Shown here: in pieces, positions 1 through 64,000 of the stretch
Layout: the number at the start of each line of letters is the position of its first letter
How positions within the stretch are numbered: the first letter of the stretch is position 1
Assembly: GCA_014360685.1 (NCBI GenBank)
Contig: JACIXB010000016.1
Coordinates: 124,263-188,262 of the forward strand
Length of the DNA: 64,000 bases
Reading direction: 5' to 3'
DNA from: Actinomycetota bacterium
GTDB lineage: Bacteria; Actinomycetota; Geothermincolia; Geothermincolales; RBG-13-55-18
Program-made: the position numbers and the translations under genes
Notes under the pieces: generated by a model
What the model saw: the letters and a program-made list of their open reading frames with translations, nothing else
The model's database searches: none
What the model was told of the DNA's origin: nothing

Positions 1-1144
1 TTACGGCCTGCCCTTCCGCTCGGTCAGGGTGGAGGTGCAGGCCTCCAGGCCCAAGGGGTTGAGCCCCGAGGAGGCCGCCCGCGAGGCGCGTTACCGCGCC
101 TTCGAGGAGGAGCTGGCGGCGAGCGGTGCCCGGCGCCTGGCCACCGGCCATACCGCCGACGACCGGGTGGAGACCCTCCTGCTCCGCCTCTTCACCGGGG
201 CGGGCCCGCGGGGATTGGCCGGGATCCCGCCGGTGCGCGGACCCTACGTCCGACCCCTGTGTCTCATCTGGAGGGAAGAGGTGGAGCGGTACGCGAGATT
301 CCTCCCCCTTGCGCCCCTGGAAGACCCTACCAACCGGGACACCAGGCTCCCCCGTAACCGCGTGAGGCACGTGGTGCTTCCCTTCCTGGAGGAGCACTTC
401 CCGGGGGTCAGGAAGGTGCTCCTTCGGGAGGCGGAGGCCCTTGGGGAGGTCTGGGAGTGGCTGGAAGAAAGGGCCCGGGAGGCGGAAGCCGAGGGAGTGC
501 GCCAGGAAGGAGGCAACCTCGAGGTGAGCTCCTCCTACCTGTTCGCCCTGCCTCCCCCGCTGCGGCGGGAACTCGTCGCCCGCCTGGTGCGCCGCTCGGG
601 GGCGGAGCCCGATTACCACCTATTGGAGGACATCCTGCGCTTCTCCGAGGGCGGGGGGAGCGCCTCCCTGGACCTCGCGGGAGACCTGCGCGTGACCCGG
701 GAATACGGCCGGCTTATTTTCGGCGCCGCTCCTCCCGGGAAGGAGGAAAGGGGCTTCCCGGAGGTGGACGTGCCCGGCGAGGGCGAGTATCCATTGCCCG
801 GAGGGAGACGCTTAAGGGTGGAGCTGGTCAGCCGGACGGGAGGGATGCCCTCCCCAAGGGAAGATAACCCGCGGGTGGCCTTGCTGGACGCCGACCGCCT
901 GGACTTTCCCCTGCGCCTGAGGAGGACGAGGCCGGGAGACCGCTTCCATCCCCTGGGGGCGCCGGGCACCCGCAAGCTGCAGGATTTCCTGGTGGACCTG
1001 AAGGTCCCCCGCCGGGAAAGGGAGAGGGTGGCCGTGCTGGAGTCGGGTGGCGAGATCGCCTGGGTAGTGGGCTATCGCCCGGACGAGCGCTTCAAGGTCA
1101 CGCCGCGGACGGAGAGGGCCTTGAGGTGCGAACTCCTGGAGTAA
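1..1144 (+). CDS. tilS: tRNA(Ile)-lysidine synthetase TilS, C-terminal part (5' end lies upstream of the window)
   Basis: Reading frame is open to the window edge. It contains ...ATGHTADDRVETLLLRLFTGAGPRGLAGIP... and a C-terminal ...RTRPGDRFHPLGAPGTRKLQDFLVDLKVPRRERERVAVLESGGEIAWVVGYR, typical of the TilS core and C-terminal domain. It is followed by hpt and ftsH, as in Actinobacteria. Confidence 0.8.
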   Translation, partial: YGLPFRSVRVEVQASRPKGLSPEEAAREARYRAFEEELAASGARRLATGHTADDRVETLLLRLFTGAGPRGLAGIPPVRGPYVRPLCLIWREEVERYARFLPLAPLEDPTNRDTRLPRNRVRHVVLPFLEEHFPGVRKVLLREAEALGEVWEWLEERAREAEAEGVRQEGGNLEVSSSYLFALPPPLRRELVARLVRRSGAEPDYHLLEDILRFSEGGGSASLDLAGDLRVTREYGRLIFGAAPPGKEERGFPEVDVPGEGEYPLPGGRRLRVELVSRTGGMPSPREDNPRVALLDADRLDFPLRLRRTRPGDRFHPLGAPGTRKLQDFLVDLKVPRRERERVAVLESGGEIAWVVGYRPDERFKVTPRTERALRCELLE

Positions 1145-1601
1145 AGCCCTACCTGGATGCGGCCACGCCGTTCGCCTTGGCGCCCGCGAGGTATTCCAGG
1201 GCGCCCGCGGTTCCGTTACCGTATTTCTCCCATGGATCGGGGCCCCCTACCCTTGTCATGCCGCGCCCTTCCCACGGGGTTTTGGGGTTGAAAAATGACG
1301 GGGGCCGCACCTTCGTCCGGGACCGCGGGCGGCGTTTCCTCTCGGCGAGCCCTTGGGTTCCCTGTCGAAAACGTGGAGACCGGGCCGCGGTCCCCATCGA
1401 ACCAGACAAAAATGCGGGAAGGAGGGAGTGATCCACCGCCCCCTCCCGTGTCATCTCCCCGGCCGGTTGGGGTAAAATGAGGACCGGAGCCACCGGGGGC
1501 CCTCCTTCCCTACACGCGCGAAGCGCGGTTGGATAGGCCCGGAAGGAGAAGGCGGGGAAAGGCGGGGGGAGGGATCGCGGGATGAGGGGAGAGAGTGAGC
1601 C

Positions 1602-2129
1602 GTGAAAGCGAAGCCGGGCAGGGTGCTCATCGGGCGCCGGGAGCTTGACCGGCGCGTGGATGAGTTGGCCCGCCGCATAACCGAGGATTATCGGGACCGC
1701 GACCTGGTGGTGGTGGGCATCCTCAAGGGGGCTTTCGTCTTCCTGGCCGACCTGGTGCGCCGGGTGGACCTCCCCCTGGAGGTGGATTTCGTGGCCGTCT
1801 CCAGCTACGGGAAGGACACGGAATCCTCCGGCGTGGTGCGCATCATAAAGGACCTGGACCTGGACATACGGGGACGGGACGTGCTCCTGGTGGAGGACAT
1901 AGTGGACACCGGGTTGACCCTTCAATACATAGCCCGCATACTCCGCCAGAGGGAGCCCGCCTCCCTGGAGATCTGCGCCTTGCTCAACAAGCCGGAAGCG
2001 CGTAAGGTGGACATAGAGGTCAAGTACTGCGGCTTCGACATCCCTCCCCTCTTCGTGGTGGGATACGGCCTGGATTACGCCGAGCATTACCGGCACCTCC
2101 CCTACGTGGGGGTGCTCGAGGAGGCGTGA
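1602..2129 (+). CDS. hpt: hypoxanthine-guanine phosphoribosyltransferase
   Basis: 175 aa. The PRPP-binding loop VLLVEDIVDTGLTL and ...VVVGILKGAFVFLADLVR...VDFVAVSSYG... are collinear with HPRT. GTG start is preceded by GGGAGAGAG. Confidence 0.9.
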   Translation: MKAKPGRVLIGRRELDRRVDELARRITEDYRDRDLVVVGILKGAFVFLADLVRRVDLPLEVDFVAVSSYGKDTESSGVVRIIKDLDLDIRGRDVLLVEDIVDTGLTLQYIARILRQREPASLEICALLNKPEARKVDIEVKYCGFDIPPLFVVGYGLDYAEHYRHLPYVGVLEEA

Positions 2130-2439
2130 GGTCCGGGGGACGATGGAACCGGAGGAAACCGGAGGAGGCAAACGGTGTGCCTCCTTCCCGCCTCGGGGTT
2201 TCAGTCCCGGTTCCGCGAGGTCGAAGAAAGAAACGTGGAGTCCAACCGGGCATGAACCTCGCGGGGACCCGAGGGTTACCGGGGACGGGTTTCGCCGGTG
2301 GTACGCGGAAGACGGCGTGGCATCAGCCCCGCGGACGGGGTACGGGCGCTGCTCTCCCGCCGGACGGTCGTAAGGGCGAGGTCAGCCGAGCGCGGGAGGG
2401 GTGCCGCACGACATCCCGGGGAAAGGAGAGGAACGGGCC

Positions 2440-4419
<1,980 letters not shown>

Positions 4420-4982
4420 GGCGCAGGTCCGCATTCCCGGGAGAGGGTCCACCACGTTTATCCGCGTACATGCCGTGTCACCGGGGTTCGGCCTCGTAAG
4501 CCGGAACTCTTCCCGCACCTCTTGGCGTCCGCCGTGCGCTCCTCTCCGGTAAGCGCGGCCCGGGGCGGATGGAGCGGCTCGATTTCCATATCCGCGCGCA
4601 CCCTGCGCGATTATTTCCCGCGCGCATTTCCCGGTGCTCGGCCTTTGAGCGGACGGCCCTACCCGGGTTGCCCTTGCACCCGCGGGTACCCCGATATCGA
4701 GAGCGCGGCGGGTCGTCCCCGGGACTCCGGCCCATGCGGCCGGGGTTGACTACCGGGAAGTCCCCGGCGCGCAGGGAGCGGGGCGGGGCTGCTGGAGCCG
4801 ATGTCCCCGCCGGCCGGGATCCCGCCCGGGGATGCCATGGGGCCACCCGCCGATACGGAAAAACCGCCCTGCACATATCCCCTGGAGGTCCGAAGGACGA
4901 TGGCGCTCGGCGTGGGGGCGGCGCTCCTCCCGCGTGGGTGACCGCCGTTTCCCGGGGAAGCTCCTCCGCCCGGGGCTTGGGT

Positions 4983-4988
4983 TATAAT
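4983..4988 (+). promoter_or_regulatory. candidate -10 hexamer TATAAT about 200 nt upstream of folE
   Basis: Perfect TATAAT in an otherwise GC-rich 770-bp spacer. There is no convincing -35. Confidence 0.3.
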
Positions 4989-5191
4989 ATGCGGGTGACG
5001 CAGACCTGGGGGCGGGAACGCGGAAGCGCGTCCCCCGCTCGCCGGGGCGGAAAGGGCCGCGGACCGCATGGATCCGCGGAGGATGGGAGAGCGCCCCGTG
5101 AGGGCGAGCCCACGACGGCCAAACGGCGGAAGGGCGGGAAGGGAAGTTCCCGCCGGATGCGCGGAAGCGCCGGATGCGTGGAAGGTGAGAG

Positions 5192-5758
5192 GTGGACCGG
5201 GAGAAGATCAAGCAGGGAGTCCGCCTGATCCTGGAAGGGATTGGCGAGGACCTGGAGCGCGAGGGCCTGGTGGACACCCCGGAGCGGGTGGCCAAGATGT
5301 ACGAGGAGATCCTCTGCGGCATGAACGTGGACCCGGCCAGCGTCATCCAGGCCATGTTCACCGAGGAACACGAGGAGATGATCGTGGTCAAGGACATCCC
5401 CCTCTATTCCATATGCGAGCACCACCTCATGCCCTTCCTGGGAAAGGCCCACGTGGCCTACATCCCAGGGCCCCAGGGGCAGATAACCGGCATCAGCAAG
5501 CTGGCCCGGGTGGTGGACGTCCTCTCCAAGCGCCTCCAGGTGCAGGAGCGCCTGACCACCACCATCGCCGACACCCTGGTGAAAGCCCTCCGGCCGCGGG
5601 GGGTGCTGGTGGTCATCGAGGCCGAGCACCTGTGCATGTCCATGCGGGGGGTGAAGAAACCGGGTACCCTGACCATCACCTCCGCGGTGCGCGGGACCTT
5701 CCACACCAATGCCGCCTCCCGCGCCGAGGCCATGGCCCTCATACGCCGGAAGAGCTGA
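5192..5758 (+). CDS. folE: GTP cyclohydrolase I
   Basis: 188 aa with ...[15 protein letters not shown]...[21 protein letters not shown]...ISKLARVVD...QVQERLT..., a full-length match to type I FolE. Confidence 0.95.
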
Positions 5759-5767
5759 GGAGAGCCC

Positions 5768-6997
5768 ATGCGCTATAACCCTCGCCTGCTCCGGGTGGAA
5801 GACCTGCGCGAGGCCTACGCCCGCCTGGACGAGATCGGGCCCAGCGAGCGCGGGCGGGCCATCATGGCCCCCAAGATGGTCCACCGCGTGATCCGGGTGG
5901 ACCGCCTGGATACCCGGGCGGCCAACATCCTCAAGCAGAACATGCTCTCCATAGGCGGCGAGGTCTCCCTCCCCCGGGAGGTCTTCGACTACCGGGAGAA
6001 GGAGGTCCCCGCCGTGATCTCCGGCAACCTCAAGCATTACCGGGCCCTCATCGCGCGCCTCAAGGAGCAGCCCTTCGGGCTCAAGGCGCTGGCCGCGGAG
6101 CTGGAGGAGGTCCTGGCCCCCGCCTTCCGGGAGGAGTCGAGGACCCTCCTCCTGGGGGGGAAAGAATACCGCCTGGGCGAGCGTACCCTGGTCATGGGCA
6201 TCGTCAACGTGACCCCGGATTCCTTTTCCGACGGCGGCAGGTTCTTCCGGGCCGAGGATGCCGTGGAGCATGGCCTGCGGCTGGCGGAGGAGGGGGCGGA
6301 CATCCTGGATATAGGGGGTGAGTCCACCCGGCCGGGCTCCGATTTCATCTCCCTGGACGAGGAGCTGCGGCGGGTGATGCCCGTGGTGGAGGGGCTCGCC
6401 GGGAGGGCCGGCGTGCCCCTGTCCATCGACACCACCAAGGCGGAGGTGGCCCGACGGGCGCTGGACGCCGGGTGCGCCATGGTCAACGAGATAAGCGCCA
6501 TGCGCCTGGACCCGGACATGCTCCCCCTGGTGGTGGAGAGGGGGGTGCCCTTCTGCCTAATGCACATGCAGGGAATGCCCAAGGACATGCAGGTGAGCCC
6601 CCATTACCGTGACGTGATCGGCGAGATCGCCGCCTTCCTGCGGGAGAGGGCGGAAGCGGCCGTCCGGGCCGGGGCCGATCCCTCCAACATCATCCTGGAC
6701 CCGGGCATCGGTTTCGGGAAGACACTCCGCCACAACCTGGAGATACTGCGACGGCTCCCGGAGCTGAAATCCCTCGGCTACCCGCTTCTTTTGGGGACCT
6801 CCCGCAAGTCCTTCATCGGCATGATCCTCGATCTCCCGGTGGAGGAGAGGCTGGAGGGCACGGCGGCCAGCGTAGCCCTGGGGGTGGCCGCGGGGGCGGA
6901 CATCGTGCGGGTGCACGACGTGAAGGAGATGGTACGGGTGGTCCGGGTGGCGGAGGCCGTCGCCGGGAAGGGAGCCTGGAGGAACGGAGAAGGGTAG
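5768..6997 (+). CDS. folP: dihydropteroate synthase with an N-terminal extension of about 125 aa
   Basis: The pterin-binding core starts near residue 139 (TLVMGIVNVTPDSFSDGG...DIGGESTRPG...NEISA...LMHMQG...DPGIGFGKT). Residues 1-125 are an extra domain. Confidence 0.9.
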   Translation: MRYNPRLLRVEDLREAYARLDEIGPSERGRAIMAPKMVHRVIRVDRLDTRAANILKQNMLSIGGEVSLPREVFDYREKEVPAVISGNLKHYRALIARLKEQPFGLKALAAELEEVLAPAFREESRTLLLGGKEYRLGERTLVMGIVNVTPDSFSDGGRFFRAEDAVEHGLRLAEEGADILDIGGESTRPGSDFISLDEELRRVMPVVEGLAGRAGVPLSIDTTKAEVARRALDAGCAMVNEISAMRLDPDMLPLVVERGVPFCLMHMQGMPKDMQVSPHYRDVIGEIAAFLRERAEAAVRAGADPSNIILDPGIGFGKTLRHNLEILRRLPELKSLGYPLLLGTSRKSFIGMILDLPVEERLEGTAASVALGVAAGADIVRVHDVKEMVRVVRVAEAVAGKGAWRNGEG

Positions 6998-7045
6998 CGG
7001 AGGAACCCCGCGGTTCGGGGAAACCCCGGTCTTCAGGAGGTCGAA

Positions 7046-7726
7046 GTGGGTCGAGCCCGGAAGTTGAAGCAGCAGCGCAAGGAGGAGGAGGCCAGGAAGG
7101 AAAGGGAGAGGAAGAGGGAGGTGCGCATGCGCATCCTGGCCGTGGCGGGGGTCCTCGCCGCGGTGGGCATCACCGTGGGCCTGGTCATCCTGGCCAACAA
7201 CCTCAAGGACAGGGAAAAGGAGCCCAAGATAACCTCCCGCCTGGTGTTGGAGACCACCAAGGGGGAGATAGTCATCGGCCTCTACGGGGATGAAGCCCCC
7301 CTGACCGTCCAGCACGTCACCGGCCTGGCGAAAGAGGGTTTCTACGACGGCCTGCGCTGGTACCGGGTGGAGGAGTTCGTGGTCCAGACCGGAAGCCACT
7401 ACCAGTCCCTGCGGGCGGAATACGGGGAGGCCGAGCCCGACCAGGCGGCCCTGGAGGAGGCCATCACCCGTGACAGCGAGGTGGCCAAGGTGACGGACGA
7501 GATCGGCCTCTCCAACCTGCGCGGCATGGTGGGCATGGCCAAGCCCAGCGACCCCGAGACCCAGCTTCCGGAGCCCGATTCCGCCACCACCGACTTCTAC
7601 ATCCTCAAGCAGGACTCCACCTTCCTGGACGCCTACTTCACCGTTTTCGGAAAGGTGATCAAGGGCATGGAGGTGGTGGATTCCCTGGAGACCACGGATT
7701 CCCTCCTCTCGGCCAGGGTGGAATGA
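7046..7726 (+). CDS. membrane-anchored cyclophilin-type peptidyl-prolyl isomerase
   Basis: A Lys/Arg/Glu-rich N-terminus and a TM helix (ILAVAGVLAAVGITVGLVILA) are followed by a cyclophilin core (LETTKGEIVIGLYGDEAPLTVQH...GMVGMAK...FYI...FTVFGKVIKGMEVVDSL). AGGAGG lies 5 nt before the GTG. Confidence 0.85.
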   Translation: MGRARKLKQQRKEEEARKERERKREVRMRILAVAGVLAAVGITVGLVILANNLKDREKEPKITSRLVLETTKGEIVIGLYGDEAPLTVQHVTGLAKEGFYDGLRWYRVEEFVVQTGSHYQSLRAEYGEAEPDQAALEEAITRDSEVAKVTDEIGLSNLRGMVGMAKPSDPETQLPEPDSATTDFYILKQDSTFLDAYFTVFGKVIKGMEVVDSLETTDSLLSARVE

Positions 7727-7990
7727 CCACCCCGCCGGAGGGGTCAGCGGTCCCGGGAAAGGCCGGCGGCGTCGCGGACGCATAACCCGGTGGCCGCGAG
7801 GCATGGAATTAAAGGAAAGTTTTTCCAGGTATTTCGTGCCGCCCGGGGGTTCCGGGTGGGAGGCCGGGCGAGTCGGGTCCGGAAGGTTTTTCCATGGAAG
7901 CGGGAAGGGTGTCGCATGGAGCGCGGGGATGAGGGCCGGTCACGCGGCCGGGGAATGCTTTCTCCATGGGCGGGAGGGGAATCGGGAGAG

Positions 7991-8404
7991 GTGCGCGAGG
8001 GGGAAGGTTTGGCCAGGATCCTGATAACCGGGCTTAAGGCCTTTGGATACCACGGCTGCACCCCGCGGGAAAGGGAGGAGGGCCAGGTCTTCGTGGTGGA
8101 CCTGGAGCTGGATTACCAGGCCTCCGAGGCGGTGCGGGAGGACGAGCTCTCCCTGGCCGTGGATTACGACCGGCTGGCGGAGGGTATCCGGGATATCGTG
8201 TGCGGCGAGCCCTTCCGGCTCATCGAGTCCCTGGCGGCGGAGATAGGCAAGTACGTCATGGCCGGGACCCCGGCCATCCGGGCCCTGGTACGGGTGCACA
8301 AGCCGGAGGCGCCCATGAGCTGCGAGGTGGAGGACGTGGCCGTGGAGATGGTCTTCCGCCGCGGCGGAGGGGAGTCCGGGTCTTTCGGGGAAGGAGGGCG
8401 GTGA
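7991..8404 (+). CDS. folB: dihydroneopterin aldolase
   Basis: ILITGLKAFGYHGCTPREREEGQVFVVDLELDY...DYDRLAEGIRDIV...LIESLAAEI... is the FolB fold. The start is uncertain (GTG 7991 or TTG 8009). The ORF-track start at 7790 adds an implausible Arg/Gly-rich extension. Confidence 0.8.
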   Translation: MREGEGLARILITGLKAFGYHGCTPREREEGQVFVVDLELDYQASEAVREDELSLAVDYDRLAEGIRDIVCGEPFRLIESLAAEIGKYVMAGTPAIRALVRVHKPEAPMSCEVEDVAVEMVFRRGGGESGSFGEGGR

Positions 8405-8410
8405 GGGAGG

Positions 8411-8986
8411 ATGCGGAAAGTCGCCGACCGGGGCGACCCGGGGGCGGGCCGGACCGGCGGGGCCGGGGAATCCGGCGGTGGAAGGGAGGAAGGGTACGAG
8501 CACCGCGCCTTCCTGGGGCTGGGGAGCAACCTGGGCGACCGCCGGGCGAACCTCCTCTCCGCCCTGAGGATGCTGGATTCCCTGCGGGGAGTGAGGGTCC
8601 TCGAGGTATCCTCCATATACGAGAGCGAACCATGGGGCCCGGTGGAACAACCGGATTTCCTCAACCTGGTGGCCCTGGTCTCCACCCGGCGGAGTCCCCG
8701 GGAGATGCTGGAGGCCTGCCGGGAGGTGGAGGAGGCCATGGGACGGGTGCGAGGGGTGCGCTGGGGGCCGAGGGTGATTGACGTGGACATCCTGCTGTAC
8801 GACGATATCGCCTGGGAGGAGGAGGACCTGGTGATACCCCATCCCCGCATGGGAGAGCGGGATTTCGTCCTCGTCCCCCTGCGGGAACTGGACCCCGGCC
8901 GGGAAGCCTCCACCGGGGAGGAGGGAGGTCTTCCCGCGGGTCTGCGACGGGTGGGCCGTTTCGAGGAGGGGGAGTGGCGTGGCTAG
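8411..8986 (+). CDS. folK: 2-amino-4-hydroxy-6-hydroxymethyldihydropteridine pyrophosphokinase
   Basis: AFLGLGSNLGDR...SSIYESEPWG...QPDFLNLV...RWGPRVIDVDILLY...LVIPHPRMGERDFVLVPL is the HPPK signature. Confidence 0.9.
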   Translation: MRKVADRGDPGAGRTGGAGESGGGREEGYEHRAFLGLGSNLGDRRANLLSALRMLDSLRGVRVLEVSSIYESEPWGPVEQPDFLNLVALVSTRRSPREMLEACREVEEAMGRVRGVRWGPRVIDVDILLYDDIAWEEEDLVIPHPRMGERDFVLVPLRELDPGREASTGEEGGLPAGLRRVGRFEEGEWRG

Positions 8987-9866
8987 GAAGGGCGACCGCT
9001 TCGTGGTCATCGGGGGCGGGCGGGTAGGCACCGCGGTAGGTTACCTCTTGTCCCGGACGGGGCGCGAGGTGGCCGCCGTGGCCTGCCGCAGCGAGGAATC
9101 CCTGAAAAGGGCGGGAGAATACATCCCCGGCTCCTACCTGACCACGGACATGGTCAGGGCGGCCAAAAGGGGGAACGTGCTCCTCATCACCACCCCCGAC
9201 GACCTTATCGCCGATGCCTGCATCACCCTGGCCAGCGCGGGGGCCATAAAGAGGGGGAGCTACGTGGTGCACATGAGCGGAGCCCTGGGCCTGGACGTGT
9301 TGGAGGCGGCGGAGGAGGCCGGAGCGGCCACGGCGAGCGTCCACCCCCTGCAGACCTTCGCCGACGTCAAGGGGGCGGTAAGGAAAATACCGGGCTCGGT
9401 TTTCGCCGTCACGGCCAGGGATCCGCGTACCGTGGAGTGGGCGGAGGGCCTGGTGCGGCTGCTGGGCGGGGAGCCGGTCCGGCTGGCGGAGGAAAACAAG
9501 GTGCTCTACCACCTGGGGGCGGTGATGGCCAGCAACCTCCTGGTGGCCCTGGAGCACGCGGCGGAGCTGCTCTACCAGGAGATCGGAATGGAGGGGGAGA
9601 AGGCCTTGCGGGCCCTGCTTCCCCTCATCGAGGGAACGGTGGGCAACCTGCGCCGCCTGGGGACGGAAAAAGCCCTCACCGGTCCGGTGGCCAGGGGCGA
9701 CATAGGCATCGTGAGGCGTCACCTGGAGAAGCTGGAGGAGGAGGACAGGGAAAAGCACCTGCGGGCCTACGTGGCCTTGACCCGCTTCGCCCTGGACCTG
9801 GCGGAAGCCAACCTGAGCCGCTCCCGGAGCCAGGAGATGGAGGAACTTTTGGAGCGCTATTCCTGA
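8979..9866 (+). CDS. Rossmann-fold NAD(P)-binding protein of the DUF2520 type (putative ketopantoate-reductase-like)
   Basis: N-terminal VVIGGGRVGTAVG dinucleotide-binding motif. The C-terminal ...LYHLGAVMASNLLVAL...LTGPVARGD... is typical of DUF2520. It occupies the conserved actinobacterial slot between folK and panC and overlaps the folK stop by 8 nt. Confidence 0.7.
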   Translation: MARKGDRFVVIGGGRVGTAVGYLLSRTGREVAAVACRSEESLKRAGEYIPGSYLTTDMVRAAKRGNVLLITTPDDLIADACITLASAGAIKRGSYVVHMSGALGLDVLEAAEEAGAATASVHPLQTFADVKGAVRKIPGSVFAVTARDPRTVEWAEGLVRLLGGEPVRLAEENKVLYHLGAVMASNLLVALEHAAELLYQEIGMEGEKALRALLPLIEGTVGNLRRLGTEKALTGPVARGDIGIVRRHLEKLEEEDREKHLRAYVALTRFALDLAEANLSRSRSQEMEELLERYS

Positions 9867-9914
9867 GGCGGGAAGGAACCCGCCCGGAAGCGTGACGGGG
9901 ATGTGCCTGGAGGG

Positions 9915-10766
9915 ATGGGTGTGCGCATCGTAAACGCGCCGCGGGAGATGACCCGGATGGTCATGGAGCGCCGGGAAGCCGGACAGAGCGTCGGATTGGT
10001 CCCCACCATGGGTTTCTTCCATGAAGGCCACGTGAGCCTCATGCGCGCCGCCCGGGAGGAGAACGATTTCGTGGTGGTGAGCCTCTTCGTGAACCCCATC
10101 CAGTTCGGTCCCCGCGAGGACTTCCGGGAATACCCCCGCGACCTGGACAGGGACGTGGAGATTGCCGCCCGGGCGGGAGTGGATTGCATCTTCCACCCCC
10201 GGGTGGAGGACATGTATCCCCGGCCCTACCTCACCTACGTGGAGGTGGAGGGAGTAACCGAGGGTTTGTGCGGGGCGCGGCGACCGGGGCACTTCCGGGG
10301 CGTGGCCACCGTGGTTGCCAAACTCTTCCATATCATCCCCGCCCACCGCGCCTATTTCGGCCTCAAGGACGCCCAGCAGGTGAGGGTCATCCAGAAGATG
10401 GTGGAGGACCTCAACTTCGACATCCGGATCGTGGTCTGTCCCACGGTGAGGGAGGAGGACGGGCTGGCCATGAGCTCGCGCAACGTCTACCTGCGTCCCG
10501 AGGAGAGAAGGGCGGCCACCGTTCTCTACCGCTCCCTGCGCCGGGCGGAGGAGATGGTGCGCGAGGGCCGCAGGGAAACCCGCGAGGTGCTCGCGGCGGT
10601 GCGGGAGATGCTGGAATCCGAACCGCTGGTGGAGCCGGAATACGTGGAGGCGGTGGACTGGGAGGGCCTGCGCCCCGTGGAAAGGCTGGAGGGCAAGGTG
10701 CTCATCGCCCTGGCGGCGCGGGTGGGCAAGGCCCGCCTCATCGACAACGTTCTCCTGGAAGCTTGA
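9915..10766 (+). CDS. panC: pantoate-beta-alanine ligase
   Basis: ...VGLVPTMGFFHEGHVSLM...VVSLFVNPIQFGPREDF..YPR...FRGVATVVAKLF...AYFGLKDAQQ...REEDGLAMSSRN. The start is ambiguous (GTG 9903, ATG 9915 or GTG 9921). Confidence 0.9.
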   Translation: MGVRIVNAPREMTRMVMERREAGQSVGLVPTMGFFHEGHVSLMRAAREENDFVVVSLFVNPIQFGPREDFREYPRDLDRDVEIAARAGVDCIFHPRVEDMYPRPYLTYVEVEGVTEGLCGARRPGHFRGVATVVAKLFHIIPAHRAYFGLKDAQQVRVIQKMVEDLNFDIRIVVCPTVREEDGLAMSSRNVYLRPEERRAATVLYRSLRRAEEMVREGRRETREVLAAVREMLESEPLVEPEYVEAVDWEGLRPVERLEGKVLIALAARVGKARLIDNVLLEA

Positions 10767-10963
10767 TGGGGTCACATCTTCGATCTTCGCATCTTCGATC
10801 TTCGGTTTTCACACCCCGACCGGTGAAAGCGCTTCGCCGTCCCATGGGCGGCCGGAGATTCGACACTCGACCCTTTCCCGGCCGGTTGTGATATATTAGT
10901 TAGGAAAAGAGAAGGGAACGAGGGAGGCCGCGGAGGCGGGAGCGAGGTACACAGGACTGAGAG

Positions 10964-11353
10964 ATGGCCAGGCGTCGCATAATGCTCAAGAGCAAGATCC
11001 ACCGGGCCACGGTCACCGACGCCGACCTGCATTACGTGGGAAGCATTACCATCGACGAGGATTTGATGCGGACGGCGGACCTCCTCCCCTACGAGAAGGT
11101 CATGGTGGTGGACGTGGACAACGGGAACCGGCTGGAGACCTACGTCATAGGCGGCGTTCCCGGTTCGGGCACCATAACCATGAACGGAGCCGCGGCGCGC
11201 CTCATCCACCGCGGGGACAAGGTGATCATATTCTCCTTCGCCGTGGTGGACGAGGATGACGTCCGGGACCTCAAGCCGCGCATCGTCTACGTGGACGAGC
11301 TCAACCGCGTGACCCACGTGGAAGACCACGTGGCCGCCGACGACATCTGCTGA
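10964..11353 (+). CDS. panD: aspartate 1-decarboxylase
   Basis: [29 protein letters not shown], including the self-processing G-S site. 129 aa. Confidence 0.95.
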
Positions 11354-11570
11354 TCGGGAGAACCGTGCGGGAACGGGGTGGGGCCTTTTTTTATCCTTTT
11401 CGGGGAGGGGTGGGGTTGCTGCCCGGCTGAGGGCGCGGCTGAAAGAGCGTCGAGGGATGGCGGAAATGAAGCCACGCCGAATCGCTTTCCAGTTGAAGGG
11501 AAATATTTCCAACCCGGCGGGGCGGCGATGAAACGGGAAGGGTGAACGCTTCTTGGAACGGGACGGACTG

Positions 11571-12461
11571 ATGGAGAGCATAAACCGCCTCCGCGGGGAG
11601 AGGCAGGCGGTCATCCTGGCCCACAACTACCAGCCCCCGGAGATACAGGACCTGGCGGACTTCGTGGGTGACTCCCTCGGGCTGGCCAGGCAGGCGGCGG
11701 AGACGGAGGCCCGTACGGTGGTCTTCTGCGGCGTGCACTTCATGGCCGAGACCTCGGCCATCCTCAACCCGGACAAGGTCACCCTCCTCCCGGAGCCGGG
11801 GGCCGGTTGCCCCCTGGCGGATACCGTGACCCCGGAGGGGATCAGGACCCTGCGCAAGCTACATCCGGAGGCGGTGGTGGTCACCTACGTGAACTCCACG
11901 GCGGCGGTCAAGGCGGAGAGCGATTACTGCTGCACCTCGGGGAACGCCGTCCAGGTGGTCCGGAGCATCGAGGCCCCGGAGATAATCTTCACCCCGGACG
12001 GGAACCTGGGGAGGTACGTGCAGAAGGTCACCGGCCGCAAGCTGATCATCTGGGAGGGATGCTGTCCCATCCACGACGGGATACGCGCCGGGGACGTACG
12101 CAGGCTGAAGGAGGAGCATCCCGGAGCCCTGGTCATCGCCCATCCCGAATGCCGGCCGGAGGTCCTGGAGCTGGCGGACGAGGTGGCCAGCACCTCGGGC
12201 ATGTTCCGGGTGGTGGAGGAATCGGGCCGGGAGGAGTTCATAATCCTCACCGAGTCGGGAATGGGTTACCCCCTGTCCAAGAGGTTCCCCGGACGCCGCT
12301 TCCATTTTCCCTCCACCGAGCCCTTCTGTCCGGACATGAAGGTCATCACCCTGGAGAAGGTGGAGAGGTCCTTGAGGGAGATGGAGCCCAGGATAACGGT
12401 GCCCGAGGAGACCCGCGTCCGGGCCCTGCGGGCGGTGGAGAGGATGCTCTCGATCGGTTGA
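11571..12461 (+). CDS. nadA: quinolinate synthase
   Basis: ...AVILAHNYQPPEIQDLADFVGDSLGLA...VFCGVHFMAETSAILNP...YVNSTA.VKA..DYCCTSGNA... Confidence 0.9.
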   Translation: MESINRLRGERQAVILAHNYQPPEIQDLADFVGDSLGLARQAAETEARTVVFCGVHFMAETSAILNPDKVTLLPEPGAGCPLADTVTPEGIRTLRKLHPEAVVVTYVNSTAAVKAESDYCCTSGNAVQVVRSIEAPEIIFTPDGNLGRYVQKVTGRKLIIWEGCCPIHDGIRAGDVRRLKEEHPGALVIAHPECRPEVLELADEVASTSGMFRVVEESGREEFIILTESGMGYPLSKRFPGRRFHFPSTEPFCPDMKVITLEKVERSLREMEPRITVPEETRVRALRAVERMLSIG

Positions 12462-12489
12462 GGGCTGCCGGGCGGGAAGAAGGCGCGAA

Positions 12490-14160
12490 GTGATCCCCCG
12501 TTACCTCGTCAACTTCGAGCTGGAAGAACTTCCCACCACGGACTGCGAGTTGGTGGTGGTGGGAAGCGGCGTGGCCGGCCTTTCCACGGCGCTGCGCGCC
12601 GCCCGCCGTTTCCGGGTCGTTCTGGTGACCAAGACCACCTTGACAGCCACGGCCACCAAGTTCGCCCAGGGGGGTATAGCCTCCGCGTTGGGTGCCGACG
12701 ATTCCCCGGAGCTCCACTTCCGGGATACCGTGGAGGCGGGGAAAGGGCTGTGCGAGGAAGAGGCGGTGTGGGTCCTGGTCCGCGAGGGCCCCCGCCGCAT
12801 AACCGAGCTCATCGAGGAGGTGGGTGCCCATTTCGACGTGGTTGACGGCCACCTGGACCTCACCATGGAGGGGGGACATTCCCGCCGCCGGGTGGCCCAC
12901 GCCCAGGGAGACGCCACGGGAAGCGAGCTGGAGGCCTGCCTCATCAGACGTCTCGTGTACAACAAGCGTCTCCAGATCCTGGAAGATTACTACGCCGTGG
13001 ACGTCGTCACCCACGAGGGGCGCTGCCTGGGGATACTGGCCATGGACGCCGACACCGGCTCCCTGCATTACCTGCGCGCCCCGGCCGTGGTCCTGGCCAC
13101 GGGAGGCATGGGGCAACTTTACGCGGTGACCACCAACCCCGAGATATGCACCGGCGACGGGGTGGCCATGGCCCTGCGCGCCGGAGCCGAGGTGGCCGAC
13201 GTGGAGTTCCTCCAGTTCCACCCCACCGCCTTACACGTGCCCGAGAACCCGCGCTGGCTGATCAGCGAGGCCCTGCGTGGCGAGGGGGCGGTCCTGGTGG
13301 ACCACCGCGGGCGGCGCATCATGCGCGGCGTGCACCCCCTCGAGGACCTGGCTCCCCGGGACGTGGTGGTCAACGAGATGGTCAGGGTGATGAAGGAGCT
13401 GGACCGGGACCACCTCTTCCTGGATGCCACGCGCATCCCCGTGGAGACCCTCAAGGCGCGCTTCCCCTCCATCTACCGCCACTGCCGGGAGGCGGGCCTG
13501 GACATCACCCAGACGCCCATCCCCGTCTCCCCGGCCGCCCACTACATGAGCGGCGGAGTGGTCACCGACCTGCGGGGAAGGACGGCGATAGCCGGGCTCT
13601 ACGCCTGCGGCGAGGTGGCCTGCACCGGGGTGCACGGGGCCAACCGCCTGGCCTCCAACTCCCTCCTCGAGGGCCTGGTCTTCAGCTGGAGGATAATGGA
13701 AGACCTGGAGGAAGCCGTGGCCCGGGGAGCGGACGTACGCTCGCGGACCCCGCGCGTGAGCCACAGGACAAGGCGCCGCCACGTCCCGGTGGACGTGAGT
13801 CTGCTCCGGCGTTCCCTCCAGCAGGCCATGCAGAACGGCGTGGGCTTCCGGCGCAGCAGGGAGAGCCTGACCGAGGCGGCCAGGTTCCTGGCCAAGAACC
13901 GCCCCATCCTGGAGTCGTCCTACCTCTCCCCGGCCGGCTTCGAGGTTCAGAACATGATCCTTTTGGCCGGGCTCATGGTGCGCGCCGCCCTGCTGCGCGA
14001 GGAAAGCCGGGGATGCCATTTCCGGGTGGACTTCCCCGGGGAGGCGGAGTTCTGGAGGCGGCACATCATTTTCCGCATGGGGGAGAATGGTTTATCCTGG
14101 GAATTGAGGCCGGTGGGAGGCCTCACGGGATCCGGTTACCGTTGGTGGGAGGAGGTCTGA
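12490..14160 (+). CDS. nadB: L-aspartate oxidase
   Basis: FAD motif VVVGSGVAGLSTAL, then ...AQGGIASAL...HSRRRV.HA.GDATG...FHPTAL...ISEALRGEGAVL...NRLASNSLLEGLVF... Confidence 0.9.
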   Translation: MIPRYLVNFELEELPTTDCELVVVGSGVAGLSTALRAARRFRVVLVTKTTLTATATKFAQGGIASALGADDSPELHFRDTVEAGKGLCEEEAVWVLVREGPRRITELIEEVGAHFDVVDGHLDLTMEGGHSRRRVAHAQGDATGSELEACLIRRLVYNKRLQILEDYYAVDVVTHEGRCLGILAMDADTGSLHYLRAPAVVLATGGMGQLYAVTTNPEICTGDGVAMALRAGAEVADVEFLQFHPTALHVPENPRWLISEALRGEGAVLVDHRGRRIMRGVHPLEDLAPRDVVVNEMVRVMKELDRDHLFLDATRIPVETLKARFPSIYRHCREAGLDITQTPIPVSPAAHYMSGGVVTDLRGRTAIAGLYACGEVACTGVHGANRLASNSLLEGLVFSWRIMEDLEEAVARGADVRSRTPRVSHRTRRRHVPVDVSLLRRSLQQAMQNGVGFRRSRESLTEAARFLAKNRPILESSYLSPAGFEVQNMILLAGLMVRAALLREESRGCHFRVDFPGEAEFWRRHIIFRMGENGLSWELRPVGGLTGSGYRWWEEV

Positions 14161-14166
14161 CCCCCC

Positions 14167-15012
14167 TTGGACGAGGAGTTCAGGCGTATCTGTCTGGAGG
14201 CCGTCCGTAGGGCGCTTGACGAGGACCTGCGCAGCGAGGGGGACATCACATCCAGGGCCGTTATACCTCCGGAAATGCGCGGAAAGGGTGTGGTGGTCCT
14301 GAGGGAAGAGGGGGTGGTGGCCGGCCTTCCCCTGGCCTCCATGGCCTTCCGCCTGCTGGATCCCAGGCTGCGTTTCCAACCCCTGGTAGGCGACGGCGAC
14401 CGCCCCGCTGCACCCGCCGAGATCGCCGTGGTGGAGGGAAAAGTATCCTCCATCCTGGAGGGCGAGAGGACGGCCCTCAATTTCCTGCAGCGCCTCTCGG
14501 GGGTGGCCACCCTAACCTCGCGCTTCGTGGCCGCCGCGGCTCCCCATGGCGTGGAGATCCTGGACACCCGTAAGACCACCCCGGGGCTCCGGGCGCTGGA
14601 GAAGTACGCGGTGCGGGCGGGAGGGGGAAAGAACCATCGCTTCGGCCTCTACGACGGGGTGCTCATCAAGGACAACCACGTCGCGGCGGTGGGCGGGACC
14701 GCGGAGGCGGTGCGGCGGGCGCGGGAGGTTTTGGGACCGGAGGCGAATATCGAGGTCGAGGTGAAAGACCTGGAGGAGCTCGAGGAGGCCATCCAGGCCG
14801 GGGCCGACGTGGTCATGCTGGACAACATGGGCGTGGAGGAGGTGCGGGAGGCGGTTCGCCTGGCGCGGGGAAGGGTGAAACTGGAGGTCTCCGGGGGGAT
14901 CAACCTGGAGAACGTGGCTTCCTACGCTTCCACGGGGGTGGACTTCATCTCCGTGGGTGCCCTGACCCACAGCGCTCCCGCCCTGGACATAGCCCTGGAG
15001 CTTTGCTTGTGA
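14167..15012 (+). CDS. nadC: nicotinate-nucleotide pyrophosphorylase (carboxylating)
   Basis: ...ERTALNFLQRLSGVATLT...ILDTRKTTPGLRALEKYAVRAGGGKNHRFGLYDGVLIKDNH...MLDNM...EVSGGI... Confidence 0.9.
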   Translation: MDEEFRRICLEAVRRALDEDLRSEGDITSRAVIPPEMRGKGVVVLREEGVVAGLPLASMAFRLLDPRLRFQPLVGDGDRPAAPAEIAVVEGKVSSILEGERTALNFLQRLSGVATLTSRFVAAAAPHGVEILDTRKTTPGLRALEKYAVRAGGGKNHRFGLYDGVLIKDNHVAAVGGTAEAVRRAREVLGPEANIEVEVKDLEELEEAIQAGADVVMLDNMGVEEVREAVRLARGRVKLEVSGGINLENVASYASTGVDFISVGALTHSAPALDIALELCL

Positions 15013-15125
15013 CCGGGAAGGCGGGACGGCGGGAGGACGACCGCCGGTTCCGGCCGCGGAGCGGTTACGGAAGGCGTTTGAGGGAGGCCAACGAAGGATC
15101 GGCGGTTGCGGAAAGGGAGGTCGTC

Positions 15126-15905
15126 ATGCTGCTGGCCATCGACGTGGGCAACACCCAGACGGTGATCGGAGCCTACCGCGGCGAGGAACTGGTGGGCCAC
15201 TGGAGGATCTCCACGGACGCCAATAAGACCGGTGACGAGCTGGCCCTCTACTACCAGGGGTTCCTGGGGTTGAAGGGCTTGAGCTTCAAGGACTTCGACG
15301 CGGTGATCATCTCCTCCGTGGTTCCCTCGGCCACCATGGCCCTGGAGCACATGACCAGGGAATACTGGGAGTTCGAGCCCCTGATCGTGGGCCACAACCT
15401 GGACGCGGGCATCCGCATCCTGGTGGACAACCCCCGGGAGGTGGGACCGGACCGGCTGGTGAACGCCGTGGCCGCCTTCCGCCGCTACGGCGGCCCATGC
15501 ATCGTGGTGGATTTCGGCACCGCCACCACCCTGGACGTGGTCTCCTCCCGGGGCGAATACCTGGGCGGGGCCATCGCCCCGGGGATCGAGATATCATCCA
15601 AGGCCCTCTTCAAGGCCGCGGCGCGCCTCACCAAGGTTGAGCTGCAACGCCCTCCCTCGGTCATCGGCAAAAACACCACCTGGTCCCTGCAATCGGGGAT
15701 CGTCTTCGGGTTCGCCGGGCAGGTGGACCGCCTGGTGGAACTGATGCTCGCCGAGCTGGGCGAGAAGGCTACGGTGATAGCCACCGGGGGCTTGGCCGAG
15801 GTGGTGGTCTCCGAGTGCCGCACCGTGCACCACCACGATCCCCTGCTCACCCTTTACGGTCTCTTGCTCATCTACCAGGAGGCCACGCGCCGGCTTCCCG
15901 CCTGA
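15126..15905 (+). CDS. coaX: type III pantothenate kinase
   Basis: MLLAIDVGNTQTVIG...DRLVNAVAA...IVVDFGTATTLDVV...GGAIAPG... ATG 15126 fits the family N-terminus. The ORF-track start at 15003 overlaps nadC with an Arg-rich extension. Confidence 0.9.
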   Translation: MLLAIDVGNTQTVIGAYRGEELVGHWRISTDANKTGDELALYYQGFLGLKGLSFKDFDAVIISSVVPSATMALEHMTREYWEFEPLIVGHNLDAGIRILVDNPREVGPDRLVNAVAAFRRYGGPCIVVDFGTATTLDVVSSRGEYLGGAIAPGIEISSKALFKAAARLTKVELQRPPSVIGKNTTWSLQSGIVFGFAGQVDRLVELMLAELGEKATVIATGGLAEVVVSECRTVHHHDPLLTLYGLLLIYQEATRRLPA

Positions 15906-15952
15906 GGGTCGGCCCGAGGGGTGGGAAGGAGGGCCCGTGCACCACACGTCCT

Positions 15953-16154
15953 GGGCGAGGGACGGTGCATGCCCGGCGCCTTTACCACCTGCGTTTTATT
16001 GACACCCCCAGGGGCTGAACCCTTAACCTCCCCGGGAAGCGGCGAGGCTTTCTCTTCCCCGGGGAGGTGTGGTCCGCGGGAGCGGGCTCGCGGGCGAGGG
16101 GCGGTTCACGCCCGGTGCCTTTACCACCTATGTTTTATTGACACCCTCAGAGGC
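15953..16154 (+). repeat. imperfect direct repeat of about 63 bp, two copies 139 bp apart, each containing TTTTATTGACACCC
   Basis: Copy 1 is 15953-16015 and copy 2 is 16092-16154, with about 8 mismatches. It is visible in translation as VHARRLYHLRFIDTPRG / VHARCLYHLCFIDTLRG. Confidence 0.7.
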
Positions 16155-16166
16155 GGAATATATTAT
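16138..16166 (+). promoter_or_regulatory. candidate sigma70-type promoter TTGACA-17 nt-TATTAT for the V-ATPase operon
   Basis: -35 at 16138-16143, exact 17-nt spacer, -10 at 16161-16166, about 100 nt upstream of the first operon gene. Confidence 0.55.
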
Positions 16167-16271
16167 GTTACGGGAGTTGAGAAGAGATGCCGACAGGCGT
16201 GAATGCCGAACATCGCCCTATAGGGTTCCGACGGACGGCCGGCCAGGTTCGAAGCAAGAGGTCGAAACACC

Positions 16272-16691
16272 ATGGCAGGAGCTAAGCACAAGGCGAGGGA
16301 GAAGGCCCGCGGAGGGAAGAGGAAGCACAGGCAGATAGCCGAGCAGCTGGAGGAGAAGTTCGTCGGATCCCGAACCGAGGTATTCAGCCGCATATCCGCC
16401 AAGGAAGCGGAAATCCGCGCCAAGGTAAACGCCGAGAGGGCCAGGGCGGAACGCCTCATAGAGGACGCCAAGGGAGAGGCGGCGGCCATCAAGCGCAAGG
16501 CCACCCTGGAGGAGCTCGGCCAGGACACCTACCGGAAGATCATCGCCGCTGCCCAGGAAGAGGTCAGGGCCATCGAGGAATCCACCGCCCGGGAAATCTC
16601 CGCCGTGGAAAGGCGGGGGGAGGAAAACCTCTCCCGGGCGGTGGAGTTCATCGTGGAGGCGGTGATTTCGCCGCAGACTCCCGGGTCGTAG
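16272..16691 (+). CDS. V/A-type ATPase peripheral-stalk subunit G/H-like coiled-coil protein
   Basis: 139 aa. The Ala/Glu/Arg/Lys-rich coiled-coil text (AEIRAKVNAERARAERLIEDAKGEAAAIKRKA...) and first position in the operon match Thermus and Enterococcus V-type operons. The assignment rests on position and composition. Confidence 0.55.
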   Translation: MAGAKHKAREKARGGKRKHRQIAEQLEEKFVGSRTEVFSRISAKEAEIRAKVNAERARAERLIEDAKGEAAAIKRKATLEELGQDTYRKIIAAAQEEVRAIEESTAREISAVERRGEENLSRAVEFIVEAVISPQTPGS

Positions 16692-16795
16692 CAGGTTCGG
16701 AGCCTGGAGAAGAACGTAGAAACGGATGTCGTAGAATCGAAGGAGTTAGCCGGCAGGACGGAACCCAATCTCATCCGAAGTAGGGGGAGACGGAA

Positions 16796-18814
16796 ATGCT
16801 CTTGACCATGTCCAAAGTGGAGATCGTGGGACTCAAGTCCCTTTTCTTCCAGGTGCTGGAGACCCTTCAGGACCTGGGCACCCTTCACCTGGAGGATATA
16901 ACCAAGAAGAAGGGACCCCGTTACGCGGATCTCCTGCCCATGGAGATGGATCCCGCCCTGGAGGAAGAACGCAACCTCCTTCAGAACCTGGCCATGCGCA
17001 ACAACGCCATCCTCTCCGAGCTGGCTCCCCCGGAGAGGAGGATCACCCGCGCGGAGATCGAGGAGAAGTACAAGACCTTCCAGGACAAAACGTTGGCCGA
17101 GATATCCTCCATGGTGGAGGAGGAGGAAAAGGCCACCCGCGAGCTCATCAACTACAAGCACGAGCTCGAGGTGGAGCTATCCCGTCTCTCCAAGTACGAG
17201 CCCATCATCAAGAAGGTCTATCCTCTGGCCAGCAAGGTGACCGCCACCGAGAACTACACCTCGGTGGCCCTGCTGGTGGAGGAGAGGTACAAGCAGGTCC
17301 TCGACTACATCGAGAAGGAACTGGAAAAAATAACCAATAAGCAGTGCGAGGTATTCTCGGCCCGGGTGGACGAGAACACCCACGCCGCCATCCTGGTGTT
17401 CCACAAGCGCTACTCGGAGCAGGTACACAACTTCCTGGCCACCGAGAACGTCAACCAGGTGCGCCTGCCCAGCGAACTCTCCGACAAGCCTTACGACGAG
17501 GCCCTCAAGGAGATCGAGACCCGCCTGAACGAGATACCTCCCAAGCTGAAAAAGGTACGCGAGGACCTGGGCAAGATCTCCGAGGACTGGTACGTGACCC
17601 TGGTGGCCCTCAAGGAATACCTGGCCGACCGCATCGAGTCCCTCAACGCCATCCCCAAGTTCGGCCAGAGCGGTCACGTCTTCGTCATCACCGGCTGGAT
17701 GCCCTCGGACAAGGTGGAGGAGGCCCGGCGGGTGCTGGAGCAGAAGTTCGAGGGCAAGGTGGAGCTCACCGAGGAGATCCCCACCCACGAGGAGCTGGAG
17801 GAGGCGCCCACGGCCCTCAAGAACCCGGCCGCGGTGCGCCCCTTCGAGTTCATCTACATGCTCATCAATCCCCCCAAGTACGGTTACATCGACCCCACCT
17901 TCCTGGTGGCCATCTTCTTCCCCCTACTCTACGGCTTCATGTTGGGGGACATGGGATACGGGCTGGTGCTCCTGGGCGTGGTCTTCCTCATGAAGCGCTT
18001 ACTCAAAAAGCGCGGGTCACGGAGCCTGTTCTTCGAGCTCTTCGCCAACGTGCTCCTGATCTGTGCCATATCCACCATCGTGTTCGGGCTGCTGTACTTC
18101 GAGTTCTTCGGTGACGTGCTCATCCGGCTTTTGGGCTGGAAAGACGCCGCCGGCCACATGGTGGTCAAGTGGGTATGGGGCTATACCTCCAGCGGCAAGC
18201 CCTGGGGATGGCCCCTGGAGCGCATCGCCCAGGCCAACCCGGATCTTTTCAAGCTCCTCCTCATCGTGGTGATCCTTATCGGCGTCCTGCACATGGGGAG
18301 CGCACTGGTCATCGGGCTGATCGACGGCATCCGCCACCGCGACCGCAAGCACGCCCTGGAGAAGCTGGGCTACCTGCTTTTCCTCCTGGGGCTGGTGGCC
18401 ATCTTCGGCGGCGTGTGGGGGATCAAGAGCATCAAGTCGGTGACCATGCCCGTGGGGGCGATCATGGCCGTGGCGGGTATCGGGCTGGCCGGTTACGGGG
18501 GCGGTTTCGGCGGCGGGCTGGAAGCCGCCCTCACCTTCGGGAACCTGCTCTCCTACGCCCGACTCTACGGCATCGGCCTGGCCTCGGTCATCCTGGCCGA
18601 GGTGGCCAACGAGCTGGGGGCGGAGTTCGGCGGGGGCGCCATGGTCTTCCTGGGGGTGATCGTGGCCGCGCTGCTCCATGCCCTGAACATCGCCCTGGGG
18701 GTGCTGAGCCCCTCCATCCAGTCCCTTCGTCTCAACTTGGTGGAGAGCTTCACCAAGTTTTACAAGGAGACAGATGTAGTCTACAAGCCCTTCAAACGCT
18801 CAGGAGGTGAATAG
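16796..18814 (+). CDS. ntpI: V/A-type ATPase subunit I (membrane a-subunit)
   Basis: 672 aa. N-terminal soluble half (MSKVEIVGLKS...) and a C-terminal multi-TM half with the conserved ...LSYARLYGIGLAS... and ...LRLNLVE arginine region. Confidence 0.9.
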   Translation: MLLTMSKVEIVGLKSLFFQVLETLQDLGTLHLEDITKKKGPRYADLLPMEMDPALEEERNLLQNLAMRNNAILSELAPPERRITRAEIEEKYKTFQDKTLAEISSMVEEEEKATRELINYKHELEVELSRLSKYEPIIKKVYPLASKVTATENYTSVALLVEERYKQVLDYIEKELEKITNKQCEVFSARVDENTHAAILVFHKRYSEQVHNFLATENVNQVRLPSELSDKPYDEALKEIETRLNEIPPKLKKVREDLGKISEDWYVTLVALKEYLADRIESLNAIPKFGQSGHVFVITGWMPSDKVEEARRVLEQKFEGKVELTEEIPTHEELEEAPTALKNPAAVRPFEFIYMLINPPKYGYIDPTFLVAIFFPLLYGFMLGDMGYGLVLLGVVFLMKRLLKKRGSRSLFFELFANVLLICAISTIVFGLLYFEFFGDVLIRLLGWKDAAGHMVVKWVWGYTSSGKPWGWPLERIAQANPDLFKLLLIVVILIGVLHMGSALVIGLIDGIRHRDRKHALEKLGYLLFLLGLVAIFGGVWGIKSIKSVTMPVGAIMAVAGIGLAGYGGGFGGGLEAALTFGNLLSYARLYGIGLASVILAEVANELGAEFGGGAMVFLGVIVAALLHALNIALGVLSPSIQSLRLNLVESFTKFYKETDVVYKPFKRSGGE

Positions 18815-19037
18815 TTTGGAACTCGGACTCATCGCCATCGGGGCAGCTTTGGCCATCGGACTGTCCGCCCTGGCCACCGGTTGGTCCCAGTCCAAGATCG
18901 GAGCGGCCATGGCGGGAGCCCTCGCCGAGAAGCCGGAGCTCGCGGGTAACGCCATCATCATGATCGCCATCCCCGAGACCATGGTGGTCCTGGGGTTCGT
19001 CATCGGCTTCCTGATCACGGGTTTGAAACCCGAATAA
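18807..19037 (+). CDS. ntpK: V/A-type ATPase proteolipid subunit K (single two-helix hairpin)
   Basis: 76 aa with GLSALATGWSQSKIGAAMAGALAEKPE...IAIPETMVVLGFVIGFLI. AGGAGG lies 8 nt before the TTG start. It overlaps the subunit I stop. Confidence 0.9.
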   Translation: MNSLELGLIAIGAALAIGLSALATGWSQSKIGAAMAGALAEKPELAGNAIIMIAIPETMVVLGFVIGFLITGLKPE

Positions 19038-19093
19038 GGCGGGACCCTTCCCCGTGAAGGCCCCGCGAATTCACCGGGACGGGAAGTGAGGAC

Positions 19094-19702
19094 ATGTCCG
19101 TAGAAGACATCCTGCAGGCGCTGGACGAGGAGTGCCGCGCGGAATGCCAGGAGATCTTCAGGCGCGCCGAGCAGGAGGCCAAGCAGATACTGGATAAGGC
19201 TAGGGAGGAGGCGGAGGCCATACGCCGGTCCCGCCTGGACAGGATAAGGGCGGAGGCGGATAGCGAGGCCACCTCCATCCTCTATTCCGCGCGGTTGCGG
19301 GCCAAGAACTCCATCATCCAGGCAGAGGAGAGGATGGTGGAAAAAGCCCTGTCCGAGGCGGTAGCGGCCATGGAGGACCTGCGATCTCGGGTCGACTATC
19401 CCGACATCCTGGCCGGGCTGATCGAGGAGGGCATCTCCCGGGTGGGGGGCAAGGTGGTGGTCCACGTGGATCCCGCGGACCGCGAACGGGCCGAGGACAT
19501 CCTCCGCCGCCGGGGGGTGGAATTCGAGGTCCGGACGGACATAGAGACCCGGGGAGGGGCGGTGATCTCCGACCCCGAGGAGAGGGTGCGCATCATAAAC
19601 ACCGTGGAGGAGAGGTTGAACCGGGCGCGGGAGAAGTTGCGCCTGCAGGTTTCCGCCCTCCTCTTCGGCGAGGAGGTGGAGGCCGCCGGAGGAGGGGGAT
19701 AG
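19094..19702 (+). CDS. V/A-type ATPase subunit E
   Basis: 202 aa. An N-terminal long helix (ILQALDEECRAECQEIFRRAEQEAKQILDKAREEAEAIRR...) and a C-terminal globular part, in the operon position after K. Confidence 0.8.
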   Translation: MSVEDILQALDEECRAECQEIFRRAEQEAKQILDKAREEAEAIRRSRLDRIRAEADSEATSILYSARLRAKNSIIQAEERMVEKALSEAVAAMEDLRSRVDYPDILAGLIEEGISRVGGKVVVHVDPADRERAEDILRRRGVEFEVRTDIETRGGAVISDPEERVRIINTVEERLNRAREKLRLQVSALLFGEEVEAAGGGG

Positions 19703-19737
19703 ACCCCCTCTTTCCATCTAGAGAGGGCGGAGAGAGT

Positions 19738-20859
19738 TTGCCCATGGTTCAAGTTCCCATAAAGGATTACAGCTATGCCAACGCCCGGGTACGGGCCATG
19801 ACCTCGCGCCTGCTGGCGCCGTCCGTGTTCCGGGAGCTCCTGGCGGCCCCGGATTATAACCGGGCCCTGGGGGTCCTGGAGGAGACGGAGTACCAGGAGG
19901 ACCTGGAGCATTTCATGCTCGAGGGCGCCAGGCCCACCATAGTGGACCGGGCCTTCAACCGCAACCTGGTGCGGAACTTCGGGAAGATCAAGGAATTCTT
20001 CACCGGAAAGCCCCTGAAGCTGGTCAACCTGCTCCTCTCCCGCTGGGACTTATACAACCTGAAGACCATATTGCGGGGCCTGCGGGCCCTGGTCCCCAAG
20101 CAGGAGATCCAGCGTATCCTGGTGCCCGTGGGTTTTTTGGACGAGGCCGTCCTGCAGGAGATCATCAATCAGCCGGACCTGAGGGCCGCCCTGGACGCGG
20201 TGGTGGTCTTCGGCATGGAGTGGCCCATCCGCTACGGGAGGGCGATCAGCGAGCACCTGGTGGAATACCTCCGGGAGCACGACCTCTCCGTGTTGGAGCT
20301 GGCCCTGGACAGGTTCCATTACCGGCAGGTGGCCGGGGAGCTCCGGAACAGGGACCCCGATACCTCCCTGGTGCGGGAAGTGGTCAGGCTGGAGGTTGAC
20401 GCCGTCAACCTGGTCACCTTGATGCGCATCTGCGGGATGGAACTGGAGGCCTCCCGGGCGGATGACTTTTTCGTCCCCGGGGGGAGCCTGGAGGATCCCG
20501 ACGAGTTCGCCCGCCTGATGTCCTTGAGCCGGCCGGAAAACGTCTACCAGGCCCTTTTGCGGCGCTTTCCGGAGTACCGGGGACCCCTCCAGGCGGCCTG
20601 GAAGAATTTCGACGAGAGGGGGGAGGCGGCCTTCGAGGACGAGCTGCAGAAGAACCTCATCCGCAGGTGCCTGAGCATGTCCAGGGACCCCCTGGGGATC
20701 GGGGTGATAATCAATTACATGTGGAGGAAATATCTGGAAATCACCAACCTGCGCATCATCATGCGGGGAAAGAGCATCGGGCTTATCGAGTCCCAGATCC
20801 GCAAGGAGCTCTTCCTTTGGGAGGAGGAGACGGCCCGCGAGGGCGCGGCGAGGGGGTGA
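19738..20859 (+). CDS. V/A-type ATPase subunit C (eukaryotic d homologue)
   Basis: 373 aa all-helical protein starting ...DYSYANARVRAM.SRLL..., characteristic of the subunit C/d family, in the matching operon position. Confidence 0.8.
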   Translation: MPMVQVPIKDYSYANARVRAMTSRLLAPSVFRELLAAPDYNRALGVLEETEYQEDLEHFMLEGARPTIVDRAFNRNLVRNFGKIKEFFTGKPLKLVNLLLSRWDLYNLKTILRGLRALVPKQEIQRILVPVGFLDEAVLQEIINQPDLRAALDAVVVFGMEWPIRYGRAISEHLVEYLREHDLSVLELALDRFHYRQVAGELRNRDPDTSLVREVVRLEVDAVNLVTLMRICGMELEASRADDFFVPGGSLEDPDEFARLMSLSRPENVYQALLRRFPEYRGPLQAAWKNFDERGEAAFEDELQKNLIRRCLSMSRDPLGIGVIINYMWRKYLEITNLRIIMRGKSIGLIESQIRKELFLWEEETAREGAARG

Positions 20860-20865
20860 CGGAGG

Positions 20866-21207
20866 TTGTACAAGGCCATCGTGATCACCGACCCGGAGAC
20901 CGCCGACGGGTTCCGCCTGGCGGGGGTCAGCGTTATCGAGGTGGAGAACGCCGACGAGGCTCGGGAGAAGATAAAGGCCCTCCTGGACGACCCCGACGCC
21001 GGCATCCTGGCGGTGAACGAGAGTTTCTACAACGCCATCGACGAGAAGACCCAGGAAAAGATAGACAGGATATACCGGCCCATCGTCATCCCCCTGCCCA
21101 TCAAGGAGACGGTGGAGATGGCCGGGGAGAGGAGAGCCTACCTGGCCCGGCTCATCCACCGTGCCATCGGCTTCGACATCACCCTGAGAGCCCGGGAGGG
21201 AGAGTGA
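20866..21207 (+). CDS. V/A-type ATPase subunit F
   Basis: 113 aa with KAIVITDPETADGFRLAGV...ILAVNESFYNAI..., the subunit F fold. Confidence 0.85.
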   Translation: MYKAIVITDPETADGFRLAGVSVIEVENADEAREKIKALLDDPDAGILAVNESFYNAIDEKTQEKIDRIYRPIVIPLPIKETVEMAGERRAYLARLIHRAIGFDITLRAREGE

Positions 21208-21294
21208 CGCCCGCCTTGAAGGCGGCTGGCCGGTGGCCCAGAATTAGATTGAAGACCAGCAGCGGGAGAACTTGAGAACGGGGAGTGTAGGCAT

Positions 21295-23043
21295 ATGATC
21301 GAGGGAACCATCGTCAAGGTATCCGGGCCGGTGGTCAGCGCCGAGGGCATGTCCGGCGCCAAGATGTACGACATCGCCAAGGTGGGCGAGCTGGGCCTCA
21401 TCGGCGAAATAGTGCGCCTGGACGGGGACACGGCCATCGTGCAGGTCTACGAGGACACCTCCGGCCTGCGGGTGGGCGAGAGGGTGCTGTGTACCGAGGA
21501 GCCCCTTCTCCTGGAGCTGGGTCCCGGCCTGCTCACCTCCATCTACGACGGCATACAGAGGCGGCTCACGGACATCGCCGAGCGCTACGGCGACTTCGTG
21601 GTCCGCGGCGTCTCCACCGACGCCCTGCCCCGCGACCGCCGCTGGGGCTTCCAGCCCCTGGTGGACGTGGGAGACGAGGTCGTGGAGGGCGACGTGGTGG
21701 GCGAGGTCCAGGAGACCGCTCACATCGTCCACCGCATCATGGTGCCTCCGGGGATCGCCGGCCGCGTGGCGGAGGTCAAGGAGGGGGAGTTCGCCGTGGA
21801 CGAGACGGTGGTCTTCCTGGAGGACGGGACGGAGATAAAGCTGTACCAGACCTGGCCGGCCCGCGTACCGAGGCCGGTGAAGAGGAAGGAGAAGCCCACC
21901 GTCCCCTTCATCACCGGAACGCGCATCCTGGACACTTTCTTCCCCATCGCCCAGGGCGGTTACAGCATCATCCCCGGGGGGTTCGGGACCGGCAAGACGG
22001 TTACCGAGACCACCCTGGCCAAGTGGGCGGACGCGGACATCGTCATCTACATCGGCTGCGGGGAACGGGGCAACGAGATAACCGAGGTGCTCGCCGAGTT
22101 TCCCAACCTCATCGACCCCAAGACGGGGGTCCCCCTGATGCAGCGCACCATCCTGGTGGCCAACACATCCAACATGCCCGTGGCGGCGCGCGAGGCTTCC
22201 ATCTACACCGGCATCACCCTGGCCGAATACTACCGGGACATGGGCTACAACGTGGCTCTCATGGCCGACTCCACCTCCCGCTGGGGGGAAGCCCTGCGTG
22301 AGGTCTCCGGGCGCCTGGAGGAGATGCCCGGCGAGGAGGGGTACCCTGCCTACCTGGCCACCCGCCTGGCGGACTTCTACGAGCGCTGCGGCCGGGCGGT
22401 GTGCCTGGGAAGCGACGACCGGATGGGTTCCATCACCGCCATCGGGGCGGTATCCCCTCCGGGAGGGGACTTCTCCGAGCCCATGACCCAGAACTCGTTG
22501 CGCATCACCGGCGCTTTTTGGGCCCTGGACACCTCCCTGGCCTATCGGCGACACTTCCCGGCCATCAGCTGGACCAAGAGCTACACCCTGTACCTGGAAC
22601 AGATCCAAGACTGGTACTCCAAGAACGTGGCCGAGGACTGGAGGGCCCTGCGGGACAAGGCCATGAGCCTGCTGCAGAAGGAGGTGGAGCTGCAGGAGAT
22701 CGTGCAGTTGGTGGGCCCGGACGCCCTGCCCGATTTCGCCAAGGCGGTCCTGGAGACCACCCGTATGCTGCGCGAGGACTTCCTGCAGCAGTTCGCCTTC
22801 TCCGACGTGGACGCCTACTGCTCGCTACGCAAACAGTACCTGATGCTCAAGGTCATCCTGACCTACTACGACTGCCTGGAGGAGGTGCTGGTGCAAGGGG
22901 TGCCGCTGCGCCAGGCCACGGAGCATCCCATAAAGAACGAGATAGCGCGCATGAAGGAGATCCCCTCCGAGGAAGCGGAGGAGAAACTCAATGATCTCCT
23001 GGAGAGGGTTCAGCGGGAGCTGCGCTCCCTGGGCGAGTGGTAA
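21295..23043 (+). CDS. ntpA: V/A-type ATPase catalytic subunit A
   Basis: 582 aa. Walker [11 protein letters not shown], the non-homologous insert region, and ...GERGNE...[26 protein letters not shown]... No intein. Confidence 0.97.
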
Positions 23044-23110
23044 GGGTGGGATCCGGCTCCCGGTGTCCCCATGGCAGTACATGGAAAATAAAGGAAACGG
23101 GTGATAGGGA

Positions 23111-24532
23111 ATGGCAGATGGTAGGACTTTCCTGGCGACCACCGAGTACCGCACGGTGGGAGAGGTGGCCGGACCCCTGCTCTTCGTGAGCAAGGTGAAG
23201 GGGGCCGCCTACAACGAGATGGTGGAGATCCATTCCGCCGACGGGTCGGTGAAGTACGGGCAGGTCATCGAGCTCCACGGCGAGTTGGCCGTGGTCCAGG
23301 TGTTCGGCCCCACCGCGGGCCTGGACGTGGAGCGGACCAAGGTCCGCTTCAGCGGCGAGGTGGCCAAGATGCCCTGCACGGTGAACCTCCTGGGGCGCAT
23401 CCTCAACGGGATGGGTCGGCCCATCGACGGGGGCCCGGAGGTCTTCCCCGAAGAGGAGAGGGAGGTCACCGGCTCCCCCATCAACCCCTGGAGCCGCGAG
23501 GAGCCCCGCGACTTCATCCAGACCGGCATCTCGGCCATCGACGGGCTGAACACCCTGGTGCGCGGCCAGAAGCTCCCCATCTTCTCGGGAGCCGGTCTCC
23601 CCGGCAACGAGCTGGCGGCGGCCATCGTGCGCAACGCCAAGATCCTGGGGGGCGAGGAATTCGCCATCGTCTTCGCCGCCATGGGCATCACCAGGCGCGA
23701 GGCGGCTTTCTTCCAGGAGAGCTTCGCCCGTTCCGGGGCCCTGGAGCGGGTGGTCTTCTTCCTCAACCTGGCCGATGACCCCACCGTGGAGCGGCTGCTC
23801 ACCCCGCGCTGCGCCCTAACGGTGGCCGAGTTCCTGGCCTTCGAGCACGACATGCAGGTGCTGGTCATCCTCACCGACATGACCAACTACTGCGAGGCCC
23901 TGCGCGAGATCTCCACCGCCCGCGAGGAGGTGCCGGGGCGACGCGGCTATCCCGGGTACATGTACACCGACCTGGCCTCCATCTACGAGAGGGCGGGGAG
24001 GATCAAGGGCAAGCCCGGGTCGGTGACCCAGGTCCCCATCCTGACCATGCCCGACGACGACATCACCCATCCCATCCCGGACCTCACCGGGTACATCACC
24101 GAGGGACAGATCGTCCTCTCCCGCCAGCTGCACCGCAGGGGCATCTTCCCGCCCATCGACGTGCTCCCATGCCTCTCCCGGCTTATGAACCTGGGCATCG
24201 GGGAGGGCAGGACGCGCGGCGATCACCGGGGGTTGGCCGACCAGCTCTACGCCTTCTACGCCGAGGGCGTGGACCTGCGGCGCCTGGTGGCCATCGTGGG
24301 GGAGGAGGCCCTCACGGACATGGATCGGCTGGCCCTCAAGTTCGCCGACGCCTTCGAGCAGAACTACCTGGATCAGAAGGACGAGAACCGGGAGCTGGAG
24401 CAGACCCTGGAGCTGGGTTGGAAATTGGTGAGCATGATGCCCAAGGAGGCCATCAAGCGCATCAAGACGGAATATATAGAGAAGTACTACAACCCGGAGT
24501 ACGCCCGGGAGTTCGCTGCCTCCGAGGGCTGA
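23111..24532 (+). CDS. ntpB: V/A-type ATPase subunit B
   Basis: 473 aa with ...[25 protein letters not shown]...[40 protein letters not shown]... Confidence 0.97.
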
Positions 24533-24590
24533 GGCCGCGGGGCGCGGCGGAAGATTCCGGAAAGATGACGGGTTTCCGCAAGGAGTATAG

Positions 24591-25253
24591 GTGGAGCAGG
24601 TACACCCCACGCGGAGCGAGCTTCTGAAGCGCAGGGCCAACCGAGCCCTGGCTGAGCAGGGCATGAACCTGCTCAAGAAGAAACGCGACGCCCTCCTGCA
24701 GGAGTTCATGCCCATCATCGACGAGACCATGCGCCTGTCCCTGCGCCTGGAGAGGGTCACCGCGGACGCCCAGTACGATCTGGCCATGGCCAAGGCCAAG
24801 GAGGGGGGCCCGGCGGTGAGGTCGGCCTCCTTCGCCTCCCAGGGAGAGGTGTTGGTGGACATCACCGGCACCCACGTCATGGGGGTCCCCATCCCCGTGA
24901 TCCGCAAGGGGCAGAGCACCATGCGCAACGCCCTGAAGCGGGGATACGCCGTGACCGGCGTCTCCGGCCGGGTGGACTCCGCGGCGGAGAAGTTCGAGGA
25001 GATCATCGACGTGATTATCGAGAGCGCGGATATCGAGACCCGGCTGCGCCGCCTGGGAGAGGAGTTGCGCAAGACCAACCGCCGGGTGAACGCTCTGGAG
25101 AACATCGTAATCCCCGACTTCGACGAGCAGATAAAGTTCATCGAGATGAGCCTGGAGGAGCGCATGCGGGAGGATATCTTCCGCCTCAAGAAGGTCAAGA
25201 AGGCCCTGGTGCGCAAGGAGGAGGCCCGCCTGGAACGCCTCCGCTCCCGCTGA
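24591..25253 (+). CDS. ntpD: V/A-type ATPase central-stalk subunit D
   Basis: 220 aa with ...PTRSELLKRRANRALAEQGMNLLKKKRDAL... and a C-terminal ...RRVNALENIVIPDF.EQIKFIEMSLEE.ERE. AAGGAG lies 5 nt before the GTG. Confidence 0.9.
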   Translation: MEQVHPTRSELLKRRANRALAEQGMNLLKKKRDALLQEFMPIIDETMRLSLRLERVTADAQYDLAMAKAKEGGPAVRSASFASQGEVLVDITGTHVMGVPIPVIRKGQSTMRNALKRGYAVTGVSGRVDSAAEKFEEIIDVIIESADIETRLRRLGEELRKTNRRVNALENIVIPDFDEQIKFIEMSLEERMREDIFRLKKVKKALVRKEEARLERLRSR

Positions 25254-25436
25254 CCTTACCCATCCCCGCGCACCCGGATTCTCTCCCTCCTTCCAATCAC
25301 CGTGGCACTCCCATTATGTCACCGCTCCTTTTTAAACGTCTTCGCGAGTCCCCCTAAAGGTCATCGCGAGGAGCGGAGCGACGGAGCGATCTCCCCCGTT
25401 AATCCTCGACACCCCACGTCAGGCATGGCTTGGGTA

Positions 25437-25445
25437 TGCTATTAT
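25437..25445 (+). promoter_or_regulatory. candidate extended -10 promoter TGCTATTAT ending 6 nt before the murA ATG (leaderless geometry)
   Basis: TG-C-TATTAT at 25437-25445, then cgctgc, then ATG at 25452. No Shine-Dalgarno between them. Confidence 0.4.
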
Positions 25446-25451
25446 CGCTGC

Positions 25452-26720
25452 ATGAACGGGGAAAAACTGGTCATCACAGGCGGGAACCCCCTGCGGGGGG
25501 AGGTGAGGGTCGGGGGAGCCAAGAACTCGGCGCTCAAACTCATGGCCGCCGGTCTGCTCACCCCCGAGGAATGCGTCATCCACAACGTGCCCCAGATCAC
25601 CGACGTGGAGATCATGGCTGAAGTGTTGCGGCACCTGGGGGTCGAGGTGGCATGGGAGGAGGGCACCATGCGCGTCCGGGCGGGGGATTTCAAGGGACGG
25701 GAGGCCCCCTATCACCTGGTGCGGCGCATGCGGGCCTCCATCGTGGTCCTGGGACCCCTGGTGGCCCGCTTCGGAGAGGCCAAGGTGGCCATCCCCGGCG
25801 GATGCAACATCGGCTCGCGGAAGATAGACATGCACCTGCGCGGGCTGGCGGAGATGGGGGCGGAGATAAGCACGGAGCACGGTTACGTGTACGCCAGGGC
25901 ATCCCGCCTGCGGGGCAGGCATATCGTCCTCGATTTCCCCAGCGTGGGGGCCACGGAGAACCTCATGATGGCCGCCTTGGGCGCCGAGGGGACCACGGTC
26001 ATAGAGAACGCCGCCCGCGAGCCGGAGATCCAGGACCTGGCCGCTTTCCTGGTCTCCATGGGGGCGGAAATACGCGGGGCGGGTACGCCCATCCTGGAAG
26101 TGGAGGGCGGGGCGGAGCTGCACGGCGTGGAGCACACGGTCATCGGGGACCGCATCGAGGCCGGGACCTTCGCTGTGGCCGCGGCGGTCACCGGGGGGGA
26201 CGTTGCCATAACCGGCTTCAGGCCGGAACATCTGGCCCTTCCCCTGGAGAAGATGCGGGCCGTGGGGGTGGAGGTGGAGGAGGACGAGGAAGGCGAGGCC
26301 GTCCGCGTCAGGGGTGGTAGGAAATACAGGGGGGTGGACGTGGCCACCCTCCCTTTTCCCGGCTTCCCCACCGACATGCAACCCCAGATCATGGTCCTCC
26401 TGAGCCTGGCCGAGGGGACCTCCGTGGTCACCGAGAACGTCTTCGAGAGCCGCTTCATGTTCGTGGACGAGCTCAACCGCATGGGGTGCGACATCACCAT
26501 CGAGGGCCACCACGCCATCGTGCGGGGGGGGAGGAGGTTGAGCGGGACCGAGGTCTGCGCCACCGACCTGCGGGCCGGGGCGGCACTGGTCCTGGCCGGG
26601 CTGGCCGCGGAGGGGGAGACCCAGGTCCTGGACATCCACCACATCGACCGCGGGTACCAGAAGTTGGAGGAAAAACTTTCCAAACTGGGAGCGGAGATCA
26701 GGAGGGTCGGGGATGACTGA
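25452..26720 (+). CDS. murA: UDP-N-acetylglucosamine 1-carboxyvinyltransferase
   Basis: MNGEKLVITGGNPLRGEVRVGGAKNSALKLMAA... and the active-site loop PGGCNIGSRKIDMH (Cys retained). The ORF-track start at 25302 adds 50 non-homologous residues. Confidence 0.95.
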   Translation: MNGEKLVITGGNPLRGEVRVGGAKNSALKLMAAGLLTPEECVIHNVPQITDVEIMAEVLRHLGVEVAWEEGTMRVRAGDFKGREAPYHLVRRMRASIVVLGPLVARFGEAKVAIPGGCNIGSRKIDMHLRGLAEMGAEISTEHGYVYARASRLRGRHIVLDFPSVGATENLMMAALGAEGTTVIENAAREPEIQDLAAFLVSMGAEIRGAGTPILEVEGGAELHGVEHTVIGDRIEAGTFAVAAAVTGGDVAITGFRPEHLALPLEKMRAVGVEVEEDEEGEAVRVRGGRKYRGVDVATLPFPGFPTDMQPQIMVLLSLAEGTSVVTENVFESRFMFVDELNRMGCDITIEGHHAIVRGGRRLSGTEVCATDLRAGAALVLAGLAAEGETQVLDIHHIDRGYQKLEEKLSKLGAEIRRVGDD

Positions 26721-27249
26721 TCTTCCGGAGGTCCCGCGATACCGGATTCCGGGACACGCGTTTTTCCGAGATGGACGATGCCGTCGTGGTTTCTCGACGA
26801 GGCGGCGCCTGGTTTGGGGTCGGCTCCTTCCGCTTTCACCTCGGGGATGGGGGGGAAATGAAGTAAGGGTGGAGTCGATCCGCCGGCCTTCCCCCATGAG
26901 GCATCAAGGGGAGGTTGTTTCAAGGTTTCCCGCGATGTAAAAAGGGACCCGGATCGAGGGTGGCGCATCTCCCGAGGCACGGGACGTAACACGCCGCGGT
27001 GAACCGTTGCCGGGGGAGGATGTGCTCGTTTCCCTTTTCCATCGCATACCGGCCGGGTTGATGATCCGGCCGGGCGGCAGGTAAGGGGGGTTCCTTCGAG
27101 TATCGATCGACATCCTCGACCTGACCGACGGAGCGAAAACGCTCTTCCTCCGATAAAAGGAAGGGATCCCCCCGGAGATGGGTCACGTTCAGACGGCGTG
27201 AAGATAAAAGTTTCCCCACCCCGCAGCCGATAGAATTTTAAACCGTCAT

Positions 27250-27263
27250 GGATGACGGATGAC
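27250..27263 (+). promoter_or_regulatory. tandem direct heptamer GGATGAC-GGATGAC upstream of the subtilase start
   Basis: Read directly at 27250-27256 and 27257-27263. It overlaps a 7-bp inverted repeat, CCGTCAT-gg-ATGACGG. Confidence 0.3.
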
Positions 27264-27362
27264 GTCCCGGGACGGGCCGCGGCGCGGCGTGAAATCCCCG
27301 GCGCGGGTGAGGGCCGGGAGGAAGGAGGACCGGAAGGCGTGAAGTCACGGGGAGATGCAGGC

Positions 27363-29897
27363 ATGGGAACCGCGAGGGCGATGACAGTGGCGCTGGCCGC
27401 CTTTTTCCTGGTCGCCGTCATCCTCCTGCCCGCCGGGGGGTCATGGGGGGCCGCTCGCGGGATCCACCTTCCGGCCGGGAAAGAGGAAAGCCCACTCGCG
27501 GCGAAGGCGGCCCTCCTCGAGAACCTGGACCCCGTGCATTATCCGACCGGCTCCTACATTCCCGGGGAGGTGGTTGTTGAGCTTGCCCAGCCCACCCTCT
27601 CCAGCGCCTCCCGCCTCCTGGTGGCCTTCGCGGCGCTTCTGGGGGAGGACCCCGCGGAGGTGCTGGGACGACTGGCCGCCCAACCCGTGCGCCGGGCCCT
27701 GCGCCTGCGCCTGCGGCCCGGGGTGGGGGAGCTGGAGGCCTGCCGGAAGCTCCTCGCCTCTTCGCTGGTGAGGATCGCGGAGCCCAACCTGGTCTTTCGG
27801 GCCGCGGTCACCGTCCCCGACGACCCCAGGTATCCCCAGCAGTGGAACCTGTGGGACACCTACGGCATCAACGCCGACGCGGCCTGGGACCTGCAGAGGG
27901 GCTCCTCCTCCCTCGCCCTGGCGGTGATCGACACGGGCATCGACTTCTCCCACCCCGACCTGGCGGGCCGCATCCTCTCAAGCGGGTACGACTTCGTGAA
28001 CGGCGACCCCAACCCCGCCGACGACGACGGGCACGGGACCATGATCGCCGGCATCGCCTGCGCCAACTCCGACAACCTCCGGGGGGTGGCGGGCATCGAC
28101 TGGCACGCCGGGATCATGCCCGTAAAAGCGTTGGACAGCAACGGAAAAGGCAGCCTGGACGCGGTGGTCAACTCCATATACCACGCCGCCGACCACGCCG
28201 CCGCAGTGATCAACATGAGCTTCACCTCCACCACCTTCTCCGAGATGCTCCAGGATGCCGTGGAATACGCCCACTCCCGGGGTTGCGTGATGGTCGCCGC
28301 CGCGGGAAACGAGGGGACCACGCAGGTTAACTATCCCGCGGGCCTCACTTACGTCATAGGGGTGGGTTCCATCGGTCCGGACGGGGACCGCTCCTATTTC
28401 TCCAACCACAACACCAGCGTGGACCTGGCCGCCCCGGGAGAGGGCATCTGGAGCACCCGGTTGGGAGGCGGTTACGGCGCGGGCAACGGGACCTCCGAGG
28501 CCGCCCCCCACGTCTCCGCCGCCGCCCTCCTGGTGCGGGCGGAATATCCCGGTTCCACCTCCGAGGAGGTGTGGCGGCGCCTGCGGGACGGGGCCCGGGA
28601 TCTGGGCTCCCCCGGCTACGACGAGGAGTACGGCTGGGGGCTCCTGGACCTCCACTCCTCCCTGCGGGTTCCCCTGGTATCCATCACCTCGCCGGACGAT
28701 TATTCCTATCCCGCCTCGGGGAAGGTCTCCGCCACCGCCTCCTCCGCCAACATCGGGATCAAGTACCTGGAGCTGTGGGTGGACGGGGAACTGGAGGAGA
28801 CCCACACCTTGGCCGTCCCCTCCTCGTCGGTGTCGCATACCTTCGCTTCCTGGGATCTCTCCGACCTGGAGGAGGGGACCCACGAGGTCGCCGTAAAGGC
28901 CATCGATGGTGGCGGGACGGTGAGCGGCGAGATGGCGATCACCGTGTTCCGCAACACCACCCAGCCCCGACCCTCCACCGACTGGTACCTGGCCGAGGGG
29001 TGCACGGCCTTCGGCTTCGAGGAGTACGTCCTGGTGCAGAATCCCAATCCCTCCCCGGTGGAGGTGGAGGTCACCTTCATGCGCTCCGACGGCCCCCTGC
29101 CCCCTCAAACCTTCCCCATGGCCGCCTACTCCCGCCTCACGGTGAACGTCAACGCCCTGGTCCCGGAGGGCGACGTCTCCACCCACGTGCACGCCGACCA
29201 GCCGGTGGTGGCCGAGAGGGCCATGTACTGGAACGGTCGTGACGGCGGGCATGGTGCCATGGGAGTCCCGGCCCCCTCCATCTCCTGGTACCTGGCCGAG
29301 GGGTGCACGGCCTTCGACTTCGAGGAATACGTGCTCATCCAGAATCCCAACCCGGATGCCGCGGTGGTGATCCTCGACTTCAGGCTGCAGAACGGTACCG
29401 GGGCACGAAGGACCATCTCCGTAGGGCCCGGCTCGAGGAGCACGGTCAACGTCGCCGACGTGGTTCCCGGGAACGACGTCTCCGTTTTGGTGACCAGCGA
29501 CATGCCGGTGGTAGCGGAACGGGCCATGTACTGGCCCGCGGGGACGCATGCCCGGGCGGGCGGACACGCCGGCGCCGGTTCCCTCACCGCCGCCGGGACC
29601 TGGTACCTGGCCGAGGGATCCACGGACCACGGTTTTGAGGAGTTCGTGCTCCTGTACAACGCTTCCGGGGATCTTGCCCACGCCCTTCTGACCTTCATGC
29701 GCCCCGACGGGACCACCCATGACTACCCGGTCACAGTGCCCGCGGGAGCCCGCTTTACGGTGTCCGTCAACGAGGCGGATCCCGACCGGGACGTTTCCGT
29801 GCGAGTGACCTCCGACCGCCCCCTGGTGGTGGAAAGGGCCATGTACTGGTCGGGAAGGGAGGGCGGTACGGCGGCCGTAGGGGTCCTCCAACCCTGA
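27363..29897 (+). CDS. secreted S8 subtilisin-family serine protease with an Ig-like domain and three C-terminal ~100-aa repeat domains
   Basis: A signal-like N-terminus from ATG 27363 (MGTARAMTVALAAFFLVAVILLPAGG). Catalytic Asp (VIDTGID), His (DDDGHGTMIAG) and Ser (GTSEAAPHVSAAA). The ORF-track start at 27252 is upstream. Confidence 0.9.
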   Translation: MGTARAMTVALAAFFLVAVILLPAGGSWGAARGIHLPAGKEESPLAAKAALLENLDPVHYPTGSYIPGEVVVELAQPTLSSASRLLVAFAALLGEDPAEVLGRLAAQPVRRALRLRLRPGVGELEACRKLLASSLVRIAEPNLVFRAAVTVPDDPRYPQQWNLWDTYGINADAAWDLQRGSSSLALAVIDTGIDFSHPDLAGRILSSGYDFVNGDPNPADDDGHGTMIAGIACANSDNLRGVAGIDWHAGIMPVKALDSNGKGSLDAVVNSIYHAADHAAAVINMSFTSTTFSEMLQDAVEYAHSRGCVMVAAAGNEGTTQVNYPAGLTYVIGVGSIGPDGDRSYFSNHNTSVDLAAPGEGIWSTRLGGGYGAGNGTSEAAPHVSAAALLVRAEYPGSTSEEVWRRLRDGARDLGSPGYDEEYGWGLLDLHSSLRVPLVSITSPDDYSYPASGKVSATASSANIGIKYLELWVDGELEETHTLAVPSSSVSHTFASWDLSDLEEGTHEVAVKAIDGGGTVSGEMAITVFRNTTQPRPSTDWYLAEGCTAFGFEEYVLVQNPNPSPVEVEVTFMRSDGPLPPQTFPMAAYSRLTVNVNALVPEGDVSTHVHADQPVVAERAMYWNGRDGGHGAMGVPAPSISWYLAEGCTAFDFEEYVLIQNPNPDAAVVILDFRLQNGTGARRTISVGPGSRSTVNVADVVPGNDVSVLVTSDMPVVAERAMYWPAGTHARAGGHAGAGSLTAAGTWYLAEGSTDHGFEEFVLLYNASGDLAHALLTFMRPDGTTHDYPVTVPAGARFTVSVNEADPDRDVSVRVTSDRPLVVERAMYWSGREGGTAAVGVLQP
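28983..29894 (+). repeat. three tandem copies of a ~100-aa domain (WYLAEG...QNPNP...VVAERAMYW)
   Basis: Copies start at the in-frame TGG codons 28983, 29286 and 29601. The same domain recurs in the SpoIID-like protein at 44915-46198. Confidence 0.85.
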
Positions 29898-30240
29898 GGC
29901 CTGGAGGAAGGAGAGAGCGGCTCGCTTTCCCGAAACTTGCCGGAGCGGGGGCGCTTCCATCCTCCGATCCGGGGCACGCGAGGCGCGAGAGGCAACCATC
30001 GTGCCCATGGATCGGTGATCGCCTCCCTGCAGACCGCCTCCCTGGACTCTCTACTTATTTTTGGGAAGCGGAAAAGGGATACTTCGCGGGAAAGAGAATC
30101 TTTTGGTGGTTTTAGCCGAAGGCGGCAAGGGAGGGATCCCCTGCCGGAAGGAGGGGAAAAAGAAGAAAGACCGGTCTTTGCAGCGGTTTGATGGTAGGGG
30201 GAACGGGGAAAAGGAAATAAACGGCGACCCTTACCGGCCC

Positions 30241-30260
30241 GGATGTTACGGGGATGTTAC
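30241..30260 (+). promoter_or_regulatory. tandem direct repeat GGATGTTAC-gg-GGATGTTAC (11-bp period) upstream of the repeat-protein operon promoter
   Basis: Exact 9-mers at 30241-30249 and 30252-30260, about 30 bp upstream of the candidate -35. Confidence 0.4.
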
Positions 30261-30289
30261 CGGTTTGTAAAAAGGATGCAAAAAAGGTC

Positions 30290-30318
30290 TTTTCAGGGGA
30301 CCAAGGTCTTCATATAAT
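30290..30318 (+). promoter_or_regulatory. candidate promoter TTTTCA-17 nt-TATAAT in an AT-rich island
   Basis: -10 TATAAT at 30313-30318. A second overlapping candidate is TTCATA-17-TATACT (30309-30337). About 200 nt upstream of ATG 30536. Confidence 0.45.
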
Positions 30319-30535
30319 TTTGATGATCTTATATACTATCGCCGAGGGTCGTAGATCGGGCAGTACGCGTGGGCTGTCGGGCGACAAAAGGTTTTCCCTC
30401 ATCATAAATTGGCAGGATTTGGCGTGACTGGCGGGGCCGGCGGAGCATCGTTTCGGCGGATCAGGGTGATTAGGGAGAGACGGTCGGGAGCGGGTAAGGG
30501 AGAGGGCTAGGCTGAAGGCGGGAAGCGAGGCCGGG

Positions 30536-33500
30536 ATGCTCAGGACTTCAGTCCAAAAGATTATCAACCTACTGGTAATCATCATCCTCGTGGGCGCCGT
30601 CGCCCTGGGAGCCTTCGCCCTTATCCCCTCCCGGAACCCCGCCGGTCCCCTGATCGGAAAAGTGCTCTCCAGCAAGAAAAACCTCTCCGGCCTCCTGGCC
30701 AACCTGGACCCGGCCGAGCTGGCCGAGGCCCTGCGCGAGAATCCTGACATGATGAGCGACCTCTTCGCCGAGCTGGGTGAGGAGGGAGCGAAACTCATCG
30801 CCCGGCAGGTCAACGAGAGCCCGGAGTTCATATCCGCCCTGCTCTCCGAGTTGGACCCGGCCACCCTGGCCGCGGCTCTCAACGACCCCCGGTCCTCGGA
30901 ATTCACGCTGGCCCTCATGGATTACCTGGACCCGGCGGCCATAGCCTCGGTGGTCAACCGCAGCGGTGATTTCATATCCGCGATGGTGGGCCACCTGGAC
31001 CCCAAGGTGGTCGCGGAGGCGGTCAACGCAAACGGCGATTTCCTGACCGCCTCCACGGCGGCCATGGACCCCCCGGTCCTGGCCCAGGCGGTGAACGAGA
31101 ACGGCCCCTTCGTGACCGCGCTTATCAGCTACCTGGACCCGGCCGTCCTGGCCGCGGCCATGAACGCCAATCCCACCCTGGTCTCCGACCTCATGGGATA
31201 CCTGGACACCGCCGTGGTGGCCCAGGTGGTGAACGCCAACGGGCCCTTCATCTCCGGGCTACTGGGCCACCTGGACCCCCAGGTCCTCACGGCGGGGATG
31301 AACGCCCGACCCACCTTCCTGTCCCGGCTGATGGCCCACCTGAGCCCGTCCACCATAGCTTCGGTGCTCAACGCCAACGCCGATTCCACGTCCGATCTTC
31401 TGGGGTACCTCTCCAACGACCTGCTGCTCAACGTCCTCGCGGTGACGGCGCACGACACGGGATGGATGAACCGCCTCCTGGCGGCGCTCGACCCATCCGT
31501 GCTGGCGGCGGCGGCCAACAACTCCTCCCCCTTCACCTCCGGGCTGCTTCAGGCCCTGGATCCGGCCTGGGTGGCGGGGATCGCCAACGCCCACCCGGAT
31601 TTCGTCTTCCAGGTCATGGACGCCGTCTCCCCCGAGCTGGTGGCCACCATGCTCAACAACGGCACGCTGCTCACCCGGGTATTGCCGTTGGTGGACACGG
31701 CGGCCGTCGGGGCGGCGCTGGGCGAGCACACGGATTTCGTCACCCGGCTCCTGCCCCTCCTGGACCCGGCGTTGGCCGAGATCACCAACGAGGCCCTCAA
31801 GACCAACCCGGACCTGGTGCGCGCGGTGCTGGCCAACCTGGACGGGGCCCAGCTGGCCTCCGCCCTGTCCCAGGCCCCCTCCTTCCTCACCGGGGTGGTG
31901 GAGGGGATCGCCCCGGACACCGTGGCGGCCATGCTCAGGGGATCCAACCAGAACCCGGATCTTTTGATCAACCTCACCAACGCCCTGGATGCGGAGGCCG
32001 TATCCCATGCCCTGGACCTCTCGGGTACCTTCGTGCCCACCCTTCTGGCCCTCCTGCCCGACAACGTGGCCCAGGCGGCGGCGCAGGCCCTGAACGACAA
32101 CCCGGCCCTCCTGGACACGGTCCTCTCCACGGCGGATCCGCAGGTGTTGGCGGGCATCCTTAACTCCGGCGCCGCGGACGCTCTCATCGCCGGGCTCATC
32201 CCCCTCCTCAACGAGGGGATCGCCCAGGCCGTGGCCCAGGGGGTCAACGCGGACGCCGCCCAGCCCACGGAGCAGTCCATGATCAAGTCCCTCATCCTGG
32301 CCACGGATGCCGAGGTCCTGGCCGGGGCCATCAACGACAACCCGGAGTTCGTGGCCGGGGTGCTCCAGGAGCTCTCCACGGAGGCGGCGCGGGCGGTGGC
32401 AGAAGGCATGAACGCCAACCCGGCCACGGCGAGCACCGTGGCCCGCTATCTCAACGGGACCACCAGCCGGCGCATCGCCGAGGCCCTCAACCTCAATCCG
32501 GGGATCATCCGTCCCCTGGTGGAAAACTTGAGCCCCGAGGTGGGAAGGGCCGTCGCCGAGGGCCTCAACCAGAACACCAGCGATCTCAGCCTGCAACTCA
32601 TGGCCAACCTCAACCAGGCGGTGGGAATGGAGATAGCGGCGGGGCTGAACGCCAACCCGGAGCTCATGGAGGAACTCCTCCCCAACCTCAACGGTTACGT
32701 GGGAAGCGAGATCGCCGCGGGTTTGAACGAGAACTCCCTGAACCTGAGCCCCTCCTTCCTGGAGGCCATGCTCTCGGCCACCTCGCCGGATTTCGCCCAG
32801 GTGATAGTGGAGGTCATAAACAGGCCTCCCTACGACATGGACACCTTCCTGGCGCAGCTCATCCTGGGCCTGAACGAGGATACCGCCAGGGCGGCGGCGC
32901 AGGGGTTGAACGCCAACCCCACCCTGGTGGAATACCTGCTGCGCAACCTGGACGGGGAGGCCACGGCGGAGCAGATGAACGCCAACGCCGACTGGACCAT
33001 CGCCCTCATCCAGAACCTCGACCCCGACGCCCTGGCCGACGCCATAAACGGCGCCCTCTCAACGGCGGGGGGCAGGAACTTCGTGACCGCGCTGCTCCAG
33101 GGCCTGGACGGGGCCATCGTGGGCAGGGTTTTGAGCAACAACCCGCAGCTCACCGAGGAGCTGTTGAAACGCGCCGGCGGTTGGGATCCCGACGGGCCCG
33201 GGCCCAAGACTTCCATCCACTTGGGGACCACCTTGAAAGACCTGCTCAAGGACGCGGGTGCCGGCGATCCGAGCGGGTTCCTCACCACCCTGCTTAACGG
33301 CCTGGACGCCGACGTGATCATCAGGGTGATCAACAACGCGACGGGCATAAGGAATACAAAAGGGGATCTGAACGATCCGGCCAACCGTGGTCCTTACTAC
33401 GACGATCCGAGGCTGAAATACCGGCCTTATACCTTCCTGGACGTGACCTGGTTTAAGGTCTGGATGCAGGCGAACATCCTGCCCATTCCTATGGCGGGCT

Positions 33501-33541
33501 GGAGCAAGATCGAGGGCGATGCGGAACGCTACGACTGGTGA
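30536..33541 (+). CDS. membrane-anchored giant tandem-repeat protein, paralogue 1 (unknown family)
   Basis: 1001 aa. One N-terminal TM helix, about 37 tandem 23-26-aa repeats, and a 59-aa non-repeat tail ending ...WFKVWMQANILPIPMAGWSKIEGDAERYDW. Third-position GC is high throughout. Confidence 0.85.
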   Translation: MLRTSVQKIINLLVIIILVGAVALGAFALIPSRNPAGPLIGKVLSSKKNLSGLLANLDPAELAEALRENPDMMSDLFAELGEEGAKLIARQVNESPEFISALLSELDPATLAAALNDPRSSEFTLALMDYLDPAAIASVVNRSGDFISAMVGHLDPKVVAEAVNANGDFLTASTAAMDPPVLAQAVNENGPFVTALISYLDPAVLAAAMNANPTLVSDLMGYLDTAVVAQVVNANGPFISGLLGHLDPQVLTAGMNARPTFLSRLMAHLSPSTIASVLNANADSTSDLLGYLSNDLLLNVLAVTAHDTGWMNRLLAALDPSVLAAAANNSSPFTSGLLQALDPAWVAGIANAHPDFVFQVMDAVSPELVATMLNNGTLLTRVLPLVDTAAVGAALGEHTDFVTRLLPLLDPALAEITNEALKTNPDLVRAVLANLDGAQLASALSQAPSFLTGVVEGIAPDTVAAMLRGSNQNPDLLINLTNALDAEAVSHALDLSGTFVPTLLALLPDNVAQAAAQALNDNPALLDTVLSTADPQVLAGILNSGAADALIAGLIPLLNEGIAQAVAQGVNADAAQPTEQSMIKSLILATDAEVLAGAINDNPEFVAGVLQELSTEAARAVAEGMNANPATASTVARYLNGTTSRRIAEALNLNPGIIRPLVENLSPEVGRAVAEGLNQNTSDLSLQLMANLNQAVGMEIAAGLNANPELMEELLPNLNGYVGSEIAAGLNENSLNLSPSFLEAMLSATSPDFAQVIVEVINRPPYDMDTFLAQLILGLNEDTARAAAQGLNANPTLVEYLLRNLDGEATAEQMNANADWTIALIQNLDPDALADAINGALSTAGGRNFVTALLQGLDGAIVGRVLSNNPQLTEELLKRAGGWDPDGPGPKTSIHLGTTLKDLLKDAGAGDPSGFLTTLLNGLDADVIIRVINNATGIRNTKGDLNDPANRGPYYDDPRLKYRPYTFLDVTWFKVWMQANILPIPMAGWSKIEGDAERYDW
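30704..33361 (+). repeat. in-frame array of 23-26-residue repeats (69-78 nt period), paralogue 1; boundaries approximate
   Basis: For example LDPAAIASVVNRSGDFISAMVGH / LDPKVVAEAVNANGDFLTASTAA / MDPPVLAQAVNENGPFVTALISY. Later units resemble LNQAVGMEIAAGLNANPELMEELLPN. Confidence 0.85.
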
Positions 33542-33571
33542 TGAGCGCGACTACTATGAAGAACTGGGAAG

Positions 33572-36472
33572 ATGTTGTTGCGTAAGCCGGTGCAGATAGT
33601 GGTCAACCTGGTGGTCATCCTCCTCCTTGTGGGGGTGGTCGCCGGAGGAGTGGTCATGCTCCTCCCGGTCAAGGGACCCATGGGGACCTTACTGGGGAAG
33701 ATGGCCTCCCAGCGGCAGACCTTGGCCGGCATCATCGAAGGGCTGGATCCCCACGAGGTGGCCAAGGCCATAAGCGAGAACCCGGAATTCCTCTCCCAGC
33801 TCCTGGCCGAGCTTGAGGACCCGGAGAACCTGGAAGCCACGGCCCGGGCGGTGAACGAGCACCCCGACTTCCTGCTGGCCCTGGTATCGGAGCTCGATCC
33901 CGAGCCGGTGGCCCGGGCGGTGAACGAGAACGGGGAGCTCATCTCCAGGATACTCCCCCTCCTGGACGTGCAGGCCCTGGCCGACACCGTCAACCAGAGC
34001 GGGGACTTCACCGCTTCCCTTTTTCCGGAGCTCGATCCGGAGGTCATCGCCCGGGTGGTGAACGAGAACGGGCCCTTCCTGACCGCGCTGGTCTCCTACC
34101 TCGACCCGGCGGTGGTGGCCGCTTCCATGAACGCCAACCCGGGTTTCACCTCCCAACTTCTCTCCCACTTGGACGCGGCGGTGATCGCCTCGGCGGTGAA
34201 CGCCAACGGGAGCTGGATCTCCGCCCTCCTCTCCATGCTGGATCCCGCTCCCACCGCCCAGGCCATCAACGGGAACCCGACCTTCCTCTCCAACCTCCTG
34301 CGCAACCTCAACCCCAGGGTCCTCGCCTCGGCGGTGAACGCCAACGGCTCCTTCCTGGCGGGGATGATGCGCTACATGGACCCCCAGGGCCTGATCACCG
34401 CCATCAACCAGAACAAGTCATTCCTAGTGGGGGTGGTCGACCGCATGGACCCGAGCGCCTCGGCGCGCATAGCCTCGGACCAGAAGTTTCTCACCCGTAT
34501 CCTGGGGCTCCTCAACCCGGCACCCGTGGCCGCCGCCCTGAACGGCAACGCCGATTTCCTCAAGGCGGTGATGGATCAGCTCGACCCCCGGGGCCTGGCG
34601 GCATCCCTTAACGGCACGGGGGACAACGTGGCGGCCATCGTGAGTTACTTGAGGGACGATTACATCACCTACCTGGCCAACGACGAGGAATTCCTCAACC
34701 AGGTCATCCCCCTCATCGACCAATCCGCCCTGGCCGGGGCCCTGAACGCCAACGCCGGGTTCATCGCCTCCCTGCTGGCCGATCTCCCGGCTTCGCTGGG
34801 GGAGGCGGCGGCCCTGGGCCTGAACCTGGCCCCGGATTTCATCGAACGCATGATCGCCAGCTCGGATCCCGCCTTTTTGGCCGGGGTGCTGGAGAGCGCG
34901 GGCAACTTCCTGACCTCCCTTCTGGCCAACCTGGACGAGAGCGTGGCCCAGGCGGCGGCTGAAGGGGTGAACAACAACCCGGACCTGGTGGACGCCGCGC
35001 TGTCCAACCTGGACGTGGACGGTCTCCTGGATATCCTTGAGGCCACGACCGGGTTCACCGAGGAACTCTCCGCCCATCTTTCCCCCCTGGCGGCGGCGGG
35101 TATAGCCGTGGGCTTGAACAACAACATGAATTTCCTGGCCACCCTGATAGGGGAGCTGGATGCCCACGGGCTGGCCACCCTGCTCTCGCTGCACCCGGAT
35201 GTCACGCAAGAGCTCTCCTCTTACCTGGATTCCCGTTTCGCCGGAGCGGTCGCCGAGGGGCTTAACCGGGGCGGCACCTTCCTCGCTCAACTCATCTCCT
35301 ACCTGGACCCGGCGGTCATAGCCCAGGCCCTGGACGTGAACCCCGCCCTCACCCGGGACCTCCTGGCCAACCTCGACGGAGACCTGGGGCGGGCGGTGGC
35401 CGAGGCGGTGAACGAGGACCCCTCCTTCCTGGTGGAGGTGCTGGCCAACCTCTCCTCCGCCACCGGGCAGGCCATGGCCGAGGGGACCAACCTCAACACC
35501 AGGGGGTTTTTGGAGAACCTCGTCGCCAACCTCGACGAGGACGTGGCCGCCGCGGCGGGTGAGGCCATCGGTTACGGGGACCCCATGTTCCTGGTCCAGT
35601 TGGTGGGCAACCTCAAGGCGGATACCGGGGTGAGGATGGCCCAGGCCGCCAACGCCAACCCGGGGCTCATGGAGGTGATCATGATGAACCTGGCCCCGGA
35701 AACGGCGCGGGCGCTGGCCGAGGGCCTGAACTTGAGCACGAGCCAAAACCCAGGTTTCCTCAACAACATCATAGCCAACCTGAACGAGGACACCGGGAGG
35801 GCCGTGGGCAGGGGCCTGAACGCCATGGCCGCCGGGGGCAAGGACTCGGCGCTTTACATAACCTTGGCCGGAACGCAGGACCACACCGTGGAGGCCATAG
35901 CCGACGCACTGGAGGGGAACACCTCCTTCCTGGACGCCCTGATCAAGAGCCTGGACGCCGCTTCCCTGGCCGCCGGGGTTAACGCCGGCATCGACGCCGC
36001 CTCGGGTCCCGTCCCTGGCCAGGCACCGGGCTATTTCCTGCGCAACCTGCTGGCCAACCTGGACGCCGCCGTGCTGGACCGGGTGACCGACGAGGCGGGG
36101 ATGGACCTAGCCAGGAGCCTGCTGGGCGCGAATCCCGGCCCCAGCCTCCTGCGGGGGGACCTGGTGGCCGACGCCCTGGAGGGCGGCCTGGGGAACCTGG
36201 TGAGCGAGATCCTCTCCGAGCTGGATGCCTACGAAACGTTGCAGACCATGAACCAGGCCATGCCCTATTCCGAGCAGTTACTGGTGGACATGATGGCCAC
36301 CAACCCGGACCTGGCGGTGGTGCTGGGGGATGCCATCACCAACAGCGTGAATTCAGGCGATGGTCTTTTCCATCACCTGGGGATCGGGGTGCGACTTAGA
36401 TTGAGATTTATCTTCGAGATTGACATTAAGGGTTGGGGGTTCATAACCAGTGCTGCCGGAGGAGTATGGTGA
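33572..36472 (+). CDS. membrane-anchored giant tandem-repeat protein, paralogue 2
   Basis: 966 aa. It starts 30 nt after paralogue 1 and has the same architecture. The tail is ...GLFHHLGIGVRLRLRFIFEIDIKGWGFITSAAGGVW. Confidence 0.85.
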   Translation: MLLRKPVQIVVNLVVILLLVGVVAGGVVMLLPVKGPMGTLLGKMASQRQTLAGIIEGLDPHEVAKAISENPEFLSQLLAELEDPENLEATARAVNEHPDFLLALVSELDPEPVARAVNENGELISRILPLLDVQALADTVNQSGDFTASLFPELDPEVIARVVNENGPFLTALVSYLDPAVVAASMNANPGFTSQLLSHLDAAVIASAVNANGSWISALLSMLDPAPTAQAINGNPTFLSNLLRNLNPRVLASAVNANGSFLAGMMRYMDPQGLITAINQNKSFLVGVVDRMDPSASARIASDQKFLTRILGLLNPAPVAAALNGNADFLKAVMDQLDPRGLAASLNGTGDNVAAIVSYLRDDYITYLANDEEFLNQVIPLIDQSALAGALNANAGFIASLLADLPASLGEAAALGLNLAPDFIERMIASSDPAFLAGVLESAGNFLTSLLANLDESVAQAAAEGVNNNPDLVDAALSNLDVDGLLDILEATTGFTEELSAHLSPLAAAGIAVGLNNNMNFLATLIGELDAHGLATLLSLHPDVTQELSSYLDSRFAGAVAEGLNRGGTFLAQLISYLDPAVIAQALDVNPALTRDLLANLDGDLGRAVAEAVNEDPSFLVEVLANLSSATGQAMAEGTNLNTRGFLENLVANLDEDVAAAAGEAIGYGDPMFLVQLVGNLKADTGVRMAQAANANPGLMEVIMMNLAPETARALAEGLNLSTSQNPGFLNNIIANLNEDTGRAVGRGLNAMAAGGKDSALYITLAGTQDHTVEAIADALEGNTSFLDALIKSLDAASLAAGVNAGIDAASGPVPGQAPGYFLRNLLANLDAAVLDRVTDEAGMDLARSLLGANPGPSLLRGDLVADALEGGLGNLVSEILSELDAYETLQTMNQAMPYSEQLLVDMMATNPDLAVVLGDAITNSVNSGDGLFHHLGIGVRLRLRFIFEIDIKGWGFITSAAGGVW
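33743..36355 (+). repeat. in-frame array of 23-26-residue repeats, paralogue 2; boundaries approximate
   Basis: For example LDPEPVARAVNENGELISRILPL / LDPEVIARVVNENGPFLTALVSY / LDPAVVAASMNANPGFTSQLLSH. Confidence 0.85.
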
Positions 36473-36490
36473 CGGGCGGGTGATGGAGCC

Positions 36491-39409
36491 GTGTTTCTGA
36501 TGAAGAAGCCCGTACAATTGGTGGTCAATGTAGCGGTTATCGTTCTTCTGGCCGCCTTCCTGGTGGTGGGAGGGATCATGGTCCTGCCCTCCCGGAGCCC
36601 CCTGGGATCCCTCCTGGGGAAGGTGGCCTCCGACGTCGAGCTGCTCTCCAACATGCTCAAATACACCGAACCCCGGGCGGTGGCCGAGGCCCTCAACGAG
36701 AACCCGGACTTCGTCTCCCGGCTTCTTAAGGCCATGGTGGAGGAGGGGACGGTGGCGGTCGTGGCCCAGGTGGTCAACGAAAACCCGGACTTCCTTTCCG
36801 CGGCCATGCCCTACCTGGACCCGGAGGCCGTGGCCTACGTGGTCAACAGCTCAGGAGATCTGCTGGCGGGGCTCCTGGGCTACCTGGACCCCCAGGTCGT
36901 GGCCCAGGTGGTCAACGAGAACGGTGCCTTCCTGGCCGAGCTTCTGGGCTATCTCGACGCCGAAGCCCTGACCGCGGGCATCAACCGGAACGGGCCCTTC
37001 CTCTCCGCGGTGATGTCCTTCCTGGACCCGGCGGTGGTGGCCGGCGTCATCAACCAGAACGGACCCTTCCTAACCTCGCTCATGGGGCTTTTGGATCCGG
37101 CGGGCACGGCGCGGGTGGTCAACGAGAACGGGGCTTTTCTCTCGGCCCTGGTCTCCTACCTGGATCCGGTGGTCGTGGCCCAGGTGGTCAACGAGAACGG
37201 GAACATGTTGGCCGCCTCCCTGGACTACATAGAACCCGCGGTGGTGGCCGGCGTCATCAACCAGAACGGCCCCTTCCTGGCCTCGGTCATGCGCTACCTG
37301 AACCCCGCGGTTCTGGCCGGTGCCCTCAATGCCAACGTGTCCTCGGCGGTGAGGATAATCCGCTCCATCTCTCCCGAATACCTGGCGGATATCCTCAATT
37401 CCACCACCATGCTCTCCGCGGCGGCTCCCTACATGCAGCCCGTCCCCGTGGCCGGGGCCCTCATGTCGGCCACCGATTTCGTGAACGACCTTTTGAACTT
37501 CCTGGACCCCGCCGTGGTGGCCGATCTCATCAACTCCTCCATCGACCTGGTGCGGAGGACCACCGACTACGTGGACCCCGGCTTCGTGGCCGACCTCATC
37601 TCCAACAAGGCCATGCTCTCCCGGGTGCTGGGGCTCTTGGACGTCAACGTCCTGGCCGACGTGGTCAACGCCAACCCGGGTATGACCGCCGACCTCCTAC
37701 CCCTGCTGGAACCCCAGGTGGGGGAGGGCCTGGCGGCGGGCCTGGGGGCCAACCCGGACCTCATCGTGGAGGCCCTGCAGGCCCTCGATCCGGCCATCGT
37801 GACCAACGCCCTCAACGCCCACCCGGAGATCTCCGAGGAGCTGTCCAAGCTGCTACCTCCTTCGCTGGGGGTCCCCGTGGCCCAGGGGCTCAACCAGAAC
37901 CCGGAGTTCATCGGGGCGCTCCTGGCCGCGCTGGACCCCGTGCCCATAGCTGCGGCCCTCTCCGCGCACACCGATTTCCTCTACGATCTGTTGTCCGGGA
38001 TCTCGCCCCCCGTGGCCGCGGCCATGGTGGAGGGGTCCAACCGCAACCCCGATTTCCTGGCTTCCCTTATCTCCCACCTGGATCCGGAGACCGTCGCGGG
38101 GGCAGTGAACGCCAACCCGGATTTCCTGCGCACCCTCCTCTCCGACCTGGAGGGAAGCCTGGGGACGGCGGCGGCCCAGGGCATGACGCGGGATTTCCTG
38201 TCCGCCCTCATCGGGGGCCTGGACCCGGCGGTGGTCGCCCAGGCGGTGAACGCCAACCCGGATTTCCTGCGTGACTTCCTGGCCAACGCCAGTTCCCTGA
38301 CCGCCGAGTACCTGGCCAAGGGAATCAACACCCACGTGGCCTCGCATCCGCTGGGACAGGACCTCATATCCGTGCTGGTGACCAATATCAGCGAGGATAC
38401 GGCCGCGGCCCTGGCTCAGGGCATCAACCGGAACGTGGCTGCGAACCCGGCCGACAACCTACTCACCGGGCTCCTGGCCAACACCACGGGAGCGGTGGGA
38501 GTGGCCCTGGCCAATGGATTGAACACCAACCCGTCTTTCATCAGGGTCCTCATCTCCAACATCGATCCGGTGGTGGGAGTGGCCGCCGCCTACGCCTTGA
38601 ATTACTCCTGCCAGCGGGCCCAGGCGGATCCCCAGTACCAGTTCCTGCGCAAGCTCTTGGCCAACCTGGGGCCCGAGGTGGCGGAGGCTTCCGCCGACGG
38701 CCTGGCGAATAACCTTGACCCGGAGGGAATGGTCTCCGCCCTGGTGACCAACCTCGACCCCGGCCTGGTGGCCCCCCTCATCGCCGCCGCGGTGAACGCC
38801 AATGCCGCCTCGCAGGCCATGATCCAGGCGGTGGTCTCCCAGCTGGACGCCACCACCGCCCAGACCATAGCCCTGGCCTTGAACGCCAACCCGGGCATGA
38901 CCTCGGTTCTGTTGCAGTCCCTGGATCCCGCCGTGGTGGCGCGGTTGCTGAACGACAACCCGTCCTTTCTCTCCGCCCTCATATCCAGCCTGGACGGCTC
39001 GGTGATCGCGGAGGCCGTCAACCAGGAGTATGCCATGCATCCCGGAAACTCCCTTCTGGAGAGGCTCCTTCCCCTCATGAGCGGCGCGGACCTGGCGGAG
39101 CTGCTCAACGACTACGGCTACCAGTTCCTGGTGGACCTGCTTTCCCACCTGGACGGCACGGCGGTCGCCCAGGCCCTTAACACGCCGGCCGGGGAGACCT
39201 TCCTCACCGAACTGCTGGTGTTCATGGATCCCGACCTGGTGGTGGACCTGGTCAAGGCGGAGTCCGACTGGCCCAACGGCGGGGCCGTCAAAGAGCTGGT
39301 GATCCACATCTTTGTGTACAGGTCAGAATTGATCGGGCTTGGCGACTGTCAGTTCCGGGTGATGGATGCAGGGGTCTACATACCTCCCAACTGGCCTCCC
39401 TTCCCCTGA
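36491..39409 (+). CDS. membrane-anchored giant tandem-repeat protein, paralogue 3
   Basis: 972 aa. It starts 18 nt after paralogue 2 (GTG 36491; ATG 36500 is an alternative). The tail is ...VKELVIHIFVYRSELIGLGDCQFRVMDAGVYIPPNWPPFP. Confidence 0.85.
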   Translation: MFLMKKPVQLVVNVAVIVLLAAFLVVGGIMVLPSRSPLGSLLGKVASDVELLSNMLKYTEPRAVAEALNENPDFVSRLLKAMVEEGTVAVVAQVVNENPDFLSAAMPYLDPEAVAYVVNSSGDLLAGLLGYLDPQVVAQVVNENGAFLAELLGYLDAEALTAGINRNGPFLSAVMSFLDPAVVAGVINQNGPFLTSLMGLLDPAGTARVVNENGAFLSALVSYLDPVVVAQVVNENGNMLAASLDYIEPAVVAGVINQNGPFLASVMRYLNPAVLAGALNANVSSAVRIIRSISPEYLADILNSTTMLSAAAPYMQPVPVAGALMSATDFVNDLLNFLDPAVVADLINSSIDLVRRTTDYVDPGFVADLISNKAMLSRVLGLLDVNVLADVVNANPGMTADLLPLLEPQVGEGLAAGLGANPDLIVEALQALDPAIVTNALNAHPEISEELSKLLPPSLGVPVAQGLNQNPEFIGALLAALDPVPIAAALSAHTDFLYDLLSGISPPVAAAMVEGSNRNPDFLASLISHLDPETVAGAVNANPDFLRTLLSDLEGSLGTAAAQGMTRDFLSALIGGLDPAVVAQAVNANPDFLRDFLANASSLTAEYLAKGINTHVASHPLGQDLISVLVTNISEDTAAALAQGINRNVAANPADNLLTGLLANTTGAVGVALANGLNTNPSFIRVLISNIDPVVGVAAAYALNYSCQRAQADPQYQFLRKLLANLGPEVAEASADGLANNLDPEGMVSALVTNLDPGLVAPLIAAAVNANAASQAMIQAVVSQLDATTAQTIALALNANPGMTSVLLQSLDPAVVARLLNDNPSFLSALISSLDGSVIAEAVNQEYAMHPGNSLLERLLPLMSGADLAELLNDYGYQFLVDLLSHLDGTAVAQALNTPAGETFLTELLVFMDPDLVVDLVKAESDWPNGGAVKELVIHIFVYRSELIGLGDCQFRVMDAGVYIPPNWPPFP
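36662..39262 (+). repeat. in-frame array of 23-26-residue repeats, paralogue 3; boundaries approximate
   Basis: For example LDPQVVAQVVNENGAFLAELLGY / LDPAVVAGVINQNGPFLTSLMGL / LDPVVVAQVVNENGNMLAASLDY. Confidence 0.85.
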
Positions 39410-39979
39410 TACCAGGCTCTTCCTTATGGCATATCCGATCCCCGGCTCCGGAAGCAGGGAATTCTTTTCACTAAAGAACAATTCCACGGACAAGGTAAAT
39501 CGTTATCCTCGGGAATTCTGCCCTTCCACCCACATTCTTTTATCCGCCGAAACACGTTTGCGTTGGAGGGCCCATGAATTTTCCCAACTCGTGCCGTTTT
39601 GCCGTCATGATGTGGAAGGGCGAAGGGCTTTCGGTTGCCGGCGCCCGTTGTAAGGGCCGGGTATATAGGCCGGTTTGACTGCCCCATTCCGATTGTACCA
39701 ATCGCTGGACGAAGTCCGCCCATATCGTGGCCAAGCTTATTGCCTTATATGGATGGATATTGTCCGGGGTTTCCCTTAGAAATACTATCGGGAAAAGAAT
39801 TCACATTTTCAGTCAAGTATAGGCATCCCGAAAATGCGGGTCTCTTGTGGAGGACTCCGGGAGAATGGAACCTCTTCGCCGTTTGCCATACCATCTTCAC
39901 GATGGGGTTTGATCCGGAGATGAGAGGGGATTCCTTGCGCTGCCTTTGGTTCGCGCAGGGTATGGTATCCACCGGATGT

Positions 39980-39985
39980 TATAAT
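39980..39985 (+). promoter_or_regulatory. candidate -10 TATAAT 6 nt upstream of the sensor-kinase ATG (leaderless geometry)
   Basis: ggatgtTATAATtttcccATG with no Shine-Dalgarno. This is the same -10-to-ATG spacing as at murA. Confidence 0.35.
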
Positions 39986-39991
39986 TTTCCC

Positions 39992-42175
39992 ATGAAAGGA
40001 GAACTCTCCCTTTTTATCACCACCGCCTCGGGGCTGCTGAGTCTGGCGATCGGTATCTTCGTGCTCGTCAGGAGACATCGGCGGCTGGCCAACATCCTCT
40101 TCTTCGCCATGTCCTTCTTCCTCGCCCTATGGGCGTTGGGAGACGGCCTGACCATAGCCTCCTCCACCCTCAAGGCCAAGATTTTCTGGACCCGTTTCCA
40201 GGGAATCGGAGAGCTTCCCCTCGTCCCCACCTTCCTGCTGCTGGCCCTGTATTTTCCGCGCACCAGGGCTTTCATGCACGACTGGAGGAAGGCCTTCGCC
40301 GTAATCGCAGCCATATACGCCCCTTTCCTCCTGAGCCTTTTCTTCCTGTATGCCACCGGGATCATATATTCCGATTACTTTTTGGGCGACAACATCCACG
40401 ACCTGGAGGTTGCACGCACCCCTTATTTCTGGTTGCTTACCGGTCTCGGTTTCGCCATGGTGTTGCTGGCCATGCTCTTCCATTTCCTGGAGAGCCGGAG
40501 GAGTGATTCACTGCATCGGCGGCGGGGACTGGTGTGCCTCGCCCTGGCGCCCCTTCCCATGCTCTTGGCCAACCTGGTTCAGAACCTGGGATGGAGCGGT
40601 AGCGTAACCACCCCCCAGGCGGGCATACTCTTCGTGGGTTTGTTGGGCTACGGCATCATGCGGCACGGCCTTTTCCTCGATTTCCGTTCCGCCTCCAAGA
40701 GGGCCCTAGCCCATTCCCTGGCCATGGCCCTCAGCTTGTCCGCATGCCTTCTTTTACTCTTCCTGCTGCGCTATGGGCTCAAGGTGGAACTGGGATGGTT
40801 CGGGATGGCCCTCTTCCTGGTTTGCGCAACCCCCTTGCTCGTAACCTACCCGGCGGTGGTGAGATGGGCCGACAACCTCGTCTCGCGGCGGTTATATCGC
40901 CGCGAAGGCCGTGCGGGTACCGCCCTGGAGGGGCTGAGCAGGTCCATCCGCACGGTAAGGGATCTTCCCGAGCTGGCCGCCGATGTGGCCAGGGTGGTCA
41001 GGGAATCCCTGGAACTGGCGTCCTGCGCCCTCATGGTTCGCGAGAACGATTTTGACCGCTACCGGGTTATCGGGTTCGCCTCTCACCCGGAACACATGGC
41101 CCGCGAACATGTGGGGGTAGTGGAGGCGGGGATGTTCATGCACCCCTGGAGGGACTCCTACAGCTTCGATACTCCCGGGGGGCAATTTACCAGTTATTGG
41201 CAGGTGGGCAAGAGGATTGAACGGGGCGATTGCCGGATCGAGTACCTCAGCCTGGGCGTGCTGCGCATCCACGATGGCGGCGGTGTGGTGAGGGAATCCC
41301 TTTGGGAAGAGAAGGGAGCGGGAGAGGCCATATCCATGCCCCTGGAGGTGGGAGGGGAAAGGGTGGGTTTCCTCTGGCTGGGAGGAAAGATGGACGGTTC
41401 GCGCTTCAGCCTCGAGGAACTGGACCACCTGGTGGCCCTTTCAGCCCAGGTAGCGGTTTCCCTGCTCAACGCGCGTCTGGTGCAGGAAATGACGGACCGG
41501 AACCGGCGCTTGCGCGAACTGGCACAGAAAGTCTCCTTTGCCCAGGAAGAGGAAAGAATACGCATCTCCAGGGAATTGCATGACGGATTGGCTCCTTTCT
41601 TCCTGGACATCCTCTACGCCGTGGATATGCTGGAGCGGGAATCCGGGAAGGCCATGGAATTAGCCGGCGGATTGGCGGAGGTACGGGAACGGGCCCGCCG
41701 GGGACTCGGGGAACTGCGCCGGCTGATCTCCGACCTGCGCCCCTCCTCCCTGGAGGTGCTGGGATTAAGGGATTCGTTGGCTTCCTACCTGGAGAGGTTC
41801 GGCGCCGAAAGCGGCCTGGAGGTGAGTTTCCGATGTCGGGGTCCCCTTCGCGGTCTGGATCCCCTGGCGGAGATAACCTTGTTCCGCGTGGCCCAGGAGG
41901 CTTTGTGCAACGTGGCCCGGCATGCCCGCGCCCGCAGGGTAAGGATGTCGCTCGAGGAGCGTGACGGCCGGGTTTACCTGGAGGTGGAGGACGACGGGGT
42001 GGGCTTCGTGCTCGAAGAAGTTACGCGGAGAAACCCCCTCGGGCAGAGCCTGGGTTTGAAGAACATGGAGGAACGAGCCGAGCTGGCGGGAGGCAAGCTC
42101 GTCGTGCAGACCGGACCGGGGAGAGGAACGAGGGTAAGCCTGCTCGTCCCCAAGGCCGCGGGCCGCCCGTCTTAA
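39992..42175 (+). CDS. sensor histidine kinase: multi-TM N-terminal sensor, GAF-like region, HisKA_3, HATPase_c
   Basis: About 9 predicted TM helices from MKGELSLFITTASGLLSLAIGIFVLV... H-box ISRELHDGLAP. ATPase N/G boxes (QEALCNVARHA...EDDGVGF...GLKNMEERAELAGG). ATG 39962 is an alternative start. The ORF-track start at 39635 lies in low-GC, non-coding-looking sequence. Confidence 0.85.
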   Translation: MKGELSLFITTASGLLSLAIGIFVLVRRHRRLANILFFAMSFFLALWALGDGLTIASSTLKAKIFWTRFQGIGELPLVPTFLLLALYFPRTRAFMHDWRKAFAVIAAIYAPFLLSLFFLYATGIIYSDYFLGDNIHDLEVARTPYFWLLTGLGFAMVLLAMLFHFLESRRSDSLHRRRGLVCLALAPLPMLLANLVQNLGWSGSVTTPQAGILFVGLLGYGIMRHGLFLDFRSASKRALAHSLAMALSLSACLLLLFLLRYGLKVELGWFGMALFLVCATPLLVTYPAVVRWADNLVSRRLYRREGRAGTALEGLSRSIRTVRDLPELAADVARVVRESLELASCALMVRENDFDRYRVIGFASHPEHMAREHVGVVEAGMFMHPWRDSYSFDTPGGQFTSYWQVGKRIERGDCRIEYLSLGVLRIHDGGGVVRESLWEEKGAGEAISMPLEVGGERVGFLWLGGKMDGSRFSLEELDHLVALSAQVAVSLLNARLVQEMTDRNRRLRELAQKVSFAQEEERIRISRELHDGLAPFFLDILYAVDMLERESGKAMELAGGLAEVRERARRGLGELRRLISDLRPSSLEVLGLRDSLASYLERFGAESGLEVSFRCRGPLRGLDPLAEITLFRVAQEALCNVARHARARRVRMSLEERDGRVYLEVEDDGVGFVLEEVTRRNPLGQSLGLKNMEERAELAGGKLVVQTGPGRGTRVSLLVPKAAGRPS

Positions 42176-42184
42176 GGAGGAAGC

Positions 42185-42871
42185 GTGGAAGGGGAAATCC
42201 GCCTGGTGGTGGTGGACGATCACCTCATCGTGCGCATGGGGATAAGCAACCTCCTCAAGGGGACGGAGGGGATATGCCTGGTGGGCGAGGCGGACTGCGG
42301 AAAAGCCGCCATCCAGGCGGCCCGCGCCCTGCGTCCCGATGTCATGCTCCTGGACATAAAACTTCCGGACATGAGCGGCATCGAGGTGATAAGGAACCTC
42401 AAGTCCGACCCGGAGACCTCGCATGTCCAGGTGGTGATCCTCACCGTGTACGACGACATCGAGATCGCGTCGGAGGCCATCCGGGCGGGGGCCATGGGTT
42501 ATATACTCAAGGACCTCTCGCGGAAGGAGCTCCTCGACGCCATTCGAGCCGCTCACATGGGCACCCCCCTGGTCTCCGACAGCGTGGCCAGGAAGCTGGT
42601 GAGCACCCTGTTCCGCACCGAGCGCCTCCCCGGGGCTCCCCTGGGTCCGGAAAAGGGGGAGAGGGCGGAGGAGGAACAGCCGGGGCTGACGGAAAGGGAA
42701 TACGAGGTCCTCAGGCTGGTAGCCAAGGGATACAGCAACAAGACCGTGGCCCGCGAGCTCTCCATCAGCCTGAGCACCGTGAAAACCCACCTCCGACACA
42801 TTTTCCAGAAACTGGGCGTGGAAGACCGCGCCCAGTTGATAATCAAGGCCATCAAGGAAGGCATAATCTGA
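42185..42871 (+). CDS. NarL/LuxR-family two-component response regulator
   Basis: A receiver domain (VVVDDH...DVMLLDIKLPDMSG...) plus a C-terminal LuxR helix-turn-helix (LTEREYEVLRLVAKGYSNKTVARELSISLSTVKTHLRHIFQKLGV). It starts 9 nt after the kinase stop. Confidence 0.9.
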   Translation: MEGEIRLVVVDDHLIVRMGISNLLKGTEGICLVGEADCGKAAIQAARALRPDVMLLDIKLPDMSGIEVIRNLKSDPETSHVQVVILTVYDDIEIASEAIRAGAMGYILKDLSRKELLDAIRAAHMGTPLVSDSVARKLVSTLFRTERLPGAPLGPEKGERAEEEQPGLTEREYEVLRLVAKGYSNKTVARELSISLSTVKTHLRHIFQKLGVEDRAQLIIKAIKEGII

Positions 42872-43090
42872 CCCCGGCCCCCCATGGAGGGAACGAGGGA
42901 TTCCCACGCTCGAGATCGCCGTGCTCTGGTTCGGGGGCACCACACGGGTCAGAAACAAGTGCCCAAGTCGGAAAGGTGGACGCCGGCTTGCGGAGATGCT
43001 ATATTATGGCAAACCTCGACGATGGGGCGGCAAAGGGAAAGGGCGTCAAATTCGTGTACATGGGTGGTCGGATTTCACCGTTTTCGGTAG

Positions 43091-43408
43091 GTGGTCGTGC
43101 GAGGAATACGGACCGACGCCGGTGAACCCTCTGAAGAGGAGCTTTCTTCCCTGCGGAGGATCAAGAAGGAGATAGCCGATTTCTTCGCGGCCAATCCCTT
43201 CCTCCTGGTCAGTGAGGACTGGCTGGCATCCCTTCTATGCAGGCCGGTTCGCCTGGTCGAGGCGGCGGTACGGGAACTGATGGCCGAAAGCGTGCTTGAA
43301 AAGCGCCAACATTACCTGGCGCTGGATTCGGCGGAGGGGCGCTTGGCCCACTTCTTGGCGCCGCATTCGGCGGAGGAGGATCGCGGGGGTTTTCCCGTCC
43401 AGGATTAA
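43091..43408 (+). CDS. hypothetical small protein (105 aa), possibly winged-helix-like
   Basis: The ORF has moderately coding-like codon bias. ...IKKEIADFFAANPFLLVSEDWLASLLCRPVRLVEAAVRELMAESVLEKR... I recognise no family, and the start is uncertain. Confidence 0.35.
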   Translation: MVVRGIRTDAGEPSEEELSSLRRIKKEIADFFAANPFLLVSEDWLASLLCRPVRLVEAAVRELMAESVLEKRQHYLALDSAEGRLAHFLAPHSAEEDRGGFPVQD

Positions 43409-43756
43409 AAAAGAGTTCATCGATATCCCCCTTCCACCGGTGGATCCTCATCAGGCTTTGCCTTGAAGGCGGTGCGCCAATCGCCATGCGGCTCAGCTTT
43501 TAAAACGGGAGATTTGGAGGTTAGGAAAGAAGGAGAGACCGCCCATAATTTCGTTGAAACGGGTAGGAACCGGGCGAGAAGGGGCGGGAGACCTTGCCGG
43601 GGAAGGGCATGTTACGTCCGGTTCCCGTGACGTCCCGGATGATAACCAGGTCACTGTCCGCACGCGGAACTTTCAACCCAAAGGAAAACAAGCCCGTGAT
43701 ATACGAAAGGGAGGGTAGGCGGCCATTCTATTGGATATTTCAACTTTCTGTTAAAT

Positions 43757-43785
43757 TTGATAATTATTGTTAAAATAGTTATATT
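43757..43785 (+). promoter_or_regulatory. candidate promoter TTGATA-17 nt-TATATT in a strongly AT-rich island
   Basis: -35 at 43757-43762, exact 17-nt spacer, -10 at 43780-43785. About 230 nt upstream of the SpoIID-like ATG. Confidence 0.55.
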
Positions 43786-44014
43786 AAAGATCAAAGGAGG
43801 TAGCGAGGTTGAGGTTTAAACCAGGAAGCTCAAGGTGGCTATGCCGGGTATGGTTCCGCTGTCTCCAGGGTGGTACGCTCAACGAGAATGCCGGGAAGCG
43901 CGGGGAGGACGGCAAAACCGGAAGCCCATCCCATGGCTGCGGCCCTTGGTATAAGGGTACGGGGTGCTGAAAACATTTGACCGGGATGGTCCGTAGGCGA
44001 TCGGGGAGGAGAAC

Positions 44015-46201
44015 ATGGGCAAAAACCGCAGGATAGCCCTGTCCATAACCGCCGGCCTTTTACTGGCCTTTCTGGGGACGGCGCCGGGGCCAGTGCCCGG
44101 CGTGGGTACCACGGTGGCCGGTGGGGGGAACGTCACCTTCATCGGCTACGGAAAGGGGCACGGGGTGGGGCTGTGCATGGCCGGCGTCTATTACCGCGCC
44201 CTGCGGGGCGAGGAGTACCATGACATCATCCGCACCTATTACACGGGCGTGAGTTTCTCCCGCATCAGCGACGACATGGTCATCCGGGTCCTCTGCCGTG
44301 ACGGCGTGGTGCGTCCCTACACCATGCGCGAATATCTCTACCGCTTGCAGGAAGAACCGGACACCTGGCCCGCCCAGGGGCTGCGGGTGCTGGTGGTGGC
44401 GGCGCGCACCTACGTCCTCTCCTGCATCGCCCGGGGCAAGCACTCCGCGGACGGCTACGACATATGTCCTTATGGGAGCTGCTGCCAGTCGTTCAACGAG
44501 CAGATCGATCCATCCACCCGACCTAACATCGTGGCCGCGGTCAACGCCACCGCGGGGGAGATAATCACCTACAACGGCCAGCCCATCATCGCCGCCTACG
44601 ACACCTGCTGCGGGGGCTACACGGCGGGTCCGGAGGAGGCCTGGGGCGGTGATCCCGTGCCCTACCTGAGGCCGGTTCCCGACGATGCCTGCGCCCCGGA
44701 CGAGGATCACCACTGGAGGGTCACCATGTCCTGGGGGGACCTGCAGAACCGCCTCAATTCCCGCCCCGAGACGGCGGTGGGAGCCCTTTACGGGGTAGAG
44801 GTCGTCTCCCGGTGGACCTCGGGCCGGGTCAAGGAGATACGCGTCTTCGGGAGCGGGGGGAGCAGGGTGGTCTCCGGGAGGCTCTTCGCCTCCATCGTGG
44901 GGCTTCAAACCCATTTCTTCTACATCGCCTCCCAGAACTTCGACGAATACCTGCTCCTTCAGAACCCCAGCGAGGAGAGCGCCGAGTGCCTCATAACCTA
45001 CATGCTGAACAGCGGGGATACGCTCCAGGAAGAGTGCATCGTGGAGCCCCACAGCCGCCTTACGGTGAAGGTCAACGACCGGGTCCAGAATGCCGAGGTG
45101 TCCATAAAGGTCAGCTCCAATGTGCCGGTGGTGGCCGAGCGGGCTATGTACTTCGATTTCCTGGGCCTGGGGCGCAAGGGTGGCCACGCCTCCCTGGGGC
45201 TCCGTGAGCCGAGGCGGCGGTGGTACTTCGCCGAGGGCTACACGGCGGGCGGTTTCGACACCTTCTTCCTGGTACAGAACCCGGATCCGGCTAACCCGGC
45301 GCATCTGGCGGTTTCCTTCCTGGGCAACGGGGGGGAAGCGGATGAGATGTATTATACGGTGGCCCCCTCCTCCCGCATGACCATTTGGATGGACCAGGAG
45401 CCCGGCCTGGACCAGGGAGAGTTCACGGCGGAGGTGGAGAGCGATGTCCCGGTGGTGGCCGAGCGGGCCGTCTATTTCGGGTACCGGGACTTGGGAGGGG
45501 GGAGCGCCGCCGAGGGCGCTCCCGACCCGGCCACCGTTTGGTACTTCGCCGAGGGCTACACCGGCGGAGGCTTCGATGCCTGGTTCCTCCTGGCCAACCC
45601 CAACCCGGATGAGGTGACCGCGAGGCTCACCTTCTTCCTCCCCGACGGGTCCACGCGGCAAGTGGAGGTACCGGTGGCTTCCAGGAGCAGGGCCACGGTG
45701 AGCGTGGACGATCTTCCGGGCATGGAAAACCAGGAATTCTCCACCCTGGTGGAGGCAGACGCGCCCCTGGTTGCCGAGCGGGCCATGTATTTCAATTGCC
45801 GGGGAAGAAGGGGAGGGCACGACGCCATGGGAATCAGGGAGCTCTCCCGGGACTGGTACTTCGCCGAGGGCTTCACGGGGGGAGATTTCGACACCTGGCT
45901 TCTTCTGGCCAATCCCAACCCCCATCCGGTGAAGGCCGTCCTGACCTTCATGCGCGTGGACGGCAGCCGTAGACAAATAGAGGTGTATCTGACCCCGCGT
46001 TCCCGAGGGACGGTGCACGTGGACGAGATCTCGGGTCTGGAGGATGCCGAGTTCTCCATCCACGTCCTGGCGGACGGGAACATAGCCGCCGAGCGGGCCA
46101 TGTATTTCTCCTACCAGGGAAGGGACGGGGGAAGCTGTTCCCAGGGTACGCCGACTCCCGCCCCGGAATGGTACTTCGCCGAGGGTTACACCGGCAGCTG
46201 A
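44015..46201 (+). CDS. SpoIID/LytB-domain protein fused to four copies of the WYFAEG...AERAMYF domain
   Basis: A signal-like N-terminus (RIALSITAGLLLAFLGTAPG). The SpoIID core includes GKGHGVGLCMAGVYYRALRGEEYHDIIRTYYTG and RVLVVAARTYVL. Residues from about 300 onward are repeat domains. Confidence 0.85.
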   Translation: MGKNRRIALSITAGLLLAFLGTAPGPVPGVGTTVAGGGNVTFIGYGKGHGVGLCMAGVYYRALRGEEYHDIIRTYYTGVSFSRISDDMVIRVLCRDGVVRPYTMREYLYRLQEEPDTWPAQGLRVLVVAARTYVLSCIARGKHSADGYDICPYGSCCQSFNEQIDPSTRPNIVAAVNATAGEIITYNGQPIIAAYDTCCGGYTAGPEEAWGGDPVPYLRPVPDDACAPDEDHHWRVTMSWGDLQNRLNSRPETAVGALYGVEVVSRWTSGRVKEIRVFGSGGSRVVSGRLFASIVGLQTHFFYIASQNFDEYLLLQNPSEESAECLITYMLNSGDTLQEECIVEPHSRLTVKVNDRVQNAEVSIKVSSNVPVVAERAMYFDFLGLGRKGGHASLGLREPRRRWYFAEGYTAGGFDTFFLVQNPDPANPAHLAVSFLGNGGEADEMYYTVAPSSRMTIWMDQEPGLDQGEFTAEVESDVPVVAERAVYFGYRDLGGGSAAEGAPDPATVWYFAEGYTGGGFDAWFLLANPNPDEVTARLTFFLPDGSTRQVEVPVASRSRATVSVDDLPGMENQEFSTLVEADAPLVAERAMYFNCRGRRGGHDAMGIRELSRDWYFAEGFTGGDFDTWLLLANPNPHPVKAVLTFMRVDGSRRQIEVYLTPRSRGTVHVDEISGLEDAEFSIHVLADGNIAAERAMYFSYQGRDGGSCSQGTPTPAPEWYFAEGYTGS
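44915..46198 (+). repeat. four tandem ~105-aa WYFAEG...NPNP...VAERAMYF domains plus a terminal 10-aa stub
   Basis: Units begin at 44915 (degenerate FFYIASQNFDEY), 45221, 45539 and 45854. The protein ends at 46169-46198 with EWYFAEGYTGS, the opening strand of a fifth unit. Confidence 0.85.
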
Positions 46202-46223
46202 GGCGTAATCGCCCTGTCCCAAC

Positions 46224-46245
46224 CCCGCACCGGAGGAGGTGCGGG
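46224..46245 (+). terminator. candidate stem-loop terminator after the SpoIID-like gene
   Basis: CCCGCACC-ggagga-GGTGCGGG: a perfect 8-bp GC stem with a 6-nt loop, 23 nt after the stop. There is no U-tract. Confidence 0.35.
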
Positions 46246-46622
46246 TGGTCGGGGGAGAGGGCGCCATCGAAGGCATTTCCACGTACCCGTTTCAAGCGGA
46301 AAAATACCTGGCAGGGATGGTGTATCGCCCCGCGGGACAAAAAGGCATCCGAATACATGCCGCACGGCCGGGTCACGGGCCTCGGCCGGGGATGGGGGGC
46401 GGATCGGCGGTTGAAATGGAAATACGTTCCAGGGGGCAAGTGCATGCCGGGACGGGACGCCGCCGCTCTCCCCCTGCTCCGAAGGCCGATCCCCGGCGTG
46501 TCCTTCCGGCCCATGAGGATTGCGCGTGACGGGCTCCGAGTCCTTGCACCGTACTCGAAATAAGAGGAGATGCGGTGCTGGAAGCCTGCCGCCCCTGGGG
46601 AAACCCGGTCCCTTCCATGTCG

Positions 46623-46628
46623 TATAAT
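46623..46628 (+). promoter_or_regulatory. candidate -10 TATAAT upstream of eno
   Basis: Perfect hexamer 54 nt before ATG 46682. The -35 is weak. Confidence 0.3.
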
Positions 46629-46669
46629 CGTCATGTACGCCATGTCCTGAGGCCGGAGATAGTGGTTGA

Positions 46670-47956
<1,287 letters not shown>

Positions 47957-48145
47957 TTGCCGTCCTCCCGGTTTTACGACACCCCCGGGCTCAGGCGGAA
48001 GGCTTGTCCGGCTTTAAGCGTATATCGGTTTCTTGCCCCGAAATACGGCGCAACGGCCTTGGAAACGGGAGCGGAAAGCAGACCGGGCTATGTGGGGACG
48101 TCGGGTGGAGGGTCGGGGCGGATTTTACCGGCCGTTCTTGCGTAA

Positions 48146-48346
48146 GTGGCGGGTTCCCCTTCCCGGGCGGGCTGGTTTTGCTCCCCGCCGTATCCCGGGG
48201 GGATGCCGCGGCGGGGACGGGTAGTAGGAAAAGCACCTGATTTTGGCGGTTGCGTTTAAGGAGGTGGCGGGTTCCCCTTCCCGGGCGGGCTGGTTTTGCT
48301 CCCCGCCGTATCCCGGGGGGATGCCGCGGCGGGGACGGGTAGTAGG
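48146..48346 (+). repeat. perfect 83-bp direct repeat, two copies separated by 35 bp
   Basis: 48146-48228 and 48264-48346 are identical base for base (GTGGCGGGTTCCCCTTCCCGGGCGGGCTGGTTTTGCTCCCCGCCGTATCCCGGGGGGATGCCGCGGCGGGGACGGGTAGTAGG). Confidence 0.95.
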
Positions 48347-49429
48347 GGAGGTGGCGGGATTTCAAGGCGTTTTCTGACCATAGTACTGGTCATGCTGGCC
48401 TCCTGCTTCATCCTGGTAGGCCTCAGCTACTACCTTCTTAACCTCTTTTCCGGGATGGTGGCCGTTCCCCGGACAGCGGTGGAGGAGAGGGAGGCTGAAG
48501 GGGAGCTCCTCCTGCCTTTCGAGGAGGAGATAGCCTACATGGAGACCTCCATGGACGGACGCTACCTGGCGACCGTTGCCCGCGGCCGGACGGACGGCGA
48601 GCGGCTCCTGGTCCTGGACCTGGAGGACGGGGGACGGGTGGTGTGGGAGAGGGACATCAGGGGGGACCGGGCGCACTGGGCGGGAGATTCCCTCACCCTG
48701 GTCTTCGAGGATGGCGGGGATATCATGTCCCTGGATCTCAGGCGGGAACCGCCGACCCCGATCGGACTCGCCGCGGGGCCGGAATTCGAGGAAGACCCCC
48801 TTCCATCTCCCGACGGGCGCCGGGTCCTGTACCGGGCTTCCATCGGGGGAGGCAATGGCGACGAGTTCCGGGTGGTGGGGACGGAGGGCGGCGGGGAACC
48901 GTTGATATTCGGGAAGAGCCGAGGGCCGGCGGCCTGGGATCCCTTGGGGAACCGATTTGTTTGCCTGGTTGCGGGGGAAGATTTGAGCGTTGGCCGGGAC
49001 ACGGGATCCATAATCCAGGAGGCGGATGTCCGGGGAGGCGCCTGGGTCGACCGGCACCCATGCAGGGAGGAAGCACGCTACCTGTGGTGGCCGGAACCCG
49101 GCTCTTTTCTCTACGTGGGACCCTATGCCCGGGGCGGGGAGACGCGCGCGGTGTGGTTCGAGGTCAAGCCCTCCGGGGAGGAGGAGAAGAAGTTTTCCAC
49201 GGATGGGCTGGGCGCGGACTTCTCGTCCCGTTTCTTCTACCCGGAGAGAGGGGGGACGCGACTGGCTTATCGGGGCCTGGAAGGCCTGGAGATACTGGAT
49301 ACCCGTCGCCGGGTCATCATCCGCTACCGGGATGTCGGCACGGCCGGTGCCCCGCTGGCCTGGAGAGAGAGCGCCGGGGAGATATTGTGGTGGGGACCCG
49401 GCGGTGTTTATCGCCTCGTCCTGGAATGA
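48296..49429 (+). CDS. membrane-anchored TolB-like (PD40 beta-propeller repeat) protein
   Basis: A TM helix (FLTIVLVMLASCFILVGLSYYLLNLF) followed by propeller-like text (DGRYLATVARG..., PLPSPDGRRVLYRAS...). The start is TTG 48296, inside repeat copy 2, or ATG 48392. Confidence 0.6.
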   Translation: MLPAVSRGDAAAGTGSRGGGGISRRFLTIVLVMLASCFILVGLSYYLLNLFSGMVAVPRTAVEEREAEGELLLPFEEEIAYMETSMDGRYLATVARGRTDGERLLVLDLEDGGRVVWERDIRGDRAHWAGDSLTLVFEDGGDIMSLDLRREPPTPIGLAAGPEFEEDPLPSPDGRRVLYRASIGGGNGDEFRVVGTEGGGEPLIFGKSRGPAAWDPLGNRFVCLVAGEDLSVGRDTGSIIQEADVRGGAWVDRHPCREEARYLWWPEPGSFLYVGPYARGGETRAVWFEVKPSGEEEKKFSTDGLGADFSSRFFYPERGGTRLAYRGLEGLEILDTRRRVIIRYRDVGTAGAPLAWRESAGEILWWGPGGVYRLVLE

Positions 49430-49674
49430 GGGGGCTTGGACGCCCCATGTCGCCCCGGTGCCCGGTAAGGGGACGGGACTGAGGGGGGTGTCGCGGCATG
49501 CGGCAATCCCGCCCGCCGGGGATGGCTCCGGGCATTTCGGGGCGGGGAAGATTGTCGGTTATGGCGCGAGGCCCGCCTCTCCTGGGGTCGGGGCGCGGCG
49601 CATGCCGTGAGCGCGGAAGCGATGTCGGGATTCAGTGCCCGGGTGGCCTTGTGCCACGCGTTGAGGAAAGCGAT

Positions 49675-51129
49675 ATGAGAGCGGAATACAAGACCAAGGT
49701 GGTGGCCACCGTGGGACCGGCCTGCCGGGACCCGGAGACCTTGGCGCGCATGGCGCTGGCGGGGATGGATGCGGCGCGCCTGAACGCCTCCCATGCCGAC
49801 CACGAGGTCCTGAGGGAAGAGGTCCAGGCGGTGAGGAAGGCCTCGCGCGCCTCGGGAAAGGAGATCGCCATCCTCCTTGACCTCCAGGGTCCCAAGTTAC
49901 GCATAGGGGATTTCGGGAAGGGTTCCGTTGACCTCCGGGAAGGTGGGACCTTCCGCCTAACCACTCGTAACCTGCCGGGTGATAAAGAGGTCGTGAGCGT
50001 AAGCTATCCCTGGCTTCCCGCGGCCCTTGGGCCGGGAGACGTGGTTCTCCTCGACGATGGGGCCATCGCCCTTCAGGTGGAGGAGTCGAAGGGGGACGAG
50101 GTGGTCTGCCGTGTGCTCAAGGGAGGCAAGCTCTCCTCGCGCAAGGGGATGAACCTTCCGGGGGTGGAGGTCCCGCTCCCCTCCCTTACCGGGAAGGACC
50201 TGGAGGACCTGCGCTTGGGCCTGGAGCTGGAAGTGGACTGGGTGGCCCTGTCTTTCGTGCGTTCCGCGGCGGACGTGGTAGATCTGCGTAAAGCGCTGAG
50301 GGAGATGGGCGGGGAACTCCCCGTGGTGGCCAAGATCGAGAAGAGGGAGGCGGTGGACAACCTGGAGGAGATAGTGGAGAGCGCCGACGCGGTGATGGTG
50401 GCCCGCGGGGACTTGGGGGTGGAGATGCCCCTGGAGGACATCCCCCTGCTCCAGAAGCGCATCATCAAGACGGCGGCACGGCACGGCAAACCCTCCATAA
50501 CCGCGACCCAGATGCTCCAGAGCATGATGGAATATCCCACCCCTACCCGGGCGGAGGTCACCGACGTGGCCAACGCGGTCTTCGACGGCACGGACGCGGT
50601 GATGCTGTCCGGGGAGACTGCGGTGGGGCGCTATCCCCTGCAGGCGGTGGAGACCATGAGGCGCATCGTGGGAAAAGCGGAGGAAGAGCTACCCTACGCG
50701 GCGTGGCTTCACGAGCGGCAAGGCTGGATCGGCTCCGGTACGGTGGAGGCGGTATGCATGGCCGCCTGCGAGCTGGCCCTGCAGGTGGACGCCGCGGTCA
50801 TAGTGGCTCCCACGGAATCCGGCTTCACCGCCCGGCAGATGAGCCGTTTCCGTCCCCGCCAACCTATCCTCGCTCCCACCCCCGACATCCGGGTAGCCCG
50901 GCGCCTGGCGCTCTACTGGGGCGTGCAACCCCGCCTCCTGGAGGTTCGGGGCGGGGCGGAGGAGACCTTCGCGGCGGCGCGGGACCTGGCCCGCGCCGAG
51001 GGATACGTGAGGCCCGGGGAACCGGTGGTCATTACTGCCGGACTTAAATACCGCGACACGGAGGGGCTGCCCACCACCAACACCATAAGTTGCTTCACCC
51101 GGGGGGACGATCCCCCCTCCAAGGATTGA
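49675..51129 (+). CDS. pyk: pyruvate kinase
   Basis: MRAEYKTKVVATVGPA...ARLNASH...MVARGDLGVE...ITATQMLESM-like...MLSGETA.G.YP. The ORF-track start at 49498 adds a non-homologous extension. Confidence 0.95.
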   Translation: MRAEYKTKVVATVGPACRDPETLARMALAGMDAARLNASHADHEVLREEVQAVRKASRASGKEIAILLDLQGPKLRIGDFGKGSVDLREGGTFRLTTRNLPGDKEVVSVSYPWLPAALGPGDVVLLDDGAIALQVEESKGDEVVCRVLKGGKLSSRKGMNLPGVEVPLPSLTGKDLEDLRLGLELEVDWVALSFVRSAADVVDLRKALREMGGELPVVAKIEKREAVDNLEEIVESADAVMVARGDLGVEMPLEDIPLLQKRIIKTAARHGKPSITATQMLQSMMEYPTPTRAEVTDVANAVFDGTDAVMLSGETAVGRYPLQAVETMRRIVGKAEEELPYAAWLHERQGWIGSGTVEAVCMAACELALQVDAAVIVAPTESGFTARQMSRFRPRQPILAPTPDIRVARRLALYWGVQPRLLEVRGGAEETFAAARDLARAEGYVRPGEPVVITAGLKYRDTEGLPTTNTISCFTRGDDPPSKD

Positions 51130-51515
51130 GGGCATCCGGCGCGTGGACGGTGCTCCCCGGTCGACCCTCTGTACCGGGAAAATGCCGGATATGGCCGGAA
51201 AGCCCGTCCGGTACCGGGGATGAATCGCAACCGCGCGTCCACGCTCTCGCCTCGCCGAAGGCGGAAAGAGCGCGCCGCAGTGCCGGCCGGGATTGTTGCT
51301 CCGTTTTGCATCCAGCCTTCCGGGTCGGAGGGAGGCGGGGGGCGGGCGCCGAGGCCGTGAATCGGGCGAATCCGACAGGGGCAGTTTTGCGCGACCTTGG
51401 CCTACGGCTTATCATTGTTCGCGGGAAAGGTCCATCACCGGCGCTTACAGGAAATGATTACCAATATTTTTTCCACCCCTCACCGGAGGCGGGTTGAACG
51501 GCAGGGAGGTGAGCC

Positions 51516-53159
51516 ATGATCTCCGAGGAGGCCTACCGGGAACTGGAAGAGATAGTGGGCCCCGAGAACGTGTCCCGGGAACCCGCGGTGCTGGAGGGTT
51601 ACGCCTGGCAGCCCTTCCTCAACGACGACCCCGAGTTGTGGATAAAAAGGCCGGTGGCGGCGGTGCTGCCGGGAAGCACGGAGGAGGTCCAGGAGGTGGT
51701 GCGGGCCTGCAACCGCCATGGCCTGAAGTTCAAGGCCCTCTCCACGGGATGGGGTGCCATAGGCGGTCCCAGCACCGAGGGAGTGGTCCAGGTGGATCTC
51801 CGGCGCATGGACCGCATCCTGGAAATCGACGAGAAGAACATGTATGCGGTGGTGGAACCCTACGTGTGCGGGGCCCAGCTCCAGGCGGAGGTGATGAAGC
51901 GGGGCTTGAACACCCACATAATCGGCGCCGGGCCATCCTGTTCTCCTTTGGCCAGCGCCACCTCCATGAGCGGGGTGGGTCATGACTGCATCTACATGAG
52001 CTACAGTGCCCGCAACGTGTTGGGGGTGGAATGGGTCCTCCCCGACGGGGAGGTGCTGAGGCTGGGGACCCCTGGTTCCGGCTTGGGCTGGTTCTCCGGG
52101 GACGGGCCCGGGCCTTCCCTGCGGGGCGTGATGCGCGGGGCCCTGGGGGCCCTTTCCGGATTGGGGATATTTACCAAGTGCGCAGTGAAGCTGTACAACT
52201 GGCCCGGGCCGCAGCGCATGGAGGCCGAGGGGCTGGTGCTCGACTCCCGGGTGGAAGCCCCTCCCAACCTGAGGTTCTACCTCCTGGTCTTCCCCGGCCC
52301 GCGGGAATTCGCCGATGCGCTCTACGAGATCGGGGAAGCGGAGATAGGTTACGCCGCCGTGCGCATCGCTGCCGTGGCTTACGTGGCCCTGATAATGCCC
52401 CATTCGGGTTTCAAGCTCCTGGAGACCAGGGCCCTCAGGTCCCTGCTCACCCGAACCCTGAAGTATCCACTCACCTTCGTCCTGGCCGGCGCTACCCCGG
52501 AGGAGACGGACTTTCAGGAGGCGGTGCTCAAGGAGATCGTGGACCGGCACCGCGGCATATTGGTGGACTTCCGCCTCTTGGGGCCCATGAGCCGTTTCAT
52601 GCCTCTGAACTTCCTGCGGGTGAGCATCATCCCCCTCGCTTTCCGGCCCGGGGGCATCTTCGGCACCTGCCTGGACGGAAACGAGGCGCTGGACACCCAG
52701 ATGAGGTGGGTGGACGTCATCTCGGAGGCCAAGAAGGAGTTCATAGAGAAGGGGGCCATCATGGACGACGAGGGGGATAACCCCTATTTCGTCCCCTACG
52801 AGAACAACACCTGGGCCCATTGCGAGATAACCTACGCCTACCGTGTGGACAACCCGGTCAGCCTGGAGAACCTCAATCCCATCGAATTCACCTCCACCCT
52901 CAACGCCATCGAGCAGTGCATGACCCCCCTCTCCGCGTTCCTCCCCCCGGTGCGCAAGGTGATGAGTCCCCTGGCCGGGCATTTCAACCGCTGGCAGAGG
53001 AGGATCTCCGAGGCCCTGGATCCCAACAAGGCGGCGGATACGGGTTTCTACACCCAGGAGAGCGACTTCGCCTACCAGCGTATCGACGAGGCCAAGAAGG
53101 AGAGGCTGCGGCGCCTGCAGGAAAAACTTACCTGGACGGAGGAAGGGCCGCCCTCCTGA
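51516..53159 (+). CDS. FAD-linked oxidase (FAD_binding_4 / PCMH-type) of unknown substrate
   Basis: The N-terminal ...PVAAVLPGSTEEVQEVVRACNRHGLKFKALSTGWG... and ...VDLRRMDRILEIDEKNMYAVVEPYVCGAQLQAEV... fit the FAD-binding domain. The C-terminal half is not recognisably a glycolate-oxidase cap. Confidence 0.75.
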   Translation: MISEEAYRELEEIVGPENVSREPAVLEGYAWQPFLNDDPELWIKRPVAAVLPGSTEEVQEVVRACNRHGLKFKALSTGWGAIGGPSTEGVVQVDLRRMDRILEIDEKNMYAVVEPYVCGAQLQAEVMKRGLNTHIIGAGPSCSPLASATSMSGVGHDCIYMSYSARNVLGVEWVLPDGEVLRLGTPGSGLGWFSGDGPGPSLRGVMRGALGALSGLGIFTKCAVKLYNWPGPQRMEAEGLVLDSRVEAPPNLRFYLLVFPGPREFADALYEIGEAEIGYAAVRIAAVAYVALIMPHSGFKLLETRALRSLLTRTLKYPLTFVLAGATPEETDFQEAVLKEIVDRHRGILVDFRLLGPMSRFMPLNFLRVSIIPLAFRPGGIFGTCLDGNEALDTQMRWVDVISEAKKEFIEKGAIMDDEGDNPYFVPYENNTWAHCEITYAYRVDNPVSLENLNPIEFTSTLNAIEQCMTPLSAFLPPVRKVMSPLAGHFNRWQRRISEALDPNKAADTGFYTQESDFAYQRIDEAKKERLRRLQEKLTWTEEGPPS

Positions 53160-53272
53160 AAACCCCCGTCCTACGCCATCCCCTCCGCTTCCGGGGAGGG
53201 TGCCGACCCACGGGTGATTTCCGGCAGGGAATGAAAAAGGCCGCCTTGCCCCGTAATTCCTGTAAATTAGAG

Positions 53273-53300
53273 TTGTAGTTTTATTTATATGATGTAAAAT
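53273..53300 (+). promoter_or_regulatory. candidate promoter TTGTAG-16 nt-TAAAAT in an AT-rich island
   Basis: -35 at 53273-53278 and -10 at 53295-53300, directly upstream of the ftsB-like gene. Confidence 0.45.
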
Positions 53301-53351
53301 AAAAACATAGTTGTTTCTTATAACTATTGTATAAAAATGAGGAGGAGCCCT

Positions 53352-54011
53352 GTGGCGTTAGAGAGGGCGGGAAGCAAGGGCCGCGGCGCCTATGGCGGGG
53401 CGCGGAAGGAAAACGGTGTCCTTGAACGGACCAGCGGGAAGCGGAGACGCCCACTTCCCGAGGCTATCCCTTCCGGGAAGCGCTCCCGCCTCGGCGGTGG
53501 CGGCGGGAGCCGGAGATCGCCGTCCGCGGATCGTGGCCAGCTGGAAGGTGGGGCGGCGAGGTCGCATGCCGCGGTGGGGAAAGGAGCCGCGGCGCGGAAG
53601 GCGGACCTCCGGGTGGTGAAGAGACGGGATGCGGTAAACGGGAGGGGGGAAGACGGGAGCCTGTCTCCCCCGGCGCGCAGGGAAAGGAAAAACCGTACCT
53701 CGCGAGGCCGTCGTGTCGTTGCCCTGCTGGGGCTTCTCCTGGCCCTGGCCCTGATGGCGGCCGTTCTCTACCGGCCGGTGACCCACTACCTGGAGAGCAG
53801 GAGGGAGTTGGCCCGTGCCGAGGCCCAGCTGGAAGCGGAGCGATCCCTGACCCGGGATCTGGAGGAGCGCAGGGATCGCGCCTCCAGCGAGGAGTACGTG
53901 GAGGGTGAGGCGCGCCGCATGGGTTACGTGAAACCCGGCGAGATCCCCCTCATCGTCTTCGACGACGTGGAGGAAGCGAGCGGGGAGGAGGAAGGGCAAG
54001 CGACCCCCTGA
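53352..54011 (+). CDS. ftsB: FtsB/DivIC-family septum formation initiator with a long basic N-terminal tail
   Basis: A TM helix plus coiled coil (VVALLGLLLALALMAAVLYRP...ESRRELARAEAQLEAERSLTRDLEERRD...YVEGEARRMGYVKPGEIPLIV). GTG 53352 lies 6 nt after AGGAGG. The ORF-track ATG 53337 has no Shine-Dalgarno. Confidence 0.75.
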   Translation: MALERAGSKGRGAYGGARKENGVLERTSGKRRRPLPEAIPSGKRSRLGGGGGSRRSPSADRGQLEGGAARSHAAVGKGAAARKADLRVVKRRDAVNGRGEDGSLSPPARRERKNRTSRGRRVVALLGLLLALALMAAVLYRPVTHYLESRRELARAEAQLEAERSLTRDLEERRDRASSEEYVEGEARRMGYVKPGEIPLIVFDDVEEASGEEEGQATP

Positions 54012-54149
54012 GCCGCATGGGCGCCCGCCTTCCCGGTACCCATCCCCTCCCTGGGGCCACGGGTGGGGCTCCGGCCCTGCCATGCAACGGATGTCGCTTT
54101 CTCCCCCCGTGGCGCGGGAGAAACCACATCGCCGTATCCTTCCTCGCCC

Positions 54150-54959
54150 TCACCCAGGGAAGAGGACCCGGATCCCCTGGAGCCGGTAGGGGATCCCCGC
54201 CCCTCCACCACCGCCGGGGCTTCCCTGGCGTTGAGGATCCCCCGAGCCCTCATCGCCGGATGGTTGCCGCCCTTCCCCATGACAGCCGTTTTCTCCCTCC
54301 ATGCCGCACCGCATCCGAACGCGCATCATCCTCCCATGACATTCCGCGTAGGCTTCCTCCAGGATGGGACGGCTCGCTTCCGGGGCTCCGGCGAGGACCT
54401 CCTCCAGGAACTCGGCCTGTTCGCTCAAGGTGCTCTCGAAACCCAGGAACAGGTCTCGGGATTCGCTTTCCGGCAGGGTCTCCAGGAGCAGCTCCGCGCG
54501 GGAGAGGTTGCGGCGATATTCCCTGAGCCACCTTTCCCAATCCCGGGAATCCCCGGGCTCCAGCATTCCCCGCAGCTCTTCCACGCGGCGCTCGCAGTAT
54601 TTCATCTCCAAAACGGCGTCTGAGGAGGGCGAGGCGGTGAAGGCCAGGCGGGCCCTCTCGAAGAATATCTTGCTGCCGTAAAGGGCGGAGCCGGGAAGGG
54701 CGTTGGCGGATGCCGCGTAGAGGCCGGAGGTGCCGCCGGTCAACAGGAGGAGGGCTAGCAGGGGCACGGCCACCACGCGGCGCATGCGGGCCGGGTGGCG
54801 CAGGTACCTCCGCTCCCCCTTTTCCCCTGAAGCTCTGGAGGCGCGGGCGGTTATCCTCTGCAGCCCGAATTCGCGCAGGTTTTGTGGGGCGGGCGGGGAC
54901 TGTATCCCTCGCAGGATTTCCTCGGCCCTCCTTGCCTTCTCCCTGGTCCTTTCGAACAT
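54150..54959 (-). CDS. putative anti-sigma factor, single-pass, DUF5667-like extracytoplasmic domain
   Basis: A TM helix (VVAVPLLALLLLTGGTSGLYAA) followed by LPGSALYGSKIFFERARLAF... and helical repeats. It lies downstream of the ECF sigma on the same strand. Confidence 0.6.
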   Translation of the reverse strand: MFERTREKARRAEEILRGIQSPPAPQNLREFGLQRITARASRASGEKGERRYLRHPARMRRVVAVPLLALLLLTGGTSGLYAASANALPGSALYGSKIFFERARLAFTASPSSDAVLEMKYCERRVEELRGMLEPGDSRDWERWLREYRRNLSRAELLLETLPESESRDLFLGFESTLSEQAEFLEEVLAGAPEASRPILEEAYAECHGRMMRVRMRCGMEGENGCHGEGRQPSGDEGSGDPQRQGSPGGGGGAGIPYRLQGIRVLFPG

Positions 54960-55183
54960 GTCCTCAGACCTCCCGACCGGCCGCCCCCCGGTACGGCGGC
55001 GCGTGGCGTTGCCCCTTTGTCCCCCAAAGCTCGGCTTCGGAATTTCGGCCGTTCAGGCAGCGGGCAGCCGGCGCCGAGGAAAAGGGTCACGGATCACCCA
55101 CGTGACCCACGCATGGCTTTCCCACGCGCCCCTTGTTTGACGCGTGGCGGCCCTTCCCTCCCGAAGCCCCCCCGGAGCCCTTC

Positions 55184-55744
55184 TCATTCCCTCCACCCCC
55201 GTCTTTCCAGTATGTCACCCAGCTTGCGCAGGGCGCGGTGCTGGATGGCGTTTACCGCTCCTTCGCTCTTTCCCAAAGCCGCAGCCACCTCGACATTGCT
55301 CATCCCGGAGAAGTATTTCATGATCACCACCTGCCTCTGGGTAGCGGGCAGTTCGCGTAGGGCTTCGCGCACCGCGCGCCGTCTCTCCTCCTCCTCGAGA
55401 GCTTCCGCCACCGGGGGTTGCCCCGGGTCCCGACGCGCCGCGTCCTTCCTCTCCCTCCGGGCGGATTTTCTGAGGTGGTCCACCAGCATGTTGCGGGCTA
55501 TTCGGAACACCCAGGCCCGAAAGGGCGCCTTGCGGGGATCGTAATCCCCGATGTGTGCCAGACACCTGGTGAATACCTCCTCGGTGAGGTCTTCCGCCTC
55601 CTCCCTGAGGGCCAGGTTCCAGAAGAAATACCTGTAGAGCGGGTCCAGGAGGGCCCGGTAGATGGCTCCGAAGGCCTCCAGGTCTCCATCCGCCGTCCTG
55701 CGGGCCAACTCTTCCAGGGATTCCAAGCCCTCTTCCTTTCCCAT
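55184..55744 (-). CDS. ECF-type RNA polymerase sigma factor
   Basis: Region 2 (...FGAIYRALLDPLYRYFF...AEDLTEEVFTRCLAHIGDYDPRKAPFRAWVFRIARNMLVDHLRK) and region 4 (LPATQRQVVIMKYFSGMSNVEVAAALGKSEGAVNAIQHRALRKL). ATG 55744 is preferred over the ORF-track 55843. Confidence 0.85.
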   Translation of the reverse strand: MGKEEGLESLEELARRTADGDLEAFGAIYRALLDPLYRYFFWNLALREEAEDLTEEVFTRCLAHIGDYDPRKAPFRAWVFRIARNMLVDHLRKSARRERKDAARRDPGQPPVAEALEEEERRRAVREALRELPATQRQVVIMKYFSGMSNVEVAAALGKSEGAVNAIQHRALRKLGDILERRGWRE

Positions 55745-55766
55745 AGTGAATACGTCTACGCCGTGG

Positions 55767-55772
55767 ATTATA
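55767..55772 (-). promoter_or_regulatory. candidate -10 TATAAT (minus strand) 22 nt upstream of the sigma-factor ATG
   Basis: Plus-strand attata at 55767-55772. There is no clear -35 and no ECF-type GGAAC...CGT pair at proper spacing. Confidence 0.3.
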
Positions 55773-56102
55773 TACGCCGAGCCGCCCGTGCGGTTATACG
55801 GGGAGACCGGACCGCGTGCGGCTCGGAGCGGGAGAGTGGGCAAGCGGGATGGTTACGGAAAGAAACGGGGTCCATTCGTTCCGTTCTTGTAGGCGAAAAC
55901 ATCCCTGCGGCGGTTGCCCGGGTTTCCGCGGAGGTAAACCCAGGCGCGGGTTTGATTGACAAGGGCTAGAACCCCGGAAATTCGGAGAAGGCGGGTTCCG
56001 GGTGTCATTACCTGGGCCGGACGTCTGGTGGCCGGGACGGATCGCGTATATTTCCGCCTCCGGGGGCGTATTAGGGGTTGAAGAGCGAAAGGAGGTGAGA
56101 AG

Positions 56103-56615
56103 ATGAAGGGAAAGGTCGTTTTCATCGCCGTGCTCCTGGCCGTGGCCGCGGTGGTGACCGCCGGGGCGGCGGTAGCCGCTTCCGCCGGCGAAGGCAAGTC
56201 GGGGTCCGGATGTGGAGGGACGGCCGTGAAAGCCGGACTGCTCTCCGGGACCCGGGCGGGGGAAGCGGAAGGGCAGGCCGTCCGCAACGGGAGCGAGGAG
56301 AACAGGATCCGCGCCGAGCATTGCCTCGAGGAGATGAACGGGGAGTGCTCCGGACGGTGCGAAGGGGCCAAGGAGCGGCTGCGCCAGAGGGCCGAGGACG
56401 GCTCCTGTGCCGAAGGCTCCCGCGAGGGAGATTGCCCTGCCGCCGGGGAGTGCCCGGATTACGGAAAAGGCGCTCCGGAGGATGCGGGGAGCTCCGTTAA
56501 CGGTGCCGGGTACTCCCATGCCGGCTCCCCGCCGGGCATGCAGGGCGAGGGTAAGGGAGATTGCGACATGGAACGCGATCGCCTGCGCACGCGTGACCGG
56601 GAGTGCTCCGGGTGA
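56103..56615 (+). CDS. secreted Cys-rich Glu/Gly/Arg-rich hypothetical protein
   Basis: AAAGGAGGTGAGAAG precedes the ATG. A signal peptide (MKGKVVFIAVLLAVAAVVTAGAAVAASA) is followed by 10 Cys in CxxxC-like clusters. It is divergent from the ECF sigma gene. Confidence 0.55.
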   Translation: MKGKVVFIAVLLAVAAVVTAGAAVAASAGEGKSGSGCGGTAVKAGLLSGTRAGEAEGQAVRNGSEENRIRAEHCLEEMNGECSGRCEGAKERLRQRAEDGSCAEGSREGDCPAAGECPDYGKGAPEDAGSSVNGAGYSHAGSPPGMQGEGKGDCDMERDRLRTRDRECSG

Positions 56616-56914
56616 GCATCCGAGGGCCGCTGCCCCGGGGATGGATGCGAGGGTGAGGTCGTCGACCCGGAAGCCGATTCACAGGTGAGGGCACAGAGTC
56701 CTCTTCCGGGGCGGTCGCGCCTTCGGACCGGGGAGACGAGGATAACCCCCCTCGCCGCGGGCGGCGGGATCGGTGAAAGAGGAAGAGGGCCCCGCGCCGG
56801 TTCCGGGCTGCGGGGCCTTGTCCTGGAAAGAAAAGGGAATGCGTTCTTACCCGGTTGCGCCGATCGATATCCCTGTCCGGTCTGCCCGTCCCGGCCGTGC
56901 GCGTCGCCGCATTA

Positions 56915-56923
56915 TGTTAAAAT
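56915..56923 (+). promoter_or_regulatory. candidate extended -10 promoter TGTTAAAAT
   Basis: TG-T-TAAAAT, 80 nt upstream of ATG 57003. Confidence 0.4.
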
Positions 56924-57002
56924 CTTCTTGCTCTTCGGCCATTTAGTCGGGGGGTCATCCGGGGCGCCGCCAAGGGAGGGAGTCGGGAAAGGAGGGAGGC
57001 TC

Positions 57003-57449
57003 ATGATCGACCACAAGTGGATCGGCAAGACCTACGGCCCCATCAAGTACGAGATCGGGCGGGAAAAGATGCGCGAGTACGCCGCCGCCGCCAAGGACCA
57101 CCGCCCTATCTTCCACGACGAGGAATTCGCCAAGCAGACCAAGTATGGGGACATCATCGCCATGCCCAACTTCGCCGCCGTGTACGCCCTGCGCGGCGCG
57201 GGGATGATGCTCCTGGACCAGGAGATCAAGCTCAACCTGGCCATGCTGGTGCACGGGGCCCAGGAGTTCGAGTGGTTCACGGTGGTCAAGCCCAACGACG
57301 TGATCACGGAGACGGGCAAGGTGGCCGACATCTACGAGAAGGGGAACCTGGACTTCATCGTCTACGAGGGAGAAGCGCGCAACCAGGAGGGGGAGCTGGT
57401 GTGCCGAGCCCGGGCCACCTTCATCATAAGGGGAGGTGGGGCGCAATGA
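57003..57449 (+). CDS. hot-dog fold protein, MaoC N-terminal / HadA-like dehydratase subunit
   Basis: 148 aa. ...GKTYGPIKYEIGREKMREYAAAAKD... parallels mycobacterial HadA (...YEVEREKIREYA...). The ORF-track start at 56685 is a non-homologous extension. Confidence 0.7.
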   Translation: MIDHKWIGKTYGPIKYEIGREKMREYAAAAKDHRPIFHDEEFAKQTKYGDIIAMPNFAAVYALRGAGMMLLDQEIKLNLAMLVHGAQEFEWFTVVKPNDVITETGKVADIYEKGNLDFIVYEGEARNQEGELVCRARATFIIRGGGAQ

Positions 57450-57871
57450 TCGAGCTCTGCGACATCAAGTACGACGACGTGCAGGTGGGGCAGGAAATTC
57501 CCAGTTTTTCCCACAAATTCGACCGCATGGACGCCATCGTCTACGCCGGGGCCAGCGGGGATTTCAATCCCATACATACCAATCCCTACTTCGCCAAGGA
57601 AGTGGCCATGCTCCCCGACGTTATCGCCCACGGCCTGTTCAACATGGCCCTGCTGGGCAAAACGGTCATGGATTGGATAGGGGACCCTGGGTACCTCAAA
57701 AAGCTCTCCTGCCAGTTCCGGGGAATGGTCATCCCCGGGGACACGGTGATCTTCAAGGGCCGGGTGCGCGAGAAGCTGGAGGGCAACCTGGTGGTCCTCG
57801 ACGTGTGGGCGGAGAAGGAGGACGGGAGCGAGGTCCTCAAGGGCGGCGAAGCCGTGGTCTGGCTCCCCTGA
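57446..57871 (+). CDS. MaoC-like (R)-specific hydratase/dehydratase, HadB-like catalytic subunit
   Basis: 141 aa. ...YAGASGDFNPIHTNPYFAKEV...VIAHGLFNMALLGK... is the hydratase motif. There is an ATGA start/stop overlap with the preceding gene. Confidence 0.8.
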   Translation: MIELCDIKYDDVQVGQEIPSFSHKFDRMDAIVYAGASGDFNPIHTNPYFAKEVAMLPDVIAHGLFNMALLGKTVMDWIGDPGYLKKLSCQFRGMVIPGDTVIFKGRVREKLEGNLVVLDVWAEKEDGSEVLKGGEAVVWLP

Positions 57872-57998
57872 GGGCGAGGGGGAGAGACGACCGCCCGACG
57901 CGTGCCTGTAACGCCGCGGTTTGGATGAGCGCGCGGGCCAAGGGATGTCGGGCGGCGGTGAAAAGCCGCGCGATGCTTGAGCGGGACGCGGGCAAGAA

Positions 57999-58032
57999 GG
58001 GCGAAGGGCGCGGTGTGCCGCGCCCTTCGCCC
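57999..58032. terminator. 15-bp perfect inverted repeat between convergent genes (candidate bidirectional terminator)
   Basis: GGGCGAAGGGCGCGG-tgtg-CCGCGCCCTTCGCCC. On the minus strand it is followed by TTCTTG. It lies between the HadB-like stop (57871) and the acyl-CoA dehydrogenase stop (58202). Confidence 0.6.
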
Positions 58033-58201
58033 CGTCAGCCCAAAGAAGCGGGAGTTCGTCTGACCCGGTAGCCGTTCCCTCCCCACGAGACGGTTCAAGC
58101 GGACCGAACGACCCGACTATCCATCGGAGTGCGGGACACGCCGGTCCCCTCCACCCGCCTCGCCGGCCACAGCCCGGAGGAGGTGGGGTTCCGCTCCCTA
58201 C

Positions 58202-59356
58202 TCAGGCGTAGAGCCCCAGGGTGGTGGCGATGATCTCCCGCATGATCTCGTCGGTACCGCCGCCGATGCGCCCCAGGCGGGCGTCCCTCCAGGCCCGCTG
58301 CACGGGGTATTCCATCATGTAGCCGTAGCCCCCCATGAACTGCAGGGCCTCGTCGGCCACCTCGAAGGCCACCTGGGCGGCCATCAGCTTGGCCATGGAG
58401 ATCTCCTTCACCGGGTATTCACCGTGATCGTACTTCCAGGCACATATGTACACCAGGGACTGGGCGGCCTCGATCTTGGTGGCCAGGTCGGCGATGCGGT
58501 GGGCGATGGCCTGGTTCTTGCAGATGGGCTTCCCGAACTGCACCCTCTCCTTGGTGTACTCGATGACTCCCTCCAGGGTCAGGCGGGCTCCCCCTATGGC
58601 CGCCGCGGCGCCGATGAGCCTCTCGCCCTGCAGCTCCCACATGATATTGTAGAAGCCGCGCCCCTCCTCCCCCAGGAGGGCGTCCTCGGGGATGAACATG
58701 TCCTCGAAGAAGATCTCCGCCGTGTCCGAGGCCCGCATGCCCACCTTGTCCAGCTTGCGGTTGACCACGAAGCCCGGGGTGTCCGTGTCCACCAGGAAGA
58801 CGCTCATGCCCTTGTAGCCCTTGGTCTTCTCCGTGCGGGCCAGGAGGGTCATGAAGTGGGCGCGGGCCCCGTTGGTGATGAAGATCTTGTTCCCGTTGAC
58901 CTTCCAGCCCCCGGGGACCTTCTCGGCGTAGGTCTGGATGCTGGCCACGTCGGAACCGGCGTTGGGCTCGGTGATGCCCAGGCAGGCGATCTTCTCCCCC
59001 TTGATGGCCGGCACCAGGTACTTCTGCTTCTGTTCCTCGGTGCCGAAGGCCAGGATGGGTGGGGTGGCCATGCCCACCTGCACGGCTATGGCCATGTTCA
59101 CGCTGCCGCTTCCGGAGCGGGCCAGCTCCTCGGCCAGGACGATGTTGCAGAAATAGTCGCCCCCGCCGCCCCCGTATTCCTCCGGGTAGTGGAGTCCCAG
59201 GTAACCCAGCTCGCCCATGCGGGTGAACACCCAGTCGGGGAAGCCGCCCTGCTCCTCCCACTCCTCGGCGTGGGGGGCCAGTTCCTTCTCGGCGAACTCC
59301 CGGATGCTCTTGCGCAGCATCTCGTGTTCCTCGGTGAAAAAAAGCCCTACCGTCAT
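58202..59356 (-). CDS. acyl-CoA dehydrogenase
   Basis: 384 aa full-length ACAD: ...GITEPNAGSDVAS...KIFITNG...GFYNIMWELQGERL...QFGKPI...QFMGGYGYM.EYPVQR.WRDARL..IGGGT.EI... Confidence 0.95.
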   Translation of the reverse strand: MTVGLFFTEEHEMLRKSIREFAEKELAPHAEEWEEQGGFPDWVFTRMGELGYLGLHYPEEYGGGGGDYFCNIVLAEELARSGSGSVNMAIAVQVGMATPPILAFGTEEQKQKYLVPAIKGEKIACLGITEPNAGSDVASIQTYAEKVPGGWKVNGNKIFITNGARAHFMTLLARTEKTKGYKGMSVFLVDTDTPGFVVNRKLDKVGMRASDTAEIFFEDMFIPEDALLGEEGRGFYNIMWELQGERLIGAAAAIGGARLTLEGVIEYTKERVQFGKPICKNQAIAHRIADLATKIEAAQSLVYICAWKYDHGEYPVKEISMAKLMAAQVAFEVADEALQFMGGYGYMMEYPVQRAWRDARLGRIGGGTDEIMREIIATTLGLYA

Positions 59357-59839
59357 CTCCCTCTCCTTTCTCCGCCGACTATTAACCGTAACTTAACATT
59401 TCGTTATGCATAAGATAACCCGGGAGGGTGTGGAGGTCAACCGGCGCTTGCCTCGGGCTTCGAGGTCCCGCCGGGCTTCCTCCGGCCTCGGGGGATCGTT
59501 TGCCGTTGCCCGGGGCAGGCGGGAGCCCATGTTTTCCGCTTTCTGATCCGCCGGGCTTCTCCACGCCTCGATGGTCCATGGCCGCTCCCGTGGGATCCGG
59601 GGCCCGTTCTCCCGATGGACACGGCGCCGGGAAGTGGTCTCCCCGGGGCGTTTTCGTGGTCCGAGACGGTTTTCTGCCGGGATATGGCGCCCGCCGCTTC
59701 TCGCGTTCCTACTCCCATGGGCGGGCCAGGGGGCAAGGGGGAATCACCGCCCGTGTTCCAACCGCCGGAAAGCCCGTTCCTGGGTTATACTCTGGCTGGA
59801 GGTACACGGTAGGGGGAGCGAAGAGAAAGGAGTGGAGGC

Positions 59840-60274
59840 ATGCGCTATTACCAGGATTTCCAGGTGGGCGAGAAGTTCGTGAGCCGGGGACGGACCATAA
59901 CCGAGGCGGACATCGTCATGTTCGCCGCCTTCAGCGGAGACTGGTATCCGCTGCACGTGGACCGCGAGTATGCGGCCAGGAGCCCCTTCGGGGAGAGGAT
60001 CGCCCACGGCATGCTGGTTCTCTCCGCGGCCAGCGGGCTCATGCCGCTCACGGAATGGGCCATCGTCGCCTTCTACGGCATGGACCGGGTTCGCTTCGTG
60101 GCGCCCACCAAGATCGGGGATACCATACACGTGGAGGCCGAGGTGACCGATAAGAGGGACAAGGGAGAGGCTGGAGGGGTGGTCTCCTTCCGCCAGGTGG
60201 TGAAAAACCAGAGGGGGGAGGACCTGGCGGTGGCGGACTTCAAGATCTTTATGGCCGCGCGCAAGGATAAGTGA
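59840..60274 (+). CDS. MaoC-family dehydratase
   Basis: 144 aa with ...TITEADIVMFAAFSGDWYPLHVDREYAARSPFGERIAHGMLVLS... GAAAGGAG precedes the ATG. Confidence 0.85.
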   Translation: MRYYQDFQVGEKFVSRGRTITEADIVMFAAFSGDWYPLHVDREYAARSPFGERIAHGMLVLSAASGLMPLTEWAIVAFYGMDRVRFVAPTKIGDTIHVEAEVTDKRDKGEAGGVVSFRQVVKNQRGEDLAVADFKIFMAARKDK

Positions 60275-60834
60275 GACTGGAGGACCTCCTGGAAGGCGGC
60301 GCCCTGAGCGAGGAAGACCGCCGCCTGGCGGAAAGCCAACTCGGGCGCCGGTTGAGGGGCGAGGTGAGGGTGGCCTCGCGGTGCCCGCATGGCAAGGTGC
60401 AGGTCATCGCCACCTCCCCCCTGCTGGACGACGGCACTCCCTTCCCCACCCTCTTTTGGCTCACCTGCCCCCTCCTGCAGCGGGAGGTCTCGCGGCTGGA
60501 GAACGGCGACTTCCGGGATAGGCTCCGGGAGCGCCTGTCCGCCGAGCGGCGCTTGGCCTCCGCCCTCCAGTCGGCGGAGGATGATTACCGGAGCCTGCGG
60601 CAGGAGTGGGCGGAGCGCCTGGGTTGCGGGGAAAAGGTGAGGGACCTTTTCTCCTCCCGCGCGGGCATTGGAGGCACGGTGGCCGGTGGGCTGAAATGCC
60701 TGCACGCCCACCTGGCGCATTATCTCGCCGGGGGCGACAACCCGGTAGGCGCCATGGTGCACGCGGAGTTGGGGGACCCGCAGGGGCGGGAGTGCCCCGG
60801 GGATTGCCGGCCCTTTCTGGGGAGGAGGAGATGA
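60271..60834 (+). CDS. DUF501-domain protein
   Basis: ...CPHGKVQVIATSPLLDDGTPFPTLFWLTCPLL...GGLKCLHAHLAHYLAGG.NPVG... It sits immediately upstream of ppx as in Actinobacteria. GTGA overlap with the preceding stop. Confidence 0.8.
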   Translation: MRLEDLLEGGALSEEDRRLAESQLGRRLRGEVRVASRCPHGKVQVIATSPLLDDGTPFPTLFWLTCPLLQREVSRLENGDFRDRLRERLSAERRLASALQSAEDDYRSLRQEWAERLGCGEKVRDLFSSRAGIGGTVAGGLKCLHAHLAHYLAGGDNPVGAMVHAELGDPQGRECPGDCRPFLGRRR

Positions 60835-61784
60835 GGGCGGCCTCGGTGGACATCGGCACCAACTCGGTGCGCCTGTTGGTGGCCGAGTTGGAAGAGGCGG
60901 GAGGGAGACCGGCTCTCCGCACCCTTGTACGTCGCATGACCATAACCCGCCTGGGGCAGGGAGTGGACCGGGAGGGACGCCTGGACCCGGAAGCCGAGGC
61001 GCGGACCCTGCGCGTGCTGGCGGAATACCGCGCGCTGATCGACGCGGAGGGAGTCCAAGCCCTGGATGCGGTGGCCACCAGCGCGGTTCGGGACGCCCGC
61101 AACGCGGCCCACTTCCTGGAACGTGCGGAGGAAGTCCTGGACGCCAGGCCCCGCGTCCTCAGCGGGGAGGAGGAGGCCTTTCTCTCCTTCCTGGGGGCTA
61201 CCCACGACCTGGGAGGACCCTGGGATTCTCCCGGTCTCGTCCTGGTGGTGGACATCGGAGGGGGCTCCACGGAGTTCATTCTCGGGAGGGAGGGCCGGGT
61301 AATGTCCGCCCGAAGCATCAACGTGGGATGCGTGCGCATGGCGGAGAGGTTCCTCCTCTCCGACCCGCCCCATCCGGCGCAGCTCGCCGTGATGGAGGAA
61401 CACCTGAGGGGGGAACTGGCCCTCCTGGCCAGGGAGTGGGGGTCTCCCCACCCCGACCTGGCGGTGGGGCTGGCCGGGACGGTCACCACCCTGGCCGGCA
61501 TCCGACTGGGACTCTCCGAATACGACGGAGATGCCATACACCATACCTGGCTCGACCGCTCGGGGGTGGAGGAGGAATACCGGCGACTGGCCTCCCTTCC
61601 CCTCGAGGAGAGGAAGGACTACATGCGCCTGGAGCGGGACAGGGCGGATGTCATCGTGGGAGGATGCGCGGTGCTCAAGGCGGTGATGCGGGAATTCGCC
61701 CTGGACCGTTTGCTGGTCAGTGAAAAGGACATCCTGGACGGCCTGGTCCTCCGGATCGCCGAAAGGAAAGATTTACCAGAGTAG
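60831..61784 (+). CDS. ppx: Ppx/GppA-family exopolyphosphatase
   Basis: MRAASVDIGTNSVRLLVAE...AVATSAVRDA.N...VLSGEEEAFLSFLG...VVDIGGGSTEF... ATGA overlap with the DUF501 stop. The ORF-track start at 60606 is in another protein's C-terminus. Confidence 0.85.
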   Translation: MRAASVDIGTNSVRLLVAELEEAGGRPALRTLVRRMTITRLGQGVDREGRLDPEAEARTLRVLAEYRALIDAEGVQALDAVATSAVRDARNAAHFLERAEEVLDARPRVLSGEEEAFLSFLGATHDLGGPWDSPGLVLVVDIGGGSTEFILGREGRVMSARSINVGCVRMAERFLLSDPPHPAQLAVMEEHLRGELALLAREWGSPHPDLAVGLAGTVTTLAGIRLGLSEYDGDAIHHTWLDRSGVEEEYRRLASLPLEERKDYMRLERDRADVIVGGCAVLKAVMREFALDRLLVSEKDILDGLVLRIAERKDLPE

Positions 61785-61864
61785 CGGGGAGGGGCTCGAG
61801 ATTGTAAAATATATCAAGCCTCAAGGGGGCGATACGCTTATCGTTTCACCTGCGGGAGAGGATT

Positions 61865-62236
61865 ATGCAGGGCAAGAAGGTAATGGTGATAGACGACGAG
61901 CCGGCCATCCACAAGCTGCTCCAGACCATTCTGGAACACGAGGGGTTCCAGATCATGGGCCTGGAGGAAAGGAAGGATGCCCGGGAGACGGTGACCCGCC
62001 GGCGACCGGACGTCATCATCCTGGATATCATGATGCCCGAGGTGGACGGTTTCCAGATCCTCAAGATGCTCAAGGAGGACGAGGAGACCAGGGACATACC
62101 CGTGCTCGTGCTCACCGTGCGCAGCCTCAGGGAGGACCGGGAGAAGGCCATGGCTCTCGGCGCCGACCTCTACATGACCAAACCCTTCCAGCCCTCGGAG
62201 CTGGTGGAGGCGGTGAGGACCCTGGCCGGAGGATGA
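61865..62236 (+). CDS. stand-alone CheY-like response-regulator receiver domain
   Basis: 123 aa with KKVMVIDDE...PDVIILDIMMPEVDGFQ...PVLVLT...MTKPF.. Confidence 0.85.
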   Translation: MQGKKVMVIDDEPAIHKLLQTILEHEGFQIMGLEERKDARETVTRRRPDVIILDIMMPEVDGFQILKMLKEDEETRDIPVLVLTVRSLREDREKAMALGADLYMTKPFQPSELVEAVRTLAGG

Positions 62237-62434
62237 GGGGGCTTGGGGAGCGCCGGCGACGGCGCGCCCTCTTCGAGTGGGGTATTTGAAGTCCAAGAAC
62301 CTGCCGGTAAAGGTGGGCATATCGGCTGTCGGCGCCGGCCCTCGATCCGAGGCGCGTTTGGAAACACGCCTTTCGCTTCACGGGGGTAAGACGGGAGGAA
62401 AGGGCCGGGGATTTTCTTTTCCGGAGGCGGGGCA

Positions 62435-63618
62435 ATGAGGTTGGTCACCCTGGAAAGGGAATCCGATCCCTGCCGCTTCTACCTCCCTTTCGCGGAAGGG
62501 ATCCGGAGGCCGGCCGGCCTTGCCACGCGTTGGTTTTTCCTGGAAGGGGAGAACCGGGCGGAGATCCACTTGGGCGGGGAACGCTGCGGGGGATTTTCAC
62601 CTTCAACCTCAATTCGCTGCGTCCGCCCTCCCGGTCCGGGCCGGTCCTGGGACGCCTCCTCATCCGCTTCCCCTCCTTTTACCCGGGCATACTGCGCTTC
62701 GGGGCCGCCCACGTGGTCAATCACCCCGCGGGCCTGCGCCTCCTGCGCCGGCAGCTGCGCCGCTTTTCCGCTGTCATGCCCTCCTGCATACAGATGCAGA
62801 GCAAGTTCAACCTGGTGAGGACGGCCTGCGGGGGTCCTGGACCGGCTACTGTGCTACCAGCAGGTCTGGTCGCCCCCCACCATGTCCATCGACCTCCTGG
62901 GCGGGTTCGCTTCCCGGAACACCGACGGGGAATGGAACGATGCCCGCCAGGGGCTCGTCGCTCCCCTGCTTGTGGACCATTATCTACACACCGGGGAGAA
63001 GGAGCTGCTGGAGCGGGGCTTGGCCGCCCTGCGGGCCTGCTTCGCCACCATGTACTTGGGCCGGGAACCCTACCCCCTTATGCGCCCCTCCCTCCTGGGG
63101 GCCATAGAGGAGAACTACGCCCATTCCGGTTTCGACGGGACCACGGCGGGATGCGATGCATCCACAACGACGGGGAGCTCGTCCTTGTTGGCGTTCAGAA
63201 GGCGGTGTTTCGACGGGACCACGGCGGGATGCGATGCATCCACAACGACGGGGAGCTCGTCCTTGTAGGCGTTCAGAAGGCGGTGTTTCGACGGGACCAC
63301 GGCGGGGTACATCCACAACGACTGGGGACCGGGAACCGCCGTTTACCATACTCCAGGATTTACCAGTCCTGCGGCCAGGTCCTGGTGGACGTGGGGAGGG
63401 GGAAGGCCTAGCCGGTGGATTTCCCGGAGGCCGTGGGCTGCCGGATTGAGGGTGAGGGGGTGGAACTGGAAATACCCGTGGGACGAGGCCCCCGGGAACG
63501 GGGGATGTTCCTCAAGTTCCGCGACCCCGGGCGCCGTCACGCCCTCGTCGTCAACGGCGAGGATCGCGGTCGGTGGGATGCGGAGGCCCTTCGCCGCGGC
63601 CTGCGACTGGAGTTATGA
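62435..63618 (+). pseudogene. disrupted gene of unknown family (at least 3 frameshifts, 156-bp tandem insertion, in-frame TAG)
   Basis: High-GC3, protein-like text jumps between frames. It is in frame 2 for 62435 to about 62588, frame 1 to about 62830, and frame 2 to 63129. It resumes in frame 2 at 63286 to about 63355, then continues in frame 1 to 63618 through a TAG at 63409-63411. Confidence 0.5.
63130..63306 (+). repeat. 78-bp tandem repeat, two full copies (1 mismatch) plus a 21-nt partial third
   Basis: The unit is TTTCGACGGGACCACGGCGGGATGCGATGCATCCACAACGACGGGGAGCTCGTCCTTGT[T/A]GGCGTTCAGAAGGCGGTG at 63130-63207 and 63208-63285. 63286-63306 repeats the first 21 nt. Confidence 0.9.
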
Positions 63619-63685
63619 TCGCCGTTGCCGGGAATTCCTTCGCGGGCTTGGCGTGGATGCCCGAAGGTATAAAATAATCGCAGGT

Positions 63686-63770
63686 GCCCGGGTGGTGGAA
63701 CCGGTAGACACAAGGGACTTAAAATCCCTCGGGGAATCCCGTGCGGGTTCGACTCCCGCCCCGGGCACCA
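63686..63770 (+). tRNA. tRNA-Leu, anticodon UAA, CCA encoded
   Basis: Acceptor GCCCGGG/CCCGGGC. Anticodon stem AGGGA/TCCCT with loop CTTAAAA (anticodon at 63720-63722). Long variable arm CGGGGAATCCCGT. T-arm GCGGG-TTCGACT-CCCGC. TATAAAAT box at 63668-63675, just upstream. Confidence 0.9.
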
Positions 63771-64000
63771 CATGCTTTGCTGGGTATGGGATTTGGTGTA
63801 AGAAAGGAGCCGCGGGCCTCGGGGGGTTGCCCCTCGATGCGCCTCCTTGCCGGGATCAAGCTGCGCCGGGCACAGCTTTACCCGGGGATGGGGTGGCGGA
63901 AGGCGGCGGATTCCACCTCCCGCTTCGGGACCCCCGGGTAGGAACCCAGGCCAAGGCAGGTGGAACGCTCCCCCCGGAACCGGGTGCAAGAGGAGGTTCG

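Follow-up and report, generated by a model that had tools for sequence, protein, structure and literature searches.

A conserved, lineage-specific envelope gene cluster with an undescribed core in an uncultured hot-spring actinobacterium

The 64,000-nucleotide stretch of DNA analyzed here (the window) contains an envelope module that is conserved, restricted to one lineage and built around an undescribed core: three consecutive genes encoding giant paralogous proteins, together with a membrane-sensing kinase/regulator pair. The host is an uncultured hot-spring actinobacterium related to Candidatus Solincola, and Ca. Solincola quzhuomuensis exhibits 77–80% protein identity to the locus with an identical gene order. 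On balance, we favor the view that the locus as a whole is best explained as a vertically inherited cluster of Candidatus Geothermincolia-type Actinomycetota, in which the core stays constant and the periphery varies, operating through the mechanism proposed below.

The three giant genes, encoding G1 (1001 residues, positions 30,536–33,541), G2 (966 residues, 33,572–36,472) and G3 (972 residues, 36,491–39,409, ending in ...VYIPPNWPPFP), follow each other on the + strand with gaps of 18–30 bp. The proteins are colinear, share 31–34% pairwise identity and retain their 1-2-3 positional orthology at every locus compared; they are ancient paralogs kept in a fixed order. Each giant is made up of one N-terminal transmembrane helix, ~900 residues of acidic α-solenoid and a C-terminal β-hairpin (a β-strand segment in G1). 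The AlphaFold2 model of G2, which is of moderate confidence (mean pLDDT of 68, with the transmembrane and C-terminal parts below 50), comprises a transmembrane helix (residues 5–28), ~70 short helices and a β-hairpin (residues 936–958). Residues Q8, N12, G26, G38 and G42, in or beside the transmembrane helix, are invariant across all paralogs, and the C-terminal β motifs differ in a position-specific manner between G1, G2 and G3. Foldseek searches with the G2 model returned only generic HEAT/ARM solenoids with TM-scores of 0.1–0.25, and no Pfam or NCBIfam model of the HEAT/ARM families matches the giants, the likeness being generic and structural only. G2 has no sequence relative in the PDB, and G1 has neither a Pfam family with a passing domain score nor an NCBIfam match. 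The giant family accounts for 51 representatives out of 1.84 billion at E ≤ 1e-30. The family to which these membrane-anchored helical-repeat proteins belong is undescribed.

The block is embedded in a housekeeping backbone (tilS-hpt-ftsH-fol-pan-nad-coaX-V-ATPase-murA...eno-pyk-ftsB-ppx), between V-ATPase–murA and eno/pyk/ftsB. A sequence-only reading of the window had proposed that a subtilase gene, the triplet, a spacer, a kinase/regulator pair, a small open reading frame (ORF) and a SpoIID-like gene succeed each other on one strand between murA and eno. We recover precisely this order, with all genes on the + strand, murA upstream and eno downstream. The accompanying suggestions that codon bias follows that of the window and that the block is not a recent transfer also hold, as it occupies a housekeeping-backbone position with host-like GC3 (0.71–0.89 in the block versus 0.81–0.93 in backbone genes), values close enough to leave no compositional sign of recent transfer. 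Intergenic GC content is 0.51–0.60 in the low-GC spacers, compared with ~0.66 overall, and reaches 0.64 in the spacer separating the SpoIID-like gene from eno.

We carried out the neighborhood comparison that had been proposed using about 15 related contigs with giants 36–95% identical. It confirmed that the triplet and the 7TM kinase/NarL pair are linked, as they are found together in 10 of the 11 distinct contigs showing at least 3 kb downstream of G3, L001 among them, and indicated that the flanking enzymes are not obligate. At L002/L003, a 1066-residue Reg_prop/TIG protein rather than a kinase follows G3 before the contig ends. The conserved unit consists of G1-G2-G3, an optional ABC-2 pair, a 7TM-GAF kinase, a NarL-type regulator and a small protein, the ORF of which is present in 7/8 informative contigs. 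Most relatives, with giants down to ~51–64% identity, exhibit the full order murA-S8-G1G2G3-(ABC)-HK-RR-small-SpoIID. Since most informative contigs represent one clade and one chromosomal location, with the context broken only by L001 (and by L007 for the triplet), much of this synteny could reflect inheritance rather than selection.

The upstream enzyme (27,252–29,897) is a secreted subtilase, as identified by Pfam, hydropathy and catalytic motifs. It matches Peptidase_S8 (PF00082) with 179.8 bits against a gathering score of 21.8, and the D/H/S motifs VIDTG, HGT and GTSEAAP are present in the translation. The protein, which likely starts at M38 (position 27,363), is organized as a signal/anchor helix (ORF residues 43–61 by hydropathy), a fervidolysin-like propeptide, an S8 catalytic domain, a Big_7 Ig domain (PF17957, 27.9 bits) and three DUF5719/ASRT-fold units. 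We considered and rejected an assignment as a type VII secretion mycosin: this best NCBIfam match (TIGR03921) reaches 222.1 bits, below the equivalog cutoff of 278.75, and no ESX genes occur among the called genes of the window. The downstream enzyme (44,015–46,201) is a secreted SpoIID/LytB-domain peptidoglycan-remodeling protein carrying four DUF5719/ASRT-fold units and terminating in a bare WYFAEGYTGS strand, an assignment based on Pfam (SpoIID, 41.5 bits versus 23), NCBIfam (TIGR02669, SpoIID/LytB domain, 132.4 bits versus 83.3), motifs and AlphaFold2. The sporulation SpoIID equivalog TIGR02870 was rejected (100.7 bits versus 234.75).

The domain common to both enzymes had been described as rare and unassigned, and neither attribute withstands database comparison. 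It corresponds to Pfam DUF5719 (PF18986), detected at 60 bits in the S8 protease and at 29.2 bits in the SpoIID-like protein, against a cutoff of 26.2, and 195 database proteins from Actinomycetota, Chloroflexota and Acidobacteriota metagenome-assembled genomes (MAGs) match the unit at E ≤ 1e-5. Single units score just under the threshold because the 319-position model fits different stretches of the profile in different units. Motif positions and Pfam delineate three tandem WYLAEG...ERAMYW units of ~100 residues each at the S8 C-terminus (28,983–29,894; at 28,983, 29,286 and 29,601), and the SpoIID-like protein harbors four WYFAEG and four ERA[MV]YF motifs. AlphaFold2 modeled SpoIID units 2–3 with a pLDDT of 95, and Foldseek matched this model to TM1070 (1nc7; E 1.8e-8, TMt 0.81, r.m.s.d. 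2.0 Å) and to ASRT (2ii7–2ii9; TMt 0.6–0.8). The WY[FL]AEG unit is a DUF5719 repeat and is predicted, on the basis of this model, to have an ASRT/TM1070-like β-sandwich fold; the fold of the S8 units is assigned via the homologous SpoIID units. No window protein matches PF07100 at the sequence level, and faint matches to it occur in orthologues and database relatives.

Upstream of G1, phylogenetic footprinting of 16 loci delineated a conserved predicted operator (30,244–30,271, + strand) made of the direct repeats TGTTAC-N5-TGTTAC-N5-TGTAAA with an 11-bp period, ~45–80 bp upstream of the promoter −10. The TGTTAC-N5-TGTTAC motif occurs once in the 64-kb window, and each of 13 loci (455 kb of sequence in all) contains a single exact copy, always upstream of G1. 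A consensus scan located the promoter-like site of the G1-G2-G3 operon (30,290–30,318, + strand), which combines a weak −35 (TTTTCA), a 17-nt spacer and a −10 (TATAAT, 30,313–30,318) whose column is conserved in the orthologous alignment. The predicted box is of the MtrA/GlnR type, featuring GTnAC direct repeats with an 11-bp period, and neither the window nor the loci retrieved contain a gene for an OmpR-family regulator; direct repeats can serve as binding sites for NarL-type regulators as well. The idea that each unit has its own promoter island is borne out by conservation for the triplet and the kinase operon, and is represented by consensus-scan matches only for the other units.

These results bear on the broader proposal of the sequence-only reading that the S8 protease, the giants, the kinase/regulator pair and the SpoIID-like enzyme serve one structure as one regulon, with the shared domain docking the enzymes. 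The triplet–kinase/regulator linkage agrees with this proposal, as do the recurrent gene order, the signal sequences of both enzymes and their being the sole carriers of WY[FL]AEG/ERAMY motifs in the window. The S8 gene adjoins the triplet in 10/12 contigs showing the upstream side and the SpoIID-like gene follows in 5/6 contigs showing the downstream side. The two bracketing enzymes are nevertheless dispensable rather than obligate partners: the S8/DUF5719 protein is absent upstream in two lineages, L001 and L007, and the SpoIID/DUF5719 protein in one, L028/L029, where the small ORF runs directly into eno, with the core intact. The domain is also far wider in distribution than the giant family (195 matches in several phyla versus 51 representatives), and identity between the S8 and SpoIID copies (~40%) does not exceed that to unrelated proteins in the database, so that sharing it does not tie both enzymes to the giants. 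Moreover, the one deeply conserved operator that we found is limited to the triplet promoter, with no such TGTTAC box conserved ahead of the S8 gene, the kinase gene, the small ORF or the SpoIID-like gene, and the S8 gene with its upstream spacer diverges much faster than its neighbors (72% versus 93–95% identity in L018). We therefore consider a single dedicated island with one regulon unlikely.

The sensor histidine kinase (727 residues, 39,992–42,175) contains HisKA_7TM, GAF, HisKA_3 and HATPase_c domains according to Pfam. An alternative start at 39,635 was discarded as an artefact, the orthologues fixing the ATG at 39,992; these orthologues are full-length and 35–94% identical, with 46 full-length sequences at identities of at least 45%. 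Hydropathy analysis indicates ~8 membrane helices within residues 1–290 connected by loops of ~30 residues or less, and the kinase has no large extracytoplasmic loop, as expected for intramembrane sensing. An extended −10 element, TGTTATAAT (39,977–39,985, + strand), ends only 6 nt before the ATG, and the arrangement TGnTATAAT followed by 6–8 nt and ATG is conserved in six relatives, which implies that the kinase–regulator transcript would be leaderless. The NarL/LuxR-type response regulator (42,185–42,871), with REC and GerE helix-turn-helix domains (Pfam), forms with the adjacent HisKA_3/HATPase_c kinase a HisKA_3/NarL two-component pair, and the named NCBIfam equivalogs (MctS, MadS, LiaS, NarL and others) all score below their cutoffs for these two proteins. 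The next ORF (43,091–43,408) encodes a small cytoplasmic protein of 105 residues, whose homologues in L010, L011, L014, L017 and L028 occupy the corresponding position, and is 41–47% identical to ORFs of 86–89 residues at this position in relatives. It is a real conserved gene, and the core motif of its product is FF..NPFLLVSE..LA.LLCRP..V..AV; the protein has no significant Pfam or PDB match and shows only marginal hints of a winged-helix fold.

Counting from the kinase start at 39,992, the spacer downstream of G3 spans 582 bp (39,410–39,991) with a GC content of 0.51, in line with the ~580-bp low-GC spacer reported earlier. Synteny shows that this non-conserved AT-rich segment (39,410–39,976) occupies the position at which relatives carry an ABC-2 (DrrA-type) exporter operon encoding an ATPase and a permease: the kinase adjoins an ABC transporter in 6 more distant lineages and does not in the window. 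The spacer is 76% identical to that of the closest relative, L018, has no match in L017 or L005, and yielded no ABC remnants by tblastn and no Rfam family. Among the contigs with triplet and kinase/regulator, 6/10 possess the ABC-2 pair and only the four closest lineages do not, which fits a single loss; the spacer is most likely the deletion scar of the ABC-2 operon. As the window has lost it, the pair is not essential to the giants. In relatives, the ABC operon alone is preceded by a TTAGC-N3-GCTAA palindrome, placed behind a perfect TTGACA-17-TATAAT promoter, and the kinase/regulator pair may have this operon, not the triplet, as its primary regulatory target.

The restriction of the palindromic operator to the ABC operon would also fit a reading in which the neighbors are unrelated and held together by descent only, the kinase/regulator pair serving the ABC-2 exporter as a detoxification module, the S8 and SpoIID-like proteins being general wall enzymes and the giants acting independently. 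Nearly all informative contigs share the same atp–murA...pyk backbone, and every unit comes with a promoter or spacer of its own. The SpoIID-like gene may simply be part of the backbone if the murA–spoIID neighborhood, which we presume to exist in Bacillus subtilis as well, holds. Such a reading, however, has to accommodate L001, in which the triplet, ABC pair, kinase and regulator are found together in a different genomic context (TetR/AbiEii upstream), as well as the four lineages in which the kinase/regulator genes still sit beside the triplet after ABC loss, and the kinase-centered sampling, in which all ten loci (three to four distinct lineages) contained the triplet. We find it improbable that descent alone accounts for the cluster.

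The giants open with a short, basic N-terminal tail that leads into a long hydrophobic helix (peak of 3.1 in a 19-residue hydropathy window), the usual layout of a signal anchor. They contain 14–16% KRED and 8% Asn, lack Cys and have a pI of 4.1, and are thereby far from the 12 cytoplasmic window proteins (23–35% KRED) and similar to, though even more extreme than, the secreted S8 and SpoIID-like enzymes (18–21%). From these features, we infer that the giants are signal-anchored with their bulk outside the membrane, where they would build an extracytoplasmic structure. The topology itself is not decisive, as basic residues occur on both sides of the transmembrane helix and those following it (PSRNP..GK..SSKK) render the positive-inside rule ambiguous. 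The giants could alternatively face the other way, with their bulk in the cytoplasm and the N-terminus outside, and act there as scaffolds, namely membrane-tethered HEAT-like platforms serving, for example, the kinase GAF/catalytic domains or division/wall-synthesis enzymes. In favor of this, HEAT/ARM solenoids are usually cytoplasmic, every structural match is a eukaryotic protein of the cytoplasm or nucleus, and weak matches to MgtE_N, a cytoplasmic domain, were obtained. The composition, the absence of Cys, the very acidic pI and the signal-anchor layout all count against this orientation, which we hold to be quite doubtful.

Length variation bears on how the giants would assemble. The giants of L001/L008/L009 are about 75–100 residues shorter than the others (869/872/873 versus 958–1014 residues), and the absent block maps to a common central region, within roughly residues 410–600 of each paralog, whether the sequences are aligned jointly with MAFFT or independently in pairs. 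The gap placement within the repeats is ambiguous, and in the pairwise alignments of G2 the gap is broken up into several smaller ones; the length differences, equal among the paralogs, are robust, and the concerted indel represents two or three independent lineages. Because the matching central block is absent from all three giants in one lineage, this pattern argues that the giants assemble in register.

That the block is a mobile or horizontally acquired island, or serves as an anti-phage defense system, is very improbable despite the long AT-rich spacers, the AbiEii gene adjoining the module in L001 and weak matches of the S8 protease to the PADLOC subtilase model and IetS, given the host-like GC3, an insertion point unchanged in relatives from ~51% to 95% identity, the lack of integrase, transposase, tRNA or flanking-repeat signals among the called genes, PADLOC matches confined to generic subtilase and HTH models, and giants, kinase, small protein and SpoIID-like enzyme that match no defense family.

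The vertically inherited cluster that we favor would comprise a core of the G1-G2-G3 operon, an ABC-2 operon (ancestral and lost in the sub-lineage of the window), the putatively leaderless kinase/NarL operon and the small protein, along with a periphery of the S8 protease and the SpoIID/LytB-type enzyme, frequent but dispensable and each with tandem DUF5719 units. In the proposed mechanism, the giants, inserted with the N-terminus on the inner side and most of the chain outside, would stand side by side at a 1:1:1 ratio and in register, as a long acidic α-solenoid in the wall zone. The structure would be joined at the membrane via the transmembrane helices with their invariant Gln/Asn/Gly residues and at the far end via the C-terminal β-strands. 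The triplet operon would be switched on by a regulator binding the direct repeats (an OmpR-family box resembling those of MtrA/GlnR), a role for which the adjacent NarL-type regulator is no obvious candidate. Together with the ABC-2 exporter or in its absence, the kinase/regulator pair would work beside the giants as a module for sensing and export at the membrane. Both peripheral enzymes, the S8 protease and the SpoIID-like protein, would act on the same compartment, probably targeted by their ASRT-fold repeats, and would not be dedicated machine parts.

A more specific and tentative proposal, which we put forward as a possibility rather than an expectation, is that G1-G2-G3 form an undescribed heterotrimeric, membrane-anchored acidic α-solenoid rod or lattice, tens of nanometers long, spanning the wall zone of deep-branching Actinomycetota. 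Its subunit lengths would be matched via parallel gain or loss of a ~75–100-residue repeat block, an MtrA-like cell-wall regulator would switch it on, and a dedicated 7TM kinase would monitor it, with an ABC-2 exporter in most lineages. If true, no bacterial envelope structure of this kind would have been described before.

The giants resemble HEAT/ARM solenoids (CAND1, importin-β family), their top Foldseek matches, in forming a long array of antiparallel helix hairpins. They are distinguished from them by the low TM-scores (0.1–0.25) and ~12% identity, by an unusually short repeat of 23 residues and then a ~49-residue super-repeat, by the N-terminal membrane anchor and C-terminal β-hairpin, and by the lack of a match to any sequence family.

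The HisKA_3/NarL systems of Bacillus subtilis, LnrJK–LnrLMN, YvfTU–YvfRS and the LiaFSR type, are ABC-coupled envelope-stress/detoxification modules of Gram-positive bacteria. By analogy, the cluster appears to share with them a multi-span kinase with short loops, HisKA_3 and a NarL-type regulator and, in relatives, a kinase pair directly beside a DrrA-type ABC-2 operon with a strong promoter and predicted operator. Unlike these systems, the kinase described here has 7TM (PF16927) and GAF domains, and the module is invariably preceded by three genes for ~1000-residue solenoids, to which nothing in those systems corresponds, and, in the window, is without the transporter.

The predicted triplet box shares GTnAC direct repeats and an 11-bp period with MtrA/GlnR/AfsQ1-type OmpR-family boxes, and reads GTTAC-N6-GTTAC(-N6-GTAAA), with a weak −35 downstream of it; this sequence is similar to the MtrA_SCO consensus, K-T-R-A-C-C-N5-G-T-K-A-C-N (PMC5650626). 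It differs from this Streptomyces coelicolor consensus in having T in place of G/A in the first repeat, and the cluster-encoded regulator is NarL-type instead of OmpR-type.

Like SpoIID/LytB proteins, the window enzyme passes the domain model and has an N-terminal signal sequence; unlike the Firmicutes sporulation SpoIID, it has four extra β-sandwich units and an actinobacterial host. These units share a common ~100-residue β-sandwich with ASRT (PF07100; 2II7–2II9) and TM1070 (1NC7), which are small stand-alone one-domain proteins with chains of ~90–117 residues, whereas the WY[FL]AEG unit is repeated three to four times in tandem at the C-terminus of secreted enzymes.

The triplet of giants (G1, 30536–33541; G2, 33572–36472; G3, 36491–39409), the kinase and regulator genes that follow (39992–42175 and 42185–42871), a small protein (43091–43408) and, ancestrally, an ABC-2 exporter make up the constant core of a conserved, chromosomally fixed cluster. 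The two secreted wall enzymes, an S8 protease (27252–29897) and a SpoIID-like protein (44015–46201), are frequent but dispensable members, and common to both is a widespread β-sandwich repeat. These conclusions come from 29 loci (455 kb in total, about 15 distinct lineages) that were gathered via giant homologues, kinase homologues and one metagenome scan, and mapped with tblastn. We lean, with confidence only a little above even, towards a composite reading in which this core comprises extracytoplasmic giants arranged in register and a membrane-sensing kinase, with enzymes targeted by their repeats.

All genes listed in the sequence-only reading, which had proposed a single cell-envelope island, were present in the window upon inspection of ORFs, Pfam, motifs and NCBIfam. 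The fullest relative, contig MTKY01050945.1 (loci L025 and L011), carries atpABD, murA, S8/DUF5719, G1, G2, G3, the ABC ATPase, the ABC-2 permease, the kinase, the regulator, the small ORF, SpoIID/DUF5719, a Tricorn_N-like gene and pyk, in this order. The expected co-occurrence of triplet and kinase/regulator held, as the kinase (with the regulator) lies at most 3 kb after G3 in 10 of 11 informative distinct contigs and kinase-only look-ups met the triplet in all five contexts. That of the enzymes held only in part: S8/DUF5719 precedes G1 in 10 of 12 cases (TetR and AbiEii lie upstream in L001, a short-chain dehydrogenase in L007) and SpoIID/DUF5719 follows the small ORF in 5 of 6 (eno comes directly next in L028/L029). 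The one contig without the kinase (L002/L003) has an unrelated 1066-aa secreted protein with Reg_prop and IPT/TIG matches directly after G3 in place of the ABC/kinase genes (L002 13017–16214; L003 12069–15266), and the L002 contig ends inside it. We considered this ORF as a fourth giant and rejected it, since it is unrelated to the other three.

The small ORF follows the regulator in 7 of 8 informative distinct contigs, the exception being L005 (Candidatus Solincola quzhuomuensis). Its GC3 of 0.71 and its absence from L005 had raised the possibility of a spurious call, which was overturned by homologues in five lineages, confirming it as a real gene. Profile searches against PDB and Pfam returned only winged-helix hints (E ~0.1) for its fold or function.

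Comparison of orthologues sets the kinase start at position 39992 (ATG). Kinases of the compared loci are orthologous over their full length (35–94% identity). That of the window has about eight membrane helices and no sizeable loop, and would probably sense events in the plane of the membrane. An extended −10 element (TGTTATAAT) conserved in relatives lies 6 nt before this ATG, so the kinase–regulator mRNA is probably leaderless. The corrected start also makes the spacer downstream of G3 582 bp long (39410–39991; GC 0.51), in agreement with the low-GC spacer of about 580 bp noted from sequence. In relatives, this position is occupied by the ABC-2 operon (L024 19067–21700, L025 19098–21305, L014 7706–10000), found between G3 and the kinase in 6 of 10 cases. 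It is absent only from the four closest lineages (the window, L016/L018, L017 and L005), which points to a single loss. No ABC gene remnants were detected in the spacer by tblastn with four orthologous ABC pairs. The spacer evolves faster than coding sequence. With 76% identity to the closest relative and no alignment in the two after that, it was rejected as a conserved element and treated as neutral; its most plausible reading is a scar left by a deletion, its 3′ end carrying the kinase promoter. The spacers of the window are unusually long, at 480–640 bp (26721–27251, 29898–30535, 39410–39991, 43409–44014, 46202–46681), whereas the L005 counterparts of four of them (murA to S8, S8 to G1, G3 to kinase, and regulator to SpoIID) measure 140–310 bp, with nothing conserved between the two genomes except the last ~50 bp before G1. 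An Rfam scan of 26.5–47 kb gave no known RNA above noise.

The D/H/S triad of the S8 protease is intact, and the enzyme also contains a propeptide, an Ig domain and three WYLAEG...ERAMYW units; the SpoIID/LytB protein bears four units of the same repeat, the motif being confined to these two genes within the 64 kb. The repeat, initially taken to be unassigned and rare, proved to be that of Pfam DUF5719, with 195 proteins matching at E ≤ 1e-5 in MAGs of Actinomycetota, Chloroflexota and Acidobacteriota. An AlphaFold2 model of two units (pLDDT 95) superimposes on Thermotoga TM1070 (TMt 0.81, r.m.s.d. 2.0 Å) and, with TMt 0.6–0.8, on the sensory rhodopsin transducer of Anabaena. The founder of the ASRT family is known only as a rhodopsin transducer. 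Our data give the ASRT/TM1070 fold to a widespread repeat, DUF5719, for which we found no mention in the literature, and place it on secreted wall enzymes. Fold and placement together hint at a wall- or glycan-binding role for the family, and such repeats would target the enzymes to the wall. The SpoIID-like protein ends in a bare WYFAEGYTGS strand (46169–46201) directly after its fourth unit; this strand may complete the last β-sandwich, which would shift the domain boundaries relative to the S8 copies. Its signal sequence (44015–44090) begins MGKNRRIALS, in which the paired arginines could be a Tat-type motif. Compared with the closest relative, L018, the protease is only 72% identical, whereas the giants reach 93–95% and murA 95%, and the murA–S8 spacer cannot be aligned (window 26721–29897 versus L018 5060–9056). 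The protease region is either evolving much faster than its neighbours or has been exchanged, judging from these comparisons.

Alignment of 16 loci upstream of G1 revealed the element TGTTAC-N5-TGTTAC-N5-TGTaAA (30244–30271 in the window), downstream of which lie a weak −35 and a conserved −10 (the latter at 30313–30318). The exact two-repeat pattern TGTTAC-N5-TGTTAC has one copy in the 64-kb window and occurs once per locus, only upstream of G1, in 13 loci including the distant L004. The repeats have an 11-bp period, as in OmpR-family sites. The element resembles the Streptomyces MtrA consensus, K-T-R-A-C-C-N5-G-T-K-A-C-N, which is reported to be similar to mycobacterial and corynebacterial MtrA motifs (PMC5650626). 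The triplet seems to be controlled by a regulator that binds direct repeats and is encoded outside the cluster. In ABC-bearing relatives, the exporter operon has a perfect TTGACA-17-TATAAT promoter and then a palindrome (TTAGCAATGCTAA) in a short leader (L024 19260–19325, L025 19255–19320, L014 7860–7920, L028 7150–7210, L006 9570–9640), a pattern found once per such locus and absent from the window. It suggests that the exporter is tightly repressed and inducible, and we read the operon as answering to a palindrome binder, putatively the NarL-type regulator or the small protein.

The fully integrated island of the sequence-only reading, with the flanking enzymes as dedicated parts, now appears unlikely, even though both enzymes are frequent neighbours and share a repeat. 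Either can be missing, the repeat is widespread, and a footprint search for an operator common to the block, made in front of S8, the small ORF and SpoIID, yielded AT-rich, promoter-like similarity only, with no conserved common operator joining S8 or SpoIID to the rest. TGTTAC hexamers occur five times in the 64 kb, all intergenic; the single half-sites before S8 (26986, minus strand) and SpoIID (43610) are conserved in no relative and are therefore read as chance. The fifth hexamer (ATGTTACG) lies at 16166, 106 bp before the first V/A-ATPase operon gene. We read the block as a set of separately controlled units.

G1, G2 and G3 are colinear paralogs (31–34% identical) separated by gaps of 18–30 bp. 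The first, second and third giant genes are mutual best matches across genomes at every locus, so the triplication is old and its order fixed. Three residues of the transmembrane helix (Gln8, Asn12 and Gly26) and two that closely follow it (Gly38 and Gly42) are invariant over all paralogs, and a C-terminal β-strand motif is conserved and position-specific for each giant. In one lineage, L001/L008/L009, each of the three giants is about 75–100 residues shorter than in the clade of the window (869/872/873 aa versus 958–1014 aa), and every paralog lacks its block from a shared central region, within residues ~410–600 (about 31760–32335 in G1, 34800–35370 in G2 and 37720–38290 in G3). The gap was seen in a joint alignment and in independent pairwise global alignments, as a single 98-residue gap in several G1 and G3 pairs and in smaller pieces in G2; it concerns two or three independent lineages only, and its exact placement inside the repeats is uncertain. 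Since the paralogs are only 30–35% identical, gene conversion cannot have homogenised them; three parallel gains or losses of one block are required, a pattern expected if the giants lie side by side and in register. This shared length change is the most telling sequence sign that the giants work as one unit, which would assemble 1:1:1. Pure synteny by descent, in which the genes stay together through inheritance, is an improbable account of the cluster. It can draw on the shared chromosomal location and on a murAA–spoIID adjacency that we presume to exist in Bacillus. The cluster occupies the best-conserved stretch of this lineage's chromosome, beside murA and ftsB, a division gene, and is retained across 36–95% protein identity.

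The giants are an undescribed protein family: nothing matched them in NCBIfam or among PDB sequences, nor did any Pfam family with a scoring domain. A profile search run exhaustively against 1.84 billion cluster representatives returned 263 matches at E ≤ 1e-3, 51 of them at E ≤ 1e-30, mostly fragments, and the family is therefore rare. A 23-residue LDP..A...N.N..F...L hairpin repeat is succeeded along the sequence by a ~49-residue super-repeat, and the G2 model (pLDDT 68) has one transmembrane helix, about 70 short helices and a low-confidence C-terminal β-hairpin. A Foldseek search for a specific structural homologue retrieved generic HEAT/ARM solenoids only (TM-scores 0.1–0.25). The soluble parts have a pI of 4.1, no Cys, 8% Asn and 14–16% charged residues, compared with 18–21% in the two secreted enzymes and 23–35% in twelve cytoplasmic window proteins. 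Because of this composition and an N-terminus with a short basic tail followed by a long hydrophobic helix, we favour a signal-anchored, extracytoplasmic solenoid. The alternative topology, a cytoplasmic scaffold, is left some room by the flanking charges, which alone do not decide the matter, but given the composition we deem it quite improbable. A distant branch of the family in L004 (5896–12235) has two members of ~744 aa that carry the family's N-terminal anchor motif, three TGTTAC repeats ~400 bp upstream and Tad/type II secretion-like ATPase genes around them, with no kinase nearby. If assembled as proposed, the extracytoplasmic giants would represent a novel structural component of a Gram-positive-type envelope and a rare bacterial hetero-oligomer of paralogous α-solenoids with co-evolving lengths; that they are a new kind of envelope structure is a tentative suggestion.

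Genes of the window (~66% GC) were called by a GC3-based method and Pfam. Its backbone consists of housekeeping genes, nearly all on the plus strand: tilS, hpt, ftsH, folE, folP, panC, nadABC and coaX. A V/A-type ATPase operon (16796–25253) leads to murA and the block, beyond which come eno, a Tricorn_N/PD40-like membrane-anchored protein (48296–49429), pyk, a FAD_binding_4 protein, ftsB/DivIC, an ECF sigma/anti-sigma pair and ppx. The GC3 of the block (0.71–0.89 versus 0.81–0.93 in backbone genes) is host-like, and nothing in composition suggests recent transfer, as the sequence-only reading had judged. A mobile or defence island is effectively excluded by this composition and a negative PADLOC search. 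The murA ORF opens with a GTG 50 codons before the conserved start (M at 25452), and this extension (25302–25451), which is not matched in relatives, probably goes untranslated. The 377-aa protein at 48296–49429 is a constant neighbour in every relative, with SpoIID or eno upstream and pyk downstream; it has one N-terminal membrane helix, a marginal PD40 match (Tricorn_N in orthologues) and a cytoplasmic-looking 27% of charged residues. The G2 genome scan gave one close relative, Ca. Solincola quzhuomuensis (class Ca. Geothermincolia, Actinomycetota), with giants 77–80% identical and an identical gene order. Candidatus Geothermincolia are uncultured, deep-branching actinobacteria; the genus-level Solincola genome paper reports no envelope features and does not discuss the cluster, on which we found no literature.

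The system is made testable by two conserved operators, by corrected gene starts and by the separation of core from periphery. Enzymes, two-component system and exporter all belong to known families, with no named equivalog passing its cutoff, whereas no described counterpart was found for a trio of solenoid paralogs that co-evolve and are linked to a 7TM kinase. Kinase and exporter together resemble Gram-positive envelope modules of the ABC-coupled HisKA_3/NarL type, and we class the whole as an ABC/two-component module associated with the envelope, to which a structural part without precedent has been added.

Follow-up and report, generated by a model that had tools for sequence, protein, structure and literature searches.

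What might an uncultured bacterium build from three adjacent genes, each encoding a protein of about 1000 residues that consists almost entirely of very short helical repeats behind one hydrophobic helix? The question arises from a 64-kb stretch of DNA (hereafter the window, by which the whole analysed stretch is meant) of Candidatus Solincola, a hot-spring actinobacterium of the class Geothermincolia. The three paralogues are designated A, B and C, and the features of the locus are compiled in Table 1.

Table 1. Features of the triplet and its flanking genes (positions count from the first letter of the window; residue numbers refer to the protein named).
Feature	Position	Strand	Remarks
Gene A, position-1 paralogue	30536..33541	+	1001 aa, ATG start; orthologue clade A
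Gene B, position-2 paralogue	33572..36472	+	966 aa, ATG start
Gene C, position-3 paralogue	36491..39409	+	972 aa, GTG start
Promoter-like site TTTTCA-17-TATAAT	30290..30318	+	putative; consensus match only, 10/12
A: invariant Q-x3-N and TM helix, residues 7-31	30554..30628	+	
B: TM helix, residues 9-31	33596..33664	+	
C: TM helix, residues 10-32	36518..36586	+	
A: helical-hairpin repeat array, about residues 57-880	30704..33175	+	
A: non-repeat C-terminal module, residues 881-1001	33176..33538	+	low model confidence
Secreted S8 subtilase, Big_7 + DUF5719, signal peptide	27252..29897	+	upstream neighbour
Histidine kinase, HisKA_7TM + GAF + HisKA_3 + HATPase_c	39635..42175	+	downstream neighbour
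LuxR/NarL-type response regulator	42185..42871	+	
Secreted protein, SpoIID + DUF5719, signal peptide	44015..46201	+	conserved end of syntenic block

Genes, repeats and predicted fold

An earlier note on this DNA had described three collinear paralogous reading frames on the plus strand, separated by 30 nt (A-B) and 18 nt (B-C), and had proposed that they form one operon. Coordinates and gaps proved to be exact, and the operon is supported by a gene order that is invariant in at least 17 loci. Neither gap holds a terminator-like site; the promoter-like site lies in an AT-rich patch within the 638-nt gap 5' of gene A. Non-coding or spurious reading frames are ruled out by a third-position GC of 0.88-0.89, resembling that of adjacent genes, by conservation in more than 20 loci, and by purifying selection, under which A, B and C stand with dN/dS values of 0.17-0.21, 0.14-0.15 and 0.15, respectively. 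A tRNA-Trp called by ARAGORN in gene B (35470-35546, minus strand) has no Rfam support and was treated as a false positive.

Each protein opens with the short basic N-terminus and the single hydrophobic helix that had been quoted for it, and continues with about 850 residues of repeats, i.e. about 35 two-helix units. The 23-residue unit of the N-terminal half is evident from BLOSUM autocorrelation against shuffles over residues 50-450, in which lag 23 reaches z = 15.4 for A, 15.6 for B and 18.7 for C, and Tandem Repeats Finder reports a 69-bp period in the DNA of gene C (36757-37320). By a repeat HMM, each protein contains 22-27 units, most of them 23 residues apart, and the logo built on 163 units, L-D-P-a-V-[LIV]-A-x-[AV]-[VIL]-N-x-N-[GP]-x-F-[LVI]-x-x-L-[LMVI]-x-x, agrees with the consensus first put forward, with the first N of N-x-N present in 98% and the second in 83% of the units. 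The C-terminal half had been taken for an array of units of about 26 residues; such 26-mers are present, but they do not form a plain array and alternate with 23-mers in a 49-residue super-repeat (23+26) that occupies the distal half of all three proteins (z up to 7.6 at lag 49, up to 6.7 at lag 26). In A the 23-residue units extend to about residue 360 and the super-repeat holds past about residue 410, while the repeats of B and C run approximately from residues 58 and 61, respectively, to about residue 925. The array is not strictly uninterrupted, being irregular in A around residues 290-320, 485-510 and 560-590. The final 80-120 residues of each protein are non-repeat; in A this module is aromatic- and proline-rich and particular to the paralogue, and the gene C product carries the conserved tail V-Y-I-P-P-x-x-P-P-x-P.

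The composition had been described correctly (L 15%, A 15%, N 7.3-7.8%, essentially no Cys). With a pI of 4.1-4.2, 2.4-3.2% Arg and 4-5% Glu, the three proteins differ from the cytoplasmic proteins encoded nearby, which have 7-15% Arg, 8-12% Glu and 1-4% Asn, and the secreted S8 and SpoIID proteins fall between the two groups. Within the TM helix Q-x3-N is invariant across the family, its Q being separated from a conserved Pro by exactly 23 residues family-wide, and in A the conserved motif P-S-R-N-P-x-G-P-L-I-G-K is found C-terminal to the helix. Ahead of the hydrophobic helix stand one or two conserved basic residues, a feature shared with Sec signal anchors. The flanking net charge amounts to +1.3 on the N side vs +1.6 across the 15 residues that directly follow the helix on its C side, which leaves the topology ambiguous from charges, as the earlier note had maintained.

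The AlphaFold2 model of the full-length protein is all-alpha, with about 70 successive helices of 8-13 residues, and 13-residue and 10-residue helices alternating in the C-terminal half; pLDDT is 77-94 over residues 60-330 and 590-870, and below 50 in the TM region and the C-terminal module. A 10-repeat fragment was modelled at pLDDT 83 and pTM 0.77. Tandem two-helix units are stacked in one continuous array in the predicted model, as in the alpha-solenoid class, which upholds the suggested helix-turn-helix solenoid over disorder; the rod-like shape and the tethering to the membrane are likewise predictions. An LRR reading of the unit was rejected on account of the helical spacing of hydrophobic residues (i, i+1, i+4, i+5) and of an AlphaFold2 model that contains no strands. 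Foldseek searches with the 10-repeat model returned nothing from PDB and BFVD at E<=1e-3, and the full model retrieved only generic HEAT/ARM solenoids (E about 1e-7, TM-scores 0.13-0.21). None of the named families in which the unit had gone unrecognised before (HEAT/ARM, TPR, PPR, Sel1, LRR, pentapeptide) appears in Pfam at E<=1 or in NCBIfam. Matches to Pfam stay at noise level, for example XPC-binding with 26.6 bits vs a cut-off of 26.4, a chance match to a four-helix motif; NCBIfam and PADLOC (anti-phage defence) match neither A, B nor C, and a literature search found no published account of the repeat family. The A/B/C repeat is an undescribed, unusually short helical repeat type of 23 residues, or of 23 and 26 residues in alternation.

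Triplication, coupled lengths and neighbourhood

Homologues of A, B and C exist, although such proteins are very rare: 55 representatives are found at E<=1e-30 among 1.84 billion proteins, in uncultured Actinomycetota and always as an A-B-C triplet. Four distant profile matches (P0088, P0132, P0139, P0147) were discarded as non-members, since their repeats are of other types, namely RI-like LRR, another 23-mer and acidic low-complexity sequence. An origin from a mobile element, phage or plasmid was also dismissed, with no tblastn match in 72,556 plasmids and 50,697 phages and a location in a housekeeping chromosomal region. BLAST best hits and an NJ tree resolve three clean orthologue clades of congruent topology, with identities of 36-76% between orthologues and about 30% between paralogues; judged from these sequences, the triplication is ancient.

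The lengths of the three paralogues correlate with r = 0.94-0.99 across 15 triplets. Their mid regions measure 220/212/210 residues (A/B/C) in the window locus as well as in L001, L005 and L006, 121/114/114 in L003, 125/126/115 in L010, and 324/317/314 in L009. In each lineage concerned, all three paralogues have thus changed by about ±100 residues, and at one common site. Gene conversion is excluded as the source of these equal lengths, and the indels must be parallel, since mid-region identity between paralogues (0.23-0.39) is not raised and the mid-region tree keeps A, B and C apart. That the three gained and lost length together suggests that they are probably parts of a single envelope strut of fixed length, although the coupling could stem from a shared span rather than from direct contact.

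The triplet is embedded in a conserved block composed of MurA, S8 protease, A-B-C, (a secreted beta-propeller/TIG protein), (an ABC-2 exporter), 7TM kinase, LuxR regulator, and SpoIID. In most loci of the Geothermincolia type the S8 subtilase is found in synteny with the triplet, kinase/regulator and ABC-2 exporter occur with it in at least 10 loci, and the signal-peptide propeller/TIG gene lies 3' of C in L001, L008, L009, L019 and L023, with gaps of 7-18 nt where measured. The TTG start of the histidine kinase in the window may lie too far upstream. In the more distant triplets L003, L006 and L007, MurA and S8 are missing upstream, and MurA, S8 and SpoIID may adjoin A-B-C merely through block conservation in one lineage. 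The first paralogue of L007 carries an N-terminal extension of ~100 residues ahead of the TM helix and is located directly 3' of an ECF sigma gene, an anti-sigma layout, and L027 has the same sigma gene position and extension. This extension shows a coding-like codon-position GC pattern, is confined to the divergent triplet and absent from the window proteins, and in L007 gives no match to the Pfam anti-sigma models.

A proposed strut and its alternatives

The reading that we favour, tentatively, is that A, B and C form a heteromeric, membrane-anchored strut of fixed length with N-in/C-out topology in the envelope of Geothermincolia-type Actinomycetota. They would be co-transcribed subunits of one rod outside the cytoplasmic membrane with a strut or spacer role, each inserted as an uncleaved signal anchor, and their three TM helices may associate via the Q/N pair and small-residue motifs. 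The three thin solenoids would run alongside one another in register, or would at any rate bridge one common gap, which would account for the fact that two 49-residue super-repeats gained or lost by one of them are matched in the other two. At ~9-10 Å per hairpin, as in typical solenoid geometry, the rod is estimated to be about 30-35 nm long, enough to traverse the wall of a Gram-positive cell; from one size class to the next it would change in ~4-nm steps, and the paralogue-specific aromatic/proline C-terminal modules would form the distal tip. The rod may cooperate with the secreted products encoded alongside (S8 protease, beta-propeller/TIG protein, SpoIID-type wall hydrolase), and may be controlled by, or report to, the adjacent 7TM kinase/LuxR regulator and ABC-2 exporter. 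A stricter version, a three-subunit alpha-solenoid 'envelope ruler', strikes us as rather unlikely: here a heterotrimeric rod with three interacting TM helices would set, or exactly span, the thickness of the envelope, and its length would change in quanta of two 49-residue super-repeats (~4 nm), simultaneously in all subunits. Counted in favour of an extracytoplasmic site were the composition of A/B/C, the neighbours with signal peptides (S8, SpoIID, propeller) and the anti-sigma layout of L007; counted against the strut were the slightly more positive C side of the TM helix, the fact that the solved proteins with sequence similarity are the cytoplasmic FliG and, weakly, MgtE_N only, and a search that turned up no known motif for wall binding or sorting.

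With the helix inserted in the opposite sense (N-out/C-in), the solenoids would line the inner face of the membrane as a platform, either cytoskeleton-like or for docking, comparable to the helical arrays of FliG/MgtE_N. FliG is the best PDB sequence match (E=0.013), weak matches to MgtE_N occur in A/B/C and reach 42 bits in a distant family fragment (P0041), slightly more Lys and Arg residues follow the TM helix than precede it, and most known alpha-solenoids are cytoplasmic. Such a scaffold is nevertheless unlikely in view of FliG/MgtE_N scores near or below noise, of an Arg content of about 3% vs 7-15% and an Asn content of 7.5% vs 1-4% in the cytoplasmic proteins of the window, of an operon common to the triplet and signal-peptide proteins, of the basic residues ahead of the helix that recall Sec signal anchors, and of the L007 extension beside an ECF sigma gene. 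On the outer side, the solenoids might act as a sensor or co-receptor that binds an envelope ligand or senses stress and signals to the 7TM kinase/LuxR pair, or in L007 to the ECF sigma factor. Gene order speaks for this, with kinase and regulator 3' of the triplet in the window, L003, L005, L008, L010, L012-L014, L016, L018, L020, L022 and L023, and with the sigma gene directly upstream of the extended first paralogue in L007 and L027. Yet three ~1000-residue subunits that change in coupled steps of ~100 residues point to a structural span rather than to a ligand pocket, the adjacent kinase has a 7TM sensor domain of its own, the L007 extension matches no anti-sigma family, and conservation within the repeat falls on core or capping residues, which offer no obvious binding surface; a sensory role appears quite improbable.

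We are similarly doubtful about a surface fibril, adhesin or coat, in which the rods would form a brush for attachment or protection, independent of wall architecture. An acidic, Asn/Ala/Thr/Ser-rich and Cys-free composition is typical of surface proteins, the C-terminal tips of A/B/C are variable, lectin-like (Laminin_G_3) or phage collar domains are found fused to distant relatives of the repeat, and Tad pilus genes are found close to the divergent triplets L004 and L007. Strong purifying selection (dN/dS 0.14-0.21) with no sign of diversification is at odds with this role, coupled lengths and a fixed three-subunit stoichiometry are not expected of adhesins, and A/B/C have no known anchoring or adhesin domain. 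Pfam and NCBIfam give no significant match to any characterised S-layer or adhesin class, a possibility that the earlier note had raised against itself, nor to SLH, an LPXTG sorting signal or an S-layer domain, and none of the C-termini combines LPXTG with a TM helix. Very unlikely, finally, is a role as export conduit or scaffold, with the nearby ABC-2 transporter moving a polymer much as TPR solenoids guide exopolysaccharides through the periplasm of Gram-negative bacteria. In L003, L005, L008, L010, L016, L018, L020, L022 and L025 the triplet is directly followed by genes for a DrrA-type ATPase and an ABC2_membrane permease. In the window and in L012-L014, its closest relatives, however, no ABC-2 genes separate C from the kinase gene, glycosyltransferase and polymerase genes are absent from the block, and DrrA-type ABC-2 pumps beside HisKA_3/LuxR pairs usually serve in stress response or efflux.

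If the fixed-length strut holds true, the triplet offers a testable entry point to the envelope of Candidatus Geothermincolia, a deep-branching class of uncultured Actinomycetota, and protein length could be compared with envelope thickness across short, medium and long lineages. The more specific ruler would represent a structural principle undescribed for bacterial envelopes, built from an undescribed 23-residue helical repeat. The coupled length evolution of three ancient paralogues may itself be regarded as a signature, legible in sequences alone, of a length-critical assembly of fixed stoichiometry. The repeat also enlarges the catalogue of alpha-solenoids by a confident fragment model that has no structural neighbour in the PDB, which is of interest to structural biology and to repeat-protein design.

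Comparison with known repeats and envelope proteins

The nearest named repeat, absent from the list of families considered in the earlier note, is LRV (leucine-rich repeat variant, 24-26 residues; PF01816/PF25591; 1LRV from Azotobacter vinelandii). Like A/B/C, it consists of very short tandem units of two short helices, and its pattern D-P-x-x-V-[RA]-x-A-V-A-x-N-P-x-x-x-x-x-L-x-x-L resembles the A/B/C unit, which differs by its length of 23 residues and its near-invariant N-x-N-[GP] turn. The A/B/C family profile retrieves an LRV protein (P0167, 167 bits vs the LRV model) with E=2.7e-9 among 1.84 billion proteins, and hhalign aligns family and LRV over 267 columns (probability 62%, E=7.5e-5), similarities that repeats or composition may drive. 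The LRV models PF01816/PF25591 do not match A, B or C at E<=1 (hmmscan), and 1LRV is missing from the PDB profile search (E<=1) as well as from the Foldseek top 50 of the pLDDT-83 fragment. In 1LRV, alpha helices alternate with 3-10 helices to build a superhelix of right-handed sense, and LRV proteins are not known to occur as membrane-anchored triplets.

FliG and MgtE_N (PF03448, PF14841; 4FHR, 1LKV) share with A/B/C the helix pattern L-x-P-x-x-x-A-x-x-L and a superhelical all-alpha array. MgtE_N scores 18.1 and 21.1 bits vs a Pfam cut-off of 25.9, and FliG_M 11 bits vs 25; sequence likeness to these domains is weak, as it is to LRV. FliG and MgtE_N domains are cytoplasmic and comprise about 100 residues with 3-5 helical pairs, as opposed to about 35 pairs in A/B/C, and no flagellar or MgtE genes are present in the 64-kb window or in related loci. 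The HEAT/ARM solenoids (CAND1, importin-beta, UTP10/20), which provided the top Foldseek matches of the full model, likewise stack antiparallel helix pairs in a long solenoid. Their repeats have 37-47 residues, with helices about twice the length of those in A/B/C, and the proteins are cytosolic or nuclear, not membrane-anchored paralogue triplets.

A functional analogy, and a functional one only, can be drawn to Braun's lipoprotein Lpp, a membrane-anchored helical rod whose length sets or matches a distance within the envelope. Lpp is a 58-residue homotrimeric coiled coil of diderms, whereas the solenoids of A, B and C differ from one another, measure ~1000 residues each and come from a lineage presumed monoderm. 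Along these lines, the coupled lengths of the three paralogues may be likened to the way in which the length of Lpp governs the width of the periplasm.

Architecture and coupled length of the three paralogues

A, B and C, three adjacent paralogues in which one N-terminal transmembrane (TM) helix is followed by tandem short helical repeats, make up a helical-repeat family that is real, under selection and hitherto undescribed, and in which the lengths of the three are strikingly coupled. The genes lie exactly where the earlier note had placed them, with spacers of 30 nt (A/B) and 18 nt (B/C), neither of which holds a terminator-like site. Their GC3 is 0.88-0.89, their codon-position GC pattern is that of the adjoining genes, and their dN/dS, 0.14-0.21 against two relatives, is as low as that of the neighbouring response regulator and below the values for the S8 subtilase and the histidine kinase.

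The periodicity greatly exceeds chance: BLOSUM autocorrelation at lag 23 had z=15-19 over residues 50-450 of each protein, and a 69-bp DNA period was found in C by Tandem Repeats Finder. Over residues 450-900, lags 26 and 49 are strongest, and therefore 26- and 23-residue units alternate there in a 49-residue super-repeat; the distal unit of about 26 residues noted earlier does exist, but not as a plain 26-mer array. A repeat HMM counted 22-27 units per protein, and 163 units from 23 family members gave the logo L-D-P-a-V-[LIV]-A-x-[AV]-[VIL]-N(98%)-x-N(83%)-[GP]-x-F-[LVI]-x-x-L-[LMVI]-x-x.

The AlphaFold2 model of full-length A, based on an alignment of 17 sequences, is all-alpha, a chain of ~70 helices each 8-13 residues long, with a pLDDT of 77-88 at residues 60-330 and 80-94 at residues 590-870; the TM region and the C-terminal ~120 residues are of low confidence. 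In its distal half, 13- and 10-residue helices alternate, in agreement with the 26/23 alternation of units. A 238-residue fragment of ten 23-mers reached a pLDDT of 83 and a pTM of 0.77. Foldseek returned only generic HEAT/ARM solenoids for the full model (CAND1, importins, UTP10/20; TM 0.13-0.21) and, for the ten-repeat fragment, nothing at E<=1e-3 in PDB (best E=0.055, TM <=0.46) or BFVD. From these models and searches, the repeat protein is predicted to be an alpha-solenoid by class, with no close structural neighbour.

All-against-all BLAST and an NJ tree resolved three clean clades, A, B and C, with the same genomes in each and near-identical topology, so that the triplication is older than these lineages; identity is 36-76% between orthologues and ~30% between paralogues. 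In 15 triplets the lengths of A, B and C correlate with r=0.94-0.99, and where they differ, it is in one mid region common to A, B and C. Among the related loci from other genomes and metagenomes (L001-L027), this region measures (A/B/C) 220/212/210 residues in L001, L005 and L006, as in the window, 121/114/114 in L003, 125/126/115 in L010 and 324/317/314 in its sister L009, and the step of ~100 residues equals two super-repeats. Gene conversion as the source of equal lengths is excluded, since identity between paralogues shows no rise in the mid region (0.23-0.39) and A, B and C stay apart in a tree built from that region alone. Indels of the same size became fixed in A, B and C separately, and this happened in no fewer than three lineages. 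This coupling is the strongest functional clue and implies that A, B and C must be equally long, as would be expected of proteins that pack next to one another in register or that bridge one distance.

Gene neighbourhood and distribution

Housekeeping genes characterise the window: TilS, FtsH, genes for folate and NAD, a V/A-ATPase operon, enolase, pyruvate kinase and FtsB. In ~25 genomic and metagenomic loci A, B and C always come in this order, within a block that opens with MurA, S8 subtilase/DUF5719 and the triplet, continues with a secreted beta-propeller/TIG protein and a DrrA-type ABC ATPase with ABC-2 permease (both in some loci only), a HisKA_7TM/HisKA_3 kinase and a LuxR regulator, and closes with SpoIID/DUF5719 and enolase. 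S8 and SpoIID carry signal peptides; on DUF5719, an actinobacterial domain of unknown function, a literature search found no paper. Where present, the propeller/TIG gene begins 7-18 nt after C in the loci measured, and its product (1066-1790 aa) has a signal peptide, Reg_prop beta-propeller repeats and a TIG/IPT domain, with additional ASRT-like domains in L008; the window is without it.

Features of the window and of related loci
Feature	Positions	Strand	Remarks
V/A-type ATPase operon	16796-25253		subunits I, C/AC39, A, B, D and small ORFs; actinobacterial genome
S8 subtilase	27252-29897		Big_7, DUF5719
Promoter-like site TTTTCA-17-TATAAT	30290-30318		putative, consensus match; AT-rich patch within 638-nt gap 5' of A
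Gene A	30536-33541	+	1001 aa, ATG start
Gene B	33572-36472	+	966 aa, ATG start
Gene C	36491-39409	+	972 aa, GTG start
tRNA-Trp (CCA)	35470-35546	-	ARAGORN call inside B, opposite strand; without support from Rfam tRNA model, probably false positive
Histidine kinase	39635-42175		846 aa from TTG
LuxR-type response regulator	42185-42871		
Gap	42872-44014		~1.1 kb; short ORFs only (e.g. 43091-43408, 105 aa)
SpoIID-like protein	44015-46201		DUF5719
ECF sigma factor/putative anti-sigma protein	54150-55843	-	divergent pair, DUF5667 in the latter; downstream of FtsB/DivIC
tRNA-Leu	63686-63770		supported by Rfam tRNA model
Propeller/TIG gene, L001	13017-16214		tightly coupled to C
Propeller/TIG gene, L009	13226-16813		tightly coupled to C
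Propeller/TIG gene, L008	13226-18598		tightly coupled to C
Propeller/TIG gene, L019	6139-9942		tightly coupled to C
Propeller/TIG gene, L023	13237-17631		tightly coupled to C
N-terminal extension, L007	7317-7640		first paralogue; also in L027

For the kinase orthologues in L012 and L014, the longest ORFs are 780 and 761 aa; the first ~100 residues of the window's kinase do not resemble genic sequence, and translation probably starts downstream of the listed TTG. The short ORFs between response regulator and SpoIID have no Pfam match, and the L012 counterpart of this gap spans ~1.8 kb. In the divergent triplet of L007 and L027, an ECF sigma gene lies directly upstream of the first paralogue, which carries ~100 residues before its TM helix, a helical part and then a Pro/Gly-rich linker, with no Pfam family match. 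Tad-pilus genes (TadA/B/C-like, CpaE-like, prepilin peptidase) adjoin the L007 triplet.

With 11-12 clusters among 5.8 billion, the family is extremely rare. Among 1.84 billion sequences its profile matched 284 representatives at E<=1e-3, of which 55 also passed E<=1e-30, mostly fragments; plasmid and phage collections held no member, and the searchable literature nothing on these proteins. A distant match, P0132, is an unrelated 1300-aa protein with Laminin_G_3 and a highly regular 23-residue repeat of another kind, T-L-D-P-x-x-L-x-G-S-x-L-x-S-P-x-A-L-S-A-I-A, a further undescribed short repeat. The V/A-ATPase A subunit encoded in the window has the same sequence (100% identity) as the MAG protein MBC7253574.1 and shares a 90% cluster with Candidatus Solincola tengchongensis (Actinomycetota, class Candidatus Geothermincolia). 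None of A, B and C has its exact sequence in a ~15-billion-protein collection, though that subunit is present there, and relatives of 94% identity are encoded on JGI contigs L012 and L013, yet were never returned by word-indexed search; these low-complexity proteins seem to escape the word index.

Topology, function and relation to known repeat families

In the TM helix Q-x3-N is invariant, the distance from Q to a conserved Pro is exactly 23 residues, small residues recur at fixed positions, and the motif P-[SVA]-[RK]-x-P-x-G-x-[LM]-[LI]-G-K follows. These features make the helix more than a generic anchor; in membrane helices, polar Q/N pairs are a common cause of helix association. The flanking charges are as ambiguous as previously described (net +1.3 N-terminal to the helix, +1.6 C-terminal to it), with one or two basic residues in every case before the hydrophobic helix. 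In composition (pI 4.1-4.2, Arg 2.4-3.2%, Glu 4-5%, Asn 7.3-7.8%, Cys ~0), the repeat domain differs from every cytoplasmic protein of the window, and departs further in the same direction than the secreted neighbours do. The triplet shares its operon with signal-peptide proteins, and the L007 layout is anti-sigma-like. These indications, all indirect (basic residues, composition, operon and L007 layout), favour an N-in/C-out orientation, and the repeat domain is probably extracytoplasmic.

As the best explanation, a tentative one, A, B and C may together form a heteromeric, N-in/C-out alpha-solenoid strut of fixed length in the envelope. With ~35 hairpins of 9-10 Å each it would be ~30-35 nm long, would work together with the co-encoded secreted proteins, and would be controlled by, or provide input to, the adjoining two-component system. 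A cytoplasmic FliG-like scaffold would suit FliG as best PDB sequence match (E=0.013), and is unlikely, the composition pointing away from the cytoplasm. Several of the rivals share their location with the strut reading. An extracytoplasmic sensor or anti-sigma-like co-receptor, to which the L007 layout would correspond, is less likely still, a surface fibril or adhesin is doubtful to the same degree, and a scaffold for polymer export by the ABC-2 pump, a member of the block in some loci, is the least probable.

Pfam, NCBIfam and PADLOC gave no above-noise match for A, B and C. MgtE_N scores 18-21 bits in them against a cut-off of 25.9, and the family profile matches the leucine-rich repeat variant (LRV) protein P0167 at E=2.7e-9 among 1.84 billion sequences; hhalign aligned 267 columns with LRV, at a probability of 62% only, and 1LRV was missing from the sequence search and from the top 50 Foldseek matches. 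We treat the likeness to LRV and to FliG/MgtE_N as a common design (L-D-P, helix, N-x-N-P, helix), not membership. Compared with HEAT, the A/B/C unit is about half the size of the repeat; the fold class, alpha-solenoid, is already known; what is new is the unit, the architecture and the organisation as a triplet.
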